From: Alphaproteobacteria bacterium | GTDB lineage: Bacteria > Pseudomonadota > Alphaproteobacteria > UBA7985 > JAUIBT01 | Assembly: GCA_030428565.1 (NCBI GenBank) | Contig: JAUIDR010000009.1 | Span: 9,986-73,985 of the forward strand | Direction of reading: 5' to 3' | DNA length: 64,000 nucleotides | In this document: one piece after another, positions 1 through 64,000 of the stretch | Position numbering within the stretch: position 1 is the first letter of the stretch | How the letters are laid out: each line of letters opens with the position of its first letter | Position numbers and translations under genes: made by a program | The notes under the pieces: model-generated | The model's input: the letters and a program-made list of their open reading frames with translations, nothing else | The model's database searches: none | Told to the model about the DNA's origin: nothing

Positions 1-473
1 AAAAAGACGGCAGCGTCACCGCCGGCAATGCCAGCGGCATCAATGACGGCGCGGGGGCTTTGGTGCTGGCCAGCGCTGACGCCGCAGCCGCTGCGGGCCT
101 GACGCCCCGTGCGCGCATCGTCGGCTACGGCCACGGTGGTGTGCGCCCGGAAGTCATGGGCCTGGGCCCCATTCCCGCTGTCGAGCGCCTGTTGCAACGC
201 ACCGGCCTAAAGGCCGCCGATTTCGACGTGATCGAATCCAACGAAGCCTTCGCCGCACAAGCCTGTGCGGTCAGTGCTGGGCTGGGCCTGGATCCTACCA
301 AGGTCAACCCCAACGGCGGCGCCATTGCCATGGGCCACCCGGTCGGCGCGACCGGCGCTATCATCGCCATCAAGTGCTTGTACGAATTGGAGCGCACAGG
401 CGGACGTTATGGCCTGGCCACCATGTGCATTGGCGGCGGCCAGGGCATTGCTGTCGCGATTGAGCGCCTATAG
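1..473 (+). CDS. acetyl-CoA C-acetyltransferase / thiolase, 3' partial (runs off the window start)
   Basis: The reading frame is open from position 1. The C-terminal sequence NEAFAAQ...GHPVGATGA...[15 protein letters not shown] matches the thiolase C-terminal catalytic region, including the Cys-containing CxGGG motif. Confidence 0.85.
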
Positions 474-500
474 GCCCGCTTGTTGTCTGCAAGCCGTCGG

Positions 501-608
501 GCCTAGAGCGTCGGGGCGCTGATATAGCAACAGCCCATCCGATCTAGCTGACTGATGTCTAACGCAAGTCCATGCTCACTCGTATTGCCACTCCTTCGCG
601 GTTTGCGC
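501..608 (-). repeat. 105-110-bp intergenic hairpin repeat, copy A (inverted orientation)
   Basis: About 90% identical to the segments at 3892-3999, 21488-21594, 24609-24713 and 36534-36641 (reverse complement). It contains GCGCAAG...CTTGCGC and CTAGAGCG...CGCTCTAG inverted repeats. Confidence 0.8.
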
Positions 609-635
609 CAGCTTGGTTGCTCGCGCAGGCGGCCC

Positions 636-1313
636 CTATACCCCCGGTCGTGCGAGTTCGGAAGACAGTTCGGCCCAGTCCCACACGATGCGCGCGGCCC
701 CGGCGGCGCGCAGCTTGGCTGCTTGTTCGTCAGGGCGCGGATGCGCGCCCACAAAGCCCCAAGCCTCGACACCGGCGGCCACCGCCCCGGACAGTCCTGT
801 AACGCTGTCTTCCAGCACCAGCGCGCGTTCGGCGGGCACAGCAAAGTGGGCCAAGCAATGTAAGTGCAAATCGGGTGCGGGCTTGGGACGCGGCCGATCG
901 GTCCCGGAAAAACGGTGCTCTAGGGAAAAATGCGGCTCTAGCCCAGTCAGGGCCAGTGAGCTGTGGATGTGCTCAAGACTGCCGTTCGAGGCTACGCAGC
1001 GCTGCCGCCCGCGTTCGGCCAATTGCGATAAAACCGCCTCAACCCCAGGCACCGCGGCCAATTCGGCTTCCATAACCGCGCGCCACGTCGGTTTGAGCCG
1101 CCCAATATAGGCATCAACGAAGTCTTGGCCGCACTCCTCACGCAAGATGTTGAGCTGCACCGGCGTCGCCACGCCCATAAAGCGCTGCTCGACCTCCAAT
1201 TCGCTGATGCGATAGCCCAGATCGGTGAGGACTTGCGTGACCAGACGCACCGCTAGGCGCTCTGAATCGGTCAGAACGCCATCCATGTCGAAGATAATGA
1301 GGTCAGCGGGCAC
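636..1313 (-). CDS. HAD-superfamily hydrolase (phosphatase / beta-phosphoglucomutase-like)
   Basis: The N-terminal motif LIIFDMDGVLTDSE is HAD motif I. It is 225 aa. Confidence 0.8.
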   Translation of the reverse strand: MPADLIIFDMDGVLTDSERLAVRLVTQVLTDLGYRISELEVEQRFMGVATPVQLNILREECGQDFVDAYIGRLKPTWRAVMEAELAAVPGVEAVLSQLAERGRQRCVASNGSLEHIHSSLALTGLEPHFSLEHRFSGTDRPRPKPAPDLHLHCLAHFAVPAERALVLEDSVTGLSGAVAAGVEAWGFVGAHPRPDEQAAKLRAAGAARIVWDWAELSSELARPGV

Positions 1314-2019
1314 GCTGGCAAGCCTCGATCAAGTCAGCCAAGGCCTGGCGCTCGCGCGGCACCTCAGACCAAGCTTCAAAGCAGTGGCCAACACCCAGTT
1401 CCAGCAAGGCTGCGGCCTGAGCTGCCGGGCGAGGATGCACCCCAACATAGCCGAAGACCGGCACGCCCGCCGCGACACCGCCGCCAGCGCCGGTCAAGGA
1501 ATCCTCGAACACCAGCGCGCGCTCCCGGGCCACGCCATAGGACGCCAGACAAGCGCGGTGCAGGTCGGGCGCTGGCTTGGGCGCGGCAACCTCCATACCT
1601 GAGAAGCGGTCCTGCGGCGCAAAAAAACGCGCCAAGCCTGAGATGGCCAGGGCCGAATCAATCTCCTGACGCGCCGAATTTGAAGCGAGGCAGGTTTGCA
1701 ACCCCAGCCCTTGGATCGCGTCCAGAAAGTCCGCCACGCCCGGGGTCGGCGTCAGAGCCTCGTCAAACAGCGCTACCCAGCGCTCGGCAGACGCTCGGGC
1801 AAAATCCGACCCTAGATCGACCTGCAAATCGCGGGCCAAGTTGTCGGCGATATCCTCGAAAGTCTGACCACCATAACGCAGTTCCAGCTCTTTATGACCC
1901 ATCTGAATGCCGCGCTGGGCCAAGCAATCGCAGACCGCGATCGCGCTCAGGCGTTCGGAATCATGAAGAACGCCATCCATATCGAAAATTAGTAAGTCCA
2001 GCATAGTCATTCGCGGCAT
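1303..2019 (-). CDS. HAD-superfamily hydrolase, tandem paralog
   Basis: The motif LLIFDMDGVLHDSE matches HAD motif I. It overlaps the downstream HAD gene by 11 bp and shares the same architecture. Confidence 0.8.
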   Translation of the reverse strand: MPRMTMLDLLIFDMDGVLHDSERLSAIAVCDCLAQRGIQMGHKELELRYGGQTFEDIADNLARDLQVDLGSDFARASAERWVALFDEALTPTPGVADFLDAIQGLGLQTCLASNSARQEIDSALAISGLARFFAPQDRFSGMEVAAPKPAPDLHRACLASYGVARERALVFEDSLTGAGGGVAAGVPVFGYVGVHPRPAAQAAALLELGVGHCFEAWSEVPRERQALADLIEACQRAR

Positions 2020-2137
2020 CCAGGATGAAGAAAAGGTCTTGCCAAAGCGCCATTCTTTGGCAGGCCTCGCCCTTGTGACGACCTATCTTCGTACAGCGCC
2101 AAACGCCTGCAAGCCCGCTCCCGGGCCGCATCGCCTC

Positions 2138-3182
2138 TCACGCACGTTGGCGGCGATAGCCTGCCAGAATCTTGGGCACGATGGTCTCAATGGCCTGAGC
2201 CTGAATACCCAGTTCCGCCAGCCCCGGCAAGTCACCGCTCACGACATTATCCTTGCCCAAAAGCTTGAGTTGATCGGGCGTCAGCGGTGGATCGGGCAAG
2301 AGCTGCAACACGCGGGCCTGCAGACGCGCCACGGGCATAGGCAGGGGCATCAGAATTCGCCGAGAGCCCAAGGTGTCGAGCAACAACTCAAGCAACGCCT
2401 TGAAGCTGTAGGTCTTGGGGCCACCAAGCTCAAACAAACGGCCCTCGACAGCAGGATTGGGGCTGTTGGGGCGCTGTAATCCCGCCATGATGGCCGCCAC
2501 CAAGTCGTGAACCACCAGCGGTTGGAACCGGGTTTTGCCCCCCGCGACCAACGGCAAAAAGGGCGAAATCTGCGCCATGCGCGCAAAGCGATTGAAAAAG
2601 CCGTCCTCCATGCCGATCACCAAGCTGGGGCGCAATACGGTCGCCTGCGGGAAGGCGAGCTGTACCGCCGCTTCACCCTCGGCCTTGGTGCGCGCGTATT
2701 TGGCCATCGCGTTGGGATCCGCCCCAATGGCTGAGACATGGACAAGACGCTTGAGACCGGCGGATTTGGCGCCCATCGCAATCCGCGCCGCGCCCTGAGC
2801 GTGGACTGCAGTAAAGCCTTGCTGGCCGCGTTCAAAGAGCAGACCGACCAGATTGACCGCCGCCGTGGCGCCCTTCAGCGCCGCACGCACCGCCATATCA
2901 TCTTGAAGGGGCGCATAGGTCGGCTCAATTTGCCCCGGCTGACCGAGGCTCTTGAGCCAGGCCGCCCGCGCCGGACGCCGGCTGGCTACGCGCACCCGCC
3001 ACCCTTCGCGCGCCAGGGCTGCCACCAGATAGCGGCCGATGAAGCCGCTTCCTCCGAACACCACCGCCACAGGTGATTGGCTTTGATCCGGCGATGGCTT
3101 GGGCTCGGCGTGAGGCTCAGCGTGGGACTCGATGTCCTTTTGCGGCGGTTCGACTGAAGTGTTGCGGTGGTTCTGAGACATG
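2138..3182 (-). CDS. NAD(P)-binding SDR, complex I NDUFA9-like / NAD-dependent epimerase family
   Basis: Contains the Rossmann motif VVFGGSGFIGRYLV. The ORF-track start at 3436 is probably an upstream extension. The ATG at 3182 (MSQNHRN...) is the first Met before the conserved domain. Confidence 0.7.
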
Positions 3183-3521
3183 AGGCAGCCTCCGGCTGGA
3201 TTTAGTATTGCGGCTGGTACACAAATCTGCGCGTTTTGGTGGAACATTGACAAGCCCAAAGCGGTATTCGGGCGACCCAGCTTGATTGTCATCGGCAAAC
3301 AGCAGATGTCGTTCCCAACGGCTCCACGGCAAGGGCCAGGCCCCCGAACCACCGCAATTTTAGCTTCGGCGAACGATTTTATTGGCCCGTTGATCGCATA
3401 AATGCAGGGGCGGCGGCGCGCCGACCTGGGCGCCATCGAGGTGGAGACAGCCGCGCCGCAAATGCCAGGTCCATGCCCCGCCCAACTACGCGAAAAAATC
3501 TCTTAAATCCCGCAACTTCGT

Positions 3522-3556
3522 GTTGACAAGCCGCGCGGAAGCTCACATAAGGCGGG
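3522..3556 (+). promoter_or_regulatory. candidate sigma70-like promoter for tRNA-Leu (TTGACA -35, weak -10)
   Basis: TTGACA lies at 3522-3527. A 17-nt spacer is followed by CATAAG, about 20 nt upstream of the tRNA 5' end. Confidence 0.3.
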
Positions 3557-3573
3557 TCTCGTTTAGAGCGAGT

Positions 3574-3658
3574 GCCCTGGTGGCGGAATTGGTAGACGCG
3601 CACGTTTCAGGTACGTGTGACTTCGGTCGTGGAAGTTCGAGTCTTCTCCAGGGCACCA
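3574..3658 (+). tRNA. tRNA-Leu (anticodon CAG), class II with long variable arm, CCA encoded
   Basis: Manual fold: acceptor stem GCCCTGG/CCAGGGC, anticodon stem CACGT/ACGTG with loop TTCAGGT, a long variable arm, a TTCGAGT T-loop and a 3' ACCA. Confidence 0.88.
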
Positions 3659-3891
3659 AAGCGAGATTTCCCGCTTATTAGCGTTTGATGTTACGCCATA
3701 AAAATCATGGTGCGAGCGGGCGAATGATAGGTGCGGGCGAACCGCCTCGCTAGCCAACTTCCCAGTATATCCGAATCTCAGAGCAAGCAGCCCGCCGGGC
3801 GCATAAGAGCCGCTTAGCCGAGCCAAAGCTCGCCAACGCGCGTGCCCGCCTTGGGCGCGGCGCCAAGATGCGGCAAAAAAAGCCGGCGCTA

Positions 3892-3999
3892 GCGCAAGCC
3901 CCGAACGAGTGGCAACACGAGTGAGCATGGACTTGCGCTATAAATCAGTCATTTAGAGCGGATGGGCTGTCGATACACCAGCGCCCGACGCTCTAGAGG
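3892..3999 (+). repeat. 105-110-bp intergenic hairpin repeat, copy B
   Basis: Begins GCGCTAGCGCAAGCC and ends CGCTCTAGAGG. Its 3' end abuts and overlaps the stop codon of the Gfo/Idh/MocA gene on the minus strand. Confidence 0.8.
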
Positions 4000-4985
4000 C
4001 TGATCGCGCGGCCTTCACGGCGTGAGCGTTCACATGCCAATGCCACCTCCAGAGCCAGCTTACCGTCGTGCTGAGTTGAGGAAGGCTGACGGCCTTCACT
4101 AACCGCCTGATAAAACTCGTCGAGGGCAAAATAGAACGAAGCGTCATAGCGCTCTAAAAAGAAGTGCTTGAGCGGCTGCTTGGCCTGGGTTGCGGTGGCA
4201 TCCCAGCGGATCAAATTGTTGTCGCGATGATTGCTGGTCTGCAGCATGCCGTCGCGGCCAAAAGCTTCCAAGCGCTGATCAAAGCCATAGGCGCAGCTGC
4301 GGCTGTTGTTGATATGGGCCAGGCAACCAGACGGCATTTTCAACGTCGTCATAGTGGCATCGACATCACCGTTTTCACCGATCGCGGGATCGAACAAACA
4401 GCTGCCAGCGGCAAAGACCTCCACCGGTCGTTCGCCGGTAATCCAGCAAATCAAATCAATGTCGTGGATGCTGGCGTCGACAAAATAACCGCCTGAGCGT
4501 TTGACGTATTCAATCGGTGGCGGGGCGGGCTCGCGGCTCCAGCTCATCAGGAAGGTCAGCGCGCCGATCTCGTTATTGCGCACAGCGGCCTGCAGTTGTG
4601 CAACATCGGGGTCAAAGCGGCGGTTAAAGCCCAGCATAAAGGGCACGGGGTGTTCTTCGAGCGTGGTCAGGCAGGCCTGGGTGCGCTCCAGCGACTGGTC
4701 CAAGGGCTTTTCGCAATAGATGGGCTTGCCCGCTTTGGCGCAGGCCTGGATGTATTCCAGATGGGTCGTCGTCGGCGTGGCGATGACAACCGCATCGACG
4801 CGCGGATCGGCCAAGACCACCTCCAAATCGCTGGAGGCCTGGCCGCCGTATTGGCTGGCCGCGCGCTGTGCCGATTCCAGGTTGGGATTGAAGATCGTGA
4901 CCAGGTCCAGCATGGGGTGGGCGTTGATTTTGGGGCCGTAAACGTGGGCCATCCGCCCACTTCCAAGAAGCGCTATGCCGAGCAT
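3993..4985 (-). CDS. Gfo/Idh/MocA-family NAD(P)-dependent oxidoreductase
   Basis: The N-terminal Rossmann sequence MLGIALLGSGRMA and the EKP motif (CEKPL) are typical of the family. It is 330 aa. Confidence 0.8.
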   Translation of the reverse strand: MLGIALLGSGRMAHVYGPKINAHPMLDLVTIFNPNLESAQRAASQYGGQASSDLEVVLADPRVDAVVIATPTTTHLEYIQACAKAGKPIYCEKPLDQSLERTQACLTTLEEHPVPFMLGFNRRFDPDVAQLQAAVRNNEIGALTFLMSWSREPAPPPIEYVKRSGGYFVDASIHDIDLICWITGERPVEVFAAGSCLFDPAIGENGDVDATMTTLKMPSGCLAHINNSRSCAYGFDQRLEAFGRDGMLQTSNHRDNNLIRWDATATQAKQPLKHFFLERYDASFYFALDEFYQAVSEGRQPSSTQHDGKLALEVALACERSRREGRAISL

Positions 4986-5045
4986 GGGTCTGACCTTTCG
5001 ATAGGGTGTTCAAGATTCACAACTGCCACGGTGCCGCCCATCCGC

Positions 5046-6647
5046 CTAACCTTTGGCATCTTCCAAGACGATCGCCGCGCCCTTTTCACCGATCATAATG
5101 GCCGAGGCGTTGGTGTTGCCCGTTACGATCCGGGGCATGATGGAGGCATCGATGACCCGCAAGCCTTGCAAGCCGTGGACCCGCAGACGCTCATCAACAA
5201 CAGCTTCGCCGTCGCTGGCAGGGCCCATTTTACAGCTGCCAACCGGGTGCAGGAGCGAAAGGCCATTGCTGCGGCAGTAATTCAACAGCTCTTCGTCGCT
5301 TTGAACGCCATCGCCTGGCGAGATCTCGTAGTCCACGCAAGCGGCCATGGGCGCCGTCTGGGCGATCTTGCGACCAAACTTGAGTCCCGCCATCGCGGCC
5401 CGCTGGTCGCTTTCATCGGCCAAAAAGTTGAACTGAATCGCGGGCTGATCACTGGGGCGCGGGCCGGTGACGTGGACCGAGCCGCGCGAGTTGGGGCGCA
5501 TATGCTCGGCCAAGATGGTAAAGCCGGAGAAGGGATGGGGCTTCAGGTTTTCATCCGTACACCAAGCCATGAAGGTCACCATCATGTCGGGACGATCGAC
5601 CTCGGGCGAACTGCAAATGAAGGTGTTGGAATAATTGCCATTGTCCGCAAAGGGACCGGTGCGGAATAATAAGAAGCGCAGCAGTTGCAGCCCGCCGCGC
5701 AGCGGGTTGTTGTAGAGATCGTTGACCGTGGTCGGCTTGGTAGAGCGGTATTCTGCGCCGATGCCAAAGTGATCCTGAAGGTTTTCGCCAACACCAGGCA
5801 GATCGTGGAAGGGATTAACGCCGCGTTCTTTCAGCAGCTCGGGCTTGCCAATCCCCGAAATTTCCAGCAACTGCGGCGAATTAAAGGCCCCCGCACAGAC
5901 GATTACCTCGCGTCGCGCTTTGGCCATATGGGGCCCGCTGGCGTCGCTCCAGGCGATCCCGGTTGCGCGCTTATCGGTAAACAAGATCCGCTCGACCATG
6001 GCGCGCAGCTTGATATCAATATTGGCCTTGGCGGGACCGCGCAAATAACCCGCAGCGGTGCTCCAGCGCCAGCCCTTGCGCGTGGTGGTCTGGACATAGC
6101 CGGTGCCGAGCTGCCGAGCGCCGTTGAAATCGTCATTGCGGGGAACGCCCAGGGCTTCTGAGGCCTCATGAAAGGCTTCACCCAGCGCGTGGGTAGTGCG
6201 CAGGTCCGAGACCGATACGGGCCCCCCCGTGCCGTGAAACGCATCCGCGCCGCGTTCTTGATCCTCGCAGGACTTGAAGTAGGGCAGCACGTCATCCCAG
6301 CCCCACCCGCTGCAGCCCGCTTGTTTCCAGCCGTCGAAGTCTTCTGGCTGGCCGCGCATATAGATCATGCCGTTGATCGCGCCCGTACCGCCCAGAACCT
6401 TGCCCCGCGGTTGAAACAGGCGGCGCTGGTTCAGATGCGGCTCGGGCTGGCTGGTGTAGCACCAGTTGACCGCGGGGTTGTCGTAGAGCTTTGAATAACC
6501 CAGCGGAATATGAATCCAAGGGCTGCGATCCTTGCCACCCGCTTCAAGCAATAAAACAGTATGATTGGCTTCCGCGAGCCGACCCGCGACTGCACAGCCA
6601 GCAGACCCCGCGCCAACTACAATGAAATCGTACTCTTCTACTGCCAT
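5046..6647 (-). CDS. GMC-family FAD oxidoreductase (choline dehydrogenase-like)
   Basis: Contains YDFIVVGAGSAGCAVAGRLAE (GMC N-terminal FAD motif) and C-terminal GMC motifs. The start was chosen at MAVEEYDF (ATG 6647), not the upstream extension to 6755. Confidence 0.85.
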   Translation of the reverse strand: MAVEEYDFIVVGAGSAGCAVAGRLAEANHTVLLLEAGGKDRSPWIHIPLGYSKLYDNPAVNWCYTSQPEPHLNQRRLFQPRGKVLGGTGAINGMIYMRGQPEDFDGWKQAGCSGWGWDDVLPYFKSCEDQERGADAFHGTGGPVSVSDLRTTHALGEAFHEASEALGVPRNDDFNGARQLGTGYVQTTTRKGWRWSTAAGYLRGPAKANIDIKLRAMVERILFTDKRATGIAWSDASGPHMAKARREVIVCAGAFNSPQLLEISGIGKPELLKERGVNPFHDLPGVGENLQDHFGIGAEYRSTKPTTVNDLYNNPLRGGLQLLRFLLFRTGPFADNGNYSNTFICSSPEVDRPDMMVTFMAWCTDENLKPHPFSGFTILAEHMRPNSRGSVHVTGPRPSDQPAIQFNFLADESDQRAAMAGLKFGRKIAQTAPMAACVDYEISPGDGVQSDEELLNYCRSNGLSLLHPVGSCKMGPASDGEAVVDERLRVHGLQGLRVIDASIMPRIVTGNTNASAIMIGEKGAAIVLEDAKG

Positions 6648-6715
6648 AATGCTTATCCCGAGGTCTGTCTTTGGGGTGAAGTCTGACAGCCTGCACGGCC
6701 AGAAAAAGATTGGAA

Positions 6716-6726
6716 ATATCAGATAT
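6716..6726. promoter_or_regulatory. 11-bp palindrome ATATCAGATAT in the divergent promoter region
   Basis: A perfect palindrome sits in the 144-bp gap between the GMC gene (-) and the HTH-SBP regulator gene (+). Confidence 0.25.
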
Positions 6727-6791
6727 GGACAAATTGCCTTTACGCAGCTCGTCATAAGCTGTTCAAATCCGAGTAACCCCTAAGATTCGCG

Positions 6792-8504
6792 TTGTGGACC
6801 ATGACCCGAGAAGAGCTGTTAAGAATTCTGAATTTCGTAGACCAAATGCGATCTTTGTCTGAAGAACGCACCGATTTGGCCTCGGTCGATGCGCGTTGGA
6901 ACATCGTTAGCTACGCCATGCACCGCCATCTGGAAGGCAAGCGCTTGACGATCACATCCGTGGCCATGGCGGCGGGAGTGCCCTATGGCACCGCTATGCG
7001 TCGCGTCAATGAATTGATCGACGAAGGCTTTTTGCTACGCCGGCCAAGATCGAAGACCGGTAAGTCCTTTTCCTTGCACCCGACGCGCAAAATGATCAAA
7101 GAGGTCGAGTCTTTTGCCATGCAATTCAAAGCCATGGTGGGCAAGACTTTTGGATTTAACACCGGTGACAAAGAAATAGAGGACTTCTATTTCGGCGGTT
7201 ACTACATGGCCTCACGCATCTTGTCGTATCCAAACGCGATGCGCAACGGACCAGGTTATGACAAGACCATACGCCTGCTGGGACCGGTTGATCCGACCTT
7301 CAAGACCCTCAGCGACCACACCGCGACCTTGAGCGAGTTGTGCGGCACGAATATCACCGCCACCAATCTGCCGCTTCGCGAGTTGCATCAAGAAATCGTC
7401 GCCAACAGCAAGCGCGAAAAATCCGAATATGATCTGATGGCCATCGATCTGCCTTGGATTGGTCAGTTGGCGGAAGAAGGGATTATCCAGCCGCTGGACG
7501 ACATCATTCGCCGGGAACGCTATAGTTCCAGCGACTTTCACTCGGCGGCCTTCGTCGGCTCTTCTTATAAAAGCGTCCAATATGGATTGCCGATCCAGCC
7601 GACGGTCGAGCTGCTGTTTTGCCGCCGCGATTTGTTCACCCAAGCCGGTCTGAAAATCCCGCAAACGGTCGAGGAAGTCTCGCTAGCCGCCCGCATTTTG
7701 CATCGCTCTGACTTCGGCCTTTCCGGGATCGTAATGAACTATGGCCGGGGCATTCCGGTCGCGCACACCTTTGTTCAGACCCTGGCCGACTTTGGCCAAC
7801 CGGTTATCAACTTGGAAGCGCGGGGCGACGAATTTGCGATCGACGATATCGAGGGCGAGCAGTTTCGCCCGATGATTGATACCGAGGCGGGCCGACAGAC
7901 CGCCGAATTCCTGTTAGAGCTGCGCGATTACGCGCACCCTGAGAGCTTGCAATGCGATTGGGATCGACGCATCGGCATTTTTGCGCGCGGCGAAGCTGCC
8001 ATGACCTATGGCTGGTCGGTGCGCGCGGCGGCCTTTGAACTAGACCCGTCATCGCCCGCTCATGGCCAGGTCGAGTTTGTGCCACACCCCCACGGCCCGG
8101 GAGCGGCCACGGTCTCACCCATGGGCGGCTTTTCTTTGGCCATGCCCGCTGGATTGGCAGAAGAGCGTAGCCGCGCGGCCTGGAAGGTCATGGAGTATTT
8201 GACCCGCCCCGAGCTCATGAAGTGGTATGTCCAAAACGGAAATCTGACCAGCCCACGTTTTTCCACCAGCGCTGACCCAGAGGTATCGGCCGCCAGCTCG
8301 ATCATTGGCAGCGTTGATGCCATGCAAAGACGCGGCGAACTGCAAATCTGGCCGCGCCCGCCGATCCCCGAGATCAACGATATCTTGCAGGTTCTGGGCA
8401 ACGAAATTTACGCCTTGCTGTGCAACGACCTCAGCGTCACTCATGCCCTCGCCGCAGCACAAAACAAGGTCGATGCCATTATGCACGAGCGTGGCCACTA
8501 CTGA
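6792..8504 (+). CDS. cytoplasmic one-component regulator: N-terminal winged-HTH fused to an ABC-type solute-binding-protein (SBP family 1 / PBP type 2) domain
   Basis: There is no signal peptide. The N-terminal roughly 110 aa are helical wHTH-like (TITSVAMAAGVPYGTAMRRVNELIDEGFL). The remainder has a DLMAIDLPWIGQLAEEG-type SBP_bac_1 signature. It is 570 aa. Confidence 0.6.
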   Translation: MWTMTREELLRILNFVDQMRSLSEERTDLASVDARWNIVSYAMHRHLEGKRLTITSVAMAAGVPYGTAMRRVNELIDEGFLLRRPRSKTGKSFSLHPTRKMIKEVESFAMQFKAMVGKTFGFNTGDKEIEDFYFGGYYMASRILSYPNAMRNGPGYDKTIRLLGPVDPTFKTLSDHTATLSELCGTNITATNLPLRELHQEIVANSKREKSEYDLMAIDLPWIGQLAEEGIIQPLDDIIRRERYSSSDFHSAAFVGSSYKSVQYGLPIQPTVELLFCRRDLFTQAGLKIPQTVEEVSLAARILHRSDFGLSGIVMNYGRGIPVAHTFVQTLADFGQPVINLEARGDEFAIDDIEGEQFRPMIDTEAGRQTAEFLLELRDYAHPESLQCDWDRRIGIFARGEAAMTYGWSVRAAAFELDPSSPAHGQVEFVPHPHGPGAATVSPMGGFSLAMPAGLAEERSRAAWKVMEYLTRPELMKWYVQNGNLTSPRFSTSADPEVSAASSIIGSVDAMQRRGELQIWPRPPIPEINDILQVLGNEIYALLCNDLSVTHALAAAQNKVDAIMHERGHY

Positions 8505-8639
8505 TTTCGCGCCATCCAAACCGTAGGGGCGGCGATCGTCTCACTGATGTTTGGGGCTGACGACAGCTCGCCCTGCTCAGGCTCCCGTTTGCCGTTTTAG
8601 CGCTATCCTTTACGGCCGCTCACTAATATGGACGCAAAC

Positions 8640-8672
8640 AAAAAAGGCCGCAGCAAACGCTACGGCCTCTTA
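8640..8672. terminator. bidirectional intrinsic terminator-like hairpin
   Basis: The sequence is AAAAAAGGCCG-cagcaaacgcta-CGGCC-TCTT. It lies between the convergent genes ending at 8504 (+) and 8690 (-). Confidence 0.4.
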
Positions 8673-8689
8673 GCTGTCCTATGGGGAGA

Positions 8690-9682
8690 TTACCAGGAAG
8701 GACGCTCAAACGCGTCAACGTTTTCCGGCAGGACTTTGGGGGTCTCGATGCCTTGCAGCGCTGGGACGTCGATACCGTTCGCGATTTTGACCGCGGTCTG
8801 AATAGCCAGGATTGCATCGTCAATCGGTGACTGCTTATTTGAGCCAGAGTGCCAACCGGCCTTCATCGCATCCCAGCCTTCGCCGAATTGGTTACAAGTC
8901 ACGACCTTCACTTCGCCCGGTGCTTTACCAGCGCCTTGCAGGGCACTGATGACGCCCAGCCCCATGCCATCGTCGAAAGCGTAAACGCCGTCGATCTGAT
9001 CGCCAAACTGAGTCAGGAAAGTCTCCATGACGGTCTGCGCTTTTTCGCGGTTCCATTCTGCGGTCTGGCTAGCCAGGATCTCGATGCCCGGATAATCATC
9101 CGCCATCTTATCCAAGAAGCAGTTCTTGCGCAGGATCGAGACGGTGTAACCAGGTGTCCCCTCAACAACAACGATCTTGCCGCTGCCACCAAGGGCGTCG
9201 GCCAACATTTCAGCTGACTGTTCGGCCTGTGCGCAGTCATCGGGTCCGGTATGGCCGACGATATAGCGGCGACCCGCTTCGCCGATCGGTGAATTAGAGG
9301 TTACAACCGGAATACCCGAACGCGCCGCGCCACGAATAGCCGGAATCAAAGCGTTTTGGGACGTGGGCCAAACCACCAGGGCATCCGGGTTTTGTGATGC
9401 CATGTCTTGGATTTGGTCAAACTGGACCGCAGGATCGCCCTGAGGATCCATAACGGTGGCTTGAATGCCCAGCTGCTTGCTGTACTCAACCGCCGTCTCG
9501 GCGTACTTGGCTTGATAGGCGTTCGATCCAGGATAAAGAACCGTAATGCCGATGCGGGTCTCAGCGAGCGGCTTCTTCAGCTCTCCGCCGAGCCAATCGG
9601 GGGCGTCGCCCGCCATGGCTGTGCCCGCCAAAGCGGCTGCGACCGCCAATGAGGCACCAACCTTAGTAATGATGGAATTCAT
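8690..9682 (-). CDS. sugar ABC transporter periplasmic substrate-binding protein (RbsB-like, PBP type 1)
   Basis: It has the signal peptide MNSIITKVGASLAVAAALAGTAMA and periplasmic-binding-protein sugar-type sequence. It is 330 aa. Confidence 0.8.
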   Translation of the reverse strand: MNSIITKVGASLAVAAALAGTAMAGDAPDWLGGELKKPLAETRIGITVLYPGSNAYQAKYAETAVEYSKQLGIQATVMDPQGDPAVQFDQIQDMASQNPDALVVWPTSQNALIPAIRGAARSGIPVVTSNSPIGEAGRRYIVGHTGPDDCAQAEQSAEMLADALGGSGKIVVVEGTPGYTVSILRKNCFLDKMADDYPGIEILASQTAEWNREKAQTVMETFLTQFGDQIDGVYAFDDGMGLGVISALQGAGKAPGEVKVVTCNQFGEGWDAMKAGWHSGSNKQSPIDDAILAIQTAVKIANGIDVPALQGIETPKVLPENVDAFERPSW

Positions 9683-9872
9683 TATGTTTCCTCCTTAGGG
9701 TGCCGCCAGAACTCTGTGCTTCGAAAACCCTTCGGCGGCAGTTTGGGTTCGCACTCGCTACATTCCGGCAATCATTCACGGAGCTCAATCAGCAATTTAT
9801 CCAAAATTGATTTATTGTGCCTATCGGTCTACCGAGCACCAGCTTATTGCTGAGTTAGGGAGAACTTGCCGT

Positions 9873-10826
9873 ATGAAATTTGATCTCAAAGATGCTTTGC
9901 GCCGCCACGGCCTTTTGTTGGCATTTGGGGTGTTTTTGCTCGCGGTTGCCGCAAATGCTGATGCTTTTCTAACGCTCGGCAATATTTTGGACGTCCTGCG
10001 TCAAGTCTCGATCACCGGGATGATGGCCTTGGGTGTCACTTTCGTGGTTTTGACCGGTCGTCTTGATTTGTCAGTTGGCTCATTACTAACGCTGCTGACT
10101 GTGATCGTTGTCGATCAGCACAACCAATCGGGCGCCGCCGCGGCTATCGTCATGACACTGGCCGCCGGCCTAGCTGTCGGCGCTTTCAACGGCTTTCTAG
10201 TTGGTTTTGTTGGCCTAAATGCCTTGATCGTCACGCTGGCCATGCTGTCGTTTCTGCAAGGATTGGTGCTGTTTTATTCGGGCGGATCGAACGTCAACAT
10301 CCCCAATGCCCAGGAGACCTGGTTCGCCGTGTTCGGGCGTGGCGATTTCATGGGGCTCCCTGTTCCGGTCATTTTATTTGTCGTCGCCGGCATCATTGCC
10401 GGGGCGATCCTGCGCTTTACCACCTTTGGCCGAAAGGTCTACGCCGTGGGCGGCAACCAGACCGCCAGCGTCTTTTCCGGTATTGATTCCCGTTGGGCGG
10501 TCTTTTGGACCTACGTAATCTCGGGCCTGACCACAGGATTGGCGGCCATTATCATGGGGAGCCGGGTCATGGGCGCACAAAACACAATCGGGCAGGGCTA
10601 CGAGCTAACCGTCCTTGCCGGGGTCATTCTAGGCGGAACCTCACTGCTCGGCGGAAGAGGCAGCATCTTCCGAACAATGATCGGCATCGCAATGCTCGGA
10701 TTTATCCAAAATGGACTTTTGTTGCTGTCCTTCCCCTATTACGTCCAGTGGATTGTGACCTGGGCGGTTATCATCCTGGCCGTATGGATCGACATTGGCG
10801 CTAAGCGTGGAAGGATTTTCGCATGA
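9873..10826 (+). CDS. sugar ABC transporter permease (RbsC-like)
   Basis: It is a multi-TM protein with conserved branched-chain/ribose-type permease motifs. The start was chosen at MKFDLK, not the track start at 9807. Confidence 0.8.
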   Translation: MKFDLKDALRRHGLLLAFGVFLLAVAANADAFLTLGNILDVLRQVSITGMMALGVTFVVLTGRLDLSVGSLLTLLTVIVVDQHNQSGAAAAIVMTLAAGLAVGAFNGFLVGFVGLNALIVTLAMLSFLQGLVLFYSGGSNVNIPNAQETWFAVFGRGDFMGLPVPVILFVVAGIIAGAILRFTTFGRKVYAVGGNQTASVFSGIDSRWAVFWTYVISGLTTGLAAIIMGSRVMGAQNTIGQGYELTVLAGVILGGTSLLGGRGSIFRTMIGIAMLGFIQNGLLLLSFPYYVQWIVTWAVIILAVWIDIGAKRGRIFA

Positions 10827-11797
10827 CTCTTGTCTCAAATTCTCGCAGCGACACCTTCCTGGCTGTCCTTGGTCGCTGGCTGCTCCGCAACCACATATGG
10901 AGCTTCTTCGCGCTAACCGTAATCGTATTTTCCTTATCCAGCCCTTTCTTTCTGACCGTCAACAACCTGGGCAATATCCTGACCCAAGGCGCCTTCATCG
11001 GCATCCTTGCGGTCGGCATGACAATGGTGATGATCGACGGTGAAATCGACCTATCCGTTGGTGCGGTCTTGGCCATGGCTTCAGCGCTTGCCATCGGGCT
11101 GCAAGATCACATTGGAGTGTGGCCCGCCGTCCTGGTCGGCCTGGCATCCGGCGCTGCACTGGGGTTTTTCAACGGCACGTTGGTTGCTCTGTCCGGCATG
11201 CATTCGTTTGTCGTTACCTTGGGCGGCCTGATCGGCATCCGGGGGCTAGTCTTCATCTACACGGGTGAAAATGCACTGATGGTGACGGACTTCTCCTACA
11301 CAGAGATTCCTGAAGTCTACTTGGGCCCGCTGTCTATGACCGCAATTTTGTTTTTTGCTTTGGCCCTGTTTTTCCAGTGGGTATTGACCAGCACCCGCCA
11401 CGGACGCGAGACCTACGCGGTCGGTGATAACGTCGAAGCGGCCTACGATTCAGGGATCAATGTCAAACGGCACAAGATCATCAACTTCACGATTTGCGGT
11501 ACCATGGCTGCAATATGTGGGATTTTGCTGTCGATGCGACTGGGGACCGCCGAACCCAACGCCGGCAAAGTATGGGAACTCTGGACCATTATCGCGGTGG
11601 TGCTGGGCGGTACACGTTTGATCGGCGGCTACGGCAGCATGTGGATGACCATTGGCGGCGTGCTGACCTTGGCGGTGCTGCGCAATGGCTTGCGGCTTTT
11701 AAATACGCCCAACTACGTTGAATTGATGGTCATGGGCACCGTTTTGATCTTGGCAGTGGCCCTCGACAAACTCCTCAACATGAAGGAGGAAACGTGA
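10823..11797 (+). CDS. sugar ABC transporter permease (RbsC-like), second copy
   Basis: It overlaps the upstream gene by 4 bp (ATGA) and is a multi-TM permease of 324 aa. Confidence 0.8.
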   Translation: MTLVSNSRSDTFLAVLGRWLLRNHIWSFFALTVIVFSLSSPFFLTVNNLGNILTQGAFIGILAVGMTMVMIDGEIDLSVGAVLAMASALAIGLQDHIGVWPAVLVGLASGAALGFFNGTLVALSGMHSFVVTLGGLIGIRGLVFIYTGENALMVTDFSYTEIPEVYLGPLSMTAILFFALALFFQWVLTSTRHGRETYAVGDNVEAAYDSGINVKRHKIINFTICGTMAAICGILLSMRLGTAEPNAGKVWELWTIIAVVLGGTRLIGGYGSMWMTIGGVLTLAVLRNGLRLLNTPNYVELMVMGTVLILAVALDKLLNMKEET

Positions 11798-13302
11798 TGA
11801 ATGACATCATTCTTCAGCTCAGTGGCATCACCAAGACCTTTCCCGGTGTGACCGCACTCGACCAAGTGAGCTTGGATGTGCGCGCCGGGGAAGTGCACGC
11901 GCTCGTTGGCGAAAACGGGGCCGGAAAGTCGACTTTGATGAAAGTATTGGCGGGTCTATACAAGGCCGAACAAGGCGATATTATCTATCAAGGTCGCACA
12001 ACCGATGTGGCTGGCCCGCTCGATGCGAGGCGCAAAGGGATCTTGCTGATTCACCAGGAACTATCCCTGGCACCTGAATTGTCGGTGGCCGAGAATATCT
12101 ATCTTGGCGCCTGGCCCACCAATCGTTTCGGGGTACTAAAGAAGCGCGAATTGCGCAGCAAGGCCCAAGCGGCGCTGCAAGCCCTGGGCTGCGCCTTTGG
12201 CCCCGATGTGCGCGTGGGCACATTGTCGGTCGCCATGCAGCAGATGGTCGAGATTGCCCGCGCAGAAGCCTTTAGTGCCAGCGTTGTAATCTTTGATGAG
12301 CCAACGGCTTCCCTGACAGACACCGAAAAGGAACAACTGTTCCACACCATTCGCAGCCTCAAGGCGCGCGGCGTTGGGATAATCTATATCTCCCACAAGA
12401 TGGACGAGATCTTTCAAATAACCGATCGCATCACGGTTTTACGCGACGGGCAGGTGCAAGGCACGCTGGAGACCGCACAATCGGATGTCAACCAAGTCAC
12501 CCGCATGATGATAGGGCGCACGCTCGATACCTACTTCGTCAAAGCCAAGGCGGATTTCGGTGCAGAGGTCTTGCGCGTTGAGGGTTTGTCGAAGGCCGGG
12601 TTGTTCAACGACGTCTCCTTTTCTGTGCGCGAAGGCGAGGTGCTAGGGCTATATGGATTGGTGGGCGCCGGACGCTCGGAAGCTGTCGAGACCGTGTTTG
12701 GTGTTCGGCGCGCCGACAGCGGTCAGCTCGTCTGGAAAGGCGGGGTCATCGCGCCGCCGACGCCGCGCCAGGCCATCGATATGGGCATGGCATTGGTGCC
12801 CGAGAGCCGAAAGGAACAAGGTTTGGTATTGATGATGGGCGGGCGCGAAAATACCTCCCTGCCCCACTTGTCTTTGTTTTCGGCTTTGTCGGTCATGAAC
12901 CGAGCCAAAGAGCTGGCGACGTTTGAAAAATACCGATCTGCCCTTTCGATCAAGACTACAGGCCCGGATCAGGAAGTCTCTCAACTCTCGGGCGGCAATC
13001 AACAGAAGTTCGTTCTGGCTAAATGGCTCTGCGCTGGACCCAAGCTGATCATTCTTGATGAGCCAACACGCGGCATCGATGTCGGCTCAAAATCCGCAAT
13101 TCACGAGCTGATCGCGGAACTGGCAGAACAAGGTCTTGCCGTCATTGTTATCTCGTCTGAAATGCCCGAGGTCTTGGGCGTCAGCCACCGCGTCCTTGCC
13201 ATGTCAGAAGGCGAAATTGTGGGCTCTTTCGAGGGCCAGGAGATGAACGAGGAAAACCTCATCGATGCGGTATCCTACCACCGCCAAAGCGCTGTTGGGT
13301 GA
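11794..13302 (+). CDS. sugar ABC transporter ATP-binding protein (RbsA-like, duplicated ATPase domains)
   Basis: It has two NBDs with Walker A GENGAGKST, an LSGGQQQ signature and a second LSGGNQQK signature. It is 502 aa. Confidence 0.88.
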   Translation: MMNDIILQLSGITKTFPGVTALDQVSLDVRAGEVHALVGENGAGKSTLMKVLAGLYKAEQGDIIYQGRTTDVAGPLDARRKGILLIHQELSLAPELSVAENIYLGAWPTNRFGVLKKRELRSKAQAALQALGCAFGPDVRVGTLSVAMQQMVEIARAEAFSASVVIFDEPTASLTDTEKEQLFHTIRSLKARGVGIIYISHKMDEIFQITDRITVLRDGQVQGTLETAQSDVNQVTRMMIGRTLDTYFVKAKADFGAEVLRVEGLSKAGLFNDVSFSVREGEVLGLYGLVGAGRSEAVETVFGVRRADSGQLVWKGGVIAPPTPRQAIDMGMALVPESRKEQGLVLMMGGRENTSLPHLSLFSALSVMNRAKELATFEKYRSALSIKTTGPDQEVSQLSGGNQQKFVLAKWLCAGPKLIILDEPTRGIDVGSKSAIHELIAELAEQGLAVIVISSEMPEVLGVSHRVLAMSEGEIVGSFEGQEMNEENLIDAVSYHRQSAVG

Positions 13303-14477
13303 AGAGCATGACACAGGTAGGCAAGACACAGGTAGGCATGGCACAAAATAGCTCTAAAACTAGCGTTGGCATCGGCTTGATCGGCTCCGGCTTTATGGGG
13401 CGCTGCCACGCCAACGCCTTTACGGCTGTCGCGGGCCTGTTCGATCTGCCGATGACGCCGGTCAAACAGGTTCTTGCCGACCACAGCCAGGAAGCGGCCA
13501 ACGCGGGCGCACGCGCGCTTGGCTTCGCCCAGGCAACCGCTGATTGGGAAGCGTTAATCGCAGACAAAGCGGTTGACATCGTGGCCATTACCGCGCCGAA
13601 CGCCCTGCACGAGCCAATGGCTCTGGCCGCCATCGCGGCAGGCAAGACCGTTTATTGTGAAAAGCCGTTGTCAACCACTGCGGCTTCAGCGCTGACCATG
13701 ACAAAGGCCGCCGAGGAAGCGGGCGTCGTGACCTGTGTTGGCTTCAATTTCTTACGAAACCCCATGCTGCGACTGGCGCGCGAGATCATCCAAGCCGGTG
13801 AAATCGGTGAGATCACGGGCTTTCGCGGCCGTCATGCTGAAAACTACATGTCTGACCCAGACACCCCGCACTCGTTTCGCACCGATCCTGAGGGCGGCGG
13901 CGCGCTCGCCGACATTGGCAGCCACATCATATCGATGGCGCGCTTTTTGATTGGTCCCATCGTCGAGGTCAGCGCCGACTGTCAGACCATCTTTGCTGAT
14001 CGTCCCGTGCGCGCCGGATCTACGCAGCGGCGGCCCGTGGTCGTCGATGACGTGACCCATGCCTTGGTCCGCTTTGATAGCGGTGTCTTGGGCAGCCTAG
14101 AGGCCAATTGGGCCGCAACCGGACGCACCATGGATCTGTCCTTTGAAGTGACCGGAACGCGAGGCGCGGTTGCCTTTTCGCAAGAACGTATGAACGAACT
14201 GCATCTGCATACCGGCCAGGGCGGCCGCGCGGGCTATCGCCGCATCGAAGCCGGCCCCGACCACGAGCCATACGGGCGCTTCTGTCCGGCGGCGGGCCAT
14301 CATCTTGGTTTCAATGATCTGAAGATTATCGAAGTTGCGGATTTGCTCATGGCGCATGCCACTGGCGGCGCCTGTTCTCCCGATTTCCGCGAAGCCTGGC
14401 GGGTTCAGCAAACGGTCGAGGCCATGCAAGCGTCATCGCAAGAACGCCGTTGGCTCTCGGTCGATAAGGCAAGCTAA
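13299..14477 (+). CDS. Gfo/Idh/MocA-family oxidoreductase
   Basis: Contains the Rossmann sequence IGLIGSGFMGRCHANA and the CEKPL motif. Its start overlaps the ATPase stop by 4 bp, which suggests translational coupling. Confidence 0.8.
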   Translation: MKSMTQVGKTQVGMAQNSSKTSVGIGLIGSGFMGRCHANAFTAVAGLFDLPMTPVKQVLADHSQEAANAGARALGFAQATADWEALIADKAVDIVAITAPNALHEPMALAAIAAGKTVYCEKPLSTTAASALTMTKAAEEAGVVTCVGFNFLRNPMLRLAREIIQAGEIGEITGFRGRHAENYMSDPDTPHSFRTDPEGGGALADIGSHIISMARFLIGPIVEVSADCQTIFADRPVRAGSTQRRPVVVDDVTHALVRFDSGVLGSLEANWAATGRTMDLSFEVTGTRGAVAFSQERMNELHLHTGQGGRAGYRRIEAGPDHEPYGRFCPAAGHHLGFNDLKIIEVADLLMAHATGGACSPDFREAWRVQQTVEAMQASSQERRWLSVDKAS

Positions 14478-14891
14478 CGCCCGCTGCCCTTTTGGGTGAA
14501 TTTTAAAGCAACGGCCGCCAGACTCGCCCCAAAACACACATACTCCAAAGGCACGCCGTTCTGGCGCTGCCTTGCTATGGGCGCTGCATTGCTAGGGGAG
14601 GTGCCTTGCTGGGGCCGTTGCTTGTCGACGGCCAAGCGAGCCCCTGACGTGCGGCCATTTGCGAGCCCCAGGCTACAGTCGCAGCCGCTCTGTTTGCCTC
14701 CCCTACAAAAACCACGCTGAAGCTGGTCCGCGCCCAGTATGGCAGCTTGTCCATTGCGCGCGACCGGGCGGTGTCGGCTTGGCTAATCTTTATGCATCAT
14801 CGAAATTAATAACTATCATGAAAACTATCAATTTGAATAAATTGAGCCCGCATGCGAGCCTCCAATTGAGCCTTGGTGCAAGAAAAGGAGC

Positions 14892-15770
14892 ATGGTTATG
14901 GGAGATGCTACGGTAGGGCTGGACCGTCGTCCGGTACTATTGCTGACCCCTGCCTTTTTCGCGATCATCGCACTCGTCGTGATCCCCATGGCCTTTATCC
15001 TCGTTTACTCATTTTATGAGAACATCGACCTTGCCGTTGATAAGGTCGCCTTTCAATTCGGCAATTGGAAGGAAGTAGCGACCGACAGCTACTACCACAA
15101 TGCGATTTGGAAGACGCTCAGAATATCGCTCACCGTGACCGTATTGGCCGCCCTCTTGGGCTATATTCCCGCCTATTTCATCGCCATGACCAAGTTCCGT
15201 CACAAGTGGCTCTTGCTTTTACTTCTGATCCTGCCGTTTTGGGTCAGCTTCATCATCCGCACCTTGAGCTGGATCCACATTCTGGGCAACCAAGGCGCGC
15301 TGAACGGCCTGTTTGTCACCTTGGGGCTGGTGGGCGAGCCCATCCGCATGATGTTCAATGAATTCTCCGTCATGCTGGGCCTCGTGCACGTCTTCCTACC
15401 CTACATGATCCTCAATATTTACGTCAGCCTGGAGGGTATCGACGGCAACCTAGAGCCCGCCGCACGCACGCTGGGCGCCAAACCCTGGCAAGCCTTCAAG
15501 GAAGTGACCTTGCCGCTGTCTATGCCGGGTCTGGCAGCCGGCAGCCTGTTGGTCTTCGTTCTAACCGGCGGCTCCTATGTGACGCCGCTGATTCTGGGCG
15601 GCCCGAGCGATTTCTTGTTCGGCAACCTGATCTATGATGCGGTTGTGACCGAGTTGAATTGGCCGATGGGCGCGACCTTGTCCTTCACACTGTTGGTGCT
15701 TTTGGGGGCTGTCGTGGTGATCTACAGCCGATTTATGGGCCTCAACCAGCTATCCAAAGCATTCGGGTAG
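14892..15770 (+). CDS. ABC transporter permease, PotB/PotH-like (polyamine-type)
   Basis: It is a 6-TM permease with an EAA-like loop. The RBS AAGGAG at 14885-14890 favours the ATG at 14898 as the true start. Confidence 0.75.
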   Translation: MVMGDATVGLDRRPVLLLTPAFFAIIALVVIPMAFILVYSFYENIDLAVDKVAFQFGNWKEVATDSYYHNAIWKTLRISLTVTVLAALLGYIPAYFIAMTKFRHKWLLLLLLILPFWVSFIIRTLSWIHILGNQGALNGLFVTLGLVGEPIRMMFNEFSVMLGLVHVFLPYMILNIYVSLEGIDGNLEPAARTLGAKPWQAFKEVTLPLSMPGLAAGSLLVFVLTGGSYVTPLILGGPSDFLFGNLIYDAVVTELNWPMGATLSFTLLVLLGAVVVIYSRFMGLNQLSKAFG

Positions 15771-15785
15771 GGGGAAGATTAAGCC

Positions 15786-16571
15786 ATGAACGCATGGGTC
15801 TTTATTCGTTTTTATACGATCCTCGTCTACACCTTTATGTTCGCGCCAATCTTCGTGGTGCTATTGCTGGCTTTCAATAGCTCGCAGTTTGGCGGCTTTC
15901 CGATCGAGGGCTTTTCCTTACACTGGTTTGGCGAATTATTCCAAAACGATGCCATCATGCGCGCCTTTCGGACCTCGTTTGCGCTGGGGCTGATGACCGC
16001 ACTGGTCTCGACCGTCATTGGTATCCTCGCCTCTTTGGCGCTGGTGCGTTACCAGTTCCCCGGCAAAGAGTGGGTCACCACCTTTTTGATTTCCCCGGTC
16101 TTGGTGCCCGAAACGGTGCTGGCGGTCGGCCTGTTGATTTTCTTGCGCTGGCTACATATGCCGCGCAGCTTTGCGCTCTTGTTGCTGGGCCACTCCATAA
16201 TCGCGCTGCCGTTCGTTGTCTTGGTGGTGCAGGCCCGCCTGGTCGGCATCCGCAAAGAATACGAGGAAGCCGCGCGCAGCTTGGGTGCCAACCCGGTGCA
16301 GACCTTTTTTCAGGTCACCTTCCCGCTGTTGATGCCCGCGGTCTTCGCCGGTGCTCTTTTCGCTTTCACCATCTCATTTGACAACATCACAGCCACCATT
16401 TTCTGGCGCCCATCGGGCCTGGAAACCGTGCCGACCCAGATCTTTGGAATGCTGCGCCATTCGGTGAGCCCCGAGATCAACGCCCTGGGTTTCGTGATGA
16501 TTTGCATCACCGTTGGCGTGCCACTCTTGGCCGGAGGATTGGCCCGTTATTTTTCTCGCAAGAAAGTCTAA
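15786..16571 (+). CDS. ABC transporter permease, PotC/PotI-like
   Basis: It is a multi-TM permease with an EAA motif region (EEAARSLGANPVQTFFQVTFPL). It is 261 aa. Confidence 0.75.
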   Translation: MNAWVFIRFYTILVYTFMFAPIFVVLLLAFNSSQFGGFPIEGFSLHWFGELFQNDAIMRAFRTSFALGLMTALVSTVIGILASLALVRYQFPGKEWVTTFLISPVLVPETVLAVGLLIFLRWLHMPRSFALLLLGHSIIALPFVVLVVQARLVGIRKEYEEAARSLGANPVQTFFQVTFPLLMPAVFAGALFAFTISFDNITATIFWRPSGLETVPTQIFGMLRHSVSPEINALGFVMICITVGVPLLAGGLARYFSRKKV

Positions 16572-16597
16572 TCCGGCACCATAACAAGGAGACAAAC

Positions 16598-17767
16598 ATG
16601 ACAAAAAAAATGGACGACACCCAACGCTATGAGCGCTTGCGCGAAGCGGTTGGCAACGGCGACATAAGCCGGCGCAGCTTCTTCGGTCTGCTGGGCTCAG
16701 CGGCCATTACCACCGGTCTGACCGGCGGTATCATGACCACCATGGCCAACCAAGCCCGCGCAGCAGGCATGGAGCTGAATTTCGAGGGTTGGGGCGGTAT
16801 CGTCTCTGAGGCCTTGCGCAAGCACGCTTTCAATCCCTATGAAGCGGCGACCGGCAACAAGGTTATCGACGCCACCTTTGGCGGTGAGAACGAAGTTTTG
16901 ACCAAAATCAAAGCGGCCGGCAGCACCAATGGCCACAACATATTGCACTCATCCGGTGTCAATTGGTACAAGCGTTGGGTCGACAATGGCTACGGTGTTG
17001 AACTGAACGAAGACAACATTCCCAACATTAAGAATGTTATGGAATCGATCATCGCGCCCTTCCGCGAAATCACGCCAAACAGCCTGTCTGCCGTGCCCTA
17101 TGACTACGGCACAACCGGTATTGCCTACAACACCAAGTACGTATCCGAAGAAGAAGCCATGGCGCTTGGCGCTGACCTGCTGCTGAAGAAAGATCTGAAG
17201 GGCAAGATTGGCGGCTGGGGTGGCGACTGGGCCAACCGGGCTTGGTACGGCGCTCTGCAATCGGGCCAAGACCCCAACAACATCCAAGACTGGGATGCAG
17301 TCTGGGACAAGGCGCGCGAACACCGCGATTTGGTGCTGAAGTACTGGGGCTCTGGCGCGGAATTGATGGACCTGCTGGCTAAGGAAGAAATCTACGTTAC
17401 CGAGGCTTGGTCTGGACGCGTCGCGGCGCTGAAGAAGCAGGGCCATCCGATTGCCTACATGGATCCGCCGAACGGCTTGGCTTGGATGGAGTCCATGTTC
17501 GTGCTGAAGGGTTCGCCCGTCGCGGCAGCCGAGGAGCTGTTGAACTTCATGCTGGCACCAGAGACCGCCATCGCCGTTGCGGCTGGTCAGAACTACCCGT
17601 CCTCTTTGGATCCGACCAAGGTCGAAATGCCCGAGAGCGTATCTTCGCTGCCCGCTTTCGACCCGACCGGCAAGCTGGAAGGCCTGGTGTTCCGTGATCC
17701 GATCAAGTGGAACGCTGCCGAAAAGGATCAGTCCAAGAAATGGAACCGCGTCAAGAAGGGCGCCTAA
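16598..17767 (+). CDS. ABC transporter substrate-binding protein, PotD/PotF-like, Tat-signal
   Basis: An RBS AAGGAG lies 7 nt upstream of the ATG at 16598. The twin-arginine signal is SRRSFFGLLGSAAITTG. The track ORF began at a TTG at 16502. Confidence 0.75.
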   Translation: MTKKMDDTQRYERLREAVGNGDISRRSFFGLLGSAAITTGLTGGIMTTMANQARAAGMELNFEGWGGIVSEALRKHAFNPYEAATGNKVIDATFGGENEVLTKIKAAGSTNGHNILHSSGVNWYKRWVDNGYGVELNEDNIPNIKNVMESIIAPFREITPNSLSAVPYDYGTTGIAYNTKYVSEEEAMALGADLLLKKDLKGKIGGWGGDWANRAWYGALQSGQDPNNIQDWDAVWDKAREHRDLVLKYWGSGAELMDLLAKEEIYVTEAWSGRVAALKKQGHPIAYMDPPNGLAWMESMFVLKGSPVAAAEELLNFMLAPETAIAVAAGQNYPSSLDPTKVEMPESVSSLPAFDPTGKLEGLVFRDPIKWNAAEKDQSKKWNRVKKGA

Positions 17768-17774
17768 TCCATTG

Positions 17775-17819
17775 GCTAGCGCCCTTTGCGGCCTTTGTCT
17801 GCCGTCGGCGGGCGCTAGC
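17775..17819 (+). terminator. strong intra-operon stem-loop (10-bp stem GCTAGCGCCC/GGGCGCTAGC, 25-nt loop), attenuator-like
   Basis: A perfect inverted repeat lies immediately after the SBP stop, inside the 310-bp gap before the ATPase gene. It has no clear U-tract. Confidence 0.4.
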
Positions 17820-18077
17820 GCCTTCACTTTGGGGGCAAAATTCACCCGAGAAATCTGCGGCCTCCTTGCCTCAATTTCTTGGGTTTTGCGCCCCTTGCAT
17901 GGCCGTGTTGCACGTCGCGGAGCCAAACAAGACTGGCCCCGCAGACCCGCGTTCGTACAAATCGCGCGGTACGTCAGCGACGCACCACGACGATCCCGGT
18001 TCGCGCGGCCAAACCGCGCGCACCCAAAGACCACCCTTACAGACACCTTCCCGTCAAGAGTCCGGAGATGACGCGCT

Positions 18078-19151
18078 ATGGCTCGTGTTGACCTGCAGAA
18101 CATCACAAAATCATTCGGGGCCTTCAAAGCCATCCACGGAGCCACGGCCACCTTTGAAGAGGGCTCGTTCACAACCCTTCTGGGACCATCGGGCTGTGGC
18201 AAGACCACGCTCTTGCGCATGATCTCAGGCCTAGAGACCCCGACTAGCGGGGATATCAACATCGCGGGCCGACGCATCAATGATGTCCCGATCCACAAGC
18301 GCAATTTGGGTCTCGTCTTCCAAAACTACGCCTTGTTCCCGCACCGCAACATCGCTGAAAATATCGCCTTTGGTCTGAAATACCGCGATGTGCCGAAGTC
18401 TGACATTCCCGCCAAGGTCAAAAACGCCTTGGACATCGTGCGTTTGCCAGGTGTCGAAGAGCGCTACCCCAGCCAGCTGTCGGGCGGACAACAACAGCGC
18501 ATCGCGATGGCGCGGGCCATTGTGATCGAGCCCGACGTTTTGTTGTTGGACGAGCCGCTGTCGGCGCTGGACGCCAACCTGCGCGATGAAATGCGGGTCG
18601 AATTGAAGGCCATCCAGGATCGCATCGGCGTGACATCCATTTTTGTCACCCACGATCAGTCCGAAGCCCTGGCTATGTCGGATAAAATCATCGTAATGAG
18701 CTCTGGCCATATCGAACAAATCGGGTCGCCTGAAGAGGTCTATAACCACCCCGCCTCCGAGTTTGTCGCTGGCTTTTTGGGGACGTCCAACATTCTGGAT
18801 GTCGCAGTGATCGAACGGAACAACGACAGCGTGACCCTGGACATTCCGAATTTCGGCAAAGCACAAATTCCCCTCGCACAAGCGAGCGGACTGGGCGATG
18901 CCAGCAAAGGGCGCATCGTTATGCGCGCCGAAAAGTTACAGCTCACGGACAGCGCCGCGCCCGAAGGCGCTCCATCCGCCAAAGCGCGGGTTGAGGCGGT
19001 GGATTACCAAGGCCAATTGGCCCGCTATTTTGTGCGGATCGGCGAATTGCAGCTCCAGGTCATCAACATGATCGAAGGCCGCCCCTTTAGCCAGGGCGCC
19101 GAGGTGACTGTTACCCTGTCGCCCGACGATTGCACGGTCTTGGCGGCCTAG
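18078..19151 (+). CDS. ABC transporter ATP-binding protein, PotA-like
   Basis: Contains Walker [10 protein letters not shown], the signature [14 protein letters not shown] and a C-terminal TOBE-like domain. It is 357 aa. Confidence 0.88.
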
Positions 19152-19212
19152 ACCCGACCGCGGGCATTTCTACCGCCCCATCGGCCTTTCCGCTAGACAG
19201 GCCTAGGCGCGC

Positions 19213-19227
19213 GTTCTACTTTCGTGC
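19213..19227 (+). promoter_or_regulatory. weak candidate alphaproteobacterial LexA (SOS) box GTTC-N7-GTGC overlapping the uvrB start region
   Basis: The sequence GTTCTACTTTCGTGC has one mismatch to the GTTC-N7-GTTC direct-repeat consensus and lies directly upstream of the uvrB ATG codons. Confidence 0.2.
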
Positions 19228-21491
19228 GCATGATGTTGGACCAAGAAACCCTTATCCAAGCCGCGCGCGCTGAACGCTCGCAGATTGCCTTCGAGCTGGT
19301 GTCGGATTACAAGCCCGCCGGCGACCAACCCACCGCCATCGACGAGCTGGTGAGCGGCCTGCGCGAAGGCGAACGCGATCAAGTGCTGTTGGGGGTTACG
19401 GGCTCCGGCAAGACCTTCACCATGGCCCATGTGGTGCAGACCCTCAATCGGCCGACCATCGTGCTCGCGCCCAACAAGACCTTGGCCGCCCAGCTCTATG
19501 GTGAAATGAAGTCCTTCTTCCCAAATAACGCGGTCGAATACTTCGTCTCCTATTACGACTACTACCAGCCTGAAGCTTATGTGCCGCGCTCGGATACCTA
19601 TGTTGAAAAGGAATCCTCAATCAACGAGCAGATCGACCGCATGCGCCACGCGGCCACCCGGGCCCTGTTCGAGCGCGAAGACGTGGTGATTGTGGCCTCG
19701 GTGTCTTGTATCTACGGCATGGGCTCGCCCGAGACCTACGTCGGCATGACCCTGCCCCTGGAAACCGGTGAGACGCTGGACCAGCGCGAGCTGCTGCGCC
19801 GCTTGGTCGAACTGCAATACAAGCGCAATGACGTTGCCTTCGGGCGCGGCACCTTTCGCGTGCGCGGCGATACCGTCGAAATCTACCCCTCGCACGCCGA
19901 GGACGCGGCCTGGCGCATCTCTATGTTCGGCGACGAGATCGAAGCCATCTATGAATTCGATCCGCTGACCGGCGAGCGCGGCCAACCTTTGGAGAAAGTG
20001 CGCCTCTATGCCAACTCGCACTACGTGACGCCCAAGCCCACGATTTTGCAGGCCATCAAGCAAATCAAGGTGGACCTAAAGCGCCGCTTGGAGGAGCTGG
20101 AAGCAGCGGGAAAATTGCTTGAAGCACAGCGCCTGCAACAACGCACCAGCTTTGACATCGAAATGCTGGAGGCCACCGGTTCTTGCGCGGGCATTGAGAA
20201 CTATTCGCGCTATCTGACCGGTCGCGCACCCGGCGAGCCACCGCCGACGCTGTTCGAATACATCCCCGACAACGCCCTGCTGATTATCGACGAAAGCCAC
20301 GTCACGGTGCCGCAAATCGGCGCCATGTATAAGGGCGATTCCGCGCGCAAAATGACCTTGGCTGAATACGGCTTCCGCCTGCCGTCTGCGGCCGACAACC
20401 GCCCGCTGAAGTTCGAGGAATGGGAGGCCATGCGCCCCCAAACCGTCCACGTATCCGCCACCCCTGGCAACTGGGAGATGACCGCCACCGGCGGCGCCTT
20501 TACCGAGCAGGTCATTCGCCCGACAGGACTGGTTGACCCTGTGTGCGAGATCCGGCCGACAGAAACGCAGGTGGACGATCTGATCGCCGAAGCGCGCGAC
20601 ATCGCCGAAGCGGGCGGGCGCGTTTTGGTCACCACCTTGACCAAGCGCATGGCAGAGGACTTGACCGAATATCTGGGCGAAGCGGGCCTGAAGGTGCGTT
20701 ATATCCACTCGGACGTGGACACGCTGGAGCGCATTGAAATCATTCGCGATTTACGGCTGGGCGTCTATGACGTTCTGGTCGGCATCAACCTGCTGCGCGA
20801 GGGTCTGGACATCCCGGAATGCCGCTTGGTGGCGATTCTGGACGCCGACAAGGAGGGCTATCTGCGCTCCACAACCTCGCTGATTCAGACCATCGGGCGC
20901 GCCGCGCGTAACGTTGAAGGCCGCGTCATTCTCTATGCTGACCGCACCACCGACAGCATGAAGGCCGCGCTGGAGGAGACCGAGCGCCGCCGTGAAAAAC
21001 AGCTGGCCTACAACGCCGAACATGGCATTACGCCCGAGACCATCAAGAAGGAAATCGGCGACATTTTGGGCTCGGTCTATGAGCGCGATCACGTCACCGT
21101 CGGCACCGGCGATGAAGACCTGCTGCACCTGCAAGGCAAGAGCCTGCGCGATACGCTGGACGAACTGGAAAAGCGCATGCGCGATGCCGCCGCCAATCTG
21201 GAATTCGAGGAAGCCGCGCGGCTACGCGACGAGATCAAGCGCTTGGAAGCCAAGGAGCTGGAGTTGGGCTCACCCGGTGCAGCCGTGCCCGACACCTCGG
21301 GCAAGTCAGCCGGGCGCAACAAGCAGCGCCGTCAGCAAGAGCGCGGCGAAGGGCGCGGGATAGTCGGCAAAGCCAGCGAGAAAACAACTGCTAGCACAGC
21401 ATCAGGCGGGAAGAAGAAAAGCACCAAAGCCGAGGCCATCAACCCCTTGGAGAAGGTCGTCGGCCCCATCAAGCGCAAATCCCGGCGCTAG
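19224..21491 (+). CDS. uvrB: excinuclease ABC subunit B (UvrB)
   Basis: Contains PAGDQPTAI, the Walker [12 protein letters not shown], helicase motifs and a C-terminal UvrB/UvrC interaction region. The true start may be the ATG at 19230 or 19233, not the GTG at 19224. Confidence 0.93.
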
Positions 21492-21594
21492 CGCAAGCCG
21501 CGAACGAGTGGCAATACGAGTGCGCATGGACTTGCGTTAGACATCAGTCATCTAGAGCAGATGGGCTGTTGCTAATCCCCAGCGCCCAACGCTC
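21488..21594 (+). repeat. 105-110-bp intergenic hairpin repeat, copy C
   Basis: It begins with GCTAGCGCAAGCC, and the uvrB TAG stop codon lies inside the repeat start. Confidence 0.8.
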
Positions 21595-21705
21595 CAACAA
21601 AAGCCAGCACTGAGGGTTGTGCTGACGCTGTGCTATATCTGCCGCCGCCCTTAGGGGCCAGCGCGCCTTAGGTCCAGATGTGTGACCGACGCGACGCCTA
21701 AGGGT

Positions 21706-23037
21706 CTACCCAATCACCGAGAAGCTGGAGTTCTCGTTGATCTCGCGGTTGCGCGAAAAGGCGCCCAGGGAAATGTCGGTGTCGATATGTTCCAGGTGGA
21801 AGCTAAGCGGTTCAGCGTCGTGATCGTGACCCGCCTCGCAAGCCTCGACCAGGGCCGCCATGATCTTTCCAGCCACCGGCGCGTTTTTGTACTGGTTGCC
21901 GCTGGTGCCCACGGCCATATAGAAGCCCGGCAGGTCCGACTTATCATAGATCGGCATCCAATCGTCCGACACGTCATACAGCGCCACAACACCCTTGGCT
22001 TGCTCGGGAATGCCCAGCTCCGGCAGGCGCTGCGCCATGCGCATGACCAAAATCTTCCACTGGTCCGAAAAGTTGGCATCAAAGTGGTCGGGATCCTCGA
22101 CCCATTCTTTTGGATCACAGGCCGGATCTTCAGAGCCCAACAGCATGTGATTGCCGACCTCGGGGCGCGCGTAGGTGGCGATATCTGAGTCCGAATAGAC
22201 CAGCCCATCGCGCTCAAAATTGACGCCCGGGGGCGCGGGTACGTGGGCCACTTCGTGACGAAGCGCCTTGGTCTTGATGTTCATCGCCTGCTCGACGCCT
22301 GCCATCTTGTTGATAACAAAGGAGTGCGGCCCGCCAACGTTGACCACCACCGGCGCATCAATTTGCTGTCCGTCCTTTAGTGTTACGCCGCAAACGCGGC
22401 CGTCGGCCTGGCGAATTGCGCTCACCTCGGACTTGAACAAGAATTCGGCCCCGGCTTGCTCGGCTGCTTTTTGCACGTTTTGCGCCGACAACTTGGGGTC
22501 GGAGACATAGCCGCCGCGCGGAAAGAAGACCGCGCCGTCCACCGCAGGGCCTGTCGGTTCGCCAAAGGCTTCATCATCGGGCCGCTTGGCGGGCTCAAAG
22601 CGATGCGTATCGGCGCCCGGCAGGCGCTTGGGAATGTCTGCAACGGCCACTTCCTCATAGGGGCAGCCGATGGCATCCATGGTCTCACAGACAACCGACA
22701 GGTTCTTGTTGTGCGGGGTCTTGATCACCAGGCAGCCGGTATCGTGGTAGGTGATGAGATCATCGCAGACACCGGCGCCGATGTAGCCCTGCCAATCCTT
22801 CCAGTAGTGCCAGCCTTCATAGGCCAGCGCGCAGGTTTCAAAAGCCGAATAGTAGGTGCGGATGATAGCACAGGAACCCGACGTCGAGCCGTGACCAGCC
22901 TCAGGAAGCTTGTCGATCGACAGCGTTTTAAAGCCTTTCTTGGCCAGCTCGTAAGCGGTACAAGCCCCGATGACACCCGCACCAATGATGATGGCGTCAT
23001 AGCTCTGGCGTGATGGGCTGGAGGTAGGGCTGGGCAT
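21706..23037 (-). CDS. FAD-dependent oxidoreductase, DAO family (glycine/D-amino-acid/sarcosine oxidase-like)
   Basis: Contains the dinucleotide-binding motif YDAIIIGAGVIGACTAYELAKKG. The start was chosen at MPSPTSS (23037), not 23112. Confidence 0.75.
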   Translation of the reverse strand: MPSPTSSPSRQSYDAIIIGAGVIGACTAYELAKKGFKTLSIDKLPEAGHGSTSGSCAIIRTYYSAFETCALAYEGWHYWKDWQGYIGAGVCDDLITYHDTGCLVIKTPHNKNLSVVCETMDAIGCPYEEVAVADIPKRLPGADTHRFEPAKRPDDEAFGEPTGPAVDGAVFFPRGGYVSDPKLSAQNVQKAAEQAGAEFLFKSEVSAIRQADGRVCGVTLKDGQQIDAPVVVNVGGPHSFVINKMAGVEQAMNIKTKALRHEVAHVPAPPGVNFERDGLVYSDSDIATYARPEVGNHMLLGSEDPACDPKEWVEDPDHFDANFSDQWKILVMRMAQRLPELGIPEQAKGVVALYDVSDDWMPIYDKSDLPGFYMAVGTSGNQYKNAPVAGKIMAALVEACEAGHDHDAEPLSFHLEHIDTDISLGAFSRNREINENSSFSVIG

Positions 23038-23307
23038 GGCGTTTCCTCTTGCATTTGCAGGTAAGCTCTGGCGTTTGAGAGACACTTCGCGCCAGGCTAC
23101 AATTGTTTGCAATCTTGCCTACTGCGCCCGCGGCGGCCTGCCAAGCCCAAAGCCGACATAAAGCAACGTCATCAAGAAATGGGCCCAGCATTTGACGGCT
23201 TTGGAGTCCGCATATCGAAAAAGTTCGCGCAAAGTCCGGCCAAGGCGCATAGTTAGGCATGCGACTCGCGCCTGCTGCCCTTTACCTCAACCCGTTGGAA
23301 CCGTGCC

Positions 23308-24597
23308 ATGAGCCAGACCCTTATCCGCGGACGCCTGCTGACCTTCCTTGAAGAGCCGCACGGCCCTGAAGACACGCAAGCCTATCGCTATTTGGACGAT
23401 GGCGGGCTATTGGTCGAGGATGGCGTGATCCGGGCCGTTGACGATTACGCGCAGGTCAAGCAGACCGCCCCTAGCGCACAGGAAATCGACCACCGCCCGC
23501 ACCTGATCCTGCCGGGCTTTATCGATACGCACCTGCATTTCCCGCAAGTCCAGGTCATCGCCTCTTGGGGGGCACAGCTTCTAGATTGGCTCAACACCTA
23601 CACCTTCCCTGAAGAGACGCGCTACGGCGACATCCAGCACGCGGCGCGCATGGCGAGCGCCTTTTTTGATGCCCTGACGGCCAACGGCACCACGACGGCG
23701 GTCGCCTATTGTTCGGTGCATGCCAGCTCTGCCGAAGCCTTTTTTGCCGAGGCCGAGCGGCGCAACTTGCGTATGATTGGCGGTAAGGTCATGATGGACC
23801 GCAACGCCCCAGACGGGCTGCGCGATACCCCTCAGAGCGGCTATGACGACAGCAAGGCCTTGATAGAACGCTGGCATGGCCGAGGCCGGGGCCTCTATGC
23901 CATCTCGCCCCGCTTTGCCATCACCTCAACGCCCGAGCAGCTGGAAGCCGCTGGCGCTTTGGTGGCCGAACACCCTGACTGCTACATGCAGACCCACCTT
24001 TCCGAGAACATGGACGAGATCGCCTTTACCGCCGAACTCTTCCCCGAAGCGCGCGACTACCTGGATGTCTACGAGCGTTTTGGGCTGCTGTCGGACAAGG
24101 CCTTGCTGGGTCATGCCATCCATCTAAAACCGCGCGAGATTGACGCTCTGGTCGAGCACGACGCACGGCCTGTCTTTTGTCCAACCTCGAACCTCTTCTT
24201 GGGCAGCGGCCTGTTCGATCACCAGGGCCTGCAAGCGCGCGGTCTGACCAATGCGATCGCCACCGACGTTGGCGGCGGCACCTCTTTTTCCATGCTGCAA
24301 ACCCTGAACGAGGGCTACAAGATTTTGCAGCTGCGCAATCAACGTCTGCACCCGCTAGCGGCCTTCTATTGGATCACACGCGGCAACGCTAAAGCGCTGG
24401 GACTTGAGGCCAGCATCGGCAGTCTGGAGCCGGGCGTAGAGGCCGATTTTGTGGTGCTGGACGCCCATGCGACGCCTTCTATGGCGCTGCGCAGCGAACG
24501 CGCCGAGACCCTGAGCGAGGAGCTGTTCATCCTGCAAATCATGGGAGACGACCGCGCCGTGCATCAGACCTATGTCGCGGGCCAGCCGCAGAAATAG
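23308..24597 (+). CDS. guaD: guanine deaminase
   Basis: It is collinear with E. coli GuaD: PGFIDTHLHFPQ, GGKVMMDRNAPD, FCPTSNLFLGSGLF, MLQTLNEGYKILQL and GDDRAVHQTYVAG. Confidence 0.9.
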   Translation: MSQTLIRGRLLTFLEEPHGPEDTQAYRYLDDGGLLVEDGVIRAVDDYAQVKQTAPSAQEIDHRPHLILPGFIDTHLHFPQVQVIASWGAQLLDWLNTYTFPEETRYGDIQHAARMASAFFDALTANGTTTAVAYCSVHASSAEAFFAEAERRNLRMIGGKVMMDRNAPDGLRDTPQSGYDDSKALIERWHGRGRGLYAISPRFAITSTPEQLEAAGALVAEHPDCYMQTHLSENMDEIAFTAELFPEARDYLDVYERFGLLSDKALLGHAIHLKPREIDALVEHDARPVFCPTSNLFLGSGLFDHQGLQARGLTNAIATDVGGGTSFSMLQTLNEGYKILQLRNQRLHPLAAFYWITRGNAKALGLEASIGSLEPGVEADFVVLDAHATPSMALRSERAETLSEELFILQIMGDDRAVHQTYVAGQPQK

Positions 24598-24608
24598 CGG
24601 GCAAGGTC

Positions 24609-24713
24609 TCTAGCGCGTCGGGCGCTGGTATTGCAACAACCCATCCGCTCTAGCTGATTGATCTCTAACGCAAGTCCATGCTCGCTCGTCTTGCCACTCG
24701 TTCGCGGTTTGCG
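24609..24713 (-). repeat. 105-110-bp intergenic hairpin repeat, copy D (inverted orientation)
   Basis: Highly similar to copy A (the 501-608 feature above). Confidence 0.8.
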
Positions 24714-24791
24714 CTAGGCCATTCTTGGCTTGCAAGGCGCATCAGCGATCAGGCCAGCAAACAAGCCAACCCTCACGTCAGCGGTTTGCAG

Positions 24792-26405
24792 CTAAGCCGA
24801 GGCGATGCCGCGCACCAAATCCGCGCCCTTTTCGGCAATCATGATGGTGGCAGCATTGGTATTGGCGCTGGGCAGCGAGGGCATAACCGAAGCATCGCAG
24901 ACCCGTAGACCCGCCATGCCCCGCAAGCTGAGATCGGGCGCAACGACCGCCTCATCACCCTGCCCCATGCGACAGGTGCCAACCGGGTGGTGATCGGTCT
25001 TGGCCAAGCGGCAAGCATAATCGATCAGCTCGGCCTGGCTCTTGACCTTGGGGCCCGGCAGGACTTCAGCGCGCACGAAGGGCTTCAGCGCCGGTTGGCT
25101 CAGAATTTCGCGCGCCATTTCTAGCCCGCGCAAGGACATGTCGCGGTCGTGCGGATCGGCCCAATAGTTGGGATCAATCAAGGGGGCCGCTCTGGGATCG
25201 CTCGAGCCCAATCGCACAGAACCGCGCGAGCGTGGCCGCAGATAGGCCGAATTCAGCGTCAAGCCCCAGCCGTTGATCTTCACGATGCCCTTTTCGATGC
25301 CCGAACCTTGCCCCAGATGGAACTGGATATCGGGCGCGCTCGCTTTGGGGTCGGCGGTGGCAAAGCCGCCGGTTTCAAACAAAGAGGCCGTGACCGGTCC
25401 CGTCTTGGTCAACAGGTATTGCAGACCTGCCAATGCGCTCTTGTCCCAACGATCATAGCCGTCATAGCTATAGGGTCCGCTGCACTCAAAGATGGTGCAA
25501 AGGTCCAGGTGGTCTTGCAAATTGCGGCCCACGCCGGGCAGGTCGTGTCGCACGGGGATATTGAGCGCCGATAGCTCATCGCCGGGCCCTATGCCCGATA
25601 AAAGCAGCAACCGCGGCGAGCCGATCGCGCCCGCGGCCAAAATCACCTCGCGCTCAGCAAACAAGCTCTCTTCTTCGCGGCCGACCAATTTGACGCCGGT
25701 GACGCGTGGCCCGTCAGCGCCAGGGGTCTCGACCAGCAACCGCGCCACTTCGACGCCCGTTCTTACGGTCAGATTGGCGCGTCCTCTTGCTGGCCGCAAA
25801 AAGGCCGTAGCGGTCGAGGAACGGCGGGCATCACGCTGGGTGAGCTGGTAATAGCCGACGCCTTCTTGGCTGGCGCCGTTGAAATCGGGGTTATAGGGCA
25901 GGCCCCATTCTTGCCCCGCCCGGATAAAGGCGTCACAGATCGGCAGGGCCCCGCGCGGCATGGAGACCCCCAAGGGGCCATAGCTGCTGTGGTAGTCATC
26001 TTCGAAGCGCTCGTTGCCTTCCGAGCGTTTGAAATAGGGCAGAACCGCCCGATAGGACCAAGCCTCGTCGCCCGCCTCTTGAGCCCAACGGTCGAAGTCC
26101 TGGCGGTGGCCTCGGTTATAGAGCTGAGCATTGATCGACGAGCCGCCGCCGATCACCTTGGCCTGTGTGAACCAGAGCTGGCGGTCTTGCATGTGCTGTT
26201 GCGGTACCGTGGACCAGCCCCAAGAGGCGCGGCCCTTGGTCATGCGCGCAAAACCGGCCGGCCAATGGAACAGCAGGTTGTTGTCCTTACCGCCCGCTTC
26301 CAACAGCAAGACCCGACATTGTGGGTCTTCGCTCAACCGATTGGCCAAGACACAGCCCGCCGAGCCGCCGCCTACAATGATGATATCATAGCCCGACTTT
26401 GCCAT
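24792..26405 (-). CDS. GMC-family FAD oxidoreductase (choline dehydrogenase BetA-like)
   Basis: Contains YDIIIVGGGSAGCVLANRLSE and C-terminal GMC signature regions. It is 537 aa. Confidence 0.85.
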   Translation of the reverse strand: MAKSGYDIIIVGGGSAGCVLANRLSEDPQCRVLLLEAGGKDNNLLFHWPAGFARMTKGRASWGWSTVPQQHMQDRQLWFTQAKVIGGGSSINAQLYNRGHRQDFDRWAQEAGDEAWSYRAVLPYFKRSEGNERFEDDYHSSYGPLGVSMPRGALPICDAFIRAGQEWGLPYNPDFNGASQEGVGYYQLTQRDARRSSTATAFLRPARGRANLTVRTGVEVARLLVETPGADGPRVTGVKLVGREEESLFAEREVILAAGAIGSPRLLLLSGIGPGDELSALNIPVRHDLPGVGRNLQDHLDLCTIFECSGPYSYDGYDRWDKSALAGLQYLLTKTGPVTASLFETGGFATADPKASAPDIQFHLGQGSGIEKGIVKINGWGLTLNSAYLRPRSRGSVRLGSSDPRAAPLIDPNYWADPHDRDMSLRGLEMAREILSQPALKPFVRAEVLPGPKVKSQAELIDYACRLAKTDHHPVGTCRMGQGDEAVVAPDLSLRGMAGLRVCDASVMPSLPSANTNAATIMIAEKGADLVRGIASA

Positions 26406-26557
26406 GGTTCACCCCACCTTTCGCGCCACTTAGTAACCCTCTAGATACTTCATTAGCGCAAGTTTTAGACCGTGCAAAGCAAAAGCCAGATTCCCACCAA
26501 CAGCGCGGCCCGCACTCGAAGCCAGGCCGCAACCGAGGCCTGCGCGCCAGTATGCCT

Positions 26558-27205
26558 CTATCCGTCTTGTTCGATTTGCTCGGGCGTCATGCCTTCGTGG
26601 GGATCGCGCAGCAGTTCTTCGGCGTCCAGAACCGGGGCATCAGCAAGATAAGCTTCCTCACCCGGCACGCGATAGAGCCCAACCGAGCTGGCTTGCAGGC
26701 GATAGCCGCTCTCCGCCAAATCACTCTTGGCGGTCTCAACGTGCAAAGTGCCGGTGACCTGGATCGGCACGAACAGATCGCGCATCGGAACCGGAGGGTT
26801 CGCTTCGACAAAGATGGTCTGGTTGACCGGCGGCGGCGGTTGGTGCACGCACTGGCCCGCGTTGGGTACCAGCAAAAAGCGACGCACCTGGGTGCCGTCG
26901 TAGTCCAACGGCACCATATAGCCCGGCAGCCCAAAACTCTGCTGATTGAGTTCCGGGCGCGTGCGGCGATCACTAGCGTCGACCTTGGCCATAAAGTCGG
27001 GATCGGCCAGCATATCTTCGGTGACAATATCGGGAACCCAGGCAAAGGCATCGGCGGGCACCAACTCTTCCCAGGTATTGAGCACCACTTCGGCGGGGCG
27101 CGATGATGACCAGGTGTCCCCGTCGGACTGCGCCAGCCAGACAATGCCCCCCAACGCCACCATTGAGGCCAGACCCAATGTTACAAAAACTGGAATAAGG
27201 CGCAT
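26558..27205 (-). CDS. DUF3299-family protein, N-terminal signal/anchor
   Basis: It has the hydrophobic N-terminus MRLIPVFVTLGLASMVALGGIVWLA. The remainder resembles DUF3299. The start was chosen at ATG 27205. Confidence 0.55.
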   Translation of the reverse strand: MRLIPVFVTLGLASMVALGGIVWLAQSDGDTWSSSRPAEVVLNTWEELVPADAFAWVPDIVTEDMLADPDFMAKVDASDRRTRPELNQQSFGLPGYMVPLDYDGTQVRRFLLVPNAGQCVHQPPPPVNQTIFVEANPPVPMRDLFVPIQVTGTLHVETAKSDLAESGYRLQASSVGLYRVPGEEAYLADAPVLDAEELLRDPHEGMTPEQIEQDG

Positions 27206-27521
27206 GTCGAAATACCTTTCCAAGCGCAAGCCGTGAGCTAGGATTAGCGCGTGCCCCCAACACCCATACTGCATCAGGCCGCCCCTGAATTCAGCGTTTG
27301 GAATGCGCAACCAAGACAGCGGACGCTAGCCAAGACCTGCGGCAATATCTGGGCAATGCTCCTGCAAATTTCGCTCTTCGGCCCTTAGAATATTGAGGTC
27401 GATTTTCGAGCGCGAACTTTTTTGGCCCTTTGGCGGGCTTAAGGCCGCGTGTCTTGCTTGCGTAGTTGTACGCATACGTGGGTAGTTTCCCGAGCTAGAC
27501 CATTCCTTCATTTCTAATTAG

Positions 27522-27533
27522 TTAATATATTAA
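27522..27533. promoter_or_regulatory. 12-bp perfect palindrome TTAATATATTAA in an AT-rich promoter region
   Basis: It lies about 55 bp upstream of the ATG of the ACAD-fold gene, inside a local AT-rich stretch. Confidence 0.3.
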
Positions 27534-27588
27534 GTAATTTGCTTGTACTCTTAAAATCACCGCCTGCGACCAGGAAGGAAACTCCGCC

Positions 27589-28854
27589 ATGACCGCTGCT
27601 CTTGCCACCACCACCCTGGGTGCCGCCCCTCTAGGTGCCGCCAACGATTTTGGCTCAGATCTCAGCGACCCGATCCGTTTGGCCCGCAAGCCCGCCAACC
27701 CCATGCTCGACAAGCTGAACGGCATCTTGCCCCAGATCGCCGCCAACGCGGGCCTGGCCGAAGAACTGCGCAAAGTGCCACCCGAAAACATCGCACTATT
27801 GAAGAGCATCGGTCTACACAAAGCCTTTTTGCCGAAGGCCTACGGCGGCCTGGAAATGCAGCTGCCTGAGTTTGCCGACTGTATCGCCGCGCTGGCGGGT
27901 GCTTGCTGCAGCACGGCCTGGGCCTTTAGCCTGCTCTGCACCCACAACCACCAGCTCGCCATGTTCTCAAAGCAGATGCAAGACGACGTTTGGGGCCAAG
28001 ATCCCGACGCGACCGCGGCCAGCTCAATCGCCCCCTTTGGCCGCTATCAAGAGGCCGAAGGCGGCATCATTTTCAACGGCGACATGCGTTGGTCCAGCGG
28101 CTGCGATCACGCCGAATGGGCCATCTGTGGCTTCCTGCGCGACAATGGCCAGGGCGGAAAAGACTACTGCTTTGCGGTCATTCCGGCCAGCGACTATGAG
28201 ATCATCGACGACTGGCACGCTATGTCTATGAAGGGCTCCGGCACCAAGACCCTGCACATCGTCGATGCCTTCGTACCCGAACATCGCATTGAGAAAGCCA
28301 AGGCCATGATGACCGGCCAATCGTCGGGATTTGGTCTCTACCCCGACAGCAAAATTTTCTCGACCCCGTACCGCCCTTACTTTGCCAGCGGCTTTGCGGC
28401 CATGGGCTTGGGCGTGGCCGAGCGCATGCTTGAGGTCTTCCGCCAAGTCACCAAGGGCCGCGTGCGCGCCTACACCGGGGCCGATGTCAGCGGAGCCACC
28501 CCCGCCTTGATGCGCCTGGCCGAGTCCACCCATCAAGTCGCGGCCGCACGGGCCTTCTTGGAACAGACTTGGGAGCAGCACCGCGAACACGGCGAGCGCA
28601 AAGAATACCCCGATACCCGCACCCTGACCTACTGGCGCACCAATCAGGCCTACGCGGTCAAGATGTGCATTCAGGCCGTAGACCGCCTGTTCGACGCCAT
28701 CGGCGCCAGCAACTGGTATCTGGATAAGGAAGCCCAGCGCATCTTCCGGGATTCGCACATGACCGGCGCGCACGCCTACACCGACTATGATGTCTGTGCG
28801 CAAATCCTGGGCCGCGAGATCATGGGCCTTGAGCCCGACCCCAGCCTGCTCTAG
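27589..28854 (+). CDS. acyl-CoA dehydrogenase-fold protein, probably a two-component flavin-dependent monooxygenase (HsaA/C2/DszC-like)
   Basis: It has the ACAD N-, middle and C-domain architecture without an acyl-CoA dehydrogenase catalytic Glu context. It is 421 aa. Confidence 0.55.
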   Translation: MTAALATTTLGAAPLGAANDFGSDLSDPIRLARKPANPMLDKLNGILPQIAANAGLAEELRKVPPENIALLKSIGLHKAFLPKAYGGLEMQLPEFADCIAALAGACCSTAWAFSLLCTHNHQLAMFSKQMQDDVWGQDPDATAASSIAPFGRYQEAEGGIIFNGDMRWSSGCDHAEWAICGFLRDNGQGGKDYCFAVIPASDYEIIDDWHAMSMKGSGTKTLHIVDAFVPEHRIEKAKAMMTGQSSGFGLYPDSKIFSTPYRPYFASGFAAMGLGVAERMLEVFRQVTKGRVRAYTGADVSGATPALMRLAESTHQVAAARAFLEQTWEQHREHGERKEYPDTRTLTYWRTNQAYAVKMCIQAVDRLFDAIGASNWYLDKEAQRIFRDSHMTGAHAYTDYDVCAQILGREIMGLEPDPSLL

Positions 28855-28952
28855 CAGCGCCGCGTCCGCCTCTCCAGTGTCAGAACAAAAAACAGCCACT
28901 GCGGCAAAGCGGTGGCTGTTTTGCTGTGTGGATTAGGCTGCGGTTGCCGCGC

Positions 28953-30650
28953 TTACTCGGCGGCCAGGGCCTTGGCGGTCTCGCTCTCTTCCAGGATGCC
29001 AAGCTCAACATCGTGCAGGGTCTTGGCTTCTTGCTTGCTGAGCTGTTCGCCCTGCTTGCGCTTATGCAGCACTTTTCGCGCGCGCTCGTACTCGGGAGCC
29101 TGCCAGAAGATCAAGCAACCGTTGCAACCCTTGCCGCAGCATCCTTCGACGCCGACGCGGTTGGTGCGGAAGCGCTTGACGTTGGTGTCCTTGGCAATGG
29201 CGCTGGCCAGGGCATCGCGCTTGACGCCGTAGTTCTTGTCATCGCGCTTACCTGCCGCTTCCAAGTTCTGCACCAGCTTATCGAACTTGATGCGGCACCA
29301 CTGTTCTTCATTCAGCGCCTTTTCCTTGCGCAGCACGGTAAAGGCCGGGAAGTTGGCTTTCAGCTTGGCCAGATCTTCTTGATCGAACAGACTGAAGGGG
29401 ATGCGCACGCGATGCTTTGAAGCGCCGTGTACCACCTCTTTGATTTTACCGGTCTCGGCCTCTTCGAACTCATAGAGGCGCAGCAAGACCGTCTCGCGGC
29501 TGATGGGCGAGACGAACTCCAGCACTTCGCCCGCTTCCAGCTTGTTCTTCACATCGACCAAGAAGGCGTCTTCGGTGACCTCGCTGACCACCGCAGCATA
29601 TTCCCACTGGGCGATGGTGGCGGTATGCTCGTAATCGTGGCCGTAGTTGGTCAGGCGGCCATCATGGAAGGCCTTGGTGTAGCCGCGGTTGCCCACGGTC
29701 TCCAGCTCGGCCATGTATTTGCGGTGATCCCAATTTTCGGGGTCGGCGTAGTAGTCATCGATGGCTTGGCGGTAGGCTCTGGCCACCACGGCCACATAGT
29801 ATTCAGACTTGCCGCGGCCTTCGACCTTCAGGCTATCGACCCCGATCTTCAGGTAGGAGTCGAGCTCAGGCATGAGGCAAAGATCACGCGAGTTCAGGAT
29901 ATAAGAGCCGCGACCGTCCTCTTCGATGGGCATGAGGTCGCCGGGGCGGCAGCCCTCTTCCAGCAAGAATTCGAACATGTCCAAGTTGTTGTCGTTGATG
30001 TCCAGCGCCTGGATGGTGCCGTCCTTCAGACGCATCTGCACCTTGTAGTTCCAGCGGCAGGAGTTGGCGCAGTTGCCCTGGTTGGCGCCGCGCTCGGCCA
30101 TGAAGTTGGACAGCAGGCAACGGCCCGAATAGGTCATGCACATGGAGCCGTGAACGAAGGCTTCCAGCTTGATATCTTGGCACTTGTCGCGGATCTCCAC
30201 CAGTTCGGGGTAGGAGACTTCGCGCGCCAGCACCACCAGGTCGGCGCCCTGTTGCTTCCAGAAATCCACGGTCAGGTAGGAGCAAACGTTGGACTGCGTT
30301 GAGATGTGAAGCGGCAGTTCGGGTGCGTGCTGCTTGACGTACTGGAACACGCCCGGATCAGAGATGATCAGGCCGTCGGGCTTCACCATGCGGACGGTCT
30401 CGATGTACTCGTCCAGCTTGGGCACGTCTTTGTTGTGCGAAAACAGATTGAGCGTCAGGTAGGCGCGCTTGCCGTGCTGGTGGCAGAACTCGACGCCCTC
30501 CACCACTTCTTCCAGGCTGAATTCGGATTTGGTGCGCAGGCTCATGTCGGGCGTGCCCAGGTAGACCGCATCGGCGCCGTAGAGCACCGCGATCTTGAGC
30601 TTGCGCAGGTTGCCGGCGGGCATCAGGAGTTCGGACTTGCGTTGCAGCAT
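28953..30650 (-). CDS. peptidase-U32-family protein, TrhP/YegQ-like, with a Cys-rich C-terminal extension
   Basis: The N-terminal roughly 450 aa are collinear with E. coli YegQ (PAGNL...GADAVYLG, HGSMCMTYSGRCLLSN, CANSCRW). The extra C-terminal roughly 115 aa contain CCGKGCNGC. Confidence 0.8.
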   Translation of the reverse strand: MLQRKSELLMPAGNLRKLKIAVLYGADAVYLGTPDMSLRTKSEFSLEEVVEGVEFCHQHGKRAYLTLNLFSHNKDVPKLDEYIETVRMVKPDGLIISDPGVFQYVKQHAPELPLHISTQSNVCSYLTVDFWKQQGADLVVLAREVSYPELVEIRDKCQDIKLEAFVHGSMCMTYSGRCLLSNFMAERGANQGNCANSCRWNYKVQMRLKDGTIQALDINDNNLDMFEFLLEEGCRPGDLMPIEEDGRGSYILNSRDLCLMPELDSYLKIGVDSLKVEGRGKSEYYVAVVARAYRQAIDDYYADPENWDHRKYMAELETVGNRGYTKAFHDGRLTNYGHDYEHTATIAQWEYAAVVSEVTEDAFLVDVKNKLEAGEVLEFVSPISRETVLLRLYEFEEAETGKIKEVVHGASKHRVRIPFSLFDQEDLAKLKANFPAFTVLRKEKALNEEQWCRIKFDKLVQNLEAAGKRDDKNYGVKRDALASAIAKDTNVKRFRTNRVGVEGCCGKGCNGCLIFWQAPEYERARKVLHKRKQGEQLSKQEAKTLHDVELGILEESETAKALAAE

Positions 30651-31001
30651 GGTGGGAGCCTGGACACTGTTGGGGTTGGGGCACGGCGGCCATCATGGCG
30701 GCGCGCGCTGGGTGTCGGGCACTATGTCCCTGACCGCTTTGGCGGTGGCGTTCGATCGAGCGCTCAACCGGGGCCGCAGCGGGAAAAGCGCTTTGGTATC
30801 GCGGAGGCCCTCCATAGCGCAAAGGCCTAGGCGTTTCAAGCCACAGCCGCGTGACGGAGGCCGCGCATTGCGCAGAGCGGCTATGAGGGGAAGTGGCGGC
30901 CTTCCGACGGCAGCCCGGCAACAGTCAGGCGGCAGCGATGGGCGATAAGCTGGGGACAAGCGCAGGCAGAGATTGTTTAGCGAATTATCGCATCTTAGGA
31001 T

Positions 31002-31781
31002 TTGGGCCACCCCTACAACAAGCAACGAGCCTCCCGCATGGACGTTTCTTCGGTTCAAAAGACCCGCCTGACCTTTGCGCTGATTTCGACGCCGATGATC
31101 TTGCTGCAACACGATATCGTCAAGAACACGGTGTTTTCCGATTGGGTTCCGCTGGCGCTAGGAGATTGGGACTGGTGGCAAACACCAATGCTGCTCGCGC
31201 CTCTTTTTGTGTTGACCATTATACACTACATACGCGCATATGCGGAACAACATCGATACCGCTTTCAAAACAAAACTGATGACGTAGAATTGGAATTTGA
31301 GTCACTAAAGGCCGATTTAATCGAGCAAATTGAAGATGGAATCAAACAATACGCTATTTTATCAAAATCAATTATCTACTCCGCGACAGAGCAATCAATT
31401 TTTCAAGAAATGAATTCAATATCAAAAATAGCTGATAGTAAAATTAAATCGATTTCAAATACATCTAAAATTTTCCAAATAAACAAAATAGGCCTATATT
31501 GCTTGATGTTTTCTGATGAAATGAATGATATTATACAAAATGCAGCTGACAGCAATGCAAGCAAAGAAGTTTTGGAATATTTACATATTTCAAAATTAAT
31601 TTCGGATACAGGTCACGCAGAAAGCAAAAACATTCTTATCAAGATAAAAAGAATATCCACAGCGAGTGCGTTTGCAAACATTCTATCTGAATTGCTGTTT
31701 CCCGCTTTCTTCTGGCTTGTCTTGCTCTGGCCGTTGATCATTCACCCAGCGTTTAAGACGATCGCTGGCTACATGTCATAA
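31002..31781 (+). CDS. hypothetical membrane protein encoded in an AT-rich island (start uncertain: 31002, 31038, 31095 or 31188)
   Basis: A continuous open frame runs through about 520 bp of roughly 35% GC DNA, where stop codons would otherwise be frequent. There are two predicted TM helices (WVPLALGDWDWWQTPMLLAPLFVLTIIHYI and LLFPAFFWLVLLWPLIIHPAF). No recognisable family was found. Confidence 0.55.
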   Translation: MGHPYNKQRASRMDVSSVQKTRLTFALISTPMILLQHDIVKNTVFSDWVPLALGDWDWWQTPMLLAPLFVLTIIHYIRAYAEQHRYRFQNKTDDVELEFESLKADLIEQIEDGIKQYAILSKSIIYSATEQSIFQEMNSISKIADSKIKSISNTSKIFQINKIGLYCLMFSDEMNDIIQNAADSNASKEVLEYLHISKLISDTGHAESKNILIKIKRISTASAFANILSELLFPAFFWLVLLWPLIIHPAFKTIAGYMS

Positions 31782-32047
31782 CAGTTCCTGTCACGACCAG
31801 CGCACCTGAAACGCCCTGGCGCGCGCTCGGCCTTACGGGCCTGGCGGCTGCGACTCATTGTTATTCAATCGAAGGCGGGATGCTTGGCGATCTCTTGTTG
31901 ATCTCGCGCAGGGGTAAAATCTGCAAGGCTTGGTGCTGTGACGGCCCTCAAATACCGCCGCACAGCCCCCCCCCAAGCAGACCTGACAAGGGCTCGGTCA
32001 AACAGCCCACCAAGAACGACAGCGAGTCTAAGGCAAACCCTCCAGGC

Positions 32048-32578
32048 CTAGCCCTCCAGCACCCGCAGTTCGCGATCAAAGCGCTTGGCGTTATCGACAT
32101 AGTGCTGGGCCGAGGCCTTCAGCCCCGCCACCTGCTCATCGCTCAAGGTGCGGATCGCGCGCGCCGGTGCCCCCACGATCAAGCTGTTCGGCGCAAAGGT
32201 CTTGCCCTCGGTGACCAGCGCGTTGGCCCCCACCACGCAATTATCACCGATGACCGCGCGGTTCAGAATGGTTGCCCCCATCCCGACCAAGCAATTGTCG
32301 CCGATCGTGCAGCCATGAACGATCGCGCCATGCCCCACGGTCACACCTTCGCCAATGGTCAGCGGCTCGCCTTCATCGGAGTGCAAGACCGCCCCGTCTT
32401 GGATGTTGGTGTCCGCGCCGATCTCGATCGGATCGTTGTCGCCGCGCACGGTTGCGGCAAACCAAAGGCTGACCTCTGCGCCCAGACGCACATTACCGAT
32501 CACGTAGGCGTTCGGCGCCAACCAGTAGTTTTGGCCGTCGGTCTGGGGGCTGATGTCGCCAAGAGCGCAAAGGGGCAT
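32048..32578 (-). CDS. gamma-class carbonic anhydrase / hexapeptide-repeat protein (PaaY/CaiE/YrdA family)
   Basis: It has left-handed beta-helix hexapeptide repeats and a conserved His-containing core. It is 176 aa. Confidence 0.85.
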   Translation of the reverse strand: MPLCALGDISPQTDGQNYWLAPNAYVIGNVRLGAEVSLWFAATVRGDNDPIEIGADTNIQDGAVLHSDEGEPLTIGEGVTVGHGAIVHGCTIGDNCLVGMGATILNRAVIGDNCVVGANALVTEGKTFAPNSLIVGAPARAIRTLSDEQVAGLKASAQHYVDNAKRFDRELRVLEG

Positions 32579-32698
32579 GTCGGGAATCCTCGTTTAGGGT
32601 CAGGTGCTTATCGGAACCTGGCGAGCGCTATCACAGCGCCCAAGCATGGCTCCACCTTGACCCTAGACCATTTCGGCATACCCCCGCAACGCTAAGGC

Positions 32699-35116
32699 CT
32701 AGCCGCGTAGGCGCGCGCCTGCCGGGTCAAAGGGCGCTTCAGCCAAGCGACGCGCCTTGTGTGCCCGGCCCAAGATGAAGATTTCCACCTCGTCGCCCTC
32801 GGCCACCTTACCCGCATGGACAAAGCCCAGCGCCAACGACTTATCAACGTGATAGCCATAAGCACCCGAGCTGACGTGACCGACGGGCGTGCCGTCGGGC
32901 AGGAAAATGGGTTCGCCGCCGCTGGCATCGGCCTCGTTGACCGCATCCACCTCAAAGATGGTCAGCTCCTCGCGTGGCGCACGGTCGGCCAGTGCGGCAT
33001 AGGCTTCTTTATTCAAGAAGTCCTTATCCATCTTGATCAAGCGCCCCAGACCCAGCTCCTGCGGCCAGTATTCAAAGCTGTATTCGCGCCCCCAAGAGCC
33101 ATAGCCCTTTTCGATGCGCAGCGAGCCCAGCGCGCGGCCCCCAATCGGACCGCCGCCCAGCTCCCGCGCGGCTGCAATCAGCGCTTCATAGAGCGCGACT
33201 TGATCGCCCTCGGCGCAGTGCAGCTCCCAACCCAGATCACCGGTGAAGGAGACACGCAGCGCGATGACCTCAACGCCCGCCACTTGCATGCGCCGCGACC
33301 GCATGAAGGGGAAGGCCTCGTTCGATAGGTCTTCGTTGGTCAAGCGCTGCAACAGATCGCGCGCCTTGGGTCCGGCGACGTTGAAGCCACACATAGCATC
33401 GGTGCGGTTTTCAAAGCGGGTGCCTTCGGGGAGGGGAACGGCGTTAAAGAAGCGCTGGTGGAAGCGTTCGGCCAGGCCCGATCCCACCATCATGAATTCA
33501 TCGTCGGCCAGCTTGGTGATGGTGAAGTCACCCGCCACGCCACCGCGCTTACCGATCAAGGGAGCCAGGCAAGAGCGGCCTATAACACTGGGCACCTTGT
33601 TGGCCACCAGTGCGTTCAGCCAGTCGGCCGCGCCGGGGCCTGACACAAAATAGTTCGCAAAGTTCGAGATATCCAGGACACCGACGCTATCGCGCAGCAT
33701 GCGCACCTCGCGACCCACGGGCTCGAACCAGTTCTGGCGCGTAAAGCCGTTGGTCTCGACCGTGCCCGGCTCATCGGCGAACCAAAGCGGGTGTTCCCAG
33801 CCGCAGTTGAGCCCGAAGACCGCGCCCATGGAGGCTTGCAGCTCCAGCGCAGGGCGGACCCGTGCCGGACGACCGGCAGAGCGTTCCTCGTTCGGGAAGT
33901 GAATCGAAAAGCGGTTGGCGTACTGATCGGCGACCCGCGCCTTGGTGAAGTCTTTGCCCGCCCATTTGCCAAAGCGCGCCAGATCCCAGCCGAACATGTC
34001 CAAGGTCGGCTCGCCTTCGACGATCCATTCGGCGGTCATTTTGCCCAAGCCGCCCGACTGGCTGAAGCCTGGAATGATGCCATTACAGCAGAAATAGCCC
34101 TTCAGCTCGGGCACGGGGCCAAACAGGGCAGAGGAATCGGGCGACCAGATCATGGGGCCGTTGATGACCCGCTTGATACCCGCTTCAGCGGCGACCGGCA
34201 CGCGGTCCATGGCGCGCATGACGTTATCCATGATGCGTTCCAGGTCGTCGTCGAACAGCTCGTGGCCGAAGTCCTGCGGGGTGCCGCCTTCGGCCCAAAA
34301 GCGCAGGTCTTTTTCATAAGCACCGATCAAGAGCCCCAGACCCTCTTGGCGCAGGTAGTATTCGCCATCGCGGTCGGCGACCGAGGGCAAGCGACGCCCG
34401 GCGTCCGCGATGTCTTGAATGGTTTCAGTCACGAAATACTGGTGCTCGGTGGGCATGAGCGGCAGCTCCAGGCCCGCCATGGCCGCCACCTCACGGCCCC
34501 AGAGGCCCGCGGCGTTGATGACCCACTCCGTAGTGATATCGCCCTTCGGTGTCTCGACGATCCAGCGTCCGTCGGGCTGCTGGCGGGTGGCGGTGACGGG
34601 GGTGAAACGATGGATTTCCGCGCCGGCAGCGCGCGCACCTGCCGCATAGGCCATGGTCACGCCCGAGGGATCGACGTTGCCGCCGTCGGGTTCGAACATG
34701 ATGCAGCGAATGCCGTCAAAATTGACCAGCGGATGCAAGCGCTCGGCTTCGTCGCGGCTGATCTTGTGGAAGTTCATGCCATAGTAGCGCGCTTTGGCCT
34801 CTTGCAGCAGCAACTGATGTTCGCGCGCTTCGGTCTGCGCCAGATAAAGCGAGCCCGGCTGATAGACGCCGCAACCTTGCCCCGTAGTCTCTTCCAGCTC
34901 CTTATATAGGTTCATGGTGTAGTGCTGGATGCGCGAGATATTGGTATTGTCGTGCAGGCCGTGGATATTGGCTGCTGCGTGCCACGTCGAACCCGATGTC
35001 AATTCATCGCGCTCCAACAGCACGACGTCGCGCCAGCCCAGTTTGGTCAGGTGGTAAAGGATCGAACATCCGACCAGGCCGCCCCCAATGACGACCGCTT
35101 GAGCGTGGGTTTTCAT
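32699..35116 (-). CDS. FAD-dependent oxidoreductase fused to a GcvT-like aminomethyltransferase domain (dimethylglycine/sarcosine dehydrogenase family)
   Basis: The N-terminus has AVVIGGGLVGCSILYHLTKLG...SGSTWHAAA (a DAO domain), and the C-terminus has the GcvT folate-binding domain. The start was chosen at MKTHAQ (35116). Confidence 0.85.
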   Translation of the reverse strand: MKTHAQAVVIGGGLVGCSILYHLTKLGWRDVVLLERDELTSGSTWHAAANIHGLHDNTNISRIQHYTMNLYKELEETTGQGCGVYQPGSLYLAQTEAREHQLLLQEAKARYYGMNFHKISRDEAERLHPLVNFDGIRCIMFEPDGGNVDPSGVTMAYAAGARAAGAEIHRFTPVTATRQQPDGRWIVETPKGDITTEWVINAAGLWGREVAAMAGLELPLMPTEHQYFVTETIQDIADAGRRLPSVADRDGEYYLRQEGLGLLIGAYEKDLRFWAEGGTPQDFGHELFDDDLERIMDNVMRAMDRVPVAAEAGIKRVINGPMIWSPDSSALFGPVPELKGYFCCNGIIPGFSQSGGLGKMTAEWIVEGEPTLDMFGWDLARFGKWAGKDFTKARVADQYANRFSIHFPNEERSAGRPARVRPALELQASMGAVFGLNCGWEHPLWFADEPGTVETNGFTRQNWFEPVGREVRMLRDSVGVLDISNFANYFVSGPGAADWLNALVANKVPSVIGRSCLAPLIGKRGGVAGDFTITKLADDEFMMVGSGLAERFHQRFFNAVPLPEGTRFENRTDAMCGFNVAGPKARDLLQRLTNEDLSNEAFPFMRSRRMQVAGVEVIALRVSFTGDLGWELHCAEGDQVALYEALIAAARELGGGPIGGRALGSLRIEKGYGSWGREYSFEYWPQELGLGRLIKMDKDFLNKEAYAALADRAPREELTIFEVDAVNEADASGGEPIFLPDGTPVGHVSSGAYGYHVDKSLALGFVHAGKVAEGDEVEIFILGRAHKARRLAEAPFDPAGARLRG

Positions 35117-35375
35117 GGCAAATTCCTTCCTGCACACATGGCTTGCGGCCACCGATTGGCAAAAGACGCGCGCTGCCGCGCGGCGTTGTGACCAGAGCTC
35201 GCGAATTGTTCTTGACCTAATCCCTATAGGCCGTTTTGCATGGGACAAATGCGTCAGAATCTGCGCTGATTTTTCCGTCAAGCCGACTTGGGGCACTTTT
35301 TTGCCGTCAGGCCCGTCGCCAACGACGCGGCTTGCTGACAGGATTGCTGCCGCTTCTCTAACTTTGTGAGGCCCC

Positions 35376-36569
35376 TTGCGCCCTTCTCAATTGACCCTGG
35401 ATCTAGCCCCTTTGGCTGGCAACAAATGGGCCTTGCATGGCCAAGCCCGCCGACGGCAGCGCGCGGGCGATGAAGTGCTGATGCTGACAATTGGCGAACC
35501 CGACCAGCCGGCCGACCCGCTGCTGATCGCGGCGGCCAAGACCGCGCTGGACCAAGGCCGCACGCGCTATTCTAACGGCCAAGGCGAGGCGGGCTTGTTG
35601 GCCGCGCTGGTGGCGCGTTACCAAGGACGCAGCCCCTCGCCCCTCAGCGCTGACAATTTTATCTGTCTGCCTGGTACGCAGACCGCGCTCTATGTGGCGC
35701 TGCGCGCTATCTTGGAACCAGGGGATGAGGTGCTGGTCGGCGATCCGCTCTATGCCACCTACGAGAGCGTCATTGTGGCCTGCGGTGCGCGTCCGGTGCT
35801 AGTGCCGCTGAACAGCGAGGCGGACTTTATATTCGACGCCGCGCGCGCCGGTGCCTTCATCACCGAAAAGACCAAGGCGCTATTGCTCAACAATCCGCAC
35901 AACCCGACGGGCGCGGTGTTGCCGCGCCAAGCCTTGCGCGCACTGGGCGAATTGGCCAAGCAGCATGATCTTTGGATCGTCGCCGATGAAGTCTATGAGG
36001 CGCTGATTTTCGACCCAGAGGCCACGCCCTTTGCCTCGCCTTGGGATTGGGCCGACCTTCACGACCGCTCAATTATCGTCTCGTCTATCTCAAAGAGCCA
36101 CGCCGCGCCCGGCTTCCGCAGCGGCTGGTTGTTGGCATCGCGCGATTTCTGTCGCGTCGCCTTGCCCTTGGCAGAGGCGCTGTTGTTCGGCAATCAACCC
36201 TTTATCGCCGACGCTACTGCGCAGGTCTTGAACGCTGCCGACAAAGCGGTGAGCGAGCGTATGCGCGCTGACTACGCCCGCCGTGCGCGCCTGGTGGCCA
36301 GCCTACTGCATGGGCGCGCGGGCCTAGAAGTCTTTGCACCGCAGGCGGGCCTGTTCTTGTTGGTGGATGTGACCGCGACCGGCCTGGATGGGCAGGGCTT
36401 CGCCCGGCGCCTGCTGGACGAACAAGCGGTAGCGGTCATGCCCGGCGCGTCTTTTGGCACCCGCATTGACAATTGGCTACGGCTCAGCCTGACGGTCAGT
36501 GACGCCCAACTTATCGAGGCATCAGCGCGCATCCTAGCTCAAGCTGCGAAGGAGTGGCAACACGAGTGA
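35376..36569 (+). CDS. PLP-dependent aminotransferase, class I/II
   Basis: Contains the PLP-Lys region SISKSHAAPGFRSGW and aspartate-aminotransferase-fold motifs. The last six codons (KEWQHE*) are supplied by repeat copy E. Confidence 0.8.
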   Translation: MRPSQLTLDLAPLAGNKWALHGQARRRQRAGDEVLMLTIGEPDQPADPLLIAAAKTALDQGRTRYSNGQGEAGLLAALVARYQGRSPSPLSADNFICLPGTQTALYVALRAILEPGDEVLVGDPLYATYESVIVACGARPVLVPLNSEADFIFDAARAGAFITEKTKALLLNNPHNPTGAVLPRQALRALGELAKQHDLWIVADEVYEALIFDPEATPFASPWDWADLHDRSIIVSSISKSHAAPGFRSGWLLASRDFCRVALPLAEALLFGNQPFIADATAQVLNAADKAVSERMRADYARRARLVASLLHGRAGLEVFAPQAGLFLLVDVTATGLDGQGFARRLLDEQAVAVMPGASFGTRIDNWLRLSLTVSDAQLIEASARILAQAAKEWQHE

Positions 36570-36641
36570 GCATGGACTTGCGTTAGAAATCAGTCAGCTA
36601 GAGCGGATGGGCTGTTGCGACACCAGCGCCCGACGCTCTGG
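36534..36641 (+). repeat. 105-110-bp intergenic hairpin repeat, copy E
   Basis: Its 5' part is degenerate and overlaps the aminotransferase 3' end. The remainder is about 90% identical to copies B and C. Confidence 0.75.
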
Positions 36642-36738
36642 CTTTCGCCAACGCCTTGCAAGCCCAGCCTATCGAAGCGGAAAGCTAGATCTCGACCATC
36701 TAGCTTGCTTAGTGGCGGGCGATCAGCTCTTCCATCAG

Positions 36739-37206
36739 CTAAAGGGCTTCTTTGGTCTCTTTCAAGATAACCCGCCACCAATCAAAGACATCATCCAGAT
36801 TGCGGCGCTCATAGCCATAGGCCAAGCTGTAGGCGAACTTGACCGCCACATCGCCATCATTGTCGAAGTACCACTTGCCGAAAATGTTGTCCTTGTTCAA
36901 ATCGTGGATGCGCTGCAAGGACAAGCTGTTCGCTGTACCCGCCCAGGCAGCATTGAACTGCATGGTTCGGCATCGGCTCTTGTCGCTGTTGCAGTCATAA
37001 AACAAGATGCCATAGCGGGTGCCGTCCATACGCCCGACGATCAGGGGATCACCGACCGAATCAACGTCCATATTGGCGCTGCCCCAGCCCTTGGCGATAT
37101 CTAAGATCAGATCGACTTCTTGGCGCTCATCGCTGTCTTGAGCAAAGGTGTGCCCGGTAAACAACGTCAGCGCTAACGCCCAAGCCAGCGCGATTTTCTT
37201 GAACAT
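36739..37206 (-). CDS. hypothetical secreted protein (signal peptide; possibly YbjN-like fold)
   Basis: It has the signal peptide MFKKIALAWALALTLFTGHTFA. It is 155 aa and no family was confidently recognised. Confidence 0.5.
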   Translation of the reverse strand: MFKKIALAWALALTLFTGHTFAQDSDERQEVDLILDIAKGWGSANMDVDSVGDPLIVGRMDGTRYGILFYDCNSDKSRCRTMQFNAAWAGTANSLSLQRIHDLNKDNIFGKWYFDNDGDVAVKFAYSLAYGYERRNLDDVFDWWRVILKETKEAL

Positions 37207-37375
37207 CGGGGCCTCCTTTTAAGACAGATCGTAGCGCACGAAGCTTTGACGATCCGCTTCAGACTGTCAAGCAGACCCCCAATTTTCGCTTCTTTCAGCG
37301 CGATTTTATCCCGGGGCAAGCAAATACCTGGCACAAATGGCCGATTATTTAATGTCGCCGTCTTTTATTACCAGG

Positions 37376-38746
37376 CTAATCAATCCGCACACCCTGGCGC
37401 TTGAGCTCGCTCTGGACAGCCGCCATATCGACCAGATCCAGCGCACGCCCGGTTTTGATCGACAGGGCCGCCGCCACACCCGCCCCCTGCCCAGCGACCG
37501 CGCAACAGGCCATATTGCGCGTCGCGGCGTGGGCGATGCGATCCCCGCCAATGGCCCGGCCCGTTACCAGCAGCCCCTCAACCCCCTTGGGCAGCATGCA
37601 GCGGTAGGGGATTTGCATATAGCGCCCGGTCGTCGGCAAAATCAGCACACCGTAGCCATCGATGAATTCGGGATAGATGCCGACGCTATCGTCAAAGCGG
37701 GCCTGTTCGCGCACATCGGTCTCGCTCATGTTGTAGGCCGCGTCGATTTTGCGGGTATCGCGAATGCCGATGGTCATGCCGAAATTGCGCAGGCGCGCGG
37801 CCTGGCAGCCAGGCGCATAGCGGCGCAAGGCCTCAATCGCCAGCATGGCCTGCTTGCGCCCTTCGATTTCAAACTGGGTCATGCTGTCGGGGTCGGTGCC
37901 ATCACAGCCCGCCAGATGCACCAAGTTCATATAGGTCATCTCACCGCTGTCGTGGACGGCGCCCCAGGTGCCCGCAATAGTATTCAGGTGCGCGGGGATG
38001 ACCCCTTCGCGGATGGCTTGCTCAAAGGGCTTGCCCAGGTAGGGCGAGAACATCTCGTCCTCCTTGCCCGAGGTCTCGATCTGCCATTCGCCCGAGGCCC
38101 AATCCGAATAGGTCTGCGGGTCGGCCTTGACCCCCGCCAAAAAAGCCGCCTTATCGACGCCCGCCATGTGGAACATGACTGAGGCCGCTTGCATGGCCTC
38201 GACCGGGGTCTTGTGGGTCGGCGCGCCTGCGCGCAAGGCTATATCCGCATCGCCGGTCGCATCAATTACACACTTGGCCAGGATGGCTTCGCGTCCGGTC
38301 TTTGACTCGGTAATGATGCCGACGATGGTCTTGCCATCCATGATGGGCGCCACCACCAGGCGGTGCAGCATGGGAACAACGCCCGCTTCTTCGACCAGGG
38401 CATCGGCGACCAGCTTGAAGCCTTCGGAATCCAGCTCATAGGACAGCGATTGGCTCTCGGGCACGGCCGCGCCCGCCGCCTTGGCGCGCTGCTCGAACTC
38501 CCAGCCGATACCACCCGCCTCAACGGTCTGTTCGTGGCGATACCAGGCGAAACCTTCGACCCCCACCGTGGTGATATTGCCGCCAAAGCAGCCAAAGCGC
38601 TCGACCAGCGTTGTCTTAACGCCCGTGCGCGCCGATGCCAGAGCCGCCGCCAGGCCGCCGGGCCCCGAGCCCACGACCAGCACGTCGGTTTGATGGATCA
38701 CGTCAATCTGACGCGCCGGTTCGCTGATCTGCCCTAAAACGCCCAT
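37376..38746 (-). CDS. FAD-dependent oxidoreductase (FAD_oxidored / HI0933-like family)
   Basis: Contains the FAD-binding motif DVLVVGSGPGGLAAALASARTG. It lies 9 bp downstream of the CocE/NonD gene on the same strand. Confidence 0.7.
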   Translation of the reverse strand: MGVLGQISEPARQIDVIHQTDVLVVGSGPGGLAAALASARTGVKTTLVERFGCFGGNITTVGVEGFAWYRHEQTVEAGGIGWEFEQRAKAAGAAVPESQSLSYELDSEGFKLVADALVEEAGVVPMLHRLVVAPIMDGKTIVGIITESKTGREAILAKCVIDATGDADIALRAGAPTHKTPVEAMQAASVMFHMAGVDKAAFLAGVKADPQTYSDWASGEWQIETSGKEDEMFSPYLGKPFEQAIREGVIPAHLNTIAGTWGAVHDSGEMTYMNLVHLAGCDGTDPDSMTQFEIEGRKQAMLAIEALRRYAPGCQAARLRNFGMTIGIRDTRKIDAAYNMSETDVREQARFDDSVGIYPEFIDGYGVLILPTTGRYMQIPYRCMLPKGVEGLLVTGRAIGGDRIAHAATRNMACCAVAGQGAGVAAALSIKTGRALDLVDMAAVQSELKRQGVRID

Positions 38747-38755
38747 AGCGGCCCC

Positions 38756-40759
38756 CTAGACCAATTTTCGCGGTTTCTTAACTTCGTAATCTTCTTCGAA
38801 AAACAGCTCGTCTTCGATGAAGCATTCCAGCCGCGCGGTGGCGTAGTAGTAGTCGTGGTCGCAGGTCATGGTGCCACTGGCCACCGTGCGCCACATGGCC
38901 CCCGGGCGGCCCCCTTCTTTGCGCCAAGTGATATCCGCGCGCGCCGAATGCGGGTCGTCGGGATGCACCGCCCACCGCTCGCTGGTCTGCGAGCCCGAGA
39001 TCAAGCCGTGCTCCAAATCGCGGTTCTTACCCGCGTCGATTTCGATCTGCACCACCACTTCGCCGGTGGCGGGGTCGCGCGACCATTGCCGCTCATAGGA
39101 CGACGATCGTAGGCTCTCTATCCGCCAGCGCGCGGCGCCTTCCGGTTCTTCGAACTGGCACTCATCGCCGCTGGCCAGCGGGCGCACGGGCAGCTCTATT
39201 AGACCTTCATCTAGGCTTAGTGTCGGCTTGTCTTGCGAGGGCCAAATAAAGGGCCAGTAAGCCGTTGACAGAGCCACGCGCAGGCGGTGGCCTGCCGGGA
39301 TGCGATAGCCAATCTGGTCCAAATCCAGCACGATATCAAAGGCCTTGCCGGGCACGAGCTTTTGCGGTTTGGCGTGCGAACGGTGGTGGCAGAGGTTCAA
39401 GACACCCAAGCCGATGAAGGCCGAGCTGCCGTCTGGGCGCAAGTCGCAAAGACGCACTACCAGGTTGGCGGTCGGCGCATCGCTGGCTAGGCTCATCCGC
39501 AGCACGGGTGCGCCCAACAGGTCCAGGGTCTCCGCCAAGGGTTCCGTATCGAAACAGAGCGACTTGTCATCATCGGCGCTCTGGTCGCCCGCCATCTCAT
39601 CGGCGAATGCAAAAGGGAAGAATTCGGGCGCTTCGCAGCCGACATCCTGGTCAGAACAGACCTGGCCCGAAAGTTTGCCCGGCTCCGCGCTAAGGCCCGC
39701 GTCGGTCAAGTGAAAACGCAGCGGCGCGATATTGGGCGATGGCCACTGATCCTCGGCGATCCATCGGCCCGGGCGCTCATCGTACCAGCGCTGTGGGGCC
39801 ACGCTATCCATCAGGTAGGCGCGGTAGGCGGGCAGCTTGTCAGCACCCGTGTCGTGGCCCTTCAAATACTGATCCCACCAGCGCTTGCATTCTTGCAAGA
39901 AGCCGATCGCGGGCTTGGGTCCGGCGTAATGCGGATACTTGTGGTTCCAAGGTCCGACCAATCCCTTTACCGGCGCGTCCAGATTGGCGACCAGATGCGC
40001 CATGGTGTTGCGATAGCCATCGGCCCAGCCGCCGACGGTCAGGACCGCTGCTTGGATTGCGCTATAGTCCTCACAGACCGAGCCATGCTGCCAGTAGGCG
40101 TCGCGATGCTGATGCTCCAACCAGGGCTCTAGCAAGAAATCTTGGCCGTCAAGGCGGGTATGCCACATCTCGCGCCAACGGTTTGCGCCCACCAACTCGG
40201 GGTCTGGCGGGCGGCTCATGTAGGACAGCATGTTCATCGCCCAGCCGAAGTTTTCGATCAGCTGACAGCCGCCCTTGTAGTGGATATCGTCGGCGAAGCG
40301 ATCCACCGTCGAACAGACGGTAACGACCGCCTTGAGCGCGGGCGGGCGCAGGGCCGCCAATTGCAGGCCATTAAAGCCGCCCCACGAGATGCCAATCATG
40401 CCCACCGCGCCACTGCACCAGGGCTGTTCTGCGATCCAAGCGATGACGTCTTGGCCGTCTTGCATTTCTTGCGGCGAATACTCGTCGTCGAAAATGCCTT
40501 CGGACTCGCCCGACCCGCGCATATCGACCCGCACACAGGCATAGCCGTGCCCGGCGGTCCAGGGGTGCGAGAACTCATCGCGCTCTATGGTGCCGTCGCG
40601 CTTGCGGTAGGGCAGAAATTCCAAAATGGCTGGCACTGGATTTTGTGCGGCATCTTCCGGCATCCAGACCCGCGCTGATAAACGAGTCCCATCGGGCAGG
40701 GTGATGCCCATGTCCGGGGTCTCGACTACTTTGTGCGGAAAGTCGGTGACGATGCGCAT
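38756..40759 (-). CDS. CocE/NonD-family alpha/beta hydrolase (X-Pro dipeptidyl-peptidase S15 family)
   Basis: Contains the nucleophile region GISWGG and a C-terminal beta-sandwich domain. The start was chosen at MRIVTDF (40759), which has the RBS GGAGG. Confidence 0.8.
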   Translation of the reverse strand: MRIVTDFPHKVVETPDMGITLPDGTRLSARVWMPEDAAQNPVPAILEFLPYRKRDGTIERDEFSHPWTAGHGYACVRVDMRGSGESEGIFDDEYSPQEMQDGQDVIAWIAEQPWCSGAVGMIGISWGGFNGLQLAALRPPALKAVVTVCSTVDRFADDIHYKGGCQLIENFGWAMNMLSYMSRPPDPELVGANRWREMWHTRLDGQDFLLEPWLEHQHRDAYWQHGSVCEDYSAIQAAVLTVGGWADGYRNTMAHLVANLDAPVKGLVGPWNHKYPHYAGPKPAIGFLQECKRWWDQYLKGHDTGADKLPAYRAYLMDSVAPQRWYDERPGRWIAEDQWPSPNIAPLRFHLTDAGLSAEPGKLSGQVCSDQDVGCEAPEFFPFAFADEMAGDQSADDDKSLCFDTEPLAETLDLLGAPVLRMSLASDAPTANLVVRLCDLRPDGSSAFIGLGVLNLCHHRSHAKPQKLVPGKAFDIVLDLDQIGYRIPAGHRLRVALSTAYWPFIWPSQDKPTLSLDEGLIELPVRPLASGDECQFEEPEGAARWRIESLRSSSYERQWSRDPATGEVVVQIEIDAGKNRDLEHGLISGSQTSERWAVHPDDPHSARADITWRKEGGRPGAMWRTVASGTMTCDHDYYYATARLECFIEDELFFEEDYEVKKPRKLV

Positions 40760-40954
40760 GCTGCCTCCTGTGGTGCCATTGTGCGGGCGTTTTTGTTGTG
40801 GCCTGTCTTGACCTGCCCTCAAAAGCGGAGCATGGCAAAGGGAGACCCAAAAAGCACGCGGAAAAACGCGCCCCAAACCGATCAAGCGTTTCGGCACAAG
40901 CTGTTGCCCATTTCTTAGGCTTTATCGGTCCATCGCAAACGCCAAGGAGAGCCC

Positions 40955-41968
40955 ATGAGCACCAATGCCGCCCCGCTGCCCCCGCCTCCGCCGGGCTCTG
41001 GCTTGCGCAACAAGGCTTTGGCAGCTAGCGCCATCTGGGGCCCCCTGGCTGCCGTCGGCGCCTCCTTTGCCTTCGTCACCAACGACGCGCTGATGAAGCT
41101 GCAATCGGCCAACTTTTCATTGCATGAGTTGGTGTTCTTTCGAACCCTAATCGGGATGATTTTCATCACAGCGGTCGTCATGCCGTTTGACGGTGGGCTT
41201 GTCTCGCTGCGCACAAAACGCTGGCGGCTGCACTTGCTGCGCGGGCTCTGTGTGGTCTTTGCCAACATGACCTTTTTTGCGGGCCTATCCGTCCTGCCCA
41301 TCGCGACGTCAACGGCGATCTTTTTCGTCTCCCCGCTGATAATCACCTGCTTTTCCTTCTTCTTTTTGGGCGAGCGTGTCGGCCCCCATCGTTGGGCCGC
41401 GGTCGCTTGCGGCCTGCTGGGTGTGCTGATCATCTTTGATCTCAGCGGCCAACGCCTGCAATGGGCGCTGCTGTTGCCACTGGCGGCCTCGTTTGGCTAT
41501 GCGGGGCTGCACACACTGACCCGTGTCATCGGCACCACCGACAAGACGGCGGCCATGACGTTCTATGTCTCGCTTTCCTTTTTGGCCATCAGCCTAGGCA
41601 TGGGTTTGGTCTTCGGCAGCGGCTGGCTGTACCCCGGCGGCGACGGTCCGCTGTCGTTCTTGCTGCGCGCCTGGCGTTGGCCGCAGGGTAGCGAATGGTA
41701 TTTCGTGCTCGCCCTGGGCATGACCAGCAGCATTGGCGGCCTCTTGATTACCCTAGCTTACCGCAAGTCCGACGCCAGCCTCATCGCGCCAGTCGAATAC
41801 ATCTCTATGCCGATTTCCATCGTTTGGGGCTTGGTGTTGTTTTCAACCTGGCCCGAACCGCGCGTTTGGTGGGGCAGCGCTCTGATCATCGCCGGCGGGC
41901 TCTACAGCCTATGGCGCGAGCATCGCCGCAATCGCGTGCCGATCGAACGCCTAGGGCCGCGGCGCTGA
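40955..41968 (+). CDS. DMT-superfamily (EamA-like) transporter
   Basis: It has ten predicted TM helices and an EamA duplication pattern. It is 337 aa. Confidence 0.75.
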   Translation: MSTNAAPLPPPPPGSGLRNKALAASAIWGPLAAVGASFAFVTNDALMKLQSANFSLHELVFFRTLIGMIFITAVVMPFDGGLVSLRTKRWRLHLLRGLCVVFANMTFFAGLSVLPIATSTAIFFVSPLIITCFSFFFLGERVGPHRWAAVACGLLGVLIIFDLSGQRLQWALLLPLAASFGYAGLHTLTRVIGTTDKTAAMTFYVSLSFLAISLGMGLVFGSGWLYPGGDGPLSFLLRAWRWPQGSEWYFVLALGMTSSIGGLLITLAYRKSDASLIAPVEYISMPISIVWGLVLFSTWPEPRVWWGSALIIAGGLYSLWREHRRNRVPIERLGPRR

Positions 41969-42010
41969 CGGAAGCCGAGAGAAACACAGATCTCAAGTTA
42001 TGATCGGACA

Positions 42011-42046
42011 AAAGAAAAGGGGCCTCGTGAAAGGCCCCTTTTTTGC
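42011..42046. terminator. bidirectional rho-independent terminator (plus an adjacent UUCG-tetraloop hairpin at 42051-42068)
   Basis: The sequence is AAAAGGGGCC-tcgtgaa-AGGCCCCTTTTTT. It lies between the convergent DMT gene (+) and the secreted-protein gene (-). Confidence 0.8.
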
Positions 42047-42075
42047 TTTGGCCCGCCCGAAGGGCGGCGGCTGGT

Positions 42076-42771
42076 TTAGCGCCAAGTGGTAAAGCGCAGC
42101 TTCATGGTCTTCGGAGAACCCGCGCTTAGCGCCATCAAGCGGAAGGTTGCAACGCGACCTTCGTTGGTCCTTGCGCATAGGCGGGTCCCGACCGGAATAT
42201 CCGCTAGCGACAGACGCGCAGCGCTCATGCGGGCGTTTTTACAACCGTTGAAGTTGGCATTGCCGGCGCCAACGATACCGATCTTGGCCCCATTGCGCGG
42301 CACCAGATAGAGGCGATGCGCGGTCTCGGCCTGGAACCAAACGTCCGCACCGTGCTGATGCACGCCGCCGTCATCCAGATCGAACAAGTAGGTCTGTGGT
42401 ACGGAAAGCTGACCTTGGGTATGGATGGGGTGCAGCAGGTTGCCGATCGGCAAGCAGTTAAAGCCACCGGCGACCGCCGTGCAGACGTTGCCTACCGGAG
42501 CGTTGCGCTGGATGCGACCACCCGCGCCGTTGGGACCGTATTTACATTGCAGGGCGGTTTTGCCGCCGATCTGCACAACTTCGGTCCCGGTCAGGCGCGA
42601 GACGTAGGGCGTACTCCACCAGCCATTGGGCAGATGGGTCGTGACCTCGCGTTTGACTTGTTGGACCGGGCAATTAATCGAGGCGGCGGAGGCCTGACCG
42701 GCCAAAGTCGTCAGCGCAGCGCCAGCCAAAGTGATAAGAAAAAATCGAGAAATACTCTGTGAAAGTCGCAT
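42076..42771 (-). CDS. hypothetical secreted protein, Cys-containing
   Basis: It has the signal peptide MRLSQSISRFFLITLAGAALTTLAGQASA. It is 231 aa and no family was recognised. Confidence 0.5.
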   Translation of the reverse strand: MRLSQSISRFFLITLAGAALTTLAGQASAASINCPVQQVKREVTTHLPNGWWSTPYVSRLTGTEVVQIGGKTALQCKYGPNGAGGRIQRNAPVGNVCTAVAGGFNCLPIGNLLHPIHTQGQLSVPQTYLFDLDDGGVHQHGADVWFQAETAHRLYLVPRNGAKIGIVGAGNANFNGCKNARMSAARLSLADIPVGTRLCARTNEGRVATFRLMALSAGSPKTMKLRFTTWR

Positions 42772-42923
42772 GGGTCGGTTCCTTTTATTGTGTGTGATCT
42801 TGGATATCAAAACACAACTGAACCAAATCTGAACGCTCGTCTGATTGCGGATAGGTATTTCTACGAGGGCGCTCAGCGCAGGCCCAGTCGGCGAGCGCAA
42901 AACGCACCCGCCACACACACGGC

Positions 42924-43754
42924 CTAGCTGGCGTAGTTCGAACCTTCCTCGTCCAAGATGGCCATGAGTTCGCTCATATGCCGCTCGGCCTGGCCGGGGT
43001 AAGTCTCGATCTCATGCGCGGTTTTTTCAGCGATTTCATCGGACAAGACCCGCAGCGGTCGTCCGGTCTGCAGCGCGCGAATATAGGTCTCTGCTGCGCG
43101 CTCAAAATAGTAGAGGCGGTTAAAGGTCTCGGCCACAGTATCTCCGATCACCAGCACACCGTGGTTGCCCATGATCAGCGTTTTGACCTTGGGATCCGCT
43201 AGCAGCGTCGCGCAACGCGCGCCTTCATCCTCGAAGGCGAGACCGCCGAAGTCGTTGTCGATGGCATAGCGGTTAAAGAATGTCGCGGTATTCTGGTCGA
43301 TCGGCGGCATGTTACTGTCTTCCAAGCTGGCCAGTACGGTCGCGTGGATCGAGTGAACGTGCATGAGGCAGCGCGCGTGCGGGCACAGTCGATGCACCGA
43401 GCCGTGCAGGCCCCAGGCGGTCGGATCGGGCGCATCGGGGCGCTCGAGCGTGCTGGGATCGTTGGCATCCAACAGCAGCAGGTCTGAGGCTTTTATGCGG
43501 CGGAAGTGCATCTGGTTGGGGTTCATCAAGAACTGGCTGCCGTCCTCGTTGACCGCCAGGCTGAAATGGTTGGCCACCGCCTCGTGAAAATTGAGGCGCT
43601 CGGTCCAACGAAAGGCCGCCGCCATTTCGATGCGTTGCGGCCAGTGCTGCATATTGGCGCCCAGCGTTGTGCCAGAAGCTGTGCCAGAAGTTTTGTCAGA
43701 AGTTTTGTCAGAAATTTTGCCTGACGTTGGGTTAAGGGCGGTGACGCTGTTCAT
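42924..43754 (-). CDS. class II aldolase/adducin-family protein with a low-complexity N-terminal tail
   Basis: The core has the class II aldolase His ligands (HVHSIHA...). The N-terminus encodes the (T/I)S(D/G)(K/T) repeats from a 12-nt tandem DNA repeat. Confidence 0.7.
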   Translation of the reverse strand: MNSVTALNPTSGKISDKTSDKTSGTASGTTLGANMQHWPQRIEMAAAFRWTERLNFHEAVANHFSLAVNEDGSQFLMNPNQMHFRRIKASDLLLLDANDPSTLERPDAPDPTAWGLHGSVHRLCPHARCLMHVHSIHATVLASLEDSNMPPIDQNTATFFNRYAIDNDFGGLAFEDEGARCATLLADPKVKTLIMGNHGVLVIGDTVAETFNRLYYFERAAETYIRALQTGRPLRVLSDEIAEKTAHEIETYPGQAERHMSELMAILDEEGSNYAS

Positions 43755-43905
43755 GGCTTCCTCCAGGAAAAAAACTGCGCGCAGCATGGCGCACAAAGGC
43801 CTCGATTTACAAACAAAGCTTTTGCAGCCCACTCATAAGTTTTACTAATGCAACGTTTGCGCATAAAGCGAAGCGCTCACCGTGATTTTTTGATGAAAGC
43901 AGCTC

Positions 43906-44811
43906 ATGAAAGCCAAGCGTGCCAGCGCCACCGCTCCCTTTCCGCCGCTGGCCTGGTTGCGTGCCTTTGAGGCGGCGGCGCGTCACCTGTCTTTCACGCT
44001 GGCGGCCAAAGAGCTGAACATGACCCAATCATCGGTCTCTCAACACGTGCGCAATCTGGAACAGTGGTTGGGGCGCGAATTATTCGTGCGCCAGACCCGC
44101 GCCATTGCGCTGACCGAAGCGGGAGCCAACTACCTGCCGGTGGTGCGCGAAGCCTTCGGCGTATTGGCGCGCGGCACCCGCGCTTTCGTCGGCAGCGATC
44201 CCGGCCAAGAGCTGCGCTTGCTCTGCAATTTGACCTTTGCCACCTGGTGGCTAACGCCGCGCCTTGGCCGCCTTATGGCCGCGCACCCTTGGCTACGTTT
44301 GAATATTCAGACCGCCACTTGGGGCGTCGAAGCCCTGGGTACGGGCAGCGGCGGGCTCAATTGGGATCTAGAGATCCGCTTTGGGCGCCCGCACGACATG
44401 TCTGCCTCAGCCGAGTTGTTGCTCGAAGAGACCACCACACCCATTTGCCACCAAGATTTTGCACAAGGCGCGCCGGACTGGCGGCGCGATGCCTTGTTCG
44501 ACTGCGCCGGGGTTGTCTCCAATTGGGAAGCTTGGCTCGATAGCCAGGGCGAGAGCCTGCCGCCGGGCAAGACCATTCATACCGCCTCGACCTATATCAT
44601 TGCCCTGACGGCGGCGGTCAACGGCCACGGCCTGGCACTGGCGCAAGGCTTTATGATCGATAGCCTGTCCCAGACCTTTGACCTGCGCACACCGTTCGCG
44701 CACCGCATGCCCTTGTTTGAGGCCTATTTCTTGCTGCCGCCACCCGACCATCGCCAGACCCCAGCCACCCGCGCTTTCATGGATTGGATTGCAGCCGAGT
44801 TCGCGCGCTAG
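43906..44811 (+). CDS. LysR-family transcriptional regulator
   Basis: It has the N-terminal HTH LSFTLAAKELNMTQSSVSQHVRNLE and a C-terminal LysR substrate-binding domain. Confidence 0.85.
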   Translation: MKAKRASATAPFPPLAWLRAFEAAARHLSFTLAAKELNMTQSSVSQHVRNLEQWLGRELFVRQTRAIALTEAGANYLPVVREAFGVLARGTRAFVGSDPGQELRLLCNLTFATWWLTPRLGRLMAAHPWLRLNIQTATWGVEALGTGSGGLNWDLEIRFGRPHDMSASAELLLEETTTPICHQDFAQGAPDWRRDALFDCAGVVSNWEAWLDSQGESLPPGKTIHTASTYIIALTAAVNGHGLALAQGFMIDSLSQTFDLRTPFAHRMPLFEAYFLLPPPDHRQTPATRAFMDWIAAEFAR

Positions 44812-44925
44812 CGGCAAAACCGCGTCGCATTTGGCGCATTTAGTCGATGGGGGTCGCAATCAAACAAAGGTCCGCGCTTTGCTTGGCGTAGTGCTAAGGA
44901 CATGTTTGCCGACTTAGGAGCCACC

Positions 44926-46086
44926 CGCATGACCAACCTCGCCTCGACGCTGGACATTCTTGATAAGCTCATCGCTTTTCCGACGGTCTCGACCGACAGC
45001 AACCTTGCGCTAATCGACTACTGCTCGGAATACCTGGAAGAGCAGGGCGCGCGCGTGCAGGTTTTCGAAAACGAGGACGGCACAAAGGCCAATTTGTTCG
45101 CGACCCTCGGCCCCGAGGCCGATGGTGGGATTGTGCTGTCCGGTCACTCGGATGTCGTGCCCGCCGAAGAAGAAGGCTGGCAATCCGACCCTTTCCGTAT
45201 GCACGATGACGGCAACCAAGTTTTTGGCCGCGGCACCTGCGATATGAAGGGTTTTATCGCTGCTGTTATGGCGTTGGCGCCCACCTATGCTGACCTGCAA
45301 CTGCGCCGCCCGATCCACTTCAGCTTCACCCACGATGAAGAGACCGGCTGCCTGGGCGCGCAAGACCTAGTGGGCCAATTGCGCGATCAGGGTCTTAAAC
45401 CGGCGGTCGCTATCATCGGCGAACCCACCGAGATGCGCATCATCGAGGGCCACAAGGGATGCTGCGAATACACCACCCACTTCAAGGGCTTGGAAGGCCA
45501 TGGCTCGCAGCCCGATTTGGGTGTGTCAGCGGTCGAGTACGCCACGCGCTACGTCGGGCGCCTGCTGGAACTGCGCGAAGCGCTGAAGCAGCGCAGCCCG
45601 GCCGGCAGCAAATTTGATCCGCCTTGGTCCACCTTGCAAATCGGACGCATCGAGGGCGGCGTCGCACACAACGTCATTGCGGGCGATTGTCGCGTCGATT
45701 GGGAGACGCGCCCGGTCGTGGCCGCCGATCTGGCCTTCGTCAAGCAAGCTATGAAAGACTATTGCGATCAGCAGCTCTTGCCCGCCATGCGCGCCGTCCA
45801 TCCCGATGCGGACATCCTCACTGAAGTAATCGGAGAGGTCGCGGGCCTAGAACCCATGAGCGAAAACGAAGCGCTGCGCCTGGTTCAGGAGCTGACGGGG
45901 GCCAACGCCGCCGACTTGGTGGCCTTTGGCACCGAAGCCGGGCTGTTCCAATCGCTCGGAATGTCGGCGGTGGTCTGCGGTCCAGGCTCGATCCAGCAGG
46001 CGCACAAGGCGAATGAATACGTCTGCTTGGATCAGCTCCAGCGCTGCATCGCCATGCTAGAAGGCTTGCAAACAAAGCTGGTATAG
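44926..46086 (+). CDS. argE: acetylornithine deacetylase (M20 family)
   Basis: It is collinear with E. coli ArgE (GHSDVVP, GRGTCDMKG, GPGSIQQAHKANEY). An RBS AGGAG lies upstream of the ATG at 44926. Confidence 0.8.
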   Translation, partial: RMTNLASTLDILDKLIAFPTVSTDSNLALIDYCSEYLEEQGARVQVFENEDGTKANLFATLGPEADGGIVLSGHSDVVPAEEEGWQSDPFRMHDDGNQVFGRGTCDMKGFIAAVMALAPTYADLQLRRPIHFSFTHDEETGCLGAQDLVGQLRDQGLKPAVAIIGEPTEMRIIEGHKGCCEYTTHFKGLEGHGSQPDLGVSAVEYATRYVGRLLELREALKQRSPAGSKFDPPWSTLQIGRIEGGVAHNVIAGDCRVDWETRPVVAADLAFVKQAMKDYCDQQLLPAMRAVHPDADILTEVIGEVAGLEPMSENEALRLVQELTGANAADLVAFGTEAGLFQSLGMSAVVCGPGSIQQAHKANEYVCLDQLQRCIAMLEGLQTKLV

Positions 46087-46141
46087 GGCCAAGTTGGCGG
46101 CTGTGCGAACCCTCTAGCCAAAGGCAAGGAGAGCCCCCTTC

Positions 46142-49100
46142 ATGGCCGCCAAGCTGTTTTCGACCCGCAAGCGCCCCGCCCACCTGGGCCCCTATGCCTT
46201 GGAGGCGCTGCGCCGCGGGCCCATGGCTGACTTGGCGCGCGCGCCCAAAGACCCTGCCCTGCGCTTTAGCCGCCCGCAAACGCCCGCCCATATCGCCAAC
46301 GCGATGGCCGACTATCAAGCGACCATGGACGCGATCCGTGACGGCTTGGTCAACGGCGCCAGAGCCGAAATCCCAGCCGATCCGCAAACCCGCGCCCGCC
46401 ACCTTAAGGGCTTTGGCTATTTTTCAGACGCCGACATGGTTGGGATCGGGCCACTAGACCCAGCCTGCTTGCGCGAACAGCCGATCCGCAACCCGGAAAT
46501 CGACCGCCTAGCACAAGACCTCAAGACCCGTCAGACCAAGACGCTGGCATCGGGCATTGATGTCATCATGGCCGACCTCAAGGACTCTATGGCCGCCCCG
46601 CCAAGCGGCATCCAGGGCCACCATACTGCGCTTGTCTTTGCCTACGGCTTTGGCCGCGATCCTGGCCGAGGAGAGCCTGGCCGAGGTGAGCCTGGCACCG
46701 CCTGGATCGAAGACGCTCAAGGCGAACGCGCTTGCCTGCGTGCGGCTGAGACCGCTGTCGTCTTGGCCAACTATATCCGTTTGCTGGGCTTTGACGCCAA
46801 GGCCCACACCGGCACATCAAGCGATGTCTGGTTGGGGCGCTTGGCGCTAGCCTCTGGTCTTGCCAGCTTGGAAGAGGGCGAAATCTGTATCCCTTGGCTG
46901 GGCAATCGCTTCGGTCTGGCGGCGATCACCACCAGCCTTGAGCTTGCCCACGACCAACCCCTAGCGCCGCTCGATCAGCAGCCCTATAGCCTAATCGGTG
47001 GGCTCCACTGGCAGCTGGGGAGTAAGTCGGCCAAGTCGGCGGGTACGCAAGATCCCTTTGCCAAGCGTCCCTACGCAAAGGGCCCGCATCCTTTCGAGAC
47101 CCTCAAGCGCGTTGAAGTGCCCACAACCTATATTGATGAAGCCCACGTTGCGCGCGTGCCCAAGCGCACCGACATGTTCGCGCGCGCGCAGTTTGGTGAT
47201 ATGGGCAAGGCCCTGCAAGCCAACGCCGCTGGTGGCTACTATGCGCGCAAGTCTGCGCCTTCTTACGCGCAACGGCGGATGCTGGGCGCTTTTGTTTTGC
47301 TGCAAGATGGTCAGCCCGCCGCCACGCGCCAGCAGCTCGACCCGCAAGAAGCCGCTGATCTGGTCAAGGCCACCAGCTATTTCCTGGGCATCGATGCGGT
47401 CGGCATCTCGCGTTGCCCCCCTTGGGCTTGGTATTCGCACGATGCGACCGGCGCGGTGATCGAGCCCCAGCACGATCAAGCCATTTCCATGATTACGGAC
47501 CAGGGCTTTGAGACCATGGAAGGAGCCAGCGGCGACGATTGGATTTCGGTCGCCCAGTCCATGCGTGCCTATTTGCGCTTTTCGCTGCTCGGCGGGGTGG
47601 TGGCGCGGCAAATCCGCAATTTGGGCTATTCGGCCAAGGCCCACACGGTGATGGATGGCGAGGTGCTGCAACCCCCGCTGCTGTTGCTGTCCGGTTTGGG
47701 CGAGGTCAGCCGCATCGGCGAGGTCATACTCAACCCCTTCTTGGGTCCACGGCTCAAATCGGGCGTGGTGACGACGGACCTACCGATGGCGCACGATGCG
47801 CCGATTGATTTTGGGCTCCAGCGCTTTTGCGAAGCCTGCAACAAGTGCGCGCGCGAGTGCCCCTCGGGGGCCATCACAGCCGGACCCAAACTCATGTTCA
47901 ACGGCTATGAGATTTGGAAATCCGATAGCCAGAAGTGTGCCACATACCGCATCACGACCGAGGGCGGCGCTATGTGTGGGCGCTGCATGAAGACCTGCCC
48001 TTGGAACCTGGAGGGGCTCTTCGCCGAAAAGCCGTTGCGTTGGCTAGCCTCCAACCTGCCCGGCCTGGCCAAGCCGTTGGCCAAGCTGGACGACCTGGCG
48101 GGCAACGGCGGCCTAAACCCGGTCAAAAAATGGTGGTGGGATATCGAATTGTACGAGGACGGGGCCTATCGCGCGGCGCGCAAACCCATCAACGAGCGCG
48201 ATCTGCAGACCGACCTAGACCTGCGTTATGAAGATCAGACACTCGCCGTCTACCCGGCTCCGCTGGCCCCGCCGCCTTGGCCCTACCCCTTCCCTATGAA
48301 CCGAGAGGCGGGCATCGCAGCCTATGAAGCGCTGATTTCCGCCGATGAGCACAAGTCCAAGCTGGCTGCGGGCGATACCAGTCACCTGCACCGCTACCAG
48401 GTGCCAGAAGATGCCCCCGTGCTTGAGGTGAGGGTCACTAAGGCCGAGGCGATGACGCCCGATATCACCAAGTACGAATTCCAACGCCCGGACGGCAGCG
48501 CTTTGCCTGCATGGAGCGCGGGCGCTCACTTGGACATAGTGGTCGCGCCAGAATTCTTGAGACAGTATTCCATGTCGGGCGACCCCGCCGATACCAGCCG
48601 CTATCAAATTGGCGTCTTGCGCGAAGATGAAGGACGCGGCGGCTCAAAGCTGATGCAGCGCATATTTGGTGAGGGACGGCGGGTCTTTATCTCCAGACCC
48701 ATCAACCACTTTGAGCTGGACGAGAGCGCCAGTAAGACCTTTTTGATGGGCGGCGGCATCGGCGTCACGCCCATGATTGCCTTTGCTCACCGATTGCATG
48801 CTCTGGGCAAGGACTTCGCCTTTCACTACTCATGCTCGCGCAGAGATCACGCCGGCTACCTGGACGAACTTGCCGCCGTGGCTTGGGCAGATCGCGTGAG
48901 ATACCATTTTTCTGACGAAGGCAGCCGCGCCGATTTGAATGCCATTTTGGCGGGCTATCAGCCGGGCTGGCATGTCTATACCTGCGGGCCGGATCGCTAC
49001 ATGGACGGGGTCATCGAGGCCGCCGAGCGCCAGGGTTTCCCCGAAGAAGCTCGGCATTTGGAGTATTTCTCAGTACCCGAGCAGCCCGACTATGTGAACC

Positions 49101-49366
49101 GTGCCTTCAAGCTGGAGCTGGCGCGCAGTGGTCAGATACTAGAGGTGCCCGCGGACAAGAGCGCCGCGGACGTATTGATCGAAGCGGGCTTCAAGATCGA
49201 CCTCAAGTGTTCGGACGGCATATGCGGGGTCTGCAAGTGCGACTATATCAGCGGCGCAGTCGAACATCGCGACTTTGTGCTTTCGAATGCTCAGCGCCAG
49301 ACCAGCCTGATAACCTGCCAATCGCGCGCTGCAGAAGAGGACGGCCTGATCGTGTTGGATCTTTAG
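46142..49366 (+). CDS. self-sufficient (catabolic) reductive dehalogenase: RdhA-like cobalamin/2x[4Fe-4S] domain fused to a C-terminal PDR-like flavin reductase with [2Fe-2S] ferredoxin
   Basis: It is 1074 aa with an RBS AAGGAG. The first cluster is CEACNKCARECP. The second is the RdhA-type CxnCx2Cx3CP (CATYRITTEGGAMCGRCMKTCPW). The C-terminus has RxYS flavin, GGGIGVTP NAD(P)H and CSDGICGVCKC plant-type ferredoxin motifs. Confidence 0.75.
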   Translation: MAAKLFSTRKRPAHLGPYALEALRRGPMADLARAPKDPALRFSRPQTPAHIANAMADYQATMDAIRDGLVNGARAEIPADPQTRARHLKGFGYFSDADMVGIGPLDPACLREQPIRNPEIDRLAQDLKTRQTKTLASGIDVIMADLKDSMAAPPSGIQGHHTALVFAYGFGRDPGRGEPGRGEPGTAWIEDAQGERACLRAAETAVVLANYIRLLGFDAKAHTGTSSDVWLGRLALASGLASLEEGEICIPWLGNRFGLAAITTSLELAHDQPLAPLDQQPYSLIGGLHWQLGSKSAKSAGTQDPFAKRPYAKGPHPFETLKRVEVPTTYIDEAHVARVPKRTDMFARAQFGDMGKALQANAAGGYYARKSAPSYAQRRMLGAFVLLQDGQPAATRQQLDPQEAADLVKATSYFLGIDAVGISRCPPWAWYSHDATGAVIEPQHDQAISMITDQGFETMEGASGDDWISVAQSMRAYLRFSLLGGVVARQIRNLGYSAKAHTVMDGEVLQPPLLLLSGLGEVSRIGEVILNPFLGPRLKSGVVTTDLPMAHDAPIDFGLQRFCEACNKCARECPSGAITAGPKLMFNGYEIWKSDSQKCATYRITTEGGAMCGRCMKTCPWNLEGLFAEKPLRWLASNLPGLAKPLAKLDDLAGNGGLNPVKKWWWDIELYEDGAYRAARKPINERDLQTDLDLRYEDQTLAVYPAPLAPPPWPYPFPMNREAGIAAYEALISADEHKSKLAAGDTSHLHRYQVPEDAPVLEVRVTKAEAMTPDITKYEFQRPDGSALPAWSAGAHLDIVVAPEFLRQYSMSGDPADTSRYQIGVLREDEGRGGSKLMQRIFGEGRRVFISRPINHFELDESASKTFLMGGGIGVTPMIAFAHRLHALGKDFAFHYSCSRRDHAGYLDELAAVAWADRVRYHFSDEGSRADLNAILAGYQPGWHVYTCGPDRYMDGVIEAAERQGFPEEARHLEYFSVPEQPDYVNRAFKLELARSGQILEVPADKSAADVLIEAGFKIDLKCSDGICGVCKCDYISGAVEHRDFVLSNAQRQTSLITCQSRAAEEDGLIVLDL

Positions 49367-49515
49367 GGGGCTGGCTTGGTCCTTTTCCAGCGGCGCTGTC
49401 CTAGAGCGCGTTTCGTTGTCTTATCTTCACTGGTCGCGCTCTATAAATTTGAGATTGCTTCAGATGCACCTAGCGAACCTTTGGCACAATCCAGGGCGAT
49501 TGCTCGGGCTTTGCC

Positions 49516-51036
49516 CTAGCCCCGGATCTTGCTTGGTCCGTCGGCCATGAGGGCCTCTAGGAGTTTCAGGGAGTCTGCAAATCCTTGGTCTGCGGCCTTG
49601 CGTATCCAGATCATCGCCTTTTGACGATCTTTTTCAACGCCTTGCCCTTGCAAATACATGACCCCGAGATTGTGCTGGGACCCAGCCACGCCTTGCTCGG
49701 CGGCTTTGCGAAACCAATACGCGGCCTGGCGGTCATTTTGCGTCACGCCTTGGGCGAATAAGTAGGAAAAGCCAAGGTTGTGCTGCGCGTTTGCCATTCC
49801 CTGATCTGCCGCTTTGCGATACCAATCGACCGAGCTTTCGTAATCTTGGTCAACGCCCCAACCGCGTTCGTAAAATAAGCCGAGGTAGTACTGAGACTGA
49901 GCCAAGCCTTGGTCGGCCGCTTTGCGATACAAATCAGCAGCCTTTTCGTAACTTTGCAGCACCCCACGGCCCTCTTGATACATGAGCGCTAGGTTGTATT
50001 GAGACTCGGCATAGCCTTGATCGGCGGCCTTGCGATACAAAAGGGCTGCGGTTGCCGCGCTTTTGCCCACACCTTCGCCGCGCTCATACAGATAGCCAAG
50101 GCCATGTTGAGACTCGGCATGGCCTTGATCTGCCGCTTTGCGTAACCACATGACCGCTTCTTCAAGGTCACGCGCAACGCCCCGCCCCTGAACAAGCATG
50201 ATCGCGAGGATGTGCTGAGAGTCGGCGAGACCCTGTATGGCGGCCTTGCGATACCACACAGACGCTGATGCGTCGCTTTTGACCACGCCTTTACCGCGCT
50301 CATACAAATAGCCAAGATTGTGCTGGGACCGGGCATAACCTTGGCGTGCGGCTTTGCGCAACCAGGCGGATGCTTCTTCATCGCTTTGTGCCACTCCGCG
50401 CCCCTCAAGGTACAGGTTCGCTAGCTTGTGCTGCGCGCGGGCATAGCCTTGATCGGCCGCTTTGCGATACCACAGGGCTGCTGCTGCTTCATCCTGATCA
50501 ACACCATCGCCCGTCTCATACAAAGACGCTAGGTCATATTGAGCGCCACTATGTCCCTGCATCGCGGCTCGATGAAACCATTTGAACGCTTCATTGGGAT
50601 CTTTCGAAAACCCATTGCCGAAAAAATAGCCGACCCCGACCCTGTATTGCGCATCGCGATCCCGTCGCTCGGCCGCCATGAGGTACCAGCGGTTTGCCTT
50701 GGTCAGGTTTGGTTCAAGGCCCGTCCCTTTTTCAAAAAAGTACCCCAGCAAAAATTGCGCCTGTGCATGTCCTTTCACCGCCGCTTTGCGAAGCCACTTC
50801 GCGGCCTGTATTTCATCTTTCTCAACGCCAATACCGTTTAGGTAAAAGACTGCCAACTCCAGCTGGGCCGCCGCCACCCCTCGCTTTGCCAAAAGTCGAG
50901 TGCTCTCGATCCTTTGAGTCGAGACTTGAGCTTCAAGTTGAATTTTCGTTTGGCCCTGAGCCTGAGCCACAAAGCAAGATAGGGCCGCTGCCAGAAATAT
51001 GACGATGCGCGTTTTCAACGGGAAGTCCTCGCCCAT
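49516..51036 (-). CDS. Sel1-repeat (SLR/TPR-like) protein, secreted
   Basis: It has about 13 tandem Sel1 repeats (A..W.RKAA.QG...AQ..LG.Y) and a signal peptide. The start was chosen at MGEDF (51036). Confidence 0.8.
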   Translation of the reverse strand: MGEDFPLKTRIVIFLAAALSCFVAQAQGQTKIQLEAQVSTQRIESTRLLAKRGVAAAQLELAVFYLNGIGVEKDEIQAAKWLRKAAVKGHAQAQFLLGYFFEKGTGLEPNLTKANRWYLMAAERRDRDAQYRVGVGYFFGNGFSKDPNEAFKWFHRAAMQGHSGAQYDLASLYETGDGVDQDEAAAALWYRKAADQGYARAQHKLANLYLEGRGVAQSDEEASAWLRKAARQGYARSQHNLGYLYERGKGVVKSDASASVWYRKAAIQGLADSQHILAIMLVQGRGVARDLEEAVMWLRKAADQGHAESQHGLGYLYERGEGVGKSAATAALLYRKAADQGYAESQYNLALMYQEGRGVLQSYEKAADLYRKAADQGLAQSQYYLGLFYERGWGVDQDYESSVDWYRKAADQGMANAQHNLGFSYLFAQGVTQNDRQAAYWFRKAAEQGVAGSQHNLGVMYLQGQGVEKDRQKAMIWIRKAADQGFADSLKLLEALMADGPSKIRG

Positions 51037-51249
51037 GGGAGTTTGCCGAAACCACCAGAGCTTGCCCCGTTTTAAACCCAGGCATTGCATGCTCCAGAGT
51101 TTAGAACCCTAGGCCAAATACCCTACGTTTGCAATCTACATTTATGTTTATTGAAGCGCTACTACGTAACCATCACACCGGCAGCCGCGCGCTCAGGCCT
51201 TGGTTTCTAACGCAAGGCCATGCGCCTAGATGCCTCCTGTTGGCCGCCG

Positions 51250-52245
51250 CTAGGCCACCTCGGGCGTACCGTGAGTATGGAAGCTCTCGATGGTCTTGAG
51301 GCCCCAGGCCTGGCCCTTCTTGCGCTCGCTCTCGGTCCAGGTCACCGGCTGCCAGTCGGGACGCAGGATGAGGCGCGCGCCCGCATTGGCCAATTCGACC
51401 CGGTTGCCGGCGGGCTCCCAGACATAGAGGAAAAAGGTGCCCTGAACCGCGTGCTTGTGCGGGCCTGTCTCGATATGAACGCCATTCTCCAAGAAGATAT
51501 CCGCCGCACGCAAAATGTCTTCACGTTGGTCGGTGGCATAAGTGACATGGTGAAAGCGATTGCAGGCCTGCTTGTGATCCACCGTCACCGCAATGTCGTA
51601 GGATTTGTTGTTGACCGTAAACCAACAGCCCGCCAATTGGCCGCTGTCGAGCTGAATTTGCTCGGTCACGCGCGAGCCCAGACAGGCCATCATGAAGTCG
51701 CGGAAATCTTCGACCGAGCGCACCAGAAGATTGAGGTGATCCAAGCGGCGCGGACAACAGCCACGACCGTGGTAGCGCTGAGCCAAGTTCTTGAGCGCCG
51801 GGCGCTCGGCTTCAGGCGCTTGATAGGGATGGGTATCCCAGTAAATTTCAAACTCATGATCGTCGGGTGATTTGAAGCGATAGGCGCGACCATGGCTGAG
51901 GTCACCTTCGATCCACTCACCGGCAAAACCCGCTGCTTCAATCGCCGCGACCCGCCGCTCTAGCGCCGCCGCCGAGCTGGTACGATAGGCAATGTGGCCG
52001 ACGCCGGTGGTCTCGCTGCGTGTCAGCTTCAACGTGGCGTACTCGTAATCGTCGAACGCGCGCAGATAGGCCGAGGTCTCGTCGCGCCCGCTCTCGGTCA
52101 ACCCATAGACACGGGTAAAGAAATCGAGGCTCTCTTCGAACTTATCAGTCAACACTTCGACATGTGCCAAGTGGGCAATATCAAAGCAGGGTTCGCCATT
52201 TGAGATCGGGGTATCTTTCTGCGTATCTTTCTGGGTATCGGTCAT
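51250..52245 (-). CDS. catechol 2,3-dioxygenase-type extradiol ring-cleavage dioxygenase (VOC superfamily)
   Basis: The C-terminal half is collinear with XylE-type C23O (HHVTYATDQ...LRAADIF...GP.KH...PVTWT). The N-terminal TQKDTQKD comes from a 12-nt duplication. Confidence 0.75.
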   Translation of the reverse strand: MTDTQKDTQKDTPISNGEPCFDIAHLAHVEVLTDKFEESLDFFTRVYGLTESGRDETSAYLRAFDDYEYATLKLTRSETTGVGHIAYRTSSAAALERRVAAIEAAGFAGEWIEGDLSHGRAYRFKSPDDHEFEIYWDTHPYQAPEAERPALKNLAQRYHGRGCCPRRLDHLNLLVRSVEDFRDFMMACLGSRVTEQIQLDSGQLAGCWFTVNNKSYDIAVTVDHKQACNRFHHVTYATDQREDILRAADIFLENGVHIETGPHKHAVQGTFFLYVWEPAGNRVELANAGARLILRPDWQPVTWTESERKKGQAWGLKTIESFHTHGTPEVA

Positions 52246-52399
52246 AGCTGTGGCTTCCTTCCTTAGGCAACCCCGAACAACTGGCTCGAGTTGTGGCGGC
52301 AAATTGGAGAGGCCTCAGGCTAGCCAATCTGGCCGGGCGCGCAGAATCAATTCTGCCTCCCAGCCTTCCAAAAAAGCTATAGTGCGGCGTGCAGGCGCC

Positions 52400-52966
52400 T
52401 TAGGATTGGGCCAACACCAAGGCTTGTGCGACGATGACCTGATCGCCATTGGTGGTCAGCGACGGCGTGCCGTGCAAGACGTAACCATCCGCCAAGGCCG
52501 CTGAGACGCGCTCGCAAAAGCTGCGATCATCCGGCCCGGTCAAAACGCGATAAGCCAGTTTGGTCTCGCGCTCTGCTTCCTCACCGCTGCCGACCTGCTT
52601 TTCTTCGATGCGAAACCGCGCGTTGGCATCGTCCACGGTCTCCCACGCCAGACGTTGCCACTCCTTCTTAGCCGCCTCATAGCTGTCAAAGGGGCCGTAG
52701 TGCTGCTCACTGGCGCTTTGGTCGAAGTCGGTGCTCTCGTAGACGCCGCCTACGACCCAAAACTCGGGCTCATCAGGCTGCTCGACACTCTCAATCGTAA
52801 AGTAGGATTGGCAGTCGTCTACGGTTTGCCAAGCCAAGCCTTGCCAAACTTTTTGCGCAGACTCATAGCTGTCAAAGGGGCCGAACTGCTGTTCCTTTTC
52901 GCCGGGGGCTAAGGTCGTAAAGCTGGTGTCGGTATAATTACCGCCCTTTACCCAAAATCGTTTCAT
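52400..52966 (-). CDS. tandem DUF4170-DUF4170-DUF1737 protein
   Basis: Two homologous roughly 60-aa modules (FWV.GG.Y...GPFDSYE.A...W..LAW.TVDD) are followed by a DUF1737-like tail (ALADGYVLHG). Confidence 0.6.
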   Translation of the reverse strand: MKRFWVKGGNYTDTSFTTLAPGEKEQQFGPFDSYESAQKVWQGLAWQTVDDCQSYFTIESVEQPDEPEFWVVGGVYESTDFDQSASEQHYGPFDSYEAAKKEWQRLAWETVDDANARFRIEEKQVGSGEEAERETKLAYRVLTGPDDRSFCERVSAALADGYVLHGTPSLTTNGDQVIVAQALVLAQS

Positions 52967-53049
52967 TTGCTCGTCTCTCAAAAGTGAGGGGCTTATTGCC
53001 CTCAATTGTGGCCTTGGTTGCGGAAAAGCCCGCTATCGAGCCCGCGCCG

Positions 53050-54462
53050 CTAGCGCGGCACAAAAAAGTCTGCGCGCAATCCGCCCATAGGCGATTGCCC
53101 GAGTTCTAGCCTTCCGCCGTGGGCAAGAGCAATGTCTAATGTAATAGACAAGCCCAAGCCAACCCCGCCCGTGGCTTCGTTGCGGCTCTCTTCAAGGCGA
53201 AAGAACGGCTGCAAGACCTCATCACGCCGATGCTCTGGAATGCCGGGGCCGTCGTCATCGACACGGATCATCAAGCCGGTTCTGTCGGCCGACAAGGTGA
53301 TACGAATGCGCGAGGCAAAGCGTTGGGCGTTGACCACCAGATTTTCCACCGCCCGCCGCACGGCTTGCGGCATGACCATGGCCTCATAGGGCCCAAGCAG
53401 CGTTCTGGCTTCTTCATCGTCATCATCACCCAACAAGGCCCCAGGATCGGGACCATCGCCAGCACCAGCCGCGCGCGGCAAGTTGGCCGCCTTGACCGGT
53501 TGTAACACCAATTGCAGCTCGCTTGGACCGGTGTTGGCTTCGACGATCTTTCGCAGCATGACCGACAAATCGCGGCGCTCCAGCGCTTCCACCCCCTCGC
53601 CGCGCGCAAAGGCTAAGTAGCCCTCGATCATGGCCTCCATATCCTTGATGTCGGCTTCGACCGCCTCGCGGGTCTCATCGTCGTTGCTCATGGCCAGCGC
53701 CAAGCGCATACGGGTCAAAGGCGTGCGCAGATCGTGGCTGACCCCGGCCAGCATGCGAGTGCGCTGGGTCACTTGGCGACGCAGACGGTCGCGCATACCG
53801 ATAAAGGCGGTGGCAGCCTGGCGGACCTCACTGGCGCCTTCTGCTTTAAAGCGTGCCACGTCGCGGCCCTTGCCAAATTCCTCTGCTGCGTGCGCCAGGC
53901 GGTGAATGGGGCGCACCTGATTGCGCCAAAACAGGCCCGCGACACCGAATAGCAAGAAGCCCGCGCCCAAAAACCAGGATAAGAAGATGTAAATGGTGGT
54001 CGAGAACAGGCGCTTACGGCTGATCCAAAAGGTGAGATAGGTCGGATCTTCCCACTTCAGCGCGATATGCACCAAGACCTCGCCTTCCTGGCTCACTTCG
54101 TCGATGGAAAAGGGGCGGTCCACCTTGGCCAGGCCCTGCGACAGGCGCGCGCGCAACGCAGTGGGCGTCAAAAGCGTCCAACCCTTGCCCACCGTTCGTG
54201 GCAAAGCGCCTTCATGCAAGCTCACCTTGAGGCCCATGGTGTGCGCGGCCAAGCTAAAGATAGCCTGTTGTTCGGAGGCAAGGCTCGTGTCTTCGACCAT
54301 CAGCACCAGCGCGTGCATCTCCGAAGACAGGGAGCTGGCCAAGCGCTTGGTCACAACCTGCCAGTGCCGGTCATAAAAGACCCAAGAGGCAATGATCTGC
54401 ATGAGCAACAAGGGCGTCATGATTATCAGCACCGAACGCCACCACAAAGAGCGCGGCATCAC
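53050..54462 (-). CDS. two-component sensor histidine kinase (EnvZ-like)
   Basis: It has two TM segments, a HAMP domain, a HisKA H-box GVSHDLRTPLTRMRL and an HATPase_c region with a GGVGLGLSI G-box. Confidence 0.88.
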   Translation of the reverse strand: MMPRSLWWRSVLIIMTPLLLMQIIASWVFYDRHWQVVTKRLASSLSSEMHALVLMVEDTSLASEQQAIFSLAAHTMGLKVSLHEGALPRTVGKGWTLLTPTALRARLSQGLAKVDRPFSIDEVSQEGEVLVHIALKWEDPTYLTFWISRKRLFSTTIYIFLSWFLGAGFLLFGVAGLFWRNQVRPIHRLAHAAEEFGKGRDVARFKAEGASEVRQAATAFIGMRDRLRRQVTQRTRMLAGVSHDLRTPLTRMRLALAMSNDDETREAVEADIKDMEAMIEGYLAFARGEGVEALERRDLSVMLRKIVEANTGPSELQLVLQPVKAANLPRAAGAGDGPDPGALLGDDDDEEARTLLGPYEAMVMPQAVRRAVENLVVNAQRFASRIRITLSADRTGLMIRVDDDGPGIPEHRRDEVLQPFFRLEESRNEATGGVGLGLSITLDIALAHGGRLELGQSPMGGLRADFFVPR

Positions 54463-54512
54463 CCCTTTGAAGACCGAAAAGGGGCGCCCGGCGAGCCTGA
54501 GATATTGGCGCG

Positions 54513-55205
54513 TTAGTCGCTTAGCAGCACGTAGCCAACGCCGCGTATGGTCTGTAAGTAGCGTGGGAATCTTGGATTTTCCTCAATCTTGCGCCGCAGA
54601 CGTGCGATTTGAACGTCGATGGAGCGGGTGGTGACATCACCGCTGCCATCGCCCAATTCTTCGCGGGCCACGGCCTCGCCCGAGGCCTTGGCCAGTTGCA
54701 TGAGTAACTGCGATTCGCCCGGCGCCAAGCGCACCAGCGCCTCGCCCTCGTGGAGTTCAGCGCGGTCCATATCAAAGCGAAAGCGCCCGAAGGTGATGGA
54801 GTTGGCGGGCGCAACATCGGTGGCCTGGGGCGGACCGGCTTGACGTCGCAAAATGCTGCGCAATCGCGCCACCAACTCACGCGGATCGAAGGGCTTGGAT
54901 AGATAATCGTCCGCGCCCAGCTCCAGGCCGCCAATCCGATCATCGGCTTCGCCCTTGGCGCTGATGAGCAGCACCGGCATGTCGGAAGATTTGCGCAACG
55001 ATTCGATAAAACTGAGCCCGGTCTCACCCGGCATCATGATATCAAGCACCATGGCATCAAAGGCGATTGATTGCATCAATTGACGCGCCGCTTGCGCCGA
55101 GGCAGCGACCGAGACCACAAAGCCATTATCCCGCAAAAAGCGCTGCAGCAGCGCGCGCAAGCGGTCGTCGTCATCAACAACAAGGACGTGGTCACAGCTT
55201 TCCAT
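54513..55205 (-). CDS. OmpR-family response regulator
   Basis: It has the receiver domain VLVVDDD...DAMVLDIMMPG and a C-terminal winged-helix trans_reg_C domain. It is 230 aa. Confidence 0.9.
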   Translation of the reverse strand: MESCDHVLVVDDDDRLRALLQRFLRDNGFVVSVAASAQAARQLMQSIAFDAMVLDIMMPGETGLSFIESLRKSSDMPVLLISAKGEADDRIGGLELGADDYLSKPFDPRELVARLRSILRRQAGPPQATDVAPANSITFGRFRFDMDRAELHEGEALVRLAPGESQLLMQLAKASGEAVAREELGDGSGDVTTRSIDVQIARLRRKIEENPRFPRYLQTIRGVGYVLLSD

Positions 55206-55223
55206 AACGGCAGCCTATGCGCT

Positions 55224-55778
55224 TTAGCGGCGGCGGTCTAGTGGGCGATTGGCGACGCTGGCACTCCCTTTGGAGCGAAGGGCGCGCGGTTGCGGCGCTG
55301 GCGCAGCAAATCGGGCTCGATCCAAGGGCTCCTGGATCAGGCCTAGCATGACTTTCCGAAAACCATCAACCGAGCTGGCTTCGGCTTGCTCGTAGGCGCT
55401 GAGGATCAGATCTTGCTGGGCCTTGGCCAAACGGTTTTGCAAATCCTGGCCCTTGTCCGTAAGGGTCAACTCGCGCCGCCGTGCATCCTGTCCTGAGGCC
55501 TTGGAAGTCACATAGCCCTGCTCGACCAACTGCTTCAGCACGCGTGATAGCGATTGTTTGGTAATTCGCAAGGTGGCCAATAGCTCCGACACGCTGAGCC
55601 CTGGCGATTGGGCGACGAAGTGCAGCACGCGATGGTGCGCGCGCCCGAATCCGTGCTCTGCCAGCAGGGCATCGGCCACGCCGGTAAAATCGCGGTAGGC
55701 AAAAAACAGCAACTCGACCGCTTCGTGCAAAGAATCTTCGTGCAAGAACAAGCTTGCGTGTTTTTTTGGGTCAGCCAT
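55224..55778 (-). CDS. MarR-family transcriptional regulator
   Basis: It has a wHTH region, LSVSELLATLRITKQSLSRVLKQLVEQGYV. It is 184 aa. Confidence 0.85.
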   Translation of the reverse strand: MADPKKHASLFLHEDSLHEAVELLFFAYRDFTGVADALLAEHGFGRAHHRVLHFVAQSPGLSVSELLATLRITKQSLSRVLKQLVEQGYVTSKASGQDARRRELTLTDKGQDLQNRLAKAQQDLILSAYEQAEASSVDGFRKVMLGLIQEPLDRARFAAPAPQPRALRSKGSASVANRPLDRRR

Positions 55779-55870
55779 ATTGACTTAATATTTTGCCCTT
55801 GTAGGCTTTGATTAGGGTATGCCTCAATGAGGGCGTTCGAGGAAAGGATTGGAAGCTTGTCTGATGGCGA

Positions 55871-55887
55871 TTGACATATTCTGTCAA
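55871..55887. promoter_or_regulatory. 17-bp perfect palindrome TTGACATATTCTGTCAA, candidate MarR operator
   Basis: It lies in the divergent intergenic region between the marR-like gene (-) and ilvE (+). It is a dyad of 6-bp arms, which suits a dimeric wHTH regulator. Confidence 0.4.
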
Positions 55888-56022
55888 GCCTCCTTTATCT
55901 TTTGACACAAAACGCAAACCCGGCAAACACTTAGCAACCGCTAGCCGCAAACAAGGGCCAAGGGCAAGATTGGGGAGCAACCACCGATCTGCACCGACCG
56001 TCCAAAACCATCGAGAGAACGC

Positions 56023-56883
56023 ATGTCTATTCTGCCTTTTGACGACCGTGACGGTACGATTTGGATGAACGGCCAGCTCAAGAGCTGGCGCGATTGCAAG
56101 ACCCATGTATTGACCCATGGCCTGCACTATGGCTCGTCGGTCTTTGAGGGCGAGCGCTCCTATGGCGGGAAGGTCTTCAAGCTGGAAGAGCACACCCAGC
56201 GCTTGTTTGACTCCGCCAAGCTGATGGACATGAAAATCCCCTTCAGCCAGCAAGAAATCAATGAAGCCTGCTATCGCGTGTTGGAAGCCAACAACATCGT
56301 TGACGGCTATCTGCGCCCCGTGGCGTGGCGTGGTTCTGAGATGATGGCGGTCTCTGCGCAGAACACCAAGATCCACGTCGCGATTGCGGCTTGGTCTTGG
56401 CCTGCTTACTTCAAAAACGAAGCCATTTCCCTGGGCTGGGCCAAGTACCGCCGCCCCTCGCCGGAATCGGCACCCGTTCACGCCAAGGCAGCAGGTCTTT
56501 ATATGATCTGTACCCTGTCTAAGCACGAGTGTGAGAGCCAAGGCTTTGACGATGCACTGATGTTGGACTATCGCGGCCAAGTCGCCGAGGCCACCGGCGC
56601 TAACGTCTTCTTCATCAAAGATGGTGAGCTGCACACGCCCATCGCCGATTGCTTCTTGAACGGTATCACCCGCCGCACCGTGATTGAGCTGGCACAAGGT
56701 CTTGGCATCAAGGTCAATGAGCGCGTCATCATGCCCGAAGAACTGCCCGACATGCAGGAGTGTTTCCTGGTCGGCACGGCGGTCGAGGTCAAGCCGGTCG
56801 CCCGCATTGGGGACATTTCCTTCCAGGTTGGTGAGATTTCCAACAAGCTGATGGAAGCCTACAGCGCCCTGGTCCGCAGCTAA
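56023..56883 (+). CDS. ilvE: branched-chain-amino-acid aminotransferase (PLP fold type IV)
   Basis: Contains YGSSVFEGER, YLRPVAWRG and a conserved class IV aminotransferase core. It is 286 aa. Confidence 0.8.
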   Translation: MSILPFDDRDGTIWMNGQLKSWRDCKTHVLTHGLHYGSSVFEGERSYGGKVFKLEEHTQRLFDSAKLMDMKIPFSQQEINEACYRVLEANNIVDGYLRPVAWRGSEMMAVSAQNTKIHVAIAAWSWPAYFKNEAISLGWAKYRRPSPESAPVHAKAAGLYMICTLSKHECESQGFDDALMLDYRGQVAEATGANVFFIKDGELHTPIADCFLNGITRRTVIELAQGLGIKVNERVIMPEELPDMQECFLVGTAVEVKPVARIGDISFQVGEISNKLMEAYSALVRS

Positions 56884-56980
56884 GCCACGCAGCTTGCCGA
56901 TCACAAGATAAACGCCGCAACGCCCTTGATTAAGCGCCGCAACGCCCCGGGCCATGCGGCATTGCCAAAAGGCCTCGTCG

Positions 56981-57008
56981 CCGCGACCAGCGGGGCGGGG
57001 CTTTTTCG
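56981..57008 (+). terminator. possible intrinsic terminator downstream of ilvE (GC hairpin plus T5)
   Basis: The sequence CCGCGACCAGCGGGGCGGGGCTTTTTCG has a short imperfect stem followed by a T-run. Confidence 0.3.
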
Positions 57009-57213
57009 TGACGGAATGGTGCCTGTCGTTTTTGGGCTGTCGGTCTTCAGGCCCCCTCGGCTCACCGTTGAGTGAGGCGCGCTGAACAACGACAGAAAAT
57101 TCGCGCTGTTCGGCCCTTTCAACGGCGCCTGTGCGAACCGCGCCAATTCGAAGCTGGAAGTCGCCCGCGCTTCAGGCTAGAGCTGCGGGACACAGGTAAG
57201 GACTTTTGAAACA

Positions 57214-57795
57214 ATGCTCAAAAACCTCTACGATTGGACCCTGGCACAAGCGGCCAAACCCGCAGCGGTTTGGTGGTTGGCCTTTGTCTCGGCCATCGAA
57301 TCGATCTTCTTTCCCATCCCCCAAGATGTGATGATGATCCCCATGATGTTGGCCGACCGCAAGCGCGCTTTCATCATCGCCACCTACGCACTAGTGGGCT
57401 CGATTTTCGGCGCGGCGCTGGGCTTTGCAATCGGCTGGGGCTTTTATGAGTTGATCGGCAAGCCCATCATCGCGGCGCTCGGCTATGTCGATAAGGCCGA
57501 AGCCCTAAGGCTCTCTTTGGTCGATAACGCCTGGTGGATTATTTTGACCGGGGGCATCACCCCGGTGCCCTTCAAGCTGATCGTGCTGATTTCAGGCTGG
57601 GCCAAGGTCAACTTCTTTATGTTCATGGGGCTGGCCTTGTTTGGCCGCGCGCTGCGATTTTATGCCTTCGCAATCGCTTTCTATCTATTCGGCGATACCA
57701 TGAAGCAATTGATTGATCGCTATTTTAACGCTCTGGCGGTGGCCTTTGTGGTCATCTTTGTCGGGGGCTTTGTCGCCCTGCGCTACTTGTTTTAA
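57214..57795 (+). CDS. YqaA-family (DedA/SNARE-associated-like) inner-membrane protein
   Basis: It has about 5 TM helices and the conserved YqaA N-terminal sequence WWLAFVSAIESIFFPIPQD. It is 193 aa. Confidence 0.7.
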   Translation: MLKNLYDWTLAQAAKPAAVWWLAFVSAIESIFFPIPQDVMMIPMMLADRKRAFIIATYALVGSIFGAALGFAIGWGFYELIGKPIIAALGYVDKAEALRLSLVDNAWWIILTGGITPVPFKLIVLISGWAKVNFFMFMGLALFGRALRFYAFAIAFYLFGDTMKQLIDRYFNALAVAFVVIFVGGFVALRYLF

Positions 57796-57845
57796 CCGCA
57801 GTCGGCGCTTGCTCTGCCCGCAACCACCCACTTGGAAGACCTGTC

Positions 57846-58337
57846 ATGACCCGCATCACCCCTTATATGACCAATCGCAATTTTGCGCTGCTGGCGCTGC
57901 TGCTCAGCGGTGGCATGCTGCTCGGCGCACTGGGATTTCAGTACTTGGGCGGCCTAGAGCCCTGCAAGCTCTGCATGATCCAGCGCTTCCCGCATGTGCT
58001 GATCCTAGCGGGCGCTGTGGATCTGTTGCTGTTTGGGCACGCGCGTTGGCTGGGCCGCATGGTGCTGGGCGCTCTGATCGTGCTCTATTTGATCAGCGCG
58101 GGATTGGGCATCTATCATACGGGGGTCGAGCAGCACTGGTGGGACAACGCCGTTAGCTGCGCGGGCGGCAAGTCGTTCGAGACTTTGGAAGACATGATGA
58201 ACCAGGAAATCGTGCGCTGCGATAAGCCAGCTTGGAGCTTGTTTGGCATCACCATGGCGGGCTACAACGCGCTGTTCTCTGCCGGTGCGGCTTTGTTGGG
58301 ACTGCTGGTCTTTGCTGTGGGCTTGAAGCGCGGATAA
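57846..58337 (+). CDS. dsbB: disulfide bond formation protein B
   Basis: It has four TM helices, a first-loop CKLC pair and a second-loop pair C...C (SCAGGKS...RCDKPAW). It is 163 aa. Confidence 0.8.
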   Translation: MTRITPYMTNRNFALLALLLSGGMLLGALGFQYLGGLEPCKLCMIQRFPHVLILAGAVDLLLFGHARWLGRMVLGALIVLYLISAGLGIYHTGVEQHWWDNAVSCAGGKSFETLEDMMNQEIVRCDKPAWSLFGITMAGYNALFSAGAALLGLLVFAVGLKRG

Positions 58338-58340
58338 CGC

Positions 58341-58822
58341 AAACCCCGAGGCTTGGAAGCCAAGCCGACGGTGGCTTTGCGGGACACCAGCGAAACCCCG
58401 AGGCTTGGAAGCCAAGCCGACGGTGGCTTTGCGAGACACCAGCGAAACCCCGAGGTTTGGAAGCCAAGCCGACGGTGGCTTTGCGAGACACCAGCGAAAC
58501 CTCGAGGCTTGGAAGCCAAGCCGACGGTGGCTTTGCGAGACACCAGCCAAAACCCGAGGCCTGGAAGCCAAGCCGACGGTGGCTTTGCGAGACACCAGCG
58601 AAACCCCGAGGCCTGGATGCCAAGCCGACGGTGGCTTTGCGAGACACCAGCGAAACCCCGAGGCTTGGAAGCCAAGCCGACGGTGGCTTTGCGGGACACC
58701 AGCGAAACCCCGAGGTTTGGAAGCCAAGCCGACGGTGGCTTTCCGAGACACCAGCCAAAACCCGAGGTTTGGAAGCCAAGCCGACGGTGGCTTTCCGAGA
58801 CACCAGCCAAAACCCGAGGCAT
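58341..58822. repeat. 52-bp tandem repeat array, 9.3 copies at at least 92% identity, each unit a hairpin (AAGCCA-N9-TGGCTT)
   Basis: Direct reading shows a period of exactly 52 nt (AAACCCCGAGGCTTGGAAGCCAAGCCGACGGTGGCTTTGCGAGACACCAGCG). There are no unique spacers, so it is not CRISPR. All six frames are open across it, which explains the long artefactual ORFs. Confidence 0.9.
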
Positions 58823-58844
58823 GGCGGTCAGGCCTGTTGGCGAG

Positions 58845-59405
58845 CTAGCCATCCAACTCCGAATCCCAATACAGATAATCCTGCCAGCTTTGGTGCAAGT
58901 CCGGGCGCGGCAAACAGCGGCCAGACTGGTAGAGTTGACGCGCGCTGGGCCGCCCTGGTTTGTGCGCAAGATGAAAGCCGCAGGCAGCCAGCGAGCGATT
59001 GGCCTTGGCGCGGTTGCAGCTCTGGCAAGCGGTCACGATGTTTTCCCAGCTTGTCTGCCCGCCGCGCGAGCGGGGCTTGACGTGATCAAAGGTCAGATCT
59101 TCGGTTGGCAGCTTGGTATGGCAATACTGGCAGGTAAAGCGATCTCTCAAGAAGACATTCAGGCGGGTAAAGGCCGGCCTGCGGTCCAAATTAATGTAAT
59201 CTTTGAGCGCAATCACGCTGGGCAGGCGCAGCTTGATTGTCGGCGAAGTCACCTCGCGGTCATAGGTGGCCACCACCATCACTCGGTCTTGAAAACAGGC
59301 CTTGAGGGCATCCTGCCAATGCCAGGTCGAGAGCGGATAATAGGACAAAGGGCGAAAGTCAGCGTTCAGAACCAGCGCAGGGTAGGCATCAAGACAAGCT
59401 GACAT
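58845..59405 (-). CDS. HNH endonuclease-family protein
   Basis: Contains the HNH core CQYCHTKL...FDHVKPRSRGG...NIVTACQSCN. It is 186 aa. Confidence 0.8.
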   Translation of the reverse strand: MSACLDAYPALVLNADFRPLSYYPLSTWHWQDALKACFQDRVMVVATYDREVTSPTIKLRLPSVIALKDYINLDRRPAFTRLNVFLRDRFTCQYCHTKLPTEDLTFDHVKPRSRGGQTSWENIVTACQSCNRAKANRSLAACGFHLAHKPGRPSARQLYQSGRCLPRPDLHQSWQDYLYWDSELDG

Positions 59406-59638
59406 GGCCGGGCCCTAACTGCCGTGAACCCGGTGCGGCGGCCAGGCAGCAACGCGCATCCTGGTCCAAGCCAGACGGTCAGATTGAAACGGCGGTGAGG
59501 CCTGCATCATCCCTCTTCCTGTTCCATCGTGTGAGCCTTTGACCATGAGACCAAAGCCAACGCGAGCAAGCAAGACCCAATTTTTCACGCTGTGCGCCCC
59601 TCTAGCGCCAGCGCGATCAACGCCATCGCGCCTTGCGG

Positions 59639-60373
59639 CTAGTCATCATCTCCCAATCCCGCCATGAAGTAGGCTGCGCGGCCTAGGCCCTGCTGATCAA
59701 TACCGTGCGCCAAGCCCTCGCAAGCATGGGTCTGAACGGGCACCTCAAGTTGTTCCAGCGCTTCTTTTGCCTGCCCTAAAGCTTTAAAGGGCACAATTGG
59801 GTCCAAAGTGCCGTGGACCAGCAAGACCGGCGGCTTGACCTTAATCTCGCTCGCGAGGCGCTGTGGTCCGGCAAGCGCTCCAGAAAAGCCTACCAGGCCA
59901 GCGGGCGCTTCGGGCAGCCGCAAACCGACCTCCAGCGTCATCATGCAGCCTTGTGAAAAACCGACCAAAATCAAGTCTTGCCACCCCAGCCCAGCGGCGG
60001 CTAGAGCCTTTTCCAAGAATGCGGTGAGGCCTGCACGGGCCTCTAGCGCGCCCTGGTCCTTTTCGTCGGCTGAGAGCGACATCAGCGGGAACCACTGGCG
60101 CCCCCCCATCATGCCGGGTTGCGGCGCGTTGGGCGACAGCCAGAGGCTGGGCCCCGGCACATGCGGTGCCAAGACCGGCGCCAAGCCGATCAAATCGTCC
60201 ATATCGGCGCCAAAGCCGTGCAACAGTACCACCAAGCGGCGCAGCGGCTGGCCAGCCGTGTCTTCATCGCGTGAGCGACTGTCGAACAGGCGGGCATCAT
60301 AGGGAAGACCCGCAAGAAGGACTTGCGGGTCTAGAGAAGCGGCCTGCTGGCCAGGTCGAACATTTTCGGTCAT
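59639..60373 (-). CDS. alpha/beta hydrolase, phospholipase/carboxylesterase family
   Basis: Contains LVVLLHGFGAD, the nucleophile elbow GFSQG and a C-terminal His region. It is 244 aa. Confidence 0.8.
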   Translation of the reverse strand: MTENVRPGQQAASLDPQVLLAGLPYDARLFDSRSRDEDTAGQPLRRLVVLLHGFGADMDDLIGLAPVLAPHVPGPSLWLSPNAPQPGMMGGRQWFPLMSLSADEKDQGALEARAGLTAFLEKALAAAGLGWQDLILVGFSQGCMMTLEVGLRLPEAPAGLVGFSGALAGPQRLASEIKVKPPVLLVHGTLDPIVPFKALGQAKEALEQLEVPVQTHACEGLAHGIDQQGLGRAAYFMAGLGDDD

Positions 60374-63153
60374 TGCTTCTTCAGTTCGTCAAACAGATCA
60401 TCGACCAACTGTTCTAACGGAGTGCCTTGCAAGCGCAAGACCCCAGCTCTTGCCTCTTCGGCCCAACGGCCATCGGGCCACTTGCGCAAATAGAACTCAT
60501 AGCCTTGGCGCGAATTGCGCTGGACCACATCGTCCCAGTCTTTGCGCTCCGAGCCGCGATAAGGACCGGTTCGCGCAGCCCGCACAAAGGCCGCGCGACC
60601 ATTGAGGCTAAAGCGGAACCATTGGTCGTCGCTGGTCTTGCCGTTGACCTGGATCGCGTCCTGAGCTTGCAGGCGTCCGACCCGAAGCACGTTGCCCTCG
60701 GGGGCATCAAAGACCCGCGTGCCATAGCGGGTAATGACCCGGATTTCTGGCGCCAAAGGCTGCACCTCAATGCTGGCGCCGCCAGACGAGCCGCCCGGGT
60801 CCATCAAGTGCGACAGGCGTACATAGCCTTCGCGGCCACCGCCACCACGCACGCTCACGCGCACCCAATCGCGGCCGTTGACCCGCGCCAACAAGCGCAC
60901 CGACCTGCCTTCGCTCAAGCTCAGCAAGCGCGCGGAGCGGCGGTCCGGACGCTCGAAGAGCCCCGTGGCCTGCTTGGTAATCATGCGGCCGTCCATAGGC
61001 GACTCACTGGGTCCGGTCAGGGCGCTCAGTTTGGCCCGCGCTTCATCTTCAAAAGCCGAGCCTGGGAAATCTCGCAAGAAGGCTTCCAGCTCAGACGCGC
61101 CGGGGTTGTCGCCCAGAGCCCGCCAAGCTTGCAGAGCCGAACCTTCATATTCCGAGAGCAAGCGCGCAAAGATATAACCTTCGCGGCGGACACCGCTGGT
61201 GCGTACGCGTACCCGCATCCATTGACGATCAGCGGTCAGCGAAATGCCATTGACGACGAGGTTGGCGGCCAAGGTATCCAGGATATCGCCGTCGCGACTG
61301 GGCGTTGAGCGCAGGCGCACTCGGCGTTCTGTATAGTAAGGCGCGTTGACGATAATGACCTCGGGCTCGTCAGGGGTCAGTTCATCCAAGCGCGCTTGCG
61401 CCAGAGCCGCGAACTGACTGGCGGCAAAGTTGGCCAAGAAGCGCAGGAAGACACGGCGATTATTGCTGTTCTTGATCTCTTCCCAAGCCTCGTAGTCGGA
61501 GCCAGCATAGACGGAGAGAACGCGCTTGAGCATGAAGCCCCGCCCGCCGCGGATTTCGACTTCGTACCAATTGGTACCAACGACCGCCCCCAAAACGGTG
61601 AGCTTTTGCAACGCTTCAAAGCGGCCAAGTCTGTTGCCTTCACTGCGTGAGGGGAAATCAAAGACCTGGGCATCACGATCCAGATAGTAGACCTGGTGGA
61701 TAGGGGTGATGCGCAGATTCGCAAGACGGCGGTCGCGATCGGCGGCGATGATCGCGGCGCGCTGTTGGCGGGCGCGATCGGCAAAACGACCGTCTGGGAA
61801 ACGCTGTAGGAAATTGTTCAATGCCGCCAAATCACCCGAGCCATCGACCGACTGCCAAGCCACGAACTCTGAGCCCGCTGCGGGTTCGACCAGGGAGGAG
61901 AAGATAAAGGCCTGCTGGCCGTTCGGCAGCTCGATCAAATACCACGATTGGCCGCTCACCTTGCCAATGACCGTCACTTGCGTATCGGTGCTGAGCGTTT
62001 GCACCCGATCAAAGTTGGTGCCCGGACCTTGGCGCGTGTTGGAATTACGACGGGTGATATAGGTTTGATTGATGTTGCTCAGCCGATAGGAATCGTAGAG
62101 GTCTGCGCGCGCCTGCCGGGCCTGAGCCGCATAAACCCCGCCGGGGTAGTCAACCAAATAGGCATCGTAACCCGCCAGCGCCTGGCTGGCCTGCGCTTGA
62201 TCCCAAGCTTCTTGTTCAGCCTGGCTGACAAAACCACCCACGGGGCCCGGGCCGGAAGTCACCAAGCCCGCCAGTGTCGTTGTGGATTGATAATCGAATG
62301 AGAGTTGAGGGCGTGTCGCGCCATTACTCCGTTGAGCGACCGAACTTGCGAGCGTTGATAGCGCCTCCATCAGATCCATACGGCCATCGCGTACCAAACT
62401 GGCCAAGAACAAATTGATAAACAGGCGGCTGCCGTTGGCGGTGTTGGGTTGCGCGCCAGATTGGGCGTGCAAAACGATCACATCGCGGCGGCCGATAGGC
62501 TCGCTCAATGCCGGGCTGACATCCAGCGCGCCGTCGCCAAGAACCAAGCGCGCATCGTCGGCCAAAGCATGGTCAAAGCCGGCATTGACCAGTAACGCCC
62601 CCGGCGCAGGCCCCGCGCCCAGTGCCATGACTACTGCGCTCAAATTCAGGGCCTTGGTGTGCAAATCAAACGGATTGCTCATTTCCGCATCGGTCGGCAG
62701 CGCATAGACGTGGCCGTCGACGCTCAGGCTGTGACCGGAATAGAAGACTAGGCGCTGTGAGGCGTCTTGCGAATCAGCAAAGAACTGGCCGACACCGGCA
62801 ATCAGCTCGGCCTGTTTGGCGTTCTCCACCCGTGAAACGCGGTAGCCCAGCGCGCGCAGCTCGAAGGCCAAATCACGGCCTTGGCGAATAGCGTCCGCGA
62901 CCGGCGGCAGACCGTCATAGCTCTGGTTTACGATCACCAAAGCGTGGGGAATGCGCAGACCTTGGGCTTGCGCACGACTGGCCCCGGGCCCAAACGCCAT
63001 CAGCGTCGCCAACAAGGCCAGAGCAAGCCAAAGGGCGGCTTGCCGCAAAATCGGGCCACGATCAAGCGCCTGCTGAACGACCTGCACACGCACGCGCGCT
63101 CGTCGCCGGGCTGGGCAAAGCTGGTGTCGGGCATTACAGTGAGAATCGCGCAT
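60370..63153 (-). CDS. large secreted multidomain protein: N-terminal caspase-like (peptidase C14) domain lacking the catalytic Cys, then repeated SH3b-like domains and helical W...YL..FP.G.FA..A hairpin repeats
   Basis: A signal-like hydrophobic segment (LWLALALLATLMAFGPGASRAQA) precedes the caspase motifs ALVIVNQSY and RLVFYSGHS. At the expected Cys position the sequence reads VIVLHAQSG. The mature protein has no Cys at all. SH3b-like modules occur three or more times. The true start is uncertain. Confidence 0.6.
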   Translation of the reverse strand: MRDSHCNARHQLCPARRRARVRVQVVQQALDRGPILRQAALWLALALLATLMAFGPGASRAQAQGLRIPHALVIVNQSYDGLPPVADAIRQGRDLAFELRALGYRVSRVENAKQAELIAGVGQFFADSQDASQRLVFYSGHSLSVDGHVYALPTDAEMSNPFDLHTKALNLSAVVMALGAGPAPGALLVNAGFDHALADDARLVLGDGALDVSPALSEPIGRRDVIVLHAQSGAQPNTANGSRLFINLFLASLVRDGRMDLMEALSTLASSVAQRSNGATRPQLSFDYQSTTTLAGLVTSGPGPVGGFVSQAEQEAWDQAQASQALAGYDAYLVDYPGGVYAAQARQARADLYDSYRLSNINQTYITRRNSNTRQGPGTNFDRVQTLSTDTQVTVIGKVSGQSWYLIELPNGQQAFIFSSLVEPAAGSEFVAWQSVDGSGDLAALNNFLQRFPDGRFADRARQQRAAIIAADRDRRLANLRITPIHQVYYLDRDAQVFDFPSRSEGNRLGRFEALQKLTVLGAVVGTNWYEVEIRGGRGFMLKRVLSVYAGSDYEAWEEIKNSNNRRVFLRFLANFAASQFAALAQARLDELTPDEPEVIIVNAPYYTERRVRLRSTPSRDGDILDTLAANLVVNGISLTADRQWMRVRVRTSGVRREGYIFARLLSEYEGSALQAWRALGDNPGASELEAFLRDFPGSAFEDEARAKLSALTGPSESPMDGRMITKQATGLFERPDRRSARLLSLSEGRSVRLLARVNGRDWVRVSVRGGGGREGYVRLSHLMDPGGSSGGASIEVQPLAPEIRVITRYGTRVFDAPEGNVLRVGRLQAQDAIQVNGKTSDDQWFRFSLNGRAAFVRAARTGPYRGSERKDWDDVVQRNSRQGYEFYLRKWPDGRWAEEARAGVLRLQGTPLEQLVDDLFDELKKQ

Positions 63154-63312
63154 GGCTAGTCTCCTTCCATTTGTCGTTTGCGCTTTTGTCTAGGACATGG
63201 GGCCTAGCGACCTTGATCCAGGTCTAATCGCGCGCGCCTAAACCAAAGCTGAACACAGCCGGGCCAGGCAGTAAAGCGCCAATATCTAGTTTGCTTTATC
63301 AACGCGGCTTTG

Positions 63313-63362
63313 TGATGGCGTTGTTCGCCATCAGATGAGGAAATCTATATTTATATATAAAT
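63313..63362. promoter_or_regulatory. two palindromes in a 690-bp intergenic region: TGATGGCG-N5-CGCCATCA (63313-63333) and ATTTATATATAAAT (63349-63362)
   Basis: Both are perfect inverted repeats upstream of the pseudo-caspase gene, in a locally AT-rich stretch. Confidence 0.35.
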
Positions 63363-63840
63363 CACAATGACTTAGCGACAAAATCCCACAGCTTGCTCCC
63401 GCGCTTAGCTTCATGTACCGCCTGGCTTGGCACGTGGCCCGCCCCAACTCTCAAAAACGCCCGCTGTTAAGCTCTTGGGATTTGGCGGGTGGTTTTGGCG
63501 GATGGTTTGTGTTTATCGCGCCTGGATCGGGCCCGGTTATGAGCCGCACCCGCCTAGCAGAGCAACGGACACAATAAAGGCACCCGGGCTACGCGTTGCT
63601 TGGCGAACCTAGGGCTCGCTTGGGGCCCCTGCCGCACGGCTGTTATTCGAGCTGCTGCGTAGCCATGTCAGCTTGCAAAAATTTGGATAAAGCGGTTACA
63701 AGGATCGGGGCTGGCGAGACTCGCTGACAGTGGCACTGATCGCCGCTGCGGACTTTTGGACGGGCCTGGTGCCGCGTTTCATGGCGCCTGTGCGACAAGC
63801 GATCGAGTGCTTGCCAAATATCAATGCAAAGGCGGTCCCA

Positions 63841-64000
63841 TGACGATCAAACCCTCGCAGACGCTCATTTTGGCGCTGCTCATCATTGTTCAGTTGGTCT
63901 GTGCACTGTTTTTTGCTTGGGATGTGAGCCGCGATTATTTTGAGATCGGCAACCAGAGCCTGCCCGATTTTCACCTGGCCATGGAAGCCGTTTCGGTCTT
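63841..64000 (+). CDS. membrane protein, 5' partial (continues beyond window end)
   Basis: After the ATG at 63841 comes a hydrophobic helix LILALLIIVQLVCALFFAW. The frame is still open at the window end. Confidence 0.45.

Follow-up and report, generated by a model that had tools for sequence, protein, structure and literature searches.

The window, a 64,000-nt stretch of an alphaproteobacterial contig (JAUIDR010000009.1, positions 9,986 to 73,985), contains five copies of a repeat of about 108 nt, in both orientations. Copy boundaries were set by alignment, repeat finding and an unfiltered search with a covariance model. All five copies of the original prediction were recovered by these methods, each within a few bases of the position first given. 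The five copies score 106-121 bits with the covariance model, and nothing else in the window exceeds 10.6 bits (E 0.69). A core pattern of 31 nt occurs five times in the window, where shuffles predict 0.00 occurrences. The identity of about 90% first estimated is slightly high, the mean pairwise identity among the window copies being 86.5%. The features discussed below are as follows (bit scores from the covariance model).

503-611, minus strand: copy A, 109 nt when both TA dinucleotides and the Y and R bases outside them are counted; 109.2 bits
3889-3996, plus strand: copy B, the exemplar for the anatomy; 115.4 bits
3889-3941: HP1 of copy B
3942-3952: linker of copy B
3953-3996: HP2 of copy B, with the right-terminal CTAG at 3993-3996
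21488-21597, plus strand: copy C; 106.3 bits
24610-24717, minus strand: copy D; 116.3 bits
36534-36641, plus strand: copy E, within the aminotransferase gene 35376-36569, at its 3' end; 121.2 bits
36642-36688, plus strand: relic of the original aminotransferase C-terminus, ending ...FANALQAQPIEAES, with a TAG stop at 36686-36688
49401-49519, minus strand: B-type element, 119 nt, related and of the same plan; 70% identical to L038 12314-12431

Copies A and D each lie between convergent genes. Copy A is 29 nt from a thiolase gene (stop at 473) and 24 nt from the stop of a HAD hydrolase gene (636-1313, minus strand), and copy D lies between an amidohydrolase gene (stop at 24597, 12 nt off) and a GMC oxidoreductase gene (24792-26405, minus strand). 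Copy B is antisense to a Gfo/Idh/MocA gene (3993-4985, minus strand) whose stop, at 3993-3995, falls in the right CTAG of the copy. The TAG stop of uvrB (21489-21491) falls in the left-terminal CTAG of copy C, and UvrB keeps its natural C-terminus, as comparison of its last ten residues with the ...VGPIKRKKR* of relatives indicates. The right TA of copy C has decayed to CA. Both stop overlaps had been predicted, as had the general location of the copies at gene 3' ends, which is borne out.

Distribution and related elements

The concern that a wider search might find only the five window copies does not apply, since other genomes carry the family. A search of related genomes, proposed along with the original prediction, found at least 30 further copies (30 loci) in the MAG CAZHYF01, many of them at contig ends, together with one copy in the congener L040 (126 bits) and one diverged copy in the congener L038. 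The family tally is therefore 5 + 30 + 2 copies in at least four genomes. Scans of JGI metagenomes with exact HP1-loop and HP2 patterns gave 0 matches, in a collection that is incomplete here (L040 is a JGI contig with a copy) and with patterns that miss diverged relatives such as that of L038. Viral contigs gave no match, nor did a blastn search of phages and plasmids, the latter including many alphaproteobacterial replicons. Rfam models gave 0 hits in the window at the gathering threshold, the best below it scoring 11.4 bits (E=2).

The 119-nt B-type element had been overlooked in the original prediction. It consists of a left end reading CTAG-G-GCAAAGCC, a first hairpin, a linker and a second hairpin (TAGAGCGCG...CGCGCTCTAG), and its terminal CTAG (49516-49519) supplies the TAG stop of a Sel1-repeat gene (49516-51090, minus strand). 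A short family, F2 (L025 360-409), has a left-end motif in common with the 108-nt element and a good inverted repeat (CTAGCGCAAAGCC / CTAGAGCAAAACC).

Structure of the element

Every copy is bounded by YTAG...CTAR and contains two hairpins with an 11-nt linker between them. The palindromic units are HP1 (about 53 nt, CTAGCGCAAG...CTTGCGYTAG) and HP2 (about 44 nt, CTAGAGCGG.GGGC...GCCC.CGCTCTAG), and these are the two internal inverted repeats first described, both of which are real. The element proper is 102 bp long, 5'-G(A/C)GCAAGCC...GACGCTC-3', or 108 nt counting the Y-TA and TA-R flanks; with its flanks it reads 5'-TA-GAGCAAGCC...GCTC-TA-3'. All six frames carry stops in 22 of 25 copies, so the element is without coding capacity.

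The ends form a terminal inverted repeat, imperfect and about 26 nt long. In the MAG consensus 15 of 26 positions match (shuffle p=5e-5) and in the window consensus 14 of 26 (p=0.002), the palindromy of HP2 accounting for part of the match. In direct orientation, by eye, the ends match at only 8 of 26 positions. The perfect part of the repeat is GAGC only, and past about 6 nt neither the 108-nt nor the 119-nt family has ends that resemble each other. Terminal inverted repeats are usually quoted at 10-15 bp, and that of the element is weaker.

Copies on stop codons

In 16 of 26 full copies (about 60%) the TAG stop of a neighbouring gene is the TAG of a terminal CTAG. With crude gene calls, on which it depends, the excess of stop overlap has p=3e-5 against the 23% of non-coding YTAR sites that lie at stops, and p=0.02 at a conservative 40%. 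Such overlap is feasible because the end base of the element, G, rebuilds the stop. The excess may come from selection against copies at other sites and not from targeting. Stop codons in the lineage are about 58% TAG.

Insertion site

Copy E records the consequences of an insertion just upstream of a stop. The original prediction placed the end of the aminotransferase inside copy E, which is correct, and assigned six codons to the element, which is too few: the element contributes about ten codons and the stop (LAQAAKEWQHE*). The tail (L)AQAAKEWQHE*, at 36534-36569, lies entirely within the 108-nt copy. The original C-terminus survives as the relic at 36642-36688, displaced by the insertion and beyond the reach of translation. 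If copy E is cut out and one CTAG is left in place, the gene encodes a 402-aa protein that ends ...ARILAFANALQAQPIEAES, and this end fits the tails of homologues such as P0122 (...ARILALANKLIAKQNGG), whereas deleting all 108 nt destroys the reading frame. In the relative L033 the orthologous site is empty, the protein ends in an uninterrupted ...GCGCGCATTTTGGCGCTCGCCAAT, and the downstream gene is syntenic. This is the one clean filled/empty pair; for copies C and D, compared with L039, the downstream sequence is not alignable, hence they are not clean empty-site tests.

Most copies carry a TA at either end. Among the 26 full copies the outer base is always a pyrimidine on the left (C19/T7) and always a purine on the right (G23/A3), whereas inside the TA the bases are constant (G 26/26, C 25/26); 10 of 52 outer positions vary as opposed to 1 of 52 inner positions (Fisher p=0.008). 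The best-fitting reading is a 102-bp element with a YTAR target whose TA becomes duplicated, the duplication being deduced from this end-base pattern. A 4-bp duplication of CTAG, in the manner of IS5 or MITEPsy1, was considered and rejected, as the left tetranucleotide is not the same as the right one in 11 of 25 copies, the mismatch falling at the outer base every time.

Insertion with TA duplication is a property of IS5-family elements of the IS427 group, such as IS711, and also of IS630. IS711 targets YTAR and duplicates the TA (PMC2266754). The mobilising enzyme could therefore belong to the IS427 group or be of the IS630 type, a family assignment suggested by a target signature that is common to both. 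A Pfam search of ORFs in the window, and of ORFs with atypical composition in related loci, found no transposase, and no longer element with matching ends was seen in the window or in about 190 kb of related loci. Three candidate lone ends or IS elements, L001:3933, L019:7548 and L028:6397, proved to be chance matches. The end match at L028:6397 falls in a gene read, from its translation alone, as a CoA-transferase.

Proposed mechanism of spread

We propose that the repeats are probably copies of a non-autonomous DNA transposon (MITE) that duplicates TA at YTAR and accumulates on stop codons. The first description of the repeat as MITE/REP-like thus stands in part: its occurrence in multiple genomes and in both orientations, the target signature, the terminal inverted repeat and the filled/empty pair mark it as a dispersed repeat of MITE type in its own right, as opposed to pieces of a duplicated gene. 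A putative transposase acting in trans would insert the element at 5'-YTAR-3', doubling the central TA to give a copy of the form Y-TA-[G...C]-TA-R. As both ends start with G when read inward, insertion would, when a TAG or TAA stop provides the target TA, remake a TAG in either orientation and leave the protein unaltered. Most stops in the lineage are TAG or TAA after a pyrimidine, and would thus offer plentiful harmless sites on which, or just downstream of which, copies could pile up. Insertion a few codons upstream of a stop would swap the tail of the protein, as appears to have happened with copy E. After insertion it probably becomes part of the transcript of its neighbour, as a structured 3' UTR. 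Selfish spread is taken as the default explanation, and any adaptive role would be hypothetical.

Alternative explanations

Mobilisation by a single-strand HUH/Y1 enzyme, either of an IS200/IS605-derived palindrome element or of a REP/REPIN-RAYT system, is an alternative that we consider unlikely. Under this model insertion would take place 3' of a host YTAG and duplicate nothing; HP1 would serve as the recognition hairpin at the left end and HP2 at the right, and the element would include the right CTAG. The presence of two different subterminal hairpins, one per end, the dissimilarity of the ends past the first few bases and a convergent-gene location typical of REPs are all consistent with it. 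The empty site is no guide, because TA duplication and insertion 3' of a host YTAG predict the same one and the flanks alone cannot separate them. There is also a weak hint of pairing between flank and interior, T1 with A53 in 3 of 6 copies as opposed to 4 of 25. Pairing of columns 1 and 53, at first 3/4 versus 4/22, was not significant after partial copies were added.

The form of the ends argues against such an enzyme. The inverted match clearly exceeds the direct one, and the ends of the related F2 family are symmetric and inverted. Variation is confined to the outermost base and is symmetric on both sides, as host Y and R would give. The hairpins extend right to the termini, with no offset, no GTAG head is present, and the units, at 44-53 nt, exceed REPs in length. 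HP2 was not found as a solo unit, the four candidates being without the 3' arm. The IS200/IS605 TnpA suggested at the outset as a partner is accordingly disfavoured, given ends that form an inverted repeat and the way in which the end bases vary; the absence of a Y1_Tnp match among the scanned window ORFs, or of a Y1 transposase in related loci, is weak evidence in the same direction.

It is rather improbable that the copies are kept for a role as RNA, with mobility secondary, whether as 3'-UTR stabilisers, processing sites (as in Correia, ERIC and REP), terminators or small RNA genes. Folding each copy, as had been proposed, showed that the consensus strand forms two stable hairpins of -34 to -44 kcal/mol, with z-scores of -1.4 to -3.7 in four of the five copies; copy B reaches -44 kcal/mol (z -3.7), while copy A (z +0.5) folds no better than shuffled sequence. 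Copies lie directly behind stops and are very likely co-transcribed, and MITE RNA that affects neighbouring mRNAs has precedents (PMC2229807). The sense orientation is somewhat commoner among stop-overlapping copies (10 versus 6 antisense), yet both orientations are found and the split is not significant (p=0.45). Covariation likewise lends no support: 97.0% of cells are paired, as opposed to 96.7% after shuffling, and double changes occur in two pairs, a number equalled in 132 of 500 shuffles. This signal is absent because the copies are too similar. Among substitutions in the stems, those that disrupt a pair are about as frequent as those that preserve it. The terminator role first suggested does not hold up. 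Neither hairpin is followed by a T/U run, and the copies are therefore not intrinsic terminators; a terminator scan of copies A to D flagged none of them. No promoter-like site was found in the same four copies, and no Rfam family matches.

A specific adaptation of the family to stop codons is likewise rather improbable. The end G and the YTAR target would then form a 'stop-codon-safe' strategy tied to the unusual dominance of TAG among stops in the lineage. Either stops rich in TAG and TAA would have opened the niche, or the elements, as structured RNA behind the stop, would affect termination or mRNA fate and so keep TAG common. As a further twist, target choice may be guided by pairing of the flanking YTAG with the internal CTAR, by analogy with the guide sequences of IS200/IS605.

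Finally, an origin of the segments by duplication of one gene, or by segmental duplication, is scarcely credible: three copies do overlap annotated coding ends, but insertion accounts for this, and the stops in all six frames, the sharp identical boundaries with unrelated flanks and the 30 or more copies that adjoin unrelated genes elsewhere refute it.

Comparison with known repeat families

A MITE that probably duplicates TA, with many of its copies on stop codons, has features in common with several known families. It is small (the range for MITEs being about 50-800 bp) and non-coding, with terminal inverted repeats, an apparent target duplication and dispersed filled and empty copies. Like REP, REPIN and BIME repeats it is built from palindromic units in a mosaic, lies at gene 3' ends and in convergent intergenic regions, and would give hairpin RNA at mRNA 3' ends. 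It differs from them in its longer units, its fixed two-unit plan and its missing GTAG head, in having host CTAG or TA on both sides, and in that no RAYT gene was seen.

RUP is 107 bp long and targets TA; IS630-Spn1 has been proposed to move it in trans (PMC2229807). The element resembles RUP, Correia (NEMIS) and ERIC in its length (about 107 bp), its non-coding sequence with stops in all frames, its terminal inverted repeats, its TA target and termini, its folded transcripts and its many dispersed copies near genes. It shares no sequence similarity with them, occurs in another phylum, has a much weaker inverted repeat and forms two independent hairpins where they form one long end-to-end stem. 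In the literature searched, no description was found of exact siting on stop codons, as in 60% of the copies here, for the RUP, Correia or ERIC families.

IS427-group elements of ISfinder have ends that start with GAG, as do those of the element (cf. ISPsy19 in PMC3189936). With IS711 and the IS427 group it also shares a YTAR target with TA duplication (PMC2266754) and an alphaproteobacterial host; unlike the case for these, no IS with matching ends and no transposase was found. MITEPsy1, a 100-nt derivative of the IS5 family with CTAG or YTAA as its target (PMC3189936), differs in duplicating 4 nt and in having an 18-nt inverted repeat of unrelated sequence.

For annotation, the element accounts for odd gene ends in the lineage, including one tail that was replaced and left a silent relic. 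It also breaks metagenome assemblies, many contigs ending within copies. A palindromic target combined with a matching end base would permit cost-free landing on stops, which may explain why small repeats frequently hug gene 3' ends, and the TAG-dominant stop usage may hold wider interest than the element itself.

A further parallel in form is offered by CIR1-4, described as CcrM-associated intergenic repeats of Caulobacter and as possibly related to the Brucella repeats Bru-RS1 and Bru-RS2. By their description in PMC2229807, CIR are alphaproteobacterial repeats of about 105-110 bp with two inverted-repeat arms, a linker and TA termini; in that account they are strictly intergenic, with stops in all frames, and their mobility mechanism is unexplained. 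Bru-RS elements are hot spots for IS711 (PMC2266754). The GANTC methylation motif that defines CIR occurs in 0 of 25 copies of the element, a comparison made with the description of CIR. The repeat is thus a new family of a well-known kind, the MITE, in one group of uncultured alphaproteobacteria, CIR and Bru-RS having been compared by description only. If the logic of insertion at YTAR extends to these two-armed repeats, it would provide a testable mechanism for their mobility.

Copies and anatomy of the element

The element is an insertion; it is mobile and non-coding. Alignment, repeat finding and a covariance model, the last trained on 25 copies and run without filters, each recovered the same five copies in the window:

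503-611, minus strand, copy A
3889-3996, plus strand, copy B
21488-21597, plus strand, copy C
24610-24717, minus strand, copy D
36534-36641, plus strand, copy E

About 108 nt can be aligned across the five segments, with sharp edges and unrelated flanks, and repeat finding places copies in both orientations, as originally claimed. A 31-nt core pattern matched five times in the window against 0.00 matches expected by chance. The covariance model scored the copies at 106-121 bits and the next match at 10.6 bits; the family numbers exactly five in the window, every one within the first 37 kb. The mean pairwise identity is 86.5%, slightly lower than the figure of about 90% in the original prediction.

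Every copy is bounded by YTAG...CTAR and contains the two internal inverted repeats that had been described. These form hairpin HP1 (CTAG(C/A)GCAAGCC...GGACTTGCGYTAG, approximately 53 nt) and hairpin HP2 (CTAGAGCGGA.GGGC...GCCCGACGCTCTAG, approximately 44 nt), joined by an 11-nt linker. All six frames carry stops in 22 of 25 copies.

Copy E interrupts an aminotransferase gene

The 3' end of the aminotransferase gene (35376-36569) falls within copy E, which thus supplies its C-terminus, as first noted. The last residue of its Pfam domain is 386 of 397, which is also the point at which the element starts, and the present tail reads ...ARILAQAAKEWQHE. Excision of copy E with one CTAG kept gives a 402-aa protein ending ...ARILAFANALQAQPIEAES; excision of all 108 nt gives frame-shifted nonsense. 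Homologues agree with the reconstructed tail and not with the present one: an 83%-identical protein ends ...ARILALANKLIAKQNGG, and others carry ...RILALARSLNAPSDHR and ...RIAAFAARQL.... The site is uninterrupted in L033, the contig of the 83% relative (...GCGCGCATTTTGGCGCTCGCCAAT...), compared with ...GCGCGCATC-CTAG / CTTTCGCCAAC... flanking copy E, and the convergent gene downstream is the same in both. The original C-terminal coding segment persists, untranslated, at 36642-36688. Logan contigs of the window species have the insertion in four of four cases, each contig breaking inside it.

Target site and mode of insertion

The end bases of 26 full-length copies were analysed. On the left the tetranucleotide is CTAG or TTAG and on the right it is CTAG or CTAA, in some copies with a point change. 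Most variation is held by the outermost bases (left C19/T7, right G23/A3) and the inner bases are constant (G in 26/26, C in 25/26), so that 10 of 52 outer positions vary compared with 1 of 52 inner positions (Fisher p=0.008). This is the pattern predicted by a 2-bp duplication of TA in YTAR by an element with ends G...C. A 4-bp duplication was rejected, since it would make the tetranucleotides of the two sides equal and they are unequal in 11 of 25 copies. The 102-bp element proper has an imperfect inverted repeat: of its first 26 positions, 15 match in the consensus from the MAG CAZHYF01 (GAGC, GCG, GCAACA; shuffle p=5e-5) and 14 in the window consensus.

The chief alternative is insertion 3' of YTAG by a single-strand HUH/Y1 mechanism, in which HP1 and HP2 would be the hairpins of the left and right ends. 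The empty site would be the same as under TA duplication, but this alternative is less likely: the element ends match in inverted and not direct orientation, their variation is symmetric, and the short related F2 family also has symmetric ends. The search for a cognate transposase found none in the window or related loci, and no lone element ends were found. A possible pairing of the flanking base with internal position 53 vanished once partial copies were added.

Folding of the consensus strand as RNA gave -34 to -44 kcal/mol, with z from -1.4 to -3.7 in four of the five copies and +0.5 in copy A; the complementary strand folds more weakly. An RNA function as the reason for the copies' presence found no positive support: 97.0% of cells were paired, compared with 96.7% after shuffling, double changes were seen in only two pairs, and the element occurs in both orientations. 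Rfam gave no match for it. Nor did the proposed role as a terminator hold up, as no T run follows HP1 or HP2 and terminator and promoter scans flagged none of copies A to D.

Overlap with stop codons

The TAG of a terminal CTAG serves as the stop of the adjoining gene in 16 of 26 copies; the HP1 end is involved in ten of these and the HP2 end in six. Within the window, copy C overlaps the uvrB stop in this way and copy B that of the Gfo/Idh/MocA gene, both overlaps having been correctly predicted. UvrB terminates at the same residue as its relatives, and the protein is therefore untouched by copy C. The anatomy of the element, with G as its end base, explains the overlap: insertion into the TA of Y-TAR under TA duplication would give Y-TA-G(element), a TAG stop, in either orientation. 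By crude gene calls, 82 of 354 non-coding YTAR sites (23%) lie on stops, against which 16/26 is an excess (p=3e-5); with a 40% share, allowing for over-counted intergenic space, p=0.02. The remaining copies lie 12-233 nt from a gene 3' end or between convergent genes, and none of the copies checked is directly upstream of a gene start. The excess may reflect targeting or the survival of harmless insertions.

Just downstream of copy B, the minus strand at 3872-3888 reads CGCCGGC then TTTTTTT. Together with the gene-proximal flank, this stretch may once have served the Gfo/Idh/MocA gene as its intrinsic terminator, before the insertion of 104 bp moved it away from the stop; it was not called in the terminator scan.

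TAG is the commonest stop in the clade. Counts were 26 TAG, 11 TAA and 8 TGA in the window (n=45, crude gene calls), 17, 7 and 4 in relatives (n=28 independently called genes), and 89, 43 and 39 in the window and MAG loci together; TAG dominance was noted across the whole window and in the related loci L031, L038, L039, L040 and L001-L030. In bacteria TAG is generally little used, whatever the GC content (PMC9348620), so its dominance in a genome of approximately 60% GC is unusual and merits separate attention. Several TGA stops lie in overlapping stop/start contexts (ATGA, GTGA).

Distribution across genomes

When the core pattern was scanned once against 185,579 species-representative genomes, it matched 30 loci, all in CAZHYF01 ('uncultured Rhodospirillaceae bacterium'). 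Many are at contig ends, as expected because the repeat breaks assemblies. Identity is 95.5% among these copies and 85.7% between them and those of the window, and the two consensus sequences differ at eight positions; each genome therefore has its own subfamily. The burst in the MAG is more recent than that in the window. Two MAG contigs, L008 (1403-1560) and L020 (1-127), have the element and 19 nt of flank in common, exactly 127 nt. This is apparently a k-mer overlap in the assembly graph rather than a pair of insertions, so one flank of the L020 copy is unreliable.

The window belongs to an alphaproteobacterium. Its UvrB is a 100% match to a 753-aa NCBI protein, its nearest named homologues (75-78%) being from Fodinicurvata, Limibacillus and Kiloniellales. 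Three congeners (L038, L039 and L040) have UvrB in the same 90% cluster, with uvrB DNA identity of 84-87%. Two of them have further copies: the one in L040 scores 126 bits and belongs to the MAG subfamily, and the one in L038 is diverged and lies precisely on the uvrB stop. L039 has no copy within 13 kb. Phages and plasmids gave no match by blastn, and neither did JGI metagenomes and viral contigs in pattern scans; as exact patterns detect only near-identical subfamilies, the family range may be wider than the scans suggest.

Related families and other repeats

Sister families in the same genomes have the left-end motif YTAG-N-GCAA(A/G)GCC in common. The loci are:

49401-49519, minus strand, window, 119-nt 'B-type' element, also of two-hairpin plan and with matching end motifs
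L025 360-409, third family (F2), 50-nt unit
L040 2688-2743, F2
L027 7425-7676, F2 tandem array
L014 279-423, F2 tandem array
L011 ~7271-7288, F2
L019 ~6238-6276, F2

The B-type element is a sixth, related element in the window, missed by the original prediction; the Sel1-repeat gene 49516-51090 has its stop in the terminal CTAG of this element. A 70%-identical counterpart (L038 12314-12431) abuts the diverged 108-nt-type copy in a composite at the uvrB stop (12250-12431), which consists of an HP1-like half (12250-12313) and a complete reversed B-type element, the HP2 hairpin being common to both. The composite may be a nested insertion into an internal CTAG or a recombination product.

F2 consists of CTAG-bounded hairpin units of approximately 50-56 nt (CTAGCGCAAAGCCCAAGCTCTTGG...TTTTGCTCTAG), its L025 unit having the inverted repeat CTAGCGCAAAGCC / CTAGAGCAAAACC; the tandem arrays have a period of approximately 55-56 nt. 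HP1 looks like an F2-type unit and HP2 like a second mini-unit, so the best description of the 108-nt element is a mosaic in which two palindromic units now move together.

Between two convergent ORFs, at window 58341-58824, a 52-nt unit (AAACCCCGAGGCTTGGAAGCCAAGCCGACGGTGGCTTTGCGAGACACCAGCG) is repeated in tandem 9.3 times (95% matches), and every unit has the inverted repeat GGCTTGG/CCAAGCC. As 52 is not divisible by 3, the array is probably non-coding.

Other genes in the window

49516-51090, minus strand, Sel1-like ORF of 524 aa, largely 36-aa (108-nt) repeats
636-1313 and 1303-2019, minus strand, two adjacent HAD-family hydrolase paralogues overlapping by 11 nt
31002-31781, plus strand, 259-aa ORF with many codons for Ile, Lys, Asn and Ser

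The first appears Sel1-like from its repeat signature, W(F/Y)RKAAEQG...NLG.MY..G.GV. The HAD paralogues have their N-terminal DxDGVL motif region in common (76% over 50 nt). The 259-aa ORF has no Pfam match; its codon bias suggests A+T-rich coding sequence, and it may be foreign DNA given the otherwise ordinary metabolic neighbourhood. ORF 52400-53005 (minus strand) contains a 99-nt direct repeat (52629-52727 and 52815-52913) whose two copies are 73% identical and 186 nt apart, which suggests that a domain has been duplicated within it.

Comparison with known elements

The target signature agrees with that of IS711, which duplicates the TA of YTAR (PMC2266754), and it also fits IS630-type elements; IS630-Spn1 has been proposed to mobilise RUP, which is 107 bp long and has a TA target (PMC2229807). 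MITEPsy1, a 100-nt derivative of the IS5 family, targets CTAG/YTAA (PMC3189936). Compared by description, the CIR repeats of alphaproteobacteria are two-armed like the element (PMC2229807), but their hallmark GANTC is absent from it (0 of 25 copies). Stop codons receive no mention in a 2024 MITE review or a 2024 large-scale MITE survey, and earlier descriptions elsewhere are possible. The element is a new family of a well-known kind, and its distinctive trait is its stop-codon-neutral insertion logic.

What the first reader, a model, noticed from the sequence alone, without database searches (positions are those of the whole stretch)
6792..8504. Cytoplasmic wHTH::ABC-type solute-binding-domain fusion, a candidate one-component sugar sensor beside a ribose-type ABC transporter
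The protein has no signal peptide. The first roughly 110 aa look like a winged-helix DNA-binding domain. The rest is a family-1 extracellular solute-binding-protein fold, not the usual LacI/PBP type 1 sensor. So an SBP fold has been recruited as an intracellular ligand sensor. It sits divergent from a GMC oxidoreductase and convergent with an RbsB-like SBP, two permeases, an ATPase and a Gfo/Idh/MocA dehydrogenase (8690-14477). An 11-bp palindrome (6716-6726) in its promoter region is a candidate operator.
Basis: partly seen in the sequence, partly recalled or inferred. Interest (0 to 1): 0.6.

Follow-up and report, generated by a model that had tools for sequence, protein, structure and literature searches.

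The report
Sugar-binding-protein fold turned gene regulator
This gene encodes a cytoplasmic protein that joins a MarR-like DNA-binding domain to a full-size transporter-type sugar-binding domain. Comparison of about 80 genomes indicates that it is the switch for a small inositol or polyol uptake-and-oxidation gene island, and that it belongs to a widespread regulator family which databases label as "extracellular solute-binding protein".

Summary
The ORF is real, with the true start most likely at ATG 6801 (567 aa). It has no signal peptide. Residues 1-117 fold as a MarR-like winged helix. Residues 156-567 form a MalE/TMBP-type (SBP_bac_1) two-lobed binding fold.

The gene sits in a cassette conserved in more than 80 species: IolG-like dehydrogenase, GMC oxidoreductase, this gene, a CUT2 ABC transporter and a scyllo-inositol-dehydrogenase-like enzyme. 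It is the only HTH protein in the cassette.

Phylogenetic footprinting found a conserved 20-bp operator with a core dyad RTCCA-N3-TGGAY. In the window it lies at 6714-6733 (between the GMC gene and this gene) and at 9796-9815 (between the binding-protein gene and the permease genes). No comparable intergenic match occurs elsewhere in the 64 kb.

The same motif lies beside paralogues that are only 27-40% identical, in 9 of 10 unrelated plasmid loci. I therefore read the protein as a dimeric one-component regulator whose binding domain senses a cyclitol or polyol. The ligand and the sign of regulation are inferred, not shown.

Every database name for this family is "extracellular solute-binding protein", and I found no paper describing it. 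I rate it a new variant of a known kind, of moderate to high interest.

The parts
6801..8504 (+). Gene for the 567-aa wHTH::SBP one-component regulator.
   Evidence: 120 listed homologues, nearly all 567 aa, 65-100% identical..
6801..7151 (+). Residues 1-117, a MarR-like winged-helix domain. Helices at 3-22, 31-44, 51-57 and 62-74 (recognition helix, VPYGTAMRR), a wing at 78-94, and a helix at 96-116.
   Evidence: R67 is invariant across the 34-member family alignment.
7152..7265 (+). Residues 118-155, an interdomain linker modelled at low confidence. It carries the invariant motif F129-x-F131-G-G-x-Y-M, which is YFGG in the wider family. It is a candidate coupling element between the two domains.
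7266..8501 (+). Residues 156-567, a two-lobed SBP_bac_1 (MalE/TMBP-like) ligand-binding domain.
   Evidence: PF01547, 1e-21; 5iai 6e-38, 1eu8, 4rya; TM 0.91.
6714..6733 (.). Operator OA, AAATATCAGATATGGACAAA, with core dyad 6718-6730 centred at 6724. It lies 77 bp from both the GMC start and the regulator start.
   Evidence: PWM score 30.0 bits. Conserved in 64 of 81 loci at this position. IUPAC pattern: 3 matches against 0.08 expected.
9796..9815 (.). Operator OB, TTTATCCAAAATTGATTTAT, with core 9799-9811. It lies in the divergent region between the RbsB-like gene and the permease operon.
   Evidence: 28.3 bits. Orthologous regions usually carry two copies.
5046..6647 (-). GMC-family FAD oxidoreductase, choline-dehydrogenase-like but below the BetA cut-offs. 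It is divergent from the regulator.
3993..4985 (-). Gfo/Idh/MocA dehydrogenase that passes the NCBIfam inositol 2-dehydrogenase (iolG) cut-off, 360.7 against 355.
8690..9682 (-). Periplasmic RbsB-like (CUT2) binding protein with a signal peptide. Its closest solved relatives are the M. smegmatis CUT2 binding proteins 4rsm, 4rs3 and 5hko.
9873..13302 (+). Two CUT2 permeases (9873-10826, 10823-11797) and a tandem ATPase (11797-13302).
13308..14477 (+). Second Gfo/Idh/MocA dehydrogenase, related to scyllo-inositol/L-glucose dehydrogenase (5ya8, 6e-85) and to levoglucosan dehydrogenase.
8642..8671 (-). Terminator-like hairpin (13-bp stem plus a T run) after the RbsB-like gene, in the convergent gap with the regulator gene.

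Best explanation
The gene encodes a cytoplasmic one-component transcription factor that controls the cassette it sits in.

**Proposed mechanism**
- Two MarR-like winged-helix domains (residues 1-117) of a dimer bind a roughly 20-bp operator, consensus AAWATCCA-N3-TGGATWTT. The operators usually pair one strong half-site (TGGAY) with a weaker one.
- In the window these operators sit in the two divergent promoter regions: 6714-6733 (GMC/IolG-like operon against the regulator gene) and 9796-9815 (binding-protein gene against the permease-ATPase-dehydrogenase operon).
- The C-terminal 410-residue SBP_bac_1 Venus-flytrap domain binds a small hydroxylated ligand in the cytoplasm. Lobe closure is passed through the conserved YFGG linker and changes DNA affinity.
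- The ligand is most likely the transported inositol, cyclitol or polyol, or its first oxidation product.
- I consider ligand-induced release of a repressor the most likely logic.

**What is shown and what is inferred**
- Shown computationally: the domain folds, the cytoplasmic location, and the conserved operator with its co-occurrence with the gene family.
- Inferred: dimerisation, that this protein is what binds the operator, the ligand class, and the sign of regulation.
For: **Architecture**
- SBP_bac_1 at 1e-21 plus weak HTH hits. Among 34 homologues, 21 hit MarR_2 and 21 hit HTH_IclR.
- AF2 pLDDT is 85.4 for the full protein and 86.3 for the N-domain.
- The N-domain's top Foldseek hits are MarR regulators, including DNA complexes of FabT, MepR and MarR.
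- The C-domain reaches TM 0.91 to the SBP 5iai.
- There is no signal peptide or transmembrane segment.

**Context**
- The same cassette accompanies the gene in about 80 species of Rhodobacterales, Hyphomicrobiales, Vibrionaceae, Marinobacterium and others. The transporter type can be swapped while the regulator and the three oxidoreductases stay together.
- None of the other seven cassette proteins matched an HTH family, and the recurring cassette has no further member.

**Operator**
- The motif was found in 66 distinct GMC/regulator regions and 49 binding-protein/permease regions.
- In the 64-kb window the four best PWM hits (19-30 bits) all lie between 6.7 and 10.7 kb. Everything else scores 12.1 bits or less.
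- In 1.38 Mb of related loci there are 209 hits of at least 18 bits. About 190 lie in cassette intergenic regions and 5 lie far from the cassette genes located by tblastn.
- In rearranged loci the motif follows the GMC promoter.

**Independent check on paralogues**
- Paralogues at 27-40% identity were chosen by protein similarity alone. They sit beside CUT2 or CUT1 sugar ABC operons, usually divergent from them, with SDR, Gfo/Idh/MocA or ring-cleavage genes.
- In 9 of 10 such loci the ortholog-derived PWM's best hits fall in the intergenic regions next to the paralogue, for example AATTATCCAATTTGGATACA and AAACATCCATTTTGGATATT.
- The most divergent paralogue has a changed recognition helix (PRTSARR) and only a diverged motif, TCGCCAAAATGGTTA.

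**Ligand class**
- The IolG-equivalog and LgdA-like dehydrogenases point this way.
- The regulator's binding domain is closest to 5iai, TMBP and a sorbitol SBP.
Against: - There is no experimental evidence of DNA binding.
- The window protein's own Pfam HTH scores are below the gathering thresholds (16.0 against 22; 14.7 against 27).
- The Foldseek match of the N-domain to MarR proteins is modest (TM about 0.5, E about 2e-4).
- The PWM was trained on the cassette regions, so the enrichment there is partly circular. Only the paralogue and rearranged-locus hits are independent.
- The GMC/regulator operator is only partly symmetric, with 3-4 of 6 dyad pairs.
- The operator centre is about 77-86 bp upstream of both start codons. 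That position suits a class-II-type activator as well as a repressor, and no convincing sigma-70 promoter was found over it.
- The ligand is unknown. The linker is modelled at low confidence.
Confidence: 0.8

Rival explanations
1. The same protein and the same operators, but it works as a ligand-dependent activator. It would be bound near -40 of both divergent promoters and recruit RNA polymerase when the ligand closes the binding domain.
For: The operator centre lies about 77-86 bp from both start codons. With typical leaders this places it near -40, a classical class II activator position. No good sigma-70 -35/-10 pair overlaps it, as expected for activator-dependent promoters.
Against: Most MarR-fold regulators and most local sugar-catabolic regulators are repressors (general knowledge, not tested here). 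Many relatives have two operators about 90 bp apart in the transporter region, which also suits repression by looping or a double roadblock. Transcription start sites are unknown.
Confidence: 0.3
2. The protein is cytoplasmic and binds a ligand but does not bind DNA. Its winged helix would mediate protein-protein contacts, and the conserved palindrome would be the site of another transcription factor encoded elsewhere.
For: Winged helices sometimes serve protein interaction. HTH scores for the window protein are sub-threshold. Motif-to-protein assignment by co-occurrence is indirect.
Against: The motif travels with the gene across classes and with paralogues in unrelated loci and taxa. The most conserved N-domain segment is the recognition helix, with invariant R67, next to a basic wing. 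No other regulator is conserved in the cassette.
Confidence: 0.07
3. It is a canonical periplasmic ABC-transporter binding protein whose start codon or N-terminus has been misread.
For: All database names say 'extracellular solute-binding protein'. The SBP_bac_1 match is strong.
Against: The 155-residue N-terminal extension is conserved end to end in hundreds of homologues and folds as a winged helix. There is no signal peptide, lipobox or Tat motif. No CUT1 permeases are adjacent, and the neighbouring CUT2 transporter has its own secreted binding protein.
Confidence: 0.01

Closest known systems
MarR-family transcription factors (e.g. MarR, MepR, FabT, OhrR)
   Same: The N-terminal 117 residues have the MarR-like order of helices and wing and a long helix on each side. 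MarR-family proteins are the top structural matches. The operator is an inverted repeat of 13-20 bp, as for MarR dimers.
   Different: MarR proteins are about 140-150 aa and bind ligands in clefts within the winged-helix and dimerisation fold. Here a 410-aa separate sensor domain follows, the sixth MarR helix is missing, and the Pfam MarR models are not reached at their thresholds for the window protein.
LacI/GalR and LysR families (regulators with periplasmic-binding-protein-fold sensors)
   Same: The logic is the same. A DNA-binding domain is fused to a Venus-flytrap domain that is evolutionarily related to transporter binding proteins, and it acts as a local regulator of sugar or solute catabolism.
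   Different: LacI uses a tri-helical HTH_LacI plus a type I PBP (Peripla_BP_1/3). LysR uses HTH_1 plus a small, roughly 200-aa type II domain. This protein uses a MarR-like winged helix plus a full-size MalE/TMBP-type SBP_bac_1 domain still readily recognised as a transporter binding protein.
TrmB family (archaeal/bacterial sugar-sensing regulators of the trehalose/maltose ABC transporter)
   Same: An N-terminal winged helix is followed by a C-terminal sugar-binding domain, and the protein controls a sugar ABC transporter locus. A few family members give weak TrmB HTH hits.
   Different: The TrmB C-terminal sugar-binding domain is a different fold (Pfam TrmB_C; from my own knowledge). No TrmB_C match was found here.
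ABC-transporter binding proteins 5iai (Agrobacterium Arad_9887), TMBP 1eu8 and the sorbitol SBP 4rya
   Same: They share the fold and show detectable sequence similarity over the whole C-terminal domain.
   Different: Those proteins are secreted and dock on CUT1 permeases. This one is cytoplasmic, fused to a DNA-binding domain, and is not next to CUT1 permeases.
AmiC/AmiR of Pseudomonas aeruginosa (cytoplasmic PBP-fold sensor controlling a regulator; from my own knowledge)
   Same: A periplasmic-binding-protein fold is used as a cytoplasmic small-molecule sensor for gene control.
   Different: AmiC is a separate type I PBP that sequesters an RNA-binding antiterminator. Here the sensor is type II, covalently fused, and the output is DNA binding.

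Membership tests
One-component signal transduction system | Input (ligand-binding) and output (DNA-binding) domains lie in one polypeptide, without phosphotransfer domains. | tested here: met
   Only a wHTH and an SBP_bac_1/8 domain were found. There are no kinase or receiver domains.
One-component signal transduction system | Ligand-dependent change in DNA binding or transcription. | not testable with these tools
   This needs EMSA or reporter assays with candidate ligands.
MarR family | Sequence match to Pfam MarR or MarR_2 at the gathering threshold. | tested here: not met
   The window protein scores 14.7 bits on MarR_2 against a cut-off of 27. Of 34 family members, 21 hit at E<0.1, best 5.6e-7.
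MarR family | Winged-helix fold with flanking dimerisation helices. | tested here: met
   The AF2 N-domain model has pLDDT 86.3 and topology H-H-H-H-b-b-H. Top Foldseek PDB hits are MarR proteins, at TM about 0.45-0.59. One C-terminal helix fewer than MarR.
MarR family | Binds (pseudo)palindromic operators in its own or a divergent promoter region. | tested here: inconclusive
   A conserved dyad motif lies in the expected places. Binding itself was not tested.
SBP_bac_1 (family-1 / cluster D ABC solute-binding proteins) | Sequence match at the Pfam threshold and a two-lobed type II fold. | tested here: met
   PF01547 scores 78.6 bits against a cut-off of 26. The profile hit to 5iai is 6e-38. 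Foldseek gives TM 0.91.
SBP_bac_1 (family-1 / cluster D ABC solute-binding proteins) | Secreted (signal peptide or lipoprotein) and partnered with CUT1 permeases (BPD_transp_1). | tested here: not met
   There is no signal peptide. The adjacent transporter is CUT2 (BPD_transp_2) with its own Peripla_BP_4 binding protein.
LacI/GalR family | HTH_LacI domain plus a Peripla_BP_1/3 type I sensor. | tested here: not met
   Neither domain is detected in the protein.
TrmB family | TrmB wHTH plus a TrmB_C sugar-binding domain. | tested here: not met
   The TrmB HTH hit has E=0.14 only, and there is no TrmB_C match.

The most novel reading that the evidence does not exclude
The protein would be a member of a large, unrecognised family of bacterial transcription factors: a MarR-like winged helix, a conserved YFGG linker and a MalE-type transporter binding domain.
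- The family would share one operator code, ATCCA-N3-TGGAT.
- It would control mobile cyclitol, polyol or sugar uptake-and-oxidation islands across Alpha-, Beta- and Gammaproteobacteria and abundant marine lineages.
- It would be systematically mis-annotated as 'extracellular solute-binding protein'.
- It would be a natural example of a transporter receptor converted whole into a cytoplasmic gene switch, and a ready-made scaffold for biosensors built from binding proteins.
Probability: 0.6. Interest if true: 0.72.

Novelty: new variant of a known kind. Interest (0 to 1): 0.62.

Why it matters
**Annotation.** Hundreds of homologues are labelled as transporter binding proteins. The 50%-identity library holds 30 or more full-length clusters. 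They are probably regulators, which affects transporter censuses and metabolic reconstructions, especially for marine Rhodobacterales.

**Evolution.** The protein shows a full-size MalE-type binding protein recruited intact as a cytoplasmic sensor. This complements the LacI (type I) and LysR (small type II) precedents.

**Testability.** The predicted operator (two sites in this window) and the compact regulon make the system directly testable.

**Synthetic biology.** Binding proteins are a much-engineered ligand-binding scaffold (from my own knowledge). A natural direct coupling to a winged-helix output suggests a route to transcriptional biosensors.

**Marine carbon cycling.** The cassette is probably a mobile catabolic island for an algal cyclitol or polyol. 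It abuts a tRNA-Leu gene here and an integrase gene in Pseudophaeobacter.

Tried and rejected
- **N-domain homologue search.** It returned only 56 short fragments of the same family. It says nothing about stand-alone relatives, except that no canonical MarR protein scored at E<=1e-3.
- **Promoter scan.** It found no sigma-70-like promoter over the operator, and the total was no more than chance. The sign of regulation therefore could not be deduced.
- **Operator-like matches inside coding sequence.**
  - 7575-7587 lies in the regulator gene (VQYG codons). It is not conserved at synonymous sites in orthologues, so I treat it as chance.
  - 10701-10720 lies in permease 1 (IQNG codons). It recurs in only a few loci and stays unresolved.
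- **Possible second paralogue.** The 565-aa ORF at 28953-30650 is a U32 peptidase.
- **Plasmid search.** Megablast of the cassette against plasmids found only short GMC matches. uvrB lies at 19224-21491, so I take the window to be chromosomal.
- **Literature.** Seven full-text searches and three SBP reviews or surveys gave no description of this architecture. One survey only notes in general that some Pfam SBP hits are sensor domains of regulators. The library is incomplete, so absence there is not proof.
- **NCBIfam.** It gave no meaningful hit for the protein.
Full report
**1. The observation**

The window contains ORF 6792..8504 (+), 570 aa from a TTG.
- The first homologue search returned 355 proteins. 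The 120 listed are 65-100% identical, nearly all 567 aa, and begin MTREE. The physiological start is therefore almost certainly ATG 6801.
- Pfam finds SBP_bac_1 (78.6 bits, cut-off 26) and SBP_bac_8 over residues about 185-500.
- Pfam finds only sub-threshold HTH matches at residues 41-86: HTH_IclR E=0.011, MarR_2 0.036, HTH_24 0.094, TrmB 0.14. NCBIfam has nothing meaningful.
- The N-terminus has 11 charged residues in its first 30 and no hydrophobic core. No 19-residue window anywhere exceeds a Kyte-Doolittle mean of 1.09.
- By contrast, the RbsB-like protein next door starts MNSIITKVGASLAVAAALAGTAMAG, a classic signal peptide.

**2. Domain anatomy**

An AlphaFold2 model built on 46 homologues has mean pLDDT 85.4.
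- Residues 3-116 form helix 3-22, helix 31-44, helix 51-57, helix 62-74, strands 78-82 and 90-94, and helix 96-116.
- Residues 117-155 form a low-confidence linker.
- Residues 156-567 form an alpha/beta two-lobed domain.

*C-terminal domain.*
- The full model matches solved ABC-transporter binding proteins: 5iai at TM 0.91 normalised to the target, then TMBP 1eu8, T. maritima MalE3 and the Agrobacterium vitis SBP 4rya.
- A sequence profile of the family gives the same answer: 5iai 6e-38 over residues 156-557, 1eu8 1e-24, and 4rya 2e-18. One search names 4rya a sorbitol binding protein.
- That profile matches no solved structure in residues 1-155.

*N-terminal domain.*
- Residues 1-128 modelled alone reach pLDDT 86.3 with the same topology.
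- There are 23 Foldseek hits in the PDB below E=1e-3. 21 are MarR-family regulators or close relatives: Tm0710, Variovorax and Pseudomonas IAA-binding MarRs, a Ruegeria pomeroyi MarR, MepR, FabT-DNA, MarR itself, SarZ and AdcR. TM is 0.45-0.59.
- Sequence support comes from the wider family. Among 34 full-length homologues at 25-59% identity, 21 hit MarR_2 (best 5.6e-7) and 21 hit HTH_IclR (best 4.4e-5).
- In that alignment the best-conserved N-terminal segment is the predicted recognition helix (P-Y-x-T-A-x-R, with R67 invariant). It is followed by a basic wing.

*Linker.* It carries an invariant F-x-F-G-G-x-Y-M motif, YFGG family-wide. I take this, by inference only, as the likely coupling element between sensor and DNA-binding domain.

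**3. Genomic context**

I used exact-protein look-ups, a scan of one genome per species that returned 80 loci, and tblastn with all eight cassette proteins against those loci.
- The gene is almost always accompanied by the GMC oxidoreductase and an IolG-like dehydrogenase, usually immediately upstream and divergent.
- It is also accompanied by a second Gfo/Idh/MocA dehydrogenase and a CUT2 ABC transporter.
- The carriers include many Rhodobacterales, Hyphomicrobiales (Oricola, Pseudohoeflea, Maritalea), Vibrionaceae (Vibrio penaeicida, Grimontia, Enterovibrio), Marinobacterium, a Granulosicoccus MAG, Geminicoccales and Rhodospirillales MAGs, and a Dehalococcoidia MAG.
- Two different CUT2 transporters occur with the same regulator-enzyme core. 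The closest relative of the window gene (91% identity, locus L008) has the other type: a Peripla_BP_4 binding protein, a single-domain ATPase and one permease.
- Apart from this protein, none of the cassette proteins matched an HTH or regulator family, and tblastn finds no further recurring cassette member.
- In the window the cassette abuts a tRNA-Leu gene at 3574-3658. In Pseudophaeobacter an integrase gene lies beside it. Together with the unusually high cross-genus identity (binding protein 80-94%), this suggests a horizontally mobile catabolic island.

**4. The operator**

I extracted 66 distinct GMC/regulator intergenic regions and 49 distinct binding-protein/permease regions.
- Both sets contain one conspicuous conserved element. 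An iterated position weight matrix gives AAATRTCMRATTTGGAYAWW. The core 13-bp dyad is RTC(C/A)(A/G)A-T-TTGGAY, an imperfect version of ATCCA-N3-TGGAT.
- In Vibrionaceae the sites are near-perfect palindromes, such as TATCCAAAATGGATAT and ATATCCATTATGGATAT.

*Hits in the window*:

| Position | Score (bits) | Location |
|---|---|---|
| 6714-6733 | 30.0 | intergenic, exactly 77 bp from both divergent start codons |
| 9796-9815 | 28.3 | intergenic, 123 bp from the binding-protein ATG and 68 bp from the permease ATG |
| 10701-10720 | 27.8 | inside permease 1 |
| 8226-8245 | 19.0 | inside the regulator gene |

- Nothing else in 64 kb exceeds 12.1 bits.
- The IUPAC pattern RTCMRAWWTGGAY has 3 matches in the window against 0.08 expected. 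All three are inside the cassette.

*Hits in related loci.*
- Across 81 loci (1.38 Mb) there are 209 hits of at least 18 bits. About 190 lie in cassette intergenic regions, about 10 inside cassette genes and 5 elsewhere.
- The matrix was trained on two of these region types, so part of this enrichment is circular. Three results are not circular:
  - the background rate, roughly one hit per 90 kb;
  - the hits upstream of the alternative transporter;
  - the hits upstream of the GMC gene in rearranged loci.

**5. An independent test with paralogues**

A tblastn search of annotated plasmids found 34 records with full-length paralogues at 27-40% identity. All that carry annotation are named extracellular solute-binding protein, an ABC-type sugar transport periplasmic component, or (one) hypothetical protein.

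I retrieved ten loci: Phaeobacter, Agrobacterium, Skermanella, Marinovum, Tritonibacter, Shinella, Sinorhizobium, Rhizobium tumorigenes, Aminobacter and Paraburkholderia.
- The paralogue typically lies divergent from a CUT2 sugar ABC operon.
- That operon carries SDR, Gfo/Idh/MocA, ThuA or TIM-barrel genes. In several Rhizobiaceae there are also YciI, intradiol dioxygenase and maleylacetate reductase genes.
- I scanned these 158 kb with the ortholog-derived matrix. All 14 hits of at least 13.9 bits lie in intergenic regions flanking the paralogue or its neighbouring operon, in 8 of the 10 loci. A ninth locus, Shinella, has only a weak 11.3-bit hit there.
- Examples:

| Locus | Hit | Score (bits) |
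|---|---|---|
| Marinovum | AATTATCCAATTTGGATACA | 24.1 |
| Tritonibacter | AAACATCCATTTTGGATATT | 27.1 |
| Tritonibacter | AAATGTCCAATCTGGATATC | 25.2 |
| Sinorhizobium | AAATATCCGTTTCGGATAAT | 24.2 |
| Aminobacter | ATTCATCCAATTTGGATCAT | 19.5 |

- The tenth locus, the most divergent Paraburkholderia paralogue, has a different recognition helix (LPRTSARR). Its divergent region holds only a diverged element, TCGCCAAAATGGTTA.
- These loci were chosen by protein similarity alone. This is the strongest evidence that the protein family, and not some other factor, recognises the motif.

**6.

- ATATCAGATAT (6716-6726) is present and unlikely by chance, with 1 match against 0.02 expected.
- At the orthologous position it is fully symmetric in only 2 of 66 regions.
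- The family-wide dyad is centred 3 bp to the right, at 6724.
- At this particular operator one half (TGGAC) is consensus and the other (ATCAG) is degenerate, so neither register is a perfect palindrome.

**7. What the system probably senses**

- The upstream dehydrogenase passes the NCBIfam equivalog cut-off for inositol 2-dehydrogenase (360.7 against 355).
- The downstream dehydrogenase is most similar to the scyllo-inositol/L-glucose dehydrogenase 5ya8 (6e-85) and to the dehydrogenase 6a3f. Its best NCBIfam model is levoglucosan dehydrogenase, below that model's cut-off.
- The GMC enzyme resembles choline dehydrogenase, a chloramphenicol-inactivating oxidoreductase and alcohol oxidases. It is below the BetA cut-offs.
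- The secreted binding protein is closest to the Mycobacterium smegmatis CUT2 proteins 4rsm, 4rs3 and 5hko. I recall these as polyol complexes, but I did not verify that here.
- The regulator's own sensor domain is closest to 5iai, TMBP and a sorbitol SBP.
- A cyclitol or polyol, or its first oxidation product, is therefore the best guess. It remains a guess.

**8. Mechanism, and what is shown**

*Shown computationally:* the two folds, cytoplasmic location, the conserved cassette, the conserved operators, and their association with the whole protein family.

*Inferred:*
- The protein dimerises, from the MarR-like flanking helices and dyad operators.
- Ligand-induced closure of the flytrap alters DNA affinity through the YFGG linker.
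- It acts as a repressor released by inducer. This is by analogy only. The operator position near -40 of both promoters would equally suit an activator.

**9. Comparison with known systems and novelty**

- The principle of a periplasmic-binding-protein fold used as the sensor of a DNA-binding regulator is well known from LacI/GalR, LysR and XylR.
- Winged-helix sugar sensors exist in the TrmB family.
- This domain pair differs: a MarR-like winged helix plus an intact MalE/TMBP-type SBP_bac_1 domain.
- The library of representatives at 50% identity holds 30 or more full-length clusters with this architecture, down to about 25% identity. They occur in Rhizobiaceae, Mesorhizobium, Polaromonas, Paraburkholderia and low-GC marine metagenome lineages.
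- Every source name I saw treats them as transport proteins.
- Seven full-text searches and three SBP reviews or surveys gave no description of the family. One survey notes only in general terms that some Pfam SBP hits are sensor domains of regulators.
- I therefore classify it as a new variant of a known kind, with the caveat that the searchable literature is incomplete.

**10. Verdict**

- Corrections: the start codon, the operator register, and a second operator.
- Additions: a family-wide operator code and an inositol or polyol context.
- Confidence that this is a DNA-binding one-component regulator of the cassette is about 0.8. Confidence in repression rather than activation is about 0.55-0.6. 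Confidence in the cyclitol or polyol ligand class is about 0.4.

Noticed in passing
window 9683-9760 (leader of the RbsB-like gene, - strand); relatives L004-L087, rbsB/perm1 intergenic regions: The leader of the binding-protein gene carries conserved complementary segments. In 19 Rhodobacterales relatives they are arranged as an H-type pseudoknot just upstream of the Shine-Dalgarno sequence: CACCCCG..ACGCTGCC..CGGGG..GGAGGAA..GGCAGCGT. Of 16 proposed pairs, 92.4% of cells are paired, against 31-48% when the partners are slid. Six pairs show changes on both sides. The window itself has only a simpler hairpin, TGCCGCC...GGCGGCA. There is no Rfam match. I derived the structure by eye from these same sequences, so the support is provisional.
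   Followed up: partly
window 10701-10720 (inside permease 1, 9873-10826): A strong operator-like site, TTTATCCAAAATGGACTTT, scores 27.8 bits. It lies in the codons for FIQNGL about 110 nt before the end of permease 1. Similar internal hits occur at the same place in a few other loci: L016, L073, L076, L078 and L080. It may be a coding coincidence or an internal roadblock operator. This is unresolved.
   Followed up: partly
window 3574-3658 (+): A tRNA-Leu(CAG) gene lies directly beyond the IolG-like end of the cassette. In Pseudophaeobacter an integrase gene flanks the cassette, and the transporter module is exchangeable between close relatives. The cassette looks like a mobile catabolic island.
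   Followed up: no
L008 4874-10552 and about 20 other loci (e.g. L022, L027, L041-L043): An alternative cassette version has a different CUT2 transporter (binding protein, 269-aa ATPase, single permease) in place of the two-permease system. In L008 a 576-aa sulfatase-family gene follows directly downstream of the second dehydrogenase.
   Followed up: partly
L094, L095, L096, L093 (paralogue loci on Rhizobiaceae and Aminobacter plasmids): Paralogues of the regulator sit beside YciI, intradiol ring-cleavage dioxygenase, maleylacetate reductase, Gfo/Idh/MocA, SDR and TIM-barrel genes. This set suggests conversion of a cyclitol or sugar to hydroxyquinol followed by ring cleavage. The predicted operators lie in these loci.
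   Followed up: no
window 30001-32700: There is a local GC dip, 0.534 against about 0.60. It contains two ORFs, 31002-31781 and 31880-32695, with no Pfam match.
   Followed up: no
window 6700-6713 and orthologous regions: A conserved GAAC lies 5-9 nt upstream of the operator, on the GMC side, across orthologous GMC/regulator regions. Its role is unknown; it could be a promoter element or an extension of the operator.
   Followed up: no

Follow-up and report, generated by a model that had tools for sequence, protein, structure and literature searches.

A gene for a predicted self-sufficient reductive dehalogenase fused to its own NAD(P)H reductase in an uncultured alphaproteobacterial lineage

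The window (the whole 64-kb stretch of DNA that was analyzed) contains an intact open reading frame, rdhA, which starts with ATG, encodes 1,074 amino acids, and is preceded by a good ribosome-binding site (AAGGAGAG) 8 nt 5' of the start codon. Two co-directional genes lie upstream, and a segment with two opposite-strand genes follows. The features are as follows.

43906..44811, plus strand: LysR-family (GcvA-like) regulator gene (Pfam HTH_1 and LysR_substrate)
44929..46086, plus strand: M20 ArgE-like deacylase gene, 385 aa (PRK07522, TIGR01892, 7RSF)
46142..49366, plus strand: rdhA, whole open reading frame (translation, 4RAS and 2PIA matches, TIGR02486, identity to JtRdhA)
46142..48391, plus strand: RdhA module, aa 1-750, comprising an N-terminal region and then a catalytic core for cobalamin and two [4Fe-4S] clusters (phmmer against 4RAS)
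46463..46615, plus strand: insertion at aa 108-158, where NpRdhA is ~42 aa shorter (gap between HMMER segments)
46661..46696, plus strand: 15-nt tandem duplication, PGRGE-PGRGE-PG (Tandem Repeats Finder)
47558..47572, plus strand: codons for Ser473 to Tyr477 (alignment to NpRdhA S422 and Y426)
47756..47758, plus strand: codon for Lys539 (alignment to NpRdhA K488, catalytic Tyr-Lys dyad)
47828..47863, plus strand: first [4Fe-4S] motif, C563-E-A-C-N-K-C-A-R-E-C-P574 (regular expression)
47936..48001, plus strand: second [4Fe-4S] motif, C599-x12-C612-x2-C615-x3-C619-P620 (regular expression and alignment)
47948..47950, plus strand: codon for Arg603, equivalent to NpRdhA R552, inside the second [4Fe-4S] motif (alignment)
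48404..49363, plus strand: PDR/VanB-type reductase module, aa 755-1074 (2PIA residues 3-320, E = 1.5e-53)
48560..48571, plus strand: predicted FMN site RQYS, aa 807 (regular expression)
48749..48772, plus strand: predicted NAD(P)H site GGGIGVTP, aa 870 (regular expression)
49208..49318, plus strand: plant-type [2Fe-2S] site C1023/C1028/C1031/C1059, within CSDGICGVCKC (Cx4Cx2Cx27C regular expression)
49393..49409, plus strand: weak terminator-like hairpin 27 nt past the rdhA stop, with a 5-bp stem and a T-rich tail (consensus scan)
49368..52408, minus strand: 3.0-kb segment without a counterpart in the syntenic relative L081 (blastn)
49516..51090, minus strand: Sel1-repeat gene (Pfam Sel1)
51250..52302, minus strand: type I extradiol dioxygenase gene (TIGR03211, 308 bits, under the cutoff of 320)

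The rdhA product combines two modules, as a sequence-only reading of this DNA had claimed. Residues 1 to 750 match NpRdhA, a catabolic dehalogenase of known crystal structure (PDB 4RAS; E = 3.9e-156), with residues 4 to 107 aligned by phmmer to NpRdhA 2 to 102 and residues 159 to 750 to NpRdhA 112 to 702, and residues 755 to 1073 match phthalate dioxygenase reductase (2PIA; E = 1.5e-53). The product passes the TIGR02486 RDH model (180.5 bits; cutoff, 160.35), and alignments to homologues span 100% of its length. It is 100% identical to an NCBI protein that carries no name (P0121), and close homologues in RefSeq are already annotated “reductive dehalogenase.” PF13486, put forward earlier as a test model, proved unsuitable: it gives no match at an E value of ≤0.1 and is missing from the precomputed Pfam lists of the best 120 homologues, including that of JtRdhA from Jhaorihella thermophila. 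The model does not cover the RdhA-PDOR subfamily, and the miss is no argument against RdhA membership. Homology identifies the protein as a dehalogenase that depends on B12 and carries an NAD(P)H reductase of its own in the same chain.

All motifs quoted in the sequence-only reading are present in the translation. The first [4Fe-4S] motif (C563-x2-C-x2-C-x3-C573-P), the second [4Fe-4S] motif, and Ser473 and Tyr477 are invariant among 30 homologues, in which the Fe-S cysteines as a whole, RQYS, and GGGIGxTP show little or no variation. Residues 563 to 622 match Pfam Fer4_16 and Fer4_7, and residues 993 to 1063 match Fer2. In NpRdhA, Y426 and K488 form the catalytic Tyr-Lys dyad, with Y426 as the proton donor, R552 and S422 hold the phenolic hydroxyl of the substrate, which S422 binds, and the K488Q variant is inactive (PMC7565698). 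The AlphaFold model of the rdhA product is poor (mean pLDDT, 63.9; <50 across the Fe-S and active-site regions) and thus adds no structural support. Cobalamin binding cannot be read off a sequence motif. The 71.6% identity to JtRdhA, for which both properties have been demonstrated, suggests that the protein binds base-off cobalamin and dehalogenates ortho-halophenols at the expense of NAD(P)H.

Cofactor content, electron path, substrate class, and activity are predicted here from homologous enzymes. In the C-terminal PDR-type module, FMN would accept a hydride from NAD(P)H, and the [2Fe-2S] cluster would then relay single electrons, by way of the two [4Fe-4S] clusters in the RdhA module, to base-off cobalamin. 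An ortho-halogenated phenolic would bind with its hydroxyl on Ser473, Lys539, and Arg603 and its halogen on cobalt. Reduction of the carbon-halogen bond would be accompanied by protonation of the carbon by Tyr477, with Lys539 as its dyad partner. The most likely substrates, extrapolated from a single well-studied fusion enzyme, would be phenolics that carry bromine or iodine, among them 3,5-dibromo-4-hydroxybenzoate and bromophenols. According to Fisher et al., it is unclear if the fusion enzymes accept more than bromo compounds (PMC10463259).

The N-terminal part of NpRdhA is described as a vestigial duplicate of the cobalamin domain that makes the enzyme monomeric (PMC10463259). Its counterpart in the rdhA product is present at the level of sequence only, as the two segments that align from residues 4 to 107 and from residue 159 onward. 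Between these segments, 51 residues stand opposite 9 in NpRdhA, and this insertion is common to JtRdhA, Ruegeria pomeroyi RdhA, and BhbA. It may correspond to the fusion-specific insert modeled by Fisher et al. as folding over the active site (PMC10463259). The 15-nt in-frame duplication, noted earlier at 46661 to 46690, encodes exactly P174 to E183 (over 46661 to 46696, 2.4 copies, 95% matches, score of 65), and a single synonymous mismatch separates the two copies. The five extra residues are missing in all six homologues aligned (P0001, 90% identical; P0002, 85% identical; JtRdhA; R. pomeroyi RdhA; BhbA; and NpRdhA), which indicates a true insertion rather than a chance repeat. Orthologues vary at this stretch (PSTDE, PKADE, PEPGE, PEADE, PSADE, and PEAGE), and the low-confidence AlphaFold model has no secondary structure at residues 170 to 188 and a pLDDT of <50 at residues 173 to 178. 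The location in a surface loop that had been assumed is plausible on indirect grounds, and the duplication is best read as a recent neutral insertion into a variable loop in the N-terminal half.

The upstream LysR gene of the sequence-only reading is present, but that reading missed the M20 gene between it and rdhA. The regulator resembles GcvA (PRK11139, 192 bits, under the cutoff of that model). The start of the M20 gene was moved from 44902 to 44929, where TTAGGAG lies directly 5' of the ATG. The M20 product is 100% identical to a 385-aa database protein (P0136), exceeds the cutoffs of PRK07522 (467 bits) and TIGR01892 (391 bits), and matches the acetylornithine deacetylase structure 7RSF (E = 1.7e-50). 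Gaps of 117 bp (LysR to M20) and 55 bp (M20 to rdhA) separate the three genes, and their order is kept in L001 (90% identity) and L081/L082 (84% identity). Among the loci compared, an M20 gene adjoins rdhA only in these relatives and the window. Probably, rdhA and the ArgE-like deacylase gene form a lineage-specific transcription unit downstream of the LysR-type regulator gene, a co-transcription suggested only by their 55-bp spacing and the absence of any terminator match. Terminator-like hairpins are no more frequent in the region than in shuffled sequence, and the hairpin following rdhA is weak evidence.

The architecture is not rare. A species-level genome scan found at least 589 stretches encoding a relative, and full-length relatives occur in all 80 loci kept (at least 80 species-level genomes); each of the best 120 protein clusters is 69 to 90% identical over ≥96% of the length. 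Most catabolic RdhAs bear a PDOR domain (PMC10463259). The “handful” of degraders to which the architecture had been ascribed comprises only the characterized ones.

The sequence-only reading placed rdhA in an aromatic-catabolic neighborhood, as the entry step of a local pathway, under the upstream LysR regulator, from halophenol through catechol to extradiol cleavage. A type I extradiol dioxygenase gene is indeed present 1.9 kb downstream (its product matches PDB 9WGJ at E = 6.6e-106 and 3LM4 at E = 7.4e-58), the Comamonas bhb cluster has the extradiol dioxygenase genes ligAB just upstream of bhbA, and in the Oricola metagenome-assembled genome (MAG) L026, a 70%-identical homologue of the dioxygenase gene and a 4-oxalomesaconate tautomerase gene come after rdhA in the same orientation. 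The dioxygenase gene of the window, however, reads from the minus strand toward rdhA with the Sel1-repeat gene in between, neither of which the sequence-only reading mentions, and a homologue occurs in the flanks of only 1 of the 80 kept loci. It also lies inside a 3.0-kb segment that is cleanly missing in L081, a syntenic relative of 84% identity in which positions 5802 to 11238 and 11246 to 15685 correspond to 43930 to 49367 and 52409 to 56886 of the window. The segment is not counted in the dehalogenase system, and its dioxygenase gene does not qualify as a conserved partner. The product of reductive dehalogenation is a phenol rather than a catechol, and extradiol cleavage would require a hydroxylase as well. 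The 64 kb yielded no gene for an aromatic hydroxylase (including phenol hydroxylase), a semialdehyde dehydrogenase or hydrolase, a hydratase, or a meta-pathway aldolase; the convergent dioxygenase gene is the only aromatic-catabolic one found, and no dedicated haloaromatic cluster of the kind on pBHB is present. Furthermore, the first gene 3' of LysR is the M20 gene and not rdhA. The neighborhood does not hold up against these observations, the route is not supported by them, and the local pathway is unlikely. A different role for the context would be that this uncultured alphaproteobacterial lineage has recruited rdhA into an operon that is under GcvA-like LysR control and includes a gene for an ArgE-like N-acyl-amino-acid deacylase. 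The deacylase and then the debrominase would act in sequence on N-acylated halogenated aromatic amino acid derivatives, such as N-acetyl-bromotyrosine-type marine metabolites. If true, salvage of bromotyrosine derivatives from algae or sponges would be a role and a substrate class undescribed for catabolic RdhAs. The close, co-directional spacing and the order kept in three relatives fit this proposal, as does an unrelated LmbE/BshB-type deacetylase gene in the rdhA operon of the Oricola MAG. At 84 to 90% identity, however, common gene order may reflect recent common ancestry, and the M20 product passes the NCBIfam equivalog cutoff for acetylornithine deacetylase. Very many M20 orthologues of 64 to 70% identity occur in Rhodobacterales away from rdhA; in three sampled genomes they adjoin AsnC, ornithine-cyclodeaminase-like, PALP, M24, or aminotransferase genes. 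Only 1 of the 79 other kept loci contains an M20 match, which is weak (26% identity) and on the opposite strand. Both the recruitment and the sequential action of the two enzymes are consequently very unlikely.

Two further alternatives concern the protein itself. QueG (epoxyqueuosine reductase) and RdhAs share the class III cobalamin fold, and the N-terminal module has weak matches to the QueG model TIGR00276 (21.5 bits) and to the respiratory enzyme PceA (4UQU; E = 3.7e-28, aa 471 to 665). The QueG match, however, is limited to residues 502 to 584 and falls far under the cutoff of 200, while the RDH model scores above its own, in keeping with the earlier exclusion of QueG. Similarity to NpRdhA extends over ~700 residues at an E value of 3.9e-156, against 3.7e-28 for PceA. 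A respiratory enzyme of the PceA/CprA type is also rejected on the basis of the fused reductase, an N-terminus (MAAKLFSTRKRPAHLGPYALEALRRGPMADL) with neither the S/T-R-R-x-F-L-K motif of a TAT signal nor a hydrophobic stretch, and the lack of an adjacent rdhB, for which the 149 bp between the rdhA stop and the convergent gene are too short. The model scores and the structure matches refute both assignments of the module. The protein could also be inactive or impaired, if the 5-aa duplication, found in none of the six compared homologues, or another lineage-specific change disrupted folding. The insertion, however, preserves the reading frame, is hydrophilic in composition (Pro, Gly, Arg, and Glu), lies at a stretch variable among orthologues and distant in sequence from the catalytic core, and its copies differ by a single synonymous change; the catalytic and cofactor residues are all intact. 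Loss of function is extremely unlikely. The preferred reading, to which we assign a probability of about 0.8, is that rdhA encodes a cytoplasmic, oxygen-tolerant, self-sufficient catabolic reductive dehalogenase that would act by the steps outlined above, with the substrates, gene unit, and neutral duplication proposed.

Respiratory reductive dehalogenases are oxygen-sensitive dimers with a TAT signal and with RdhB as their membrane anchor. PceA has the cobalamin and two-[4Fe-4S] core in common with the rdhA product, which differs from enzymes of this type in its lack of TAT and RdhB features, its extra N-terminal region, and its fused reductase. The C-terminal 320 residues align end to end with 2PIA and with the PDR/VanB-type reductase domains of self-sufficient P450s (6LAA and 6KBH), in the same order of FMN, NAD, and [2Fe-2S] sites. 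Such modules serve a Rieske oxygenase or a P450, whereas that of the rdhA product is joined to a cobalamin enzyme.

Alignment to NpRdhA and BhbA, proposed earlier as a check, demonstrates homology to both and bears out the BhbA-like self-sufficient fusion. NpRdhA (Nitratireductor pacificus pht-3B; 4RAS and 6ZXU) is ~44% identical over 581 aligned residues and shares the N-terminal region, the catalytic core, the Tyr-Lys dyad, and the Arg and Ser residues, but it lacks the insertion at residues 108 to 158 and the fused reductase. It is naturally truncated and uses separate redox partners (PMC10463259). BhbA (WP_015585978), from the bromoxynil pathway of Comamonas sp. 7D-2, is 49.7% identical over its full length and has the same RdhA-PDOR fusion with the Fe-S, FMN, NAD, and 2Fe-2S motifs in common. 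It is encoded on plasmid pBHB in a dedicated catabolic cluster (ligAB, a gene for a TTT-family binding protein, and then bhbA), whereas rdhA lies in a chromosomal-looking region with uvrB and without a catabolic cluster.

JtRdhA (WP_104007082; P0104) is a characterized relative with 71.6% identity over its full length (RdhA core, 73.7%; PDR module, 73.0%), 1,069 aa, and an equal domain order. It removes bromine and iodine from phenolics in a tightly coupled, NADPH-dependent reaction under aerobic and anaerobic conditions (PMC10463259). The catalytic Tyr, Lys, Arg, and Ser residues and the ~42-aa insertion are shared, and the two proteins have the same residue at 11 of the 12 NpRdhA pocket positions, the exception being Ala368 in place of Val. 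The window protein differs further in its extra PGRGE repeat and its host lineage, its closest relatives among the matches listed being from unclassified alphaproteobacterial MAGs. The rdhA product is best read as an orthologue of JtRdhA and R. pomeroyi RdhA, with BhbA as a more distant one, and as an ordinary representative of a characterized enzyme type that is common in marine alphaproteobacteria.

The rdhA open reading frame (positions 46142 to 49366, plus strand) is uninterrupted in the window sequence, encodes 1,074 amino acids from an ATG start, and is preceded by a good Shine-Dalgarno sequence (AAGGAGAG) 8 nt upstream. A PDB sequence search divides the protein cleanly into two modules: for residues 1 to 750 the match is NpRdhA, a catabolic reductive dehalogenase (4RAS and 6ZXU; E value, 3.9e-156), and for residues 755 to 1073 it is phthalate dioxygenase reductase, aligned over its whole length (2PIA; E value, 1.5e-53). 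Self-sufficient P450s carry PDR-type reductase domains that the C-terminal module also matches. All motifs quoted in the sequence-only reading are found in the protein.

Cofactor-related and other motifs of the window protein
Residues 563 to 574: first [4Fe-4S] motif, CEACNKCARECP, from a motif search of the translation
Residues 599 to 620: second [4Fe-4S] motif, C599-x12-C612-x2-C615-x3-C619-P620
Residue 807: RQYS
Residue 870: GGGIGVTP
Residues 1023 to 1059: C1023-x4-C1028-x2-C1031-x27-C1059, within CSDGICGVCKC...

With NCBIfam model TIGR02486 (reductive dehalogenase), the protein scores 180.5 bits, above the curated cutoff of 160.35; the QueG model TIGR00276 gives no more than 21.5 bits, far below its cutoff of 200, which excludes the QueG identity that the sequence-only reading had listed as a possible refutation. 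Together with the 4RAS and 2PIA matches, the TIGR02486 score provides strong evidence that the protein was correctly identified as an RdhA-PDR fusion. No twin-arginine signal is present at its N terminus, and there is no space for an rdhB gene downstream. The Pfam scan detects DmmA-like_N and the Fer4 and Fer2 families and no others. PF13486, which had been recommended for confirming the N-terminal module, gave no match and is missing from the precomputed Pfam lists of all 120 homologues; it simply does not cover the catabolic RdhA subfamily to which the window protein belongs. In addition, several RefSeq records label close homologues only “2Fe-2S iron-sulfur cluster-binding protein” or “4Fe-4S dicluster domain-containing protein,” so that Pfam-based surveys will undercount catabolic RdhAs of this subfamily.

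The architecture had been regarded as known from a handful of bacteria, which is true of the characterized enzymes but not of the architecture itself. The best 120 protein clusters all comprise proteins of about 1,040 to 1,078 amino acids that are 69 to 90% identical to the window protein, with query coverage of ≥96%. Many already carry “reductive dehalogenase” as their RefSeq or UniRef name, and close homologues thus receive the correct name from annotation pipelines. A genome scan restricted to one genome per species returned at least 599 matching stretches, at least 589 of which encode a relative. Full-length copies with 69 to 90% identity are present in all 80 loci kept from these matches, which represent Ruegeria, Shimia, Thalassovita, Tritonibacter, Maritimibacter, Oricola, Nitratireductor, Aquibium, Hongsoonwoonella and, in one case, a Granulosicoccus metagenome-assembled genome (MAG). 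An NCBI protein without a name (P0121), encoded on a 78.6-kb contig, is identical to the window protein. Most catabolic RdhAs carry a PDOR domain, according to Fisher et al. (PMC10463259). The RdhA-PDR architecture is not rare, and the window protein is a further member of a known, characterized and widespread enzyme type, the novelty of which was overstated.

The genes surrounding rdhA are as follows.

Gene neighborhood of rdhA in the window
42924 to 43832, minus strand: class II aldolase
43906 to 44811, plus strand: LysR family regulator, GcvA-like
44929 to 46086, plus strand: M20 ArgE-like deacylase
46142 to 49366, plus strand: rdhA
49516 to 51090, minus strand: Sel1-repeat protein
51250 to 52302, minus strand: type I extradiol dioxygenase
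52400 to 53005, minus strand: DUF4170/DUF1737 protein
53050 to 54462, minus strand: histidine kinase
54513 to 55205, minus strand: response regulator

The LysR regulator upstream and the dioxygenase downstream are placed as first described, but the M20 gene between the LysR gene and rdhA had been missed. These neighbors had been taken to make a route from halophenol through catechol to ring cleavage plausible. The chemistry of this route would require a hydroxylase as well. Among the large ORFs of the 64 kb, domain scans detected no aromatic hydroxylase or meta-cleavage pathway genes; the other large ORFs include uvrB, genes for sugar and other ABC transporters, GMC and DAO oxidoreductases, HAD hydrolases, a U32 peptidase and a caspase-like protein. 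The route is unreadable from the locus, and the pathway context was overstated. The dioxygenase is structurally closest to PDB 9WGJ, on which a literature search found no papers.

Among the loci compared, the rdhA context is common only to the closest relatives, L001 (90% identity) and L081/L082 (84%). In L081, the DUF4170 gene directly follows rdhA. Window positions 43930 to 49367 align by blastn with L081 positions 5802 to 11238, and positions 52409 to 56886 align with 11246 to 15685. The segment at 49368 to 52408, containing the Sel1 and dioxygenase genes, is therefore a clean 3.0-kb indel relative to this 84% syntenic relative, in which it faces only positions 11239 to 11245. The GC content of the Sel1 gene is 55.6%, somewhat below the window mean of 59.4%. 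L081 also has an extra fatty-acid desaturase gene upstream of the aldolase gene, in a stretch (3748 to 4800) that corresponds to window positions 42835 to 42920; this is another clean gene-level indel. The ORF at 52400 to 53005 (minus strand) contains two DUF4170 stretches and a DUF1737 domain, has no NCBIfam match, and is conserved directly upstream of the histidine kinase/OmpR-type response regulator pair in both the window and L081. Two minus-strand ORFs, at 42076 to 42918 (280 amino acids) and 55771 to 56955 (394 amino acids), have no Pfam match; the former also lacks an NCBIfam match and is conserved in L001 (84% amino acid identity) and L081 (about 68% nucleotide identity).

The extradiol dioxygenase was rejected as a conserved partner of rdhA, as only one further locus of the 80, from an Oricola MAG (L026), has a homologue near rdhA (70% identity). 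There (7953 to 15762), rdhA is followed on the same strand and with short gaps by genes for a 293-amino-acid ORF, a catechol-2,3-dioxygenase-like protein, an LmbE/BshB-type deacetylase and a 4-oxalomesaconate tautomerase, with a GntR-family gene upstream. This cluster appears to be a true operon for aromatic catabolism, with rdhA as a member. The rdhA family is thus sometimes found in aromatic ring-cleavage clusters, those of plasmid pBHB and the Oricola MAG, which fits a general catabolic role of the family.

The start of the M20 gene was revised to 44929, in agreement with its 385-amino-acid database match (P0136) and giving TTAGGAG as the ribosome-binding site. The protein exceeds the acetylornithine deacetylase equivalog cutoff (TIGR01892; 391 versus 298 bits), and its best structural relative is the E. 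coli-type ArgE (7RSF). Orthologues with 64 to 70% identity are very numerous in Rhodobacterales; in the three genomes sampled (68 to 70% identity), they lie beside neither rdhA nor the LysR gene of the window. The M20 gene was rejected as a conserved partner of rdhA beyond the immediate lineage, based on tblastn against the 80 loci and the three orthologue contexts. As its sampled orthologues sit apart from rdhA, the trio of LysR, M20 and rdhA genes is lineage specific, and its conservation at 84 to 90% identity may reflect only recent ancestry. A functional link, in which N-acyl halo-aromatic amino acids would be deacylated and then debrominated, is improbable. The sampled orthologues (L084, L085/L086 and L087/L088) adjoin an AsnC regulator gene and are surrounded by ornithine-cyclodeaminase-like, PALP, M24 (creatinase-like) and class III aminotransferase or aldehyde dehydrogenase genes, a composition resembling catabolic clusters for ectoine or other amino acid derivatives rather than arginine biosynthesis.

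LysR-type regulators recur near rdhA: a divergent LysR gene lies directly upstream of it in 24 loci, mostly Ruegeria, and these LysR proteins are not orthologous to that of the window (about 30% identity only). In about 25 scan loci, mostly Ruegeria (e.g., L005, L006 and L007), a divergent LysR gene lies 76 bp upstream of rdhA, and the genes after rdhA encode a CoxM/CoxS/CoxL-like molybdenum hydroxylase with three subunits (FAD, 2Fe-2S and molybdopterin). The association, seen at genus level, extends from about 1 kb before rdhA to 4 kb beyond it. Neighborhoods differ strongly between lineages, and pathway inference from a single neighboring gene is therefore unsafe; the comparative results are perhaps of modest use. 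A promoter and terminator scan predicted sites no more numerous than in shuffled sequence, and operon boundaries are consequently inferred.

A repeat of about 85 nt is dispersed over the window in five copies (543 to 621 and 24649 to 24718, minus strand; 3886 to 3951, 21485 to 21556 and 36533 to 36602, plus strand), and its 31-nt core, GAGTGGCAAYACGAGYGMGCATGGACTTGCG, occurs 5 times where 0 occurrences are expected. Imperfectly palindromic, the repeat has fold z-scores of only -0.9 to -2.5 and no Rfam match; an Rfam scan of the window also found no matches. A further copy lies directly 3' of rdhA in L001 (11244 to 11313), where the window has none. The repeat looks like a REP- or MITE-like element.

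The duplication noted at 46661 to 46690 is real and corresponds exactly to residues P174 to E183. Tandem Repeats Finder detects a 15-nt repeat at 46661 to 46696 (2.4 copies, 95% matches, score of 65), the full copies of which differ by a single synonymous base (GGA versus GGT). In place of the PGRGE-PGRGE of the window protein, all six homologues compared, including a 90%-identical relative, have a loop five residues shorter (PSTDE, PKADE, PEPGE, PEADE, PSADE and PEAGE). The duplicated stretch is hydrophilic, differs among orthologues, and falls within the N-terminal half of the protein, where the alignment partner is the N-terminal part of NpRdhA. An AlphaFold2 model of the full protein from a 30-sequence alignment was poor (mean pLDDT of 63.9, pTM of 0.51, and pLDDT of <50 over Fe-S and active-site regions) and was used solely for residues 170 to 188, which are without secondary structure (pLDDT of <50 at 173 to 178). 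The duplication is best read as a putative tolerated insertion in a loop.

Among the best 120 clusters is WP_104007082 (P0104), which is JtRdhA of Jhaorihella thermophila, expressed and characterized by Fisher et al. (PMC10463259). JtRdhA contains cobalamin, two [4Fe-4S] clusters, a [2Fe-2S] cluster and FMN, and removes bromine and iodine from phenolics in a tightly coupled, NADPH-dependent reaction under aerobic and anaerobic conditions, with chlorinated analogues acting only as competitive inhibitors (PMC10463259). Full-length identities were computed from a MAFFT alignment.

Identity of characterized or related RdhAs to the window protein (MAFFT)
R. pomeroyi RdhA: 72.5%
JtRdhA: 71.6%
BhbA (Comamonas plasmid pBHB): 49.7%
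NpRdhA: about 44%, over 581 aligned residues

The Roseobacter debrominase Ros_A3X954 (PMC13101508), with Fe-S motifs at residues 283 to 345, is of a different, short RdhA type and was rejected as the closest known relative. In NpRdhA, crystallography and mutagenesis assign substrate hydroxyl binding and protonation of the carbon to S422, Y426, K488 and R552 (PMC7565698); their equivalents in the window protein are S473, Y477, K539 and R603. These residues and every cluster cysteine are invariant in the 30-sequence family alignment, and JtRdhA has the same residue as the window protein at 11 of 12 NpRdhA pocket positions, the exception being Ala368 (Val in JtRdhA). Residues 108 to 158 have just nine counterparts in NpRdhA, whereas the stretch is kept in JtRdhA, R. 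pomeroyi RdhA and BhbA. It probably corresponds to an insert, specific to the fusion enzymes, that folds over the active site in the model of Fisher et al. (PMC10463259).

Domain order and every motif and catalytic residue are present in the window protein; cofactor loading, electron path and substrate class we infer from JtRdhA and NpRdhA. By homology, NAD(P)H would reduce FMN in the C-terminal module, and single electrons would pass via the [2Fe-2S] and two [4Fe-4S] clusters to base-off cobalamin. The ortho-halogen of a phenolic substrate would ligate cobalt, with the substrate hydroxyl held by Ser473, Lys539 and Arg603, and Tyr477 would donate the proton. The gene is intact and probably encodes a functional, oxygen-tolerant, NAD(P)H-driven debrominase. 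It adds to a family relevant to bioremediation of brominated phenolics (bromoxynil and TBBPA) and to marine organobromine cycling, and it leaves existing knowledge unchanged, as earlier work already documents the architecture, the mechanism and how widely the type is distributed among marine alphaproteobacteria.

Follow-up and report, generated by a model that had tools for sequence, protein, structure and literature searches.

The locus under study lies between two convergent genes of an alphaproteobacterial contig, of which a stretch of 64,000 nucleotides (64 kb, hereafter the window) was analysed. On the left, dsbB (57846–58337, + strand, 163 aa) ends with the stop codon TAA at 58335–58337; its product matched the Pfam family DsbB (E = 2.8e-33) and the gene is found in conserved synteny. 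On the right, a gene encoding an HNH-domain protein of 186 aa (58845–59405, – strand; Pfam HNH, E = 4e-16) has its stop codon at 58845–58847. From stop codon to stop codon the gap measures 507 bp, and nearly all of it is occupied by a tandem array. Tandem Repeats Finder placed this array at 58341–58824 with a period of 52, 9.3 copies, 95% matches, no indels and a score of 842; it is the strongest repeat of the window by far and the only tandem array there with a period of at least 20. An initial inspection of the letters alone (the sequence-only reading) had described a 52-bp array of about 9.3 units in this convergent gap, and the description held. The first unit begins 3 nt (CGC) after the dsbB stop codon. 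Nine full 52-bp units (58341–58808, no strand assigned) abut head to tail, without any spacer and all in direct orientation, as was evident from the Tandem Repeats Finder output, the unit listing and the table of variants; their consensus is AAACCCCGAGGCTTGGAAGCCAAGCCGACGGTGGCTTTGCGAGACACCAGCG. A pattern search with a 38-nt core returned nine occurrences at up to two mismatches, compared to none in 100 shuffles.

Variation among the units affected 8 of the 52 columns, and adjacent units had variants in common (U5/U6, U8/U9). U1 and U7 were identical in sequence and U8 differed from U9 at a single position, in agreement with the relationships that had already been pointed out from the letters. 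On the HNH side, the array runs out into a degenerate tenth unit (58809–58844, no strand assigned), where AAAACCCGAGGC fits the unit before the sequence diverges (ATGGCGGTCAGGCCTGTTGGCGAG; nhmmer, E = 0.059). These 36 bases preceding the HNH stop codon did not form a stable hairpin and were homologous to the HNH-proximal degenerate copy found in a sister lineage, L101. A pair of substitutions was observed at the unit junction, in columns 52 and 4 of adjacent units and 4 nt apart (GCGAAACCCC to GCCAAAACCC). The two changes always occurred together, at three junctions, and shift the outer helix into another register (AGCCA:TGGCT). The AAAACCC form of the junction was also present in the L101 copies and in the degenerate tenth unit and may represent the ancestral junction type. 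Apart from the array, tandem repeats of short period (12–17 bp) were seen in this clade, namely at 14563–14615, 43666–43729 and 63481–63508 of the window, at L104:15876-15940 and at L101:770-824. Some of them were perfect and apparently intergenic (14 bp × 4.6 copies with 100% identity in L104; 15 bp × 3.7 in L101), which suggests that the clade is generally inclined to tandem duplication.

Each unit consists of a 43-nt imperfect palindrome and a 9-nt linker (GAGACACCA). According to ViennaRNA, the palindrome folds as GCGAAACCCCGAGGCTTGG-AAG-CCAAGCCGACGGTGGCTTTGC with 17 pairs, including a perfect 7-bp inner stem (GGCTTGG/CCAAGCC) that is closed by a 3-nt AAG loop. The palindrome recurs every 52 bp, with that of unit 2 at 58390–58432 (no strand assigned) as an example, and the perfect inner stem of unit n starts at 58350 + 52 × (n – 1). 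The sequence-only reading had recognized tandem hairpins with the stem AAGCCA/TGGCTT and a 9-nt loop. Tandem hairpins with this stem and loop are indeed present, but the 17-pair palindrome is the favoured fold, with the 6-bp stem as a minor alternative. As RNA, the unit folded with –24.2 kcal/mol (z = –3.8), a value that was equalled or bettered by none of 200 shuffles; as DNA, it folded with –12.8 kcal/mol (z = –3.6; 1 of 200 shuffles). The 17-bp palindrome GGCTTGG-N3-CCAAGCC at the centre was exact in four of the nine units and carried one mismatch in the other five. The right arm may pair with its own left arm or, over the 9-nt linker, with that of the neighbouring unit, and this option was used in the fold of the whole array. 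On either strand, RNA of the array had strong structure (z = –8.0 and –4.3).

The majority of the variants seen among the units make the hairpin less stable. When the units and the L101 copies were considered together, 86.8% of the cells were paired versus 85.0% in shuffles, with the observed value attained by 33 of 500 shuffles, and covariation across the same set of copies was not significant. Evidence for selection on the hairpin structure is weak, conservation of structure being statistically inseparable from common ancestry; correlated changes in the palindrome can also be explained by templated repair. With AAA at one border and TTT at the opposite one, the palindrome resembles a weak bidirectional terminator. 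A 'terminator array', as had been considered before, was not supported by the scan for intrinsic terminators (a GC-rich stem-loop directly followed by a T-rich run with at least five T in eight), since no unit passed it: the T runs are only TTT or TTTT (3–4 nt) and lie partly inside the stem.

The stop triplets TAA, TAG, TGA, TTA, CTA and TCA are all absent from the array, leaving six open frames. The absence of stops from all frames had been noted from the letters and is correct, but it is unremarkable: 5.2% of shuffled units and 6.1% of the 54-nt windows of this genome were likewise free of stops in six frames. Since the chance frequency is thus about 5–6%, the open frames carry no weight. 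A protein-coding array was ruled out. Concatenated translations covering the six frames were without homologue in a set of 5.8 billion predicted proteins and matched nothing in Pfam, and a period of 52 is not divisible by 3. The non-coding status given in the sequence-only reading was therefore confirmed, while an in-frame protein running across the array, which that reading had named as a possible refutation, found no counterpart in these searches.

Independent short-read assemblies (Logan) contained contigs whose encoded HNH or DsbB protein was identical to that of the window and whose flanks matched the window exactly. All of these contigs ended within the first or the last unit of the array. 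A de Bruijn graph built with k = 31 from the window alone predicted unitig ends at 58369 and 58791; the Logan contigs ended at 58370 (three contigs) and 58790 (five contigs), corresponding to 8 of 10 among those listed. The longest exact repeat within the array is 63 nt, so that an assembler with k ≥ 65 can traverse it unambiguously. An assembly artefact, an objection that had been raised from the letters, is hence unlikely, with independent support for the flanks and the boundaries and with the copy count being that of the window assembly. The array interrupts k = 31 assemblies in every sample that contains the organism and is a good candidate marker for strain typing.

We then considered the two neighbours. 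The HNH gene is conserved over the Alphaproteobacteria, where it is convergent with dsbB, and the nearest relatives of the host were MAGs of Alphaproteobacteria / Rhodospirillaceae. About 70 of the 80 alphaproteobacterial species sampled possessed the convergent, nearly abutting dsbB/HNH pair without an array, and in the majority of the 80 GTDB loci recovered, hardly any gap separates the two genes. Micropepsaceae-like genomes have an insertion of about 1.3 kb between dsbB and the HNH gene. Another gene of the region, located two genes from the array (60370–63153, – strand) and kept in the sister lineages, encodes a protein of 927 aa with a caspase-like Peptidase_C14 domain and SH3_3 repeats. 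PADLOC and NCBIfam scans of the genes flanking the array, including models of defence systems, IscB and Cas9, assigned to the HNH protein a generic HNH domain only, far below the cut-offs. The suggestion that an HNH nuclease acts on the array was ruled out on these grounds, as the pairing of the two genes is ancestral and common in genomes that lack an array and the protein has a generic HNH domain only. In line with the sequence-only reading, the array is not a CRISPR either. It has in common with CRISPR partly palindromic repeats at regular spacing, but it contains no spacers, no cas genes were found among the genes flanking it, and the neighbouring HNH protein of 186 aa is a single-domain protein far below the Cas9/IscB cut-offs.

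Comparison of the same gap across related genomes was decisive. By identity of the HNH protein, the nearest lineages form two subclades. L014/L021 have 91% amino acid identity to the window, a gap of 29 bp and no repeat; in L101, also with 91% identity, a homologous unit of 56 bp is present about 1.8 times within a gap of 81 bp. In L020/L022 (82–83% identity), the gap harbours an unrelated 103-bp repeat and measures 251 bp in L022, and in L016–L019/L023 (78–79% identity) it amounts to 8 bp and has no repeat. The regions are collinear between lineages, with the array as the sole large indel. Copy number varied accordingly between lineages (9.3 in the window, about 1.8 in L101 and 0 in L021); differences in copy number, among strains, had been expected in the sequence-only reading.

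L101 was reached via a 90% protein cluster, and its contig (Logan SRR24874946) spans both the HNH gene and dsbB. Alignment of the window unit to the L101 gap gave a score of 54, compared to 14.2 ± 2.4 for shuffles, with none of 1000 shuffles scoring as high. Both L101 copies aligned to the window unit, at an offset of 56 bp. Copy A displayed the same hairpin architecture (–24.0 kcal/mol) with the inner stem GGCCUG/CGGGCC, one pair of which differs from that of the window at both positions (C-G in place of U-A). Degeneration of the copy beside the HNH gene is common to L101 and the window. The array thus originated in situ and is homologous to a two-copy precursor. In L101 (L101:1647-1750), the dsbB frame enters the first repeat copy and stops at a TGA inside it. 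DsbB of this lineage therefore has 166 aa and the end ...GFRAKPEA*, in place of 163 aa and ...GLKRG*, its C-terminus having been remodelled by the repeat. The L021 gap showed a marginal similarity to the L101 unit, with GCCTGATCG in common; 23 of 1000 shuffles scored as high, and no conclusion was rested on it. Because the branching of the window lineage, L101 and L021 is a near trichotomy, loss of the repeat in L021 is indistinguishable from its gain in the ancestor of the window lineage and L101.

The 103-bp repeat was found at L022:3575-3815 with 2 to 2.5 copies and, in another sample, at L020:1250-1476, where it runs on into at least one more copy. Its last unit includes the dsbB stop codon, which identifies it as an in-situ duplication. 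No significant similarity was detected between the 52-bp unit and the 103-bp unit of L022. The possibility that the latter is a dimer of the 52-bp unit was dismissed, as it lacks a sub-period of 52 bp and its degree of structure did not exceed that of shuffles. In the orthologous loci of 80 species, about 470 kb in total, no tandem repeat with a period of at least 40 bp was found besides the 103-bp repeat. Since a second, unrelated repeat occurs at this very site, the promoter-free 3′–3′ spacer between dsbB and the HNH gene seems either to tolerate tandem duplication unusually well or to be prone to it.

Taken together, we consider it probable (roughly three in four) that the array represents a non-coding, lineage-specific minisatellite, born in place in the spacer where two convergent housekeeping genes face each other with their 3′ ends. 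The ancestral spacer between dsbB and the HNH gene would have been very short. In the common ancestor of the window lineage and L101, it would have gained a terminator-like imperfect palindrome of the form A3-stem-T3, and a single duplication of this palindrome may have produced two copies, of which the one beside dsbB was well formed and the one beside the HNH gene was decaying. We infer that this two-copy precursor is older than the split between the window lineage and L101, because the copies of both are homologous and share one architecture and the HNH-side copy is degenerate in either lineage. In the window lineage, the well-formed copy, by then 52 bp long and with a perfected 7-bp inner stem, would have been amplified to nine, presumably by replication slippage or by unequal exchange between units. 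Stepwise local duplication would fit the pattern of variants, since these are common to adjacent units. If the array were read through from either gene, each unit would be expected to fold as a hairpin with an energy near –24 kcal/mol. The array probably has little or no selective effect. Should it have one, the most plausible one, by analogy to REP hairpins, would be that of a multi-hairpin 3′ barrier providing protection from exonucleases and reducing convergent read-through.

Among the alternatives, we paid particular attention to a class of repeats with a constant unit length. Such 52-nt repeats were reportedly first described in a 2020 paper in J. Bacteriol. As outlined by Subirana and Messeguer (PMC8161180), the class is non-coding, has a 52-nt unit of variable, species-specific sequence, usually in 4–10 copies, and is reported from Firmicutes only; a motif and its reverse complement are often present in the unit, conservation between related genomes is partial, and the function is unexplained. 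It is defined by many arrays per genome that are equal in length and different in sequence, with B. coagulans possessing 57 arrays of 51–53-nt units in 3.55 Mb (PMC8161180). If the array belonged to this class, the unit length, equivalent to five helical turns, would itself matter, for example for phased binding of nucleoid proteins or for small RNAs. Several features point in this direction: the unit is exactly 52 bp long, within the range of 51–53 nt, and non-coding; nine copies are present, more than the four that mark the lower end of the class; the sequence is species-specific; and a motif occurs together with its reverse complement (GGCTTGG/CCAAGCC). One array per 64 kb is also compatible with the density in B. 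coagulans. However, the homologous proto-array of L101 has a period of 56 bp and the other repeat of the same gap one of 103 bp, without a 52-bp sub-period, so that unit length is not conserved at this locus. Moreover, a second array was found neither in the 64-kb window nor in 17 kb of a sister species, 470 kb of alphaproteobacterial loci contained no array other than the 103-bp repeat, and the host is an alphaproteobacterium. Membership in the class is thus unlikely. Given the 56-bp homologue, the single known array (64 kb covered) and the alphaproteobacterial host, the match in period is a probable coincidence, and we would give quite low odds to the array being the first non-Firmicutes case of the constant-length 52-nt class. 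If it nevertheless were, the series from L021 via L101 to the window would illustrate how arrays of this class arise in a convergent gap from a terminator-like palindrome before settling at a period of five helical turns.

A relationship to dispersed palindromic elements was suggested by the structure of the unit, and the sequence-only reading had considered a 'REP/BIME-like' array. The array could accordingly be a cluster of a mobile element of the REP/BIME or MITE type that was inserted in the gap. Like the REP/BIME sequences of Enterobacteria and Pseudomonas, the unit is an extragenic, GC-rich imperfect palindrome of REP-like size that is located at gene 3′ ends, in a convergent setting and in a tandem cluster; its arms are able to pair with either neighbour, as in BIME arrays, and a likely effect as a 3′ hairpin barrier would be common to both. 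REP/BIME sequences, however, are characterized by hundreds of dispersed copies, by alternating orientation within BIMEs and by mobilisation through a RAYT transposase. Pattern searches, nhmmer and blastn-short revealed neither full nor partial further copies of the unit within the 64-kb window and about 0.5 Mb of related loci, returning only the array itself and the contig ends; a search for further copies of the 52-mer had been proposed as a check, and none was present in the 64 kb of the genome that was searched. A window-wide scan for inverted repeats yielded no related hairpin family. The exact 24-mer core had no match in the GTDB species representatives, the 20-mer core had none in viral contigs, and four units gave no blastn match to plasmids and phages. 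In JGI metagenomes, the 20-mer core matched three times, each time singly, within other, apparently coding DNA and without a repeat; these are chance matches. The unit is thus known at one locus (64 kb of genome searched), where it is repeated directly and not in alternation, and L101 has a precursor at the same site. An inserted mobile element is therefore very improbable.

We also considered whether the array might provide phased protein-binding sites in the manner of a centromere or of iterons, with a dimeric protein on the 17-bp palindrome every 52 bp, corresponding to approximately five helical turns. The 7-bp inverted repeat with its 3-bp centre, exact or with one mismatch in every unit, and a period that would be near an integral number of helical turns are consistent with this idea. 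The repeats of sopC, the centromere of the F plasmid, have a unit of 43 bp. Similar to sopC-type centromeres and iterons, the array consists of direct repeats without spacers, each with a 7-bp inverted repeat. Unlike them, it resides in a chromosomal context of housekeeping genes with no cognate partition or replication genes nearby, it bears no similarity to plasmids and it is not conserved in sister species: the palindrome differs in L101 (GGCCTG...CGGGCC) and is missing in L021. We regard binding sites of this kind as a highly unlikely explanation.

The strong RNA structure on both strands and the regularity of the units could likewise be explained by a gene for a tandem-repeat regulatory RNA, for instance one that resembles a type III antitoxin or acts as a sponge and is cut to unit-length hairpins; a 'structured ncRNA locus' had also been among the initial suggestions. 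Neither the Rfam search nor the promoter scan lent support to it. No Rfam family matched in the window at the gathering threshold, the best permissive match (19 bits versus a threshold of 70) being noise, and no promoter-like site was present in or beside the array. A type III toxin-antitoxin system of the ToxI type requires a co-oriented gene for a toxin (endoribonuclease). Here, both neighbours point into the array, no co-oriented toxin or nuclease gene follows downstream, and the neighbours matched no defence system. With the array missing from sister species as well, a regulatory RNA gene has very little probability. Least probable of all is an assembly artefact, by spurious expansion or collapse, or a piece of a repeat protein: the window is apparently a metagenome-type contig and six frames are open, but independent assemblies with identical flanks end exactly at the predicted repeat boundaries, k ≥ 65 resolves the array, and the period, the protein searches in all frames and the chance frequency of open frames speak against coding.

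REP/BIME sequences, sopC-type repeats, CRISPR, intrinsic terminators and type III antitoxin repeats each differ from the array in at least one defining feature that was tested. The lineage-specific minisatellite remains the preferred reading, and the closest described kind is the bacterial minisatellite or VNTR, e.g., mycobacterial MIRU-VNTR or the 'satellites' of Subirana and Messeguer (PMC6749651). In common with these, the array is intergenic and composed of head-to-tail units of tens of base pairs with high identity, degenerate edges and a copy number that depends on the lineage. With a period of 52, 9.3 copies and 95% matches, it falls among direct repeats of approximately 10–100 bp. MIRUs are a dispersed family with about 40 loci within operons and contain small ORFs. 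The array differs from them in that it represents a single known locus with a unique sequence and that each of its units is a long palindrome. We regard it as a well-documented but ordinary bacterial minisatellite and as no new genetic system. Its importance for gene function is small, as sister species lack it and the conserved housekeeping genes on either side occur in the same pairing in about 70 repeat-free species. Its value lies in providing a clean natural case of minisatellite birth, in which the empty site, the two-copy precursor and the nine-copy expansion are represented in related lineages, and the second, unrelated duplication in the same gap adds to this case.
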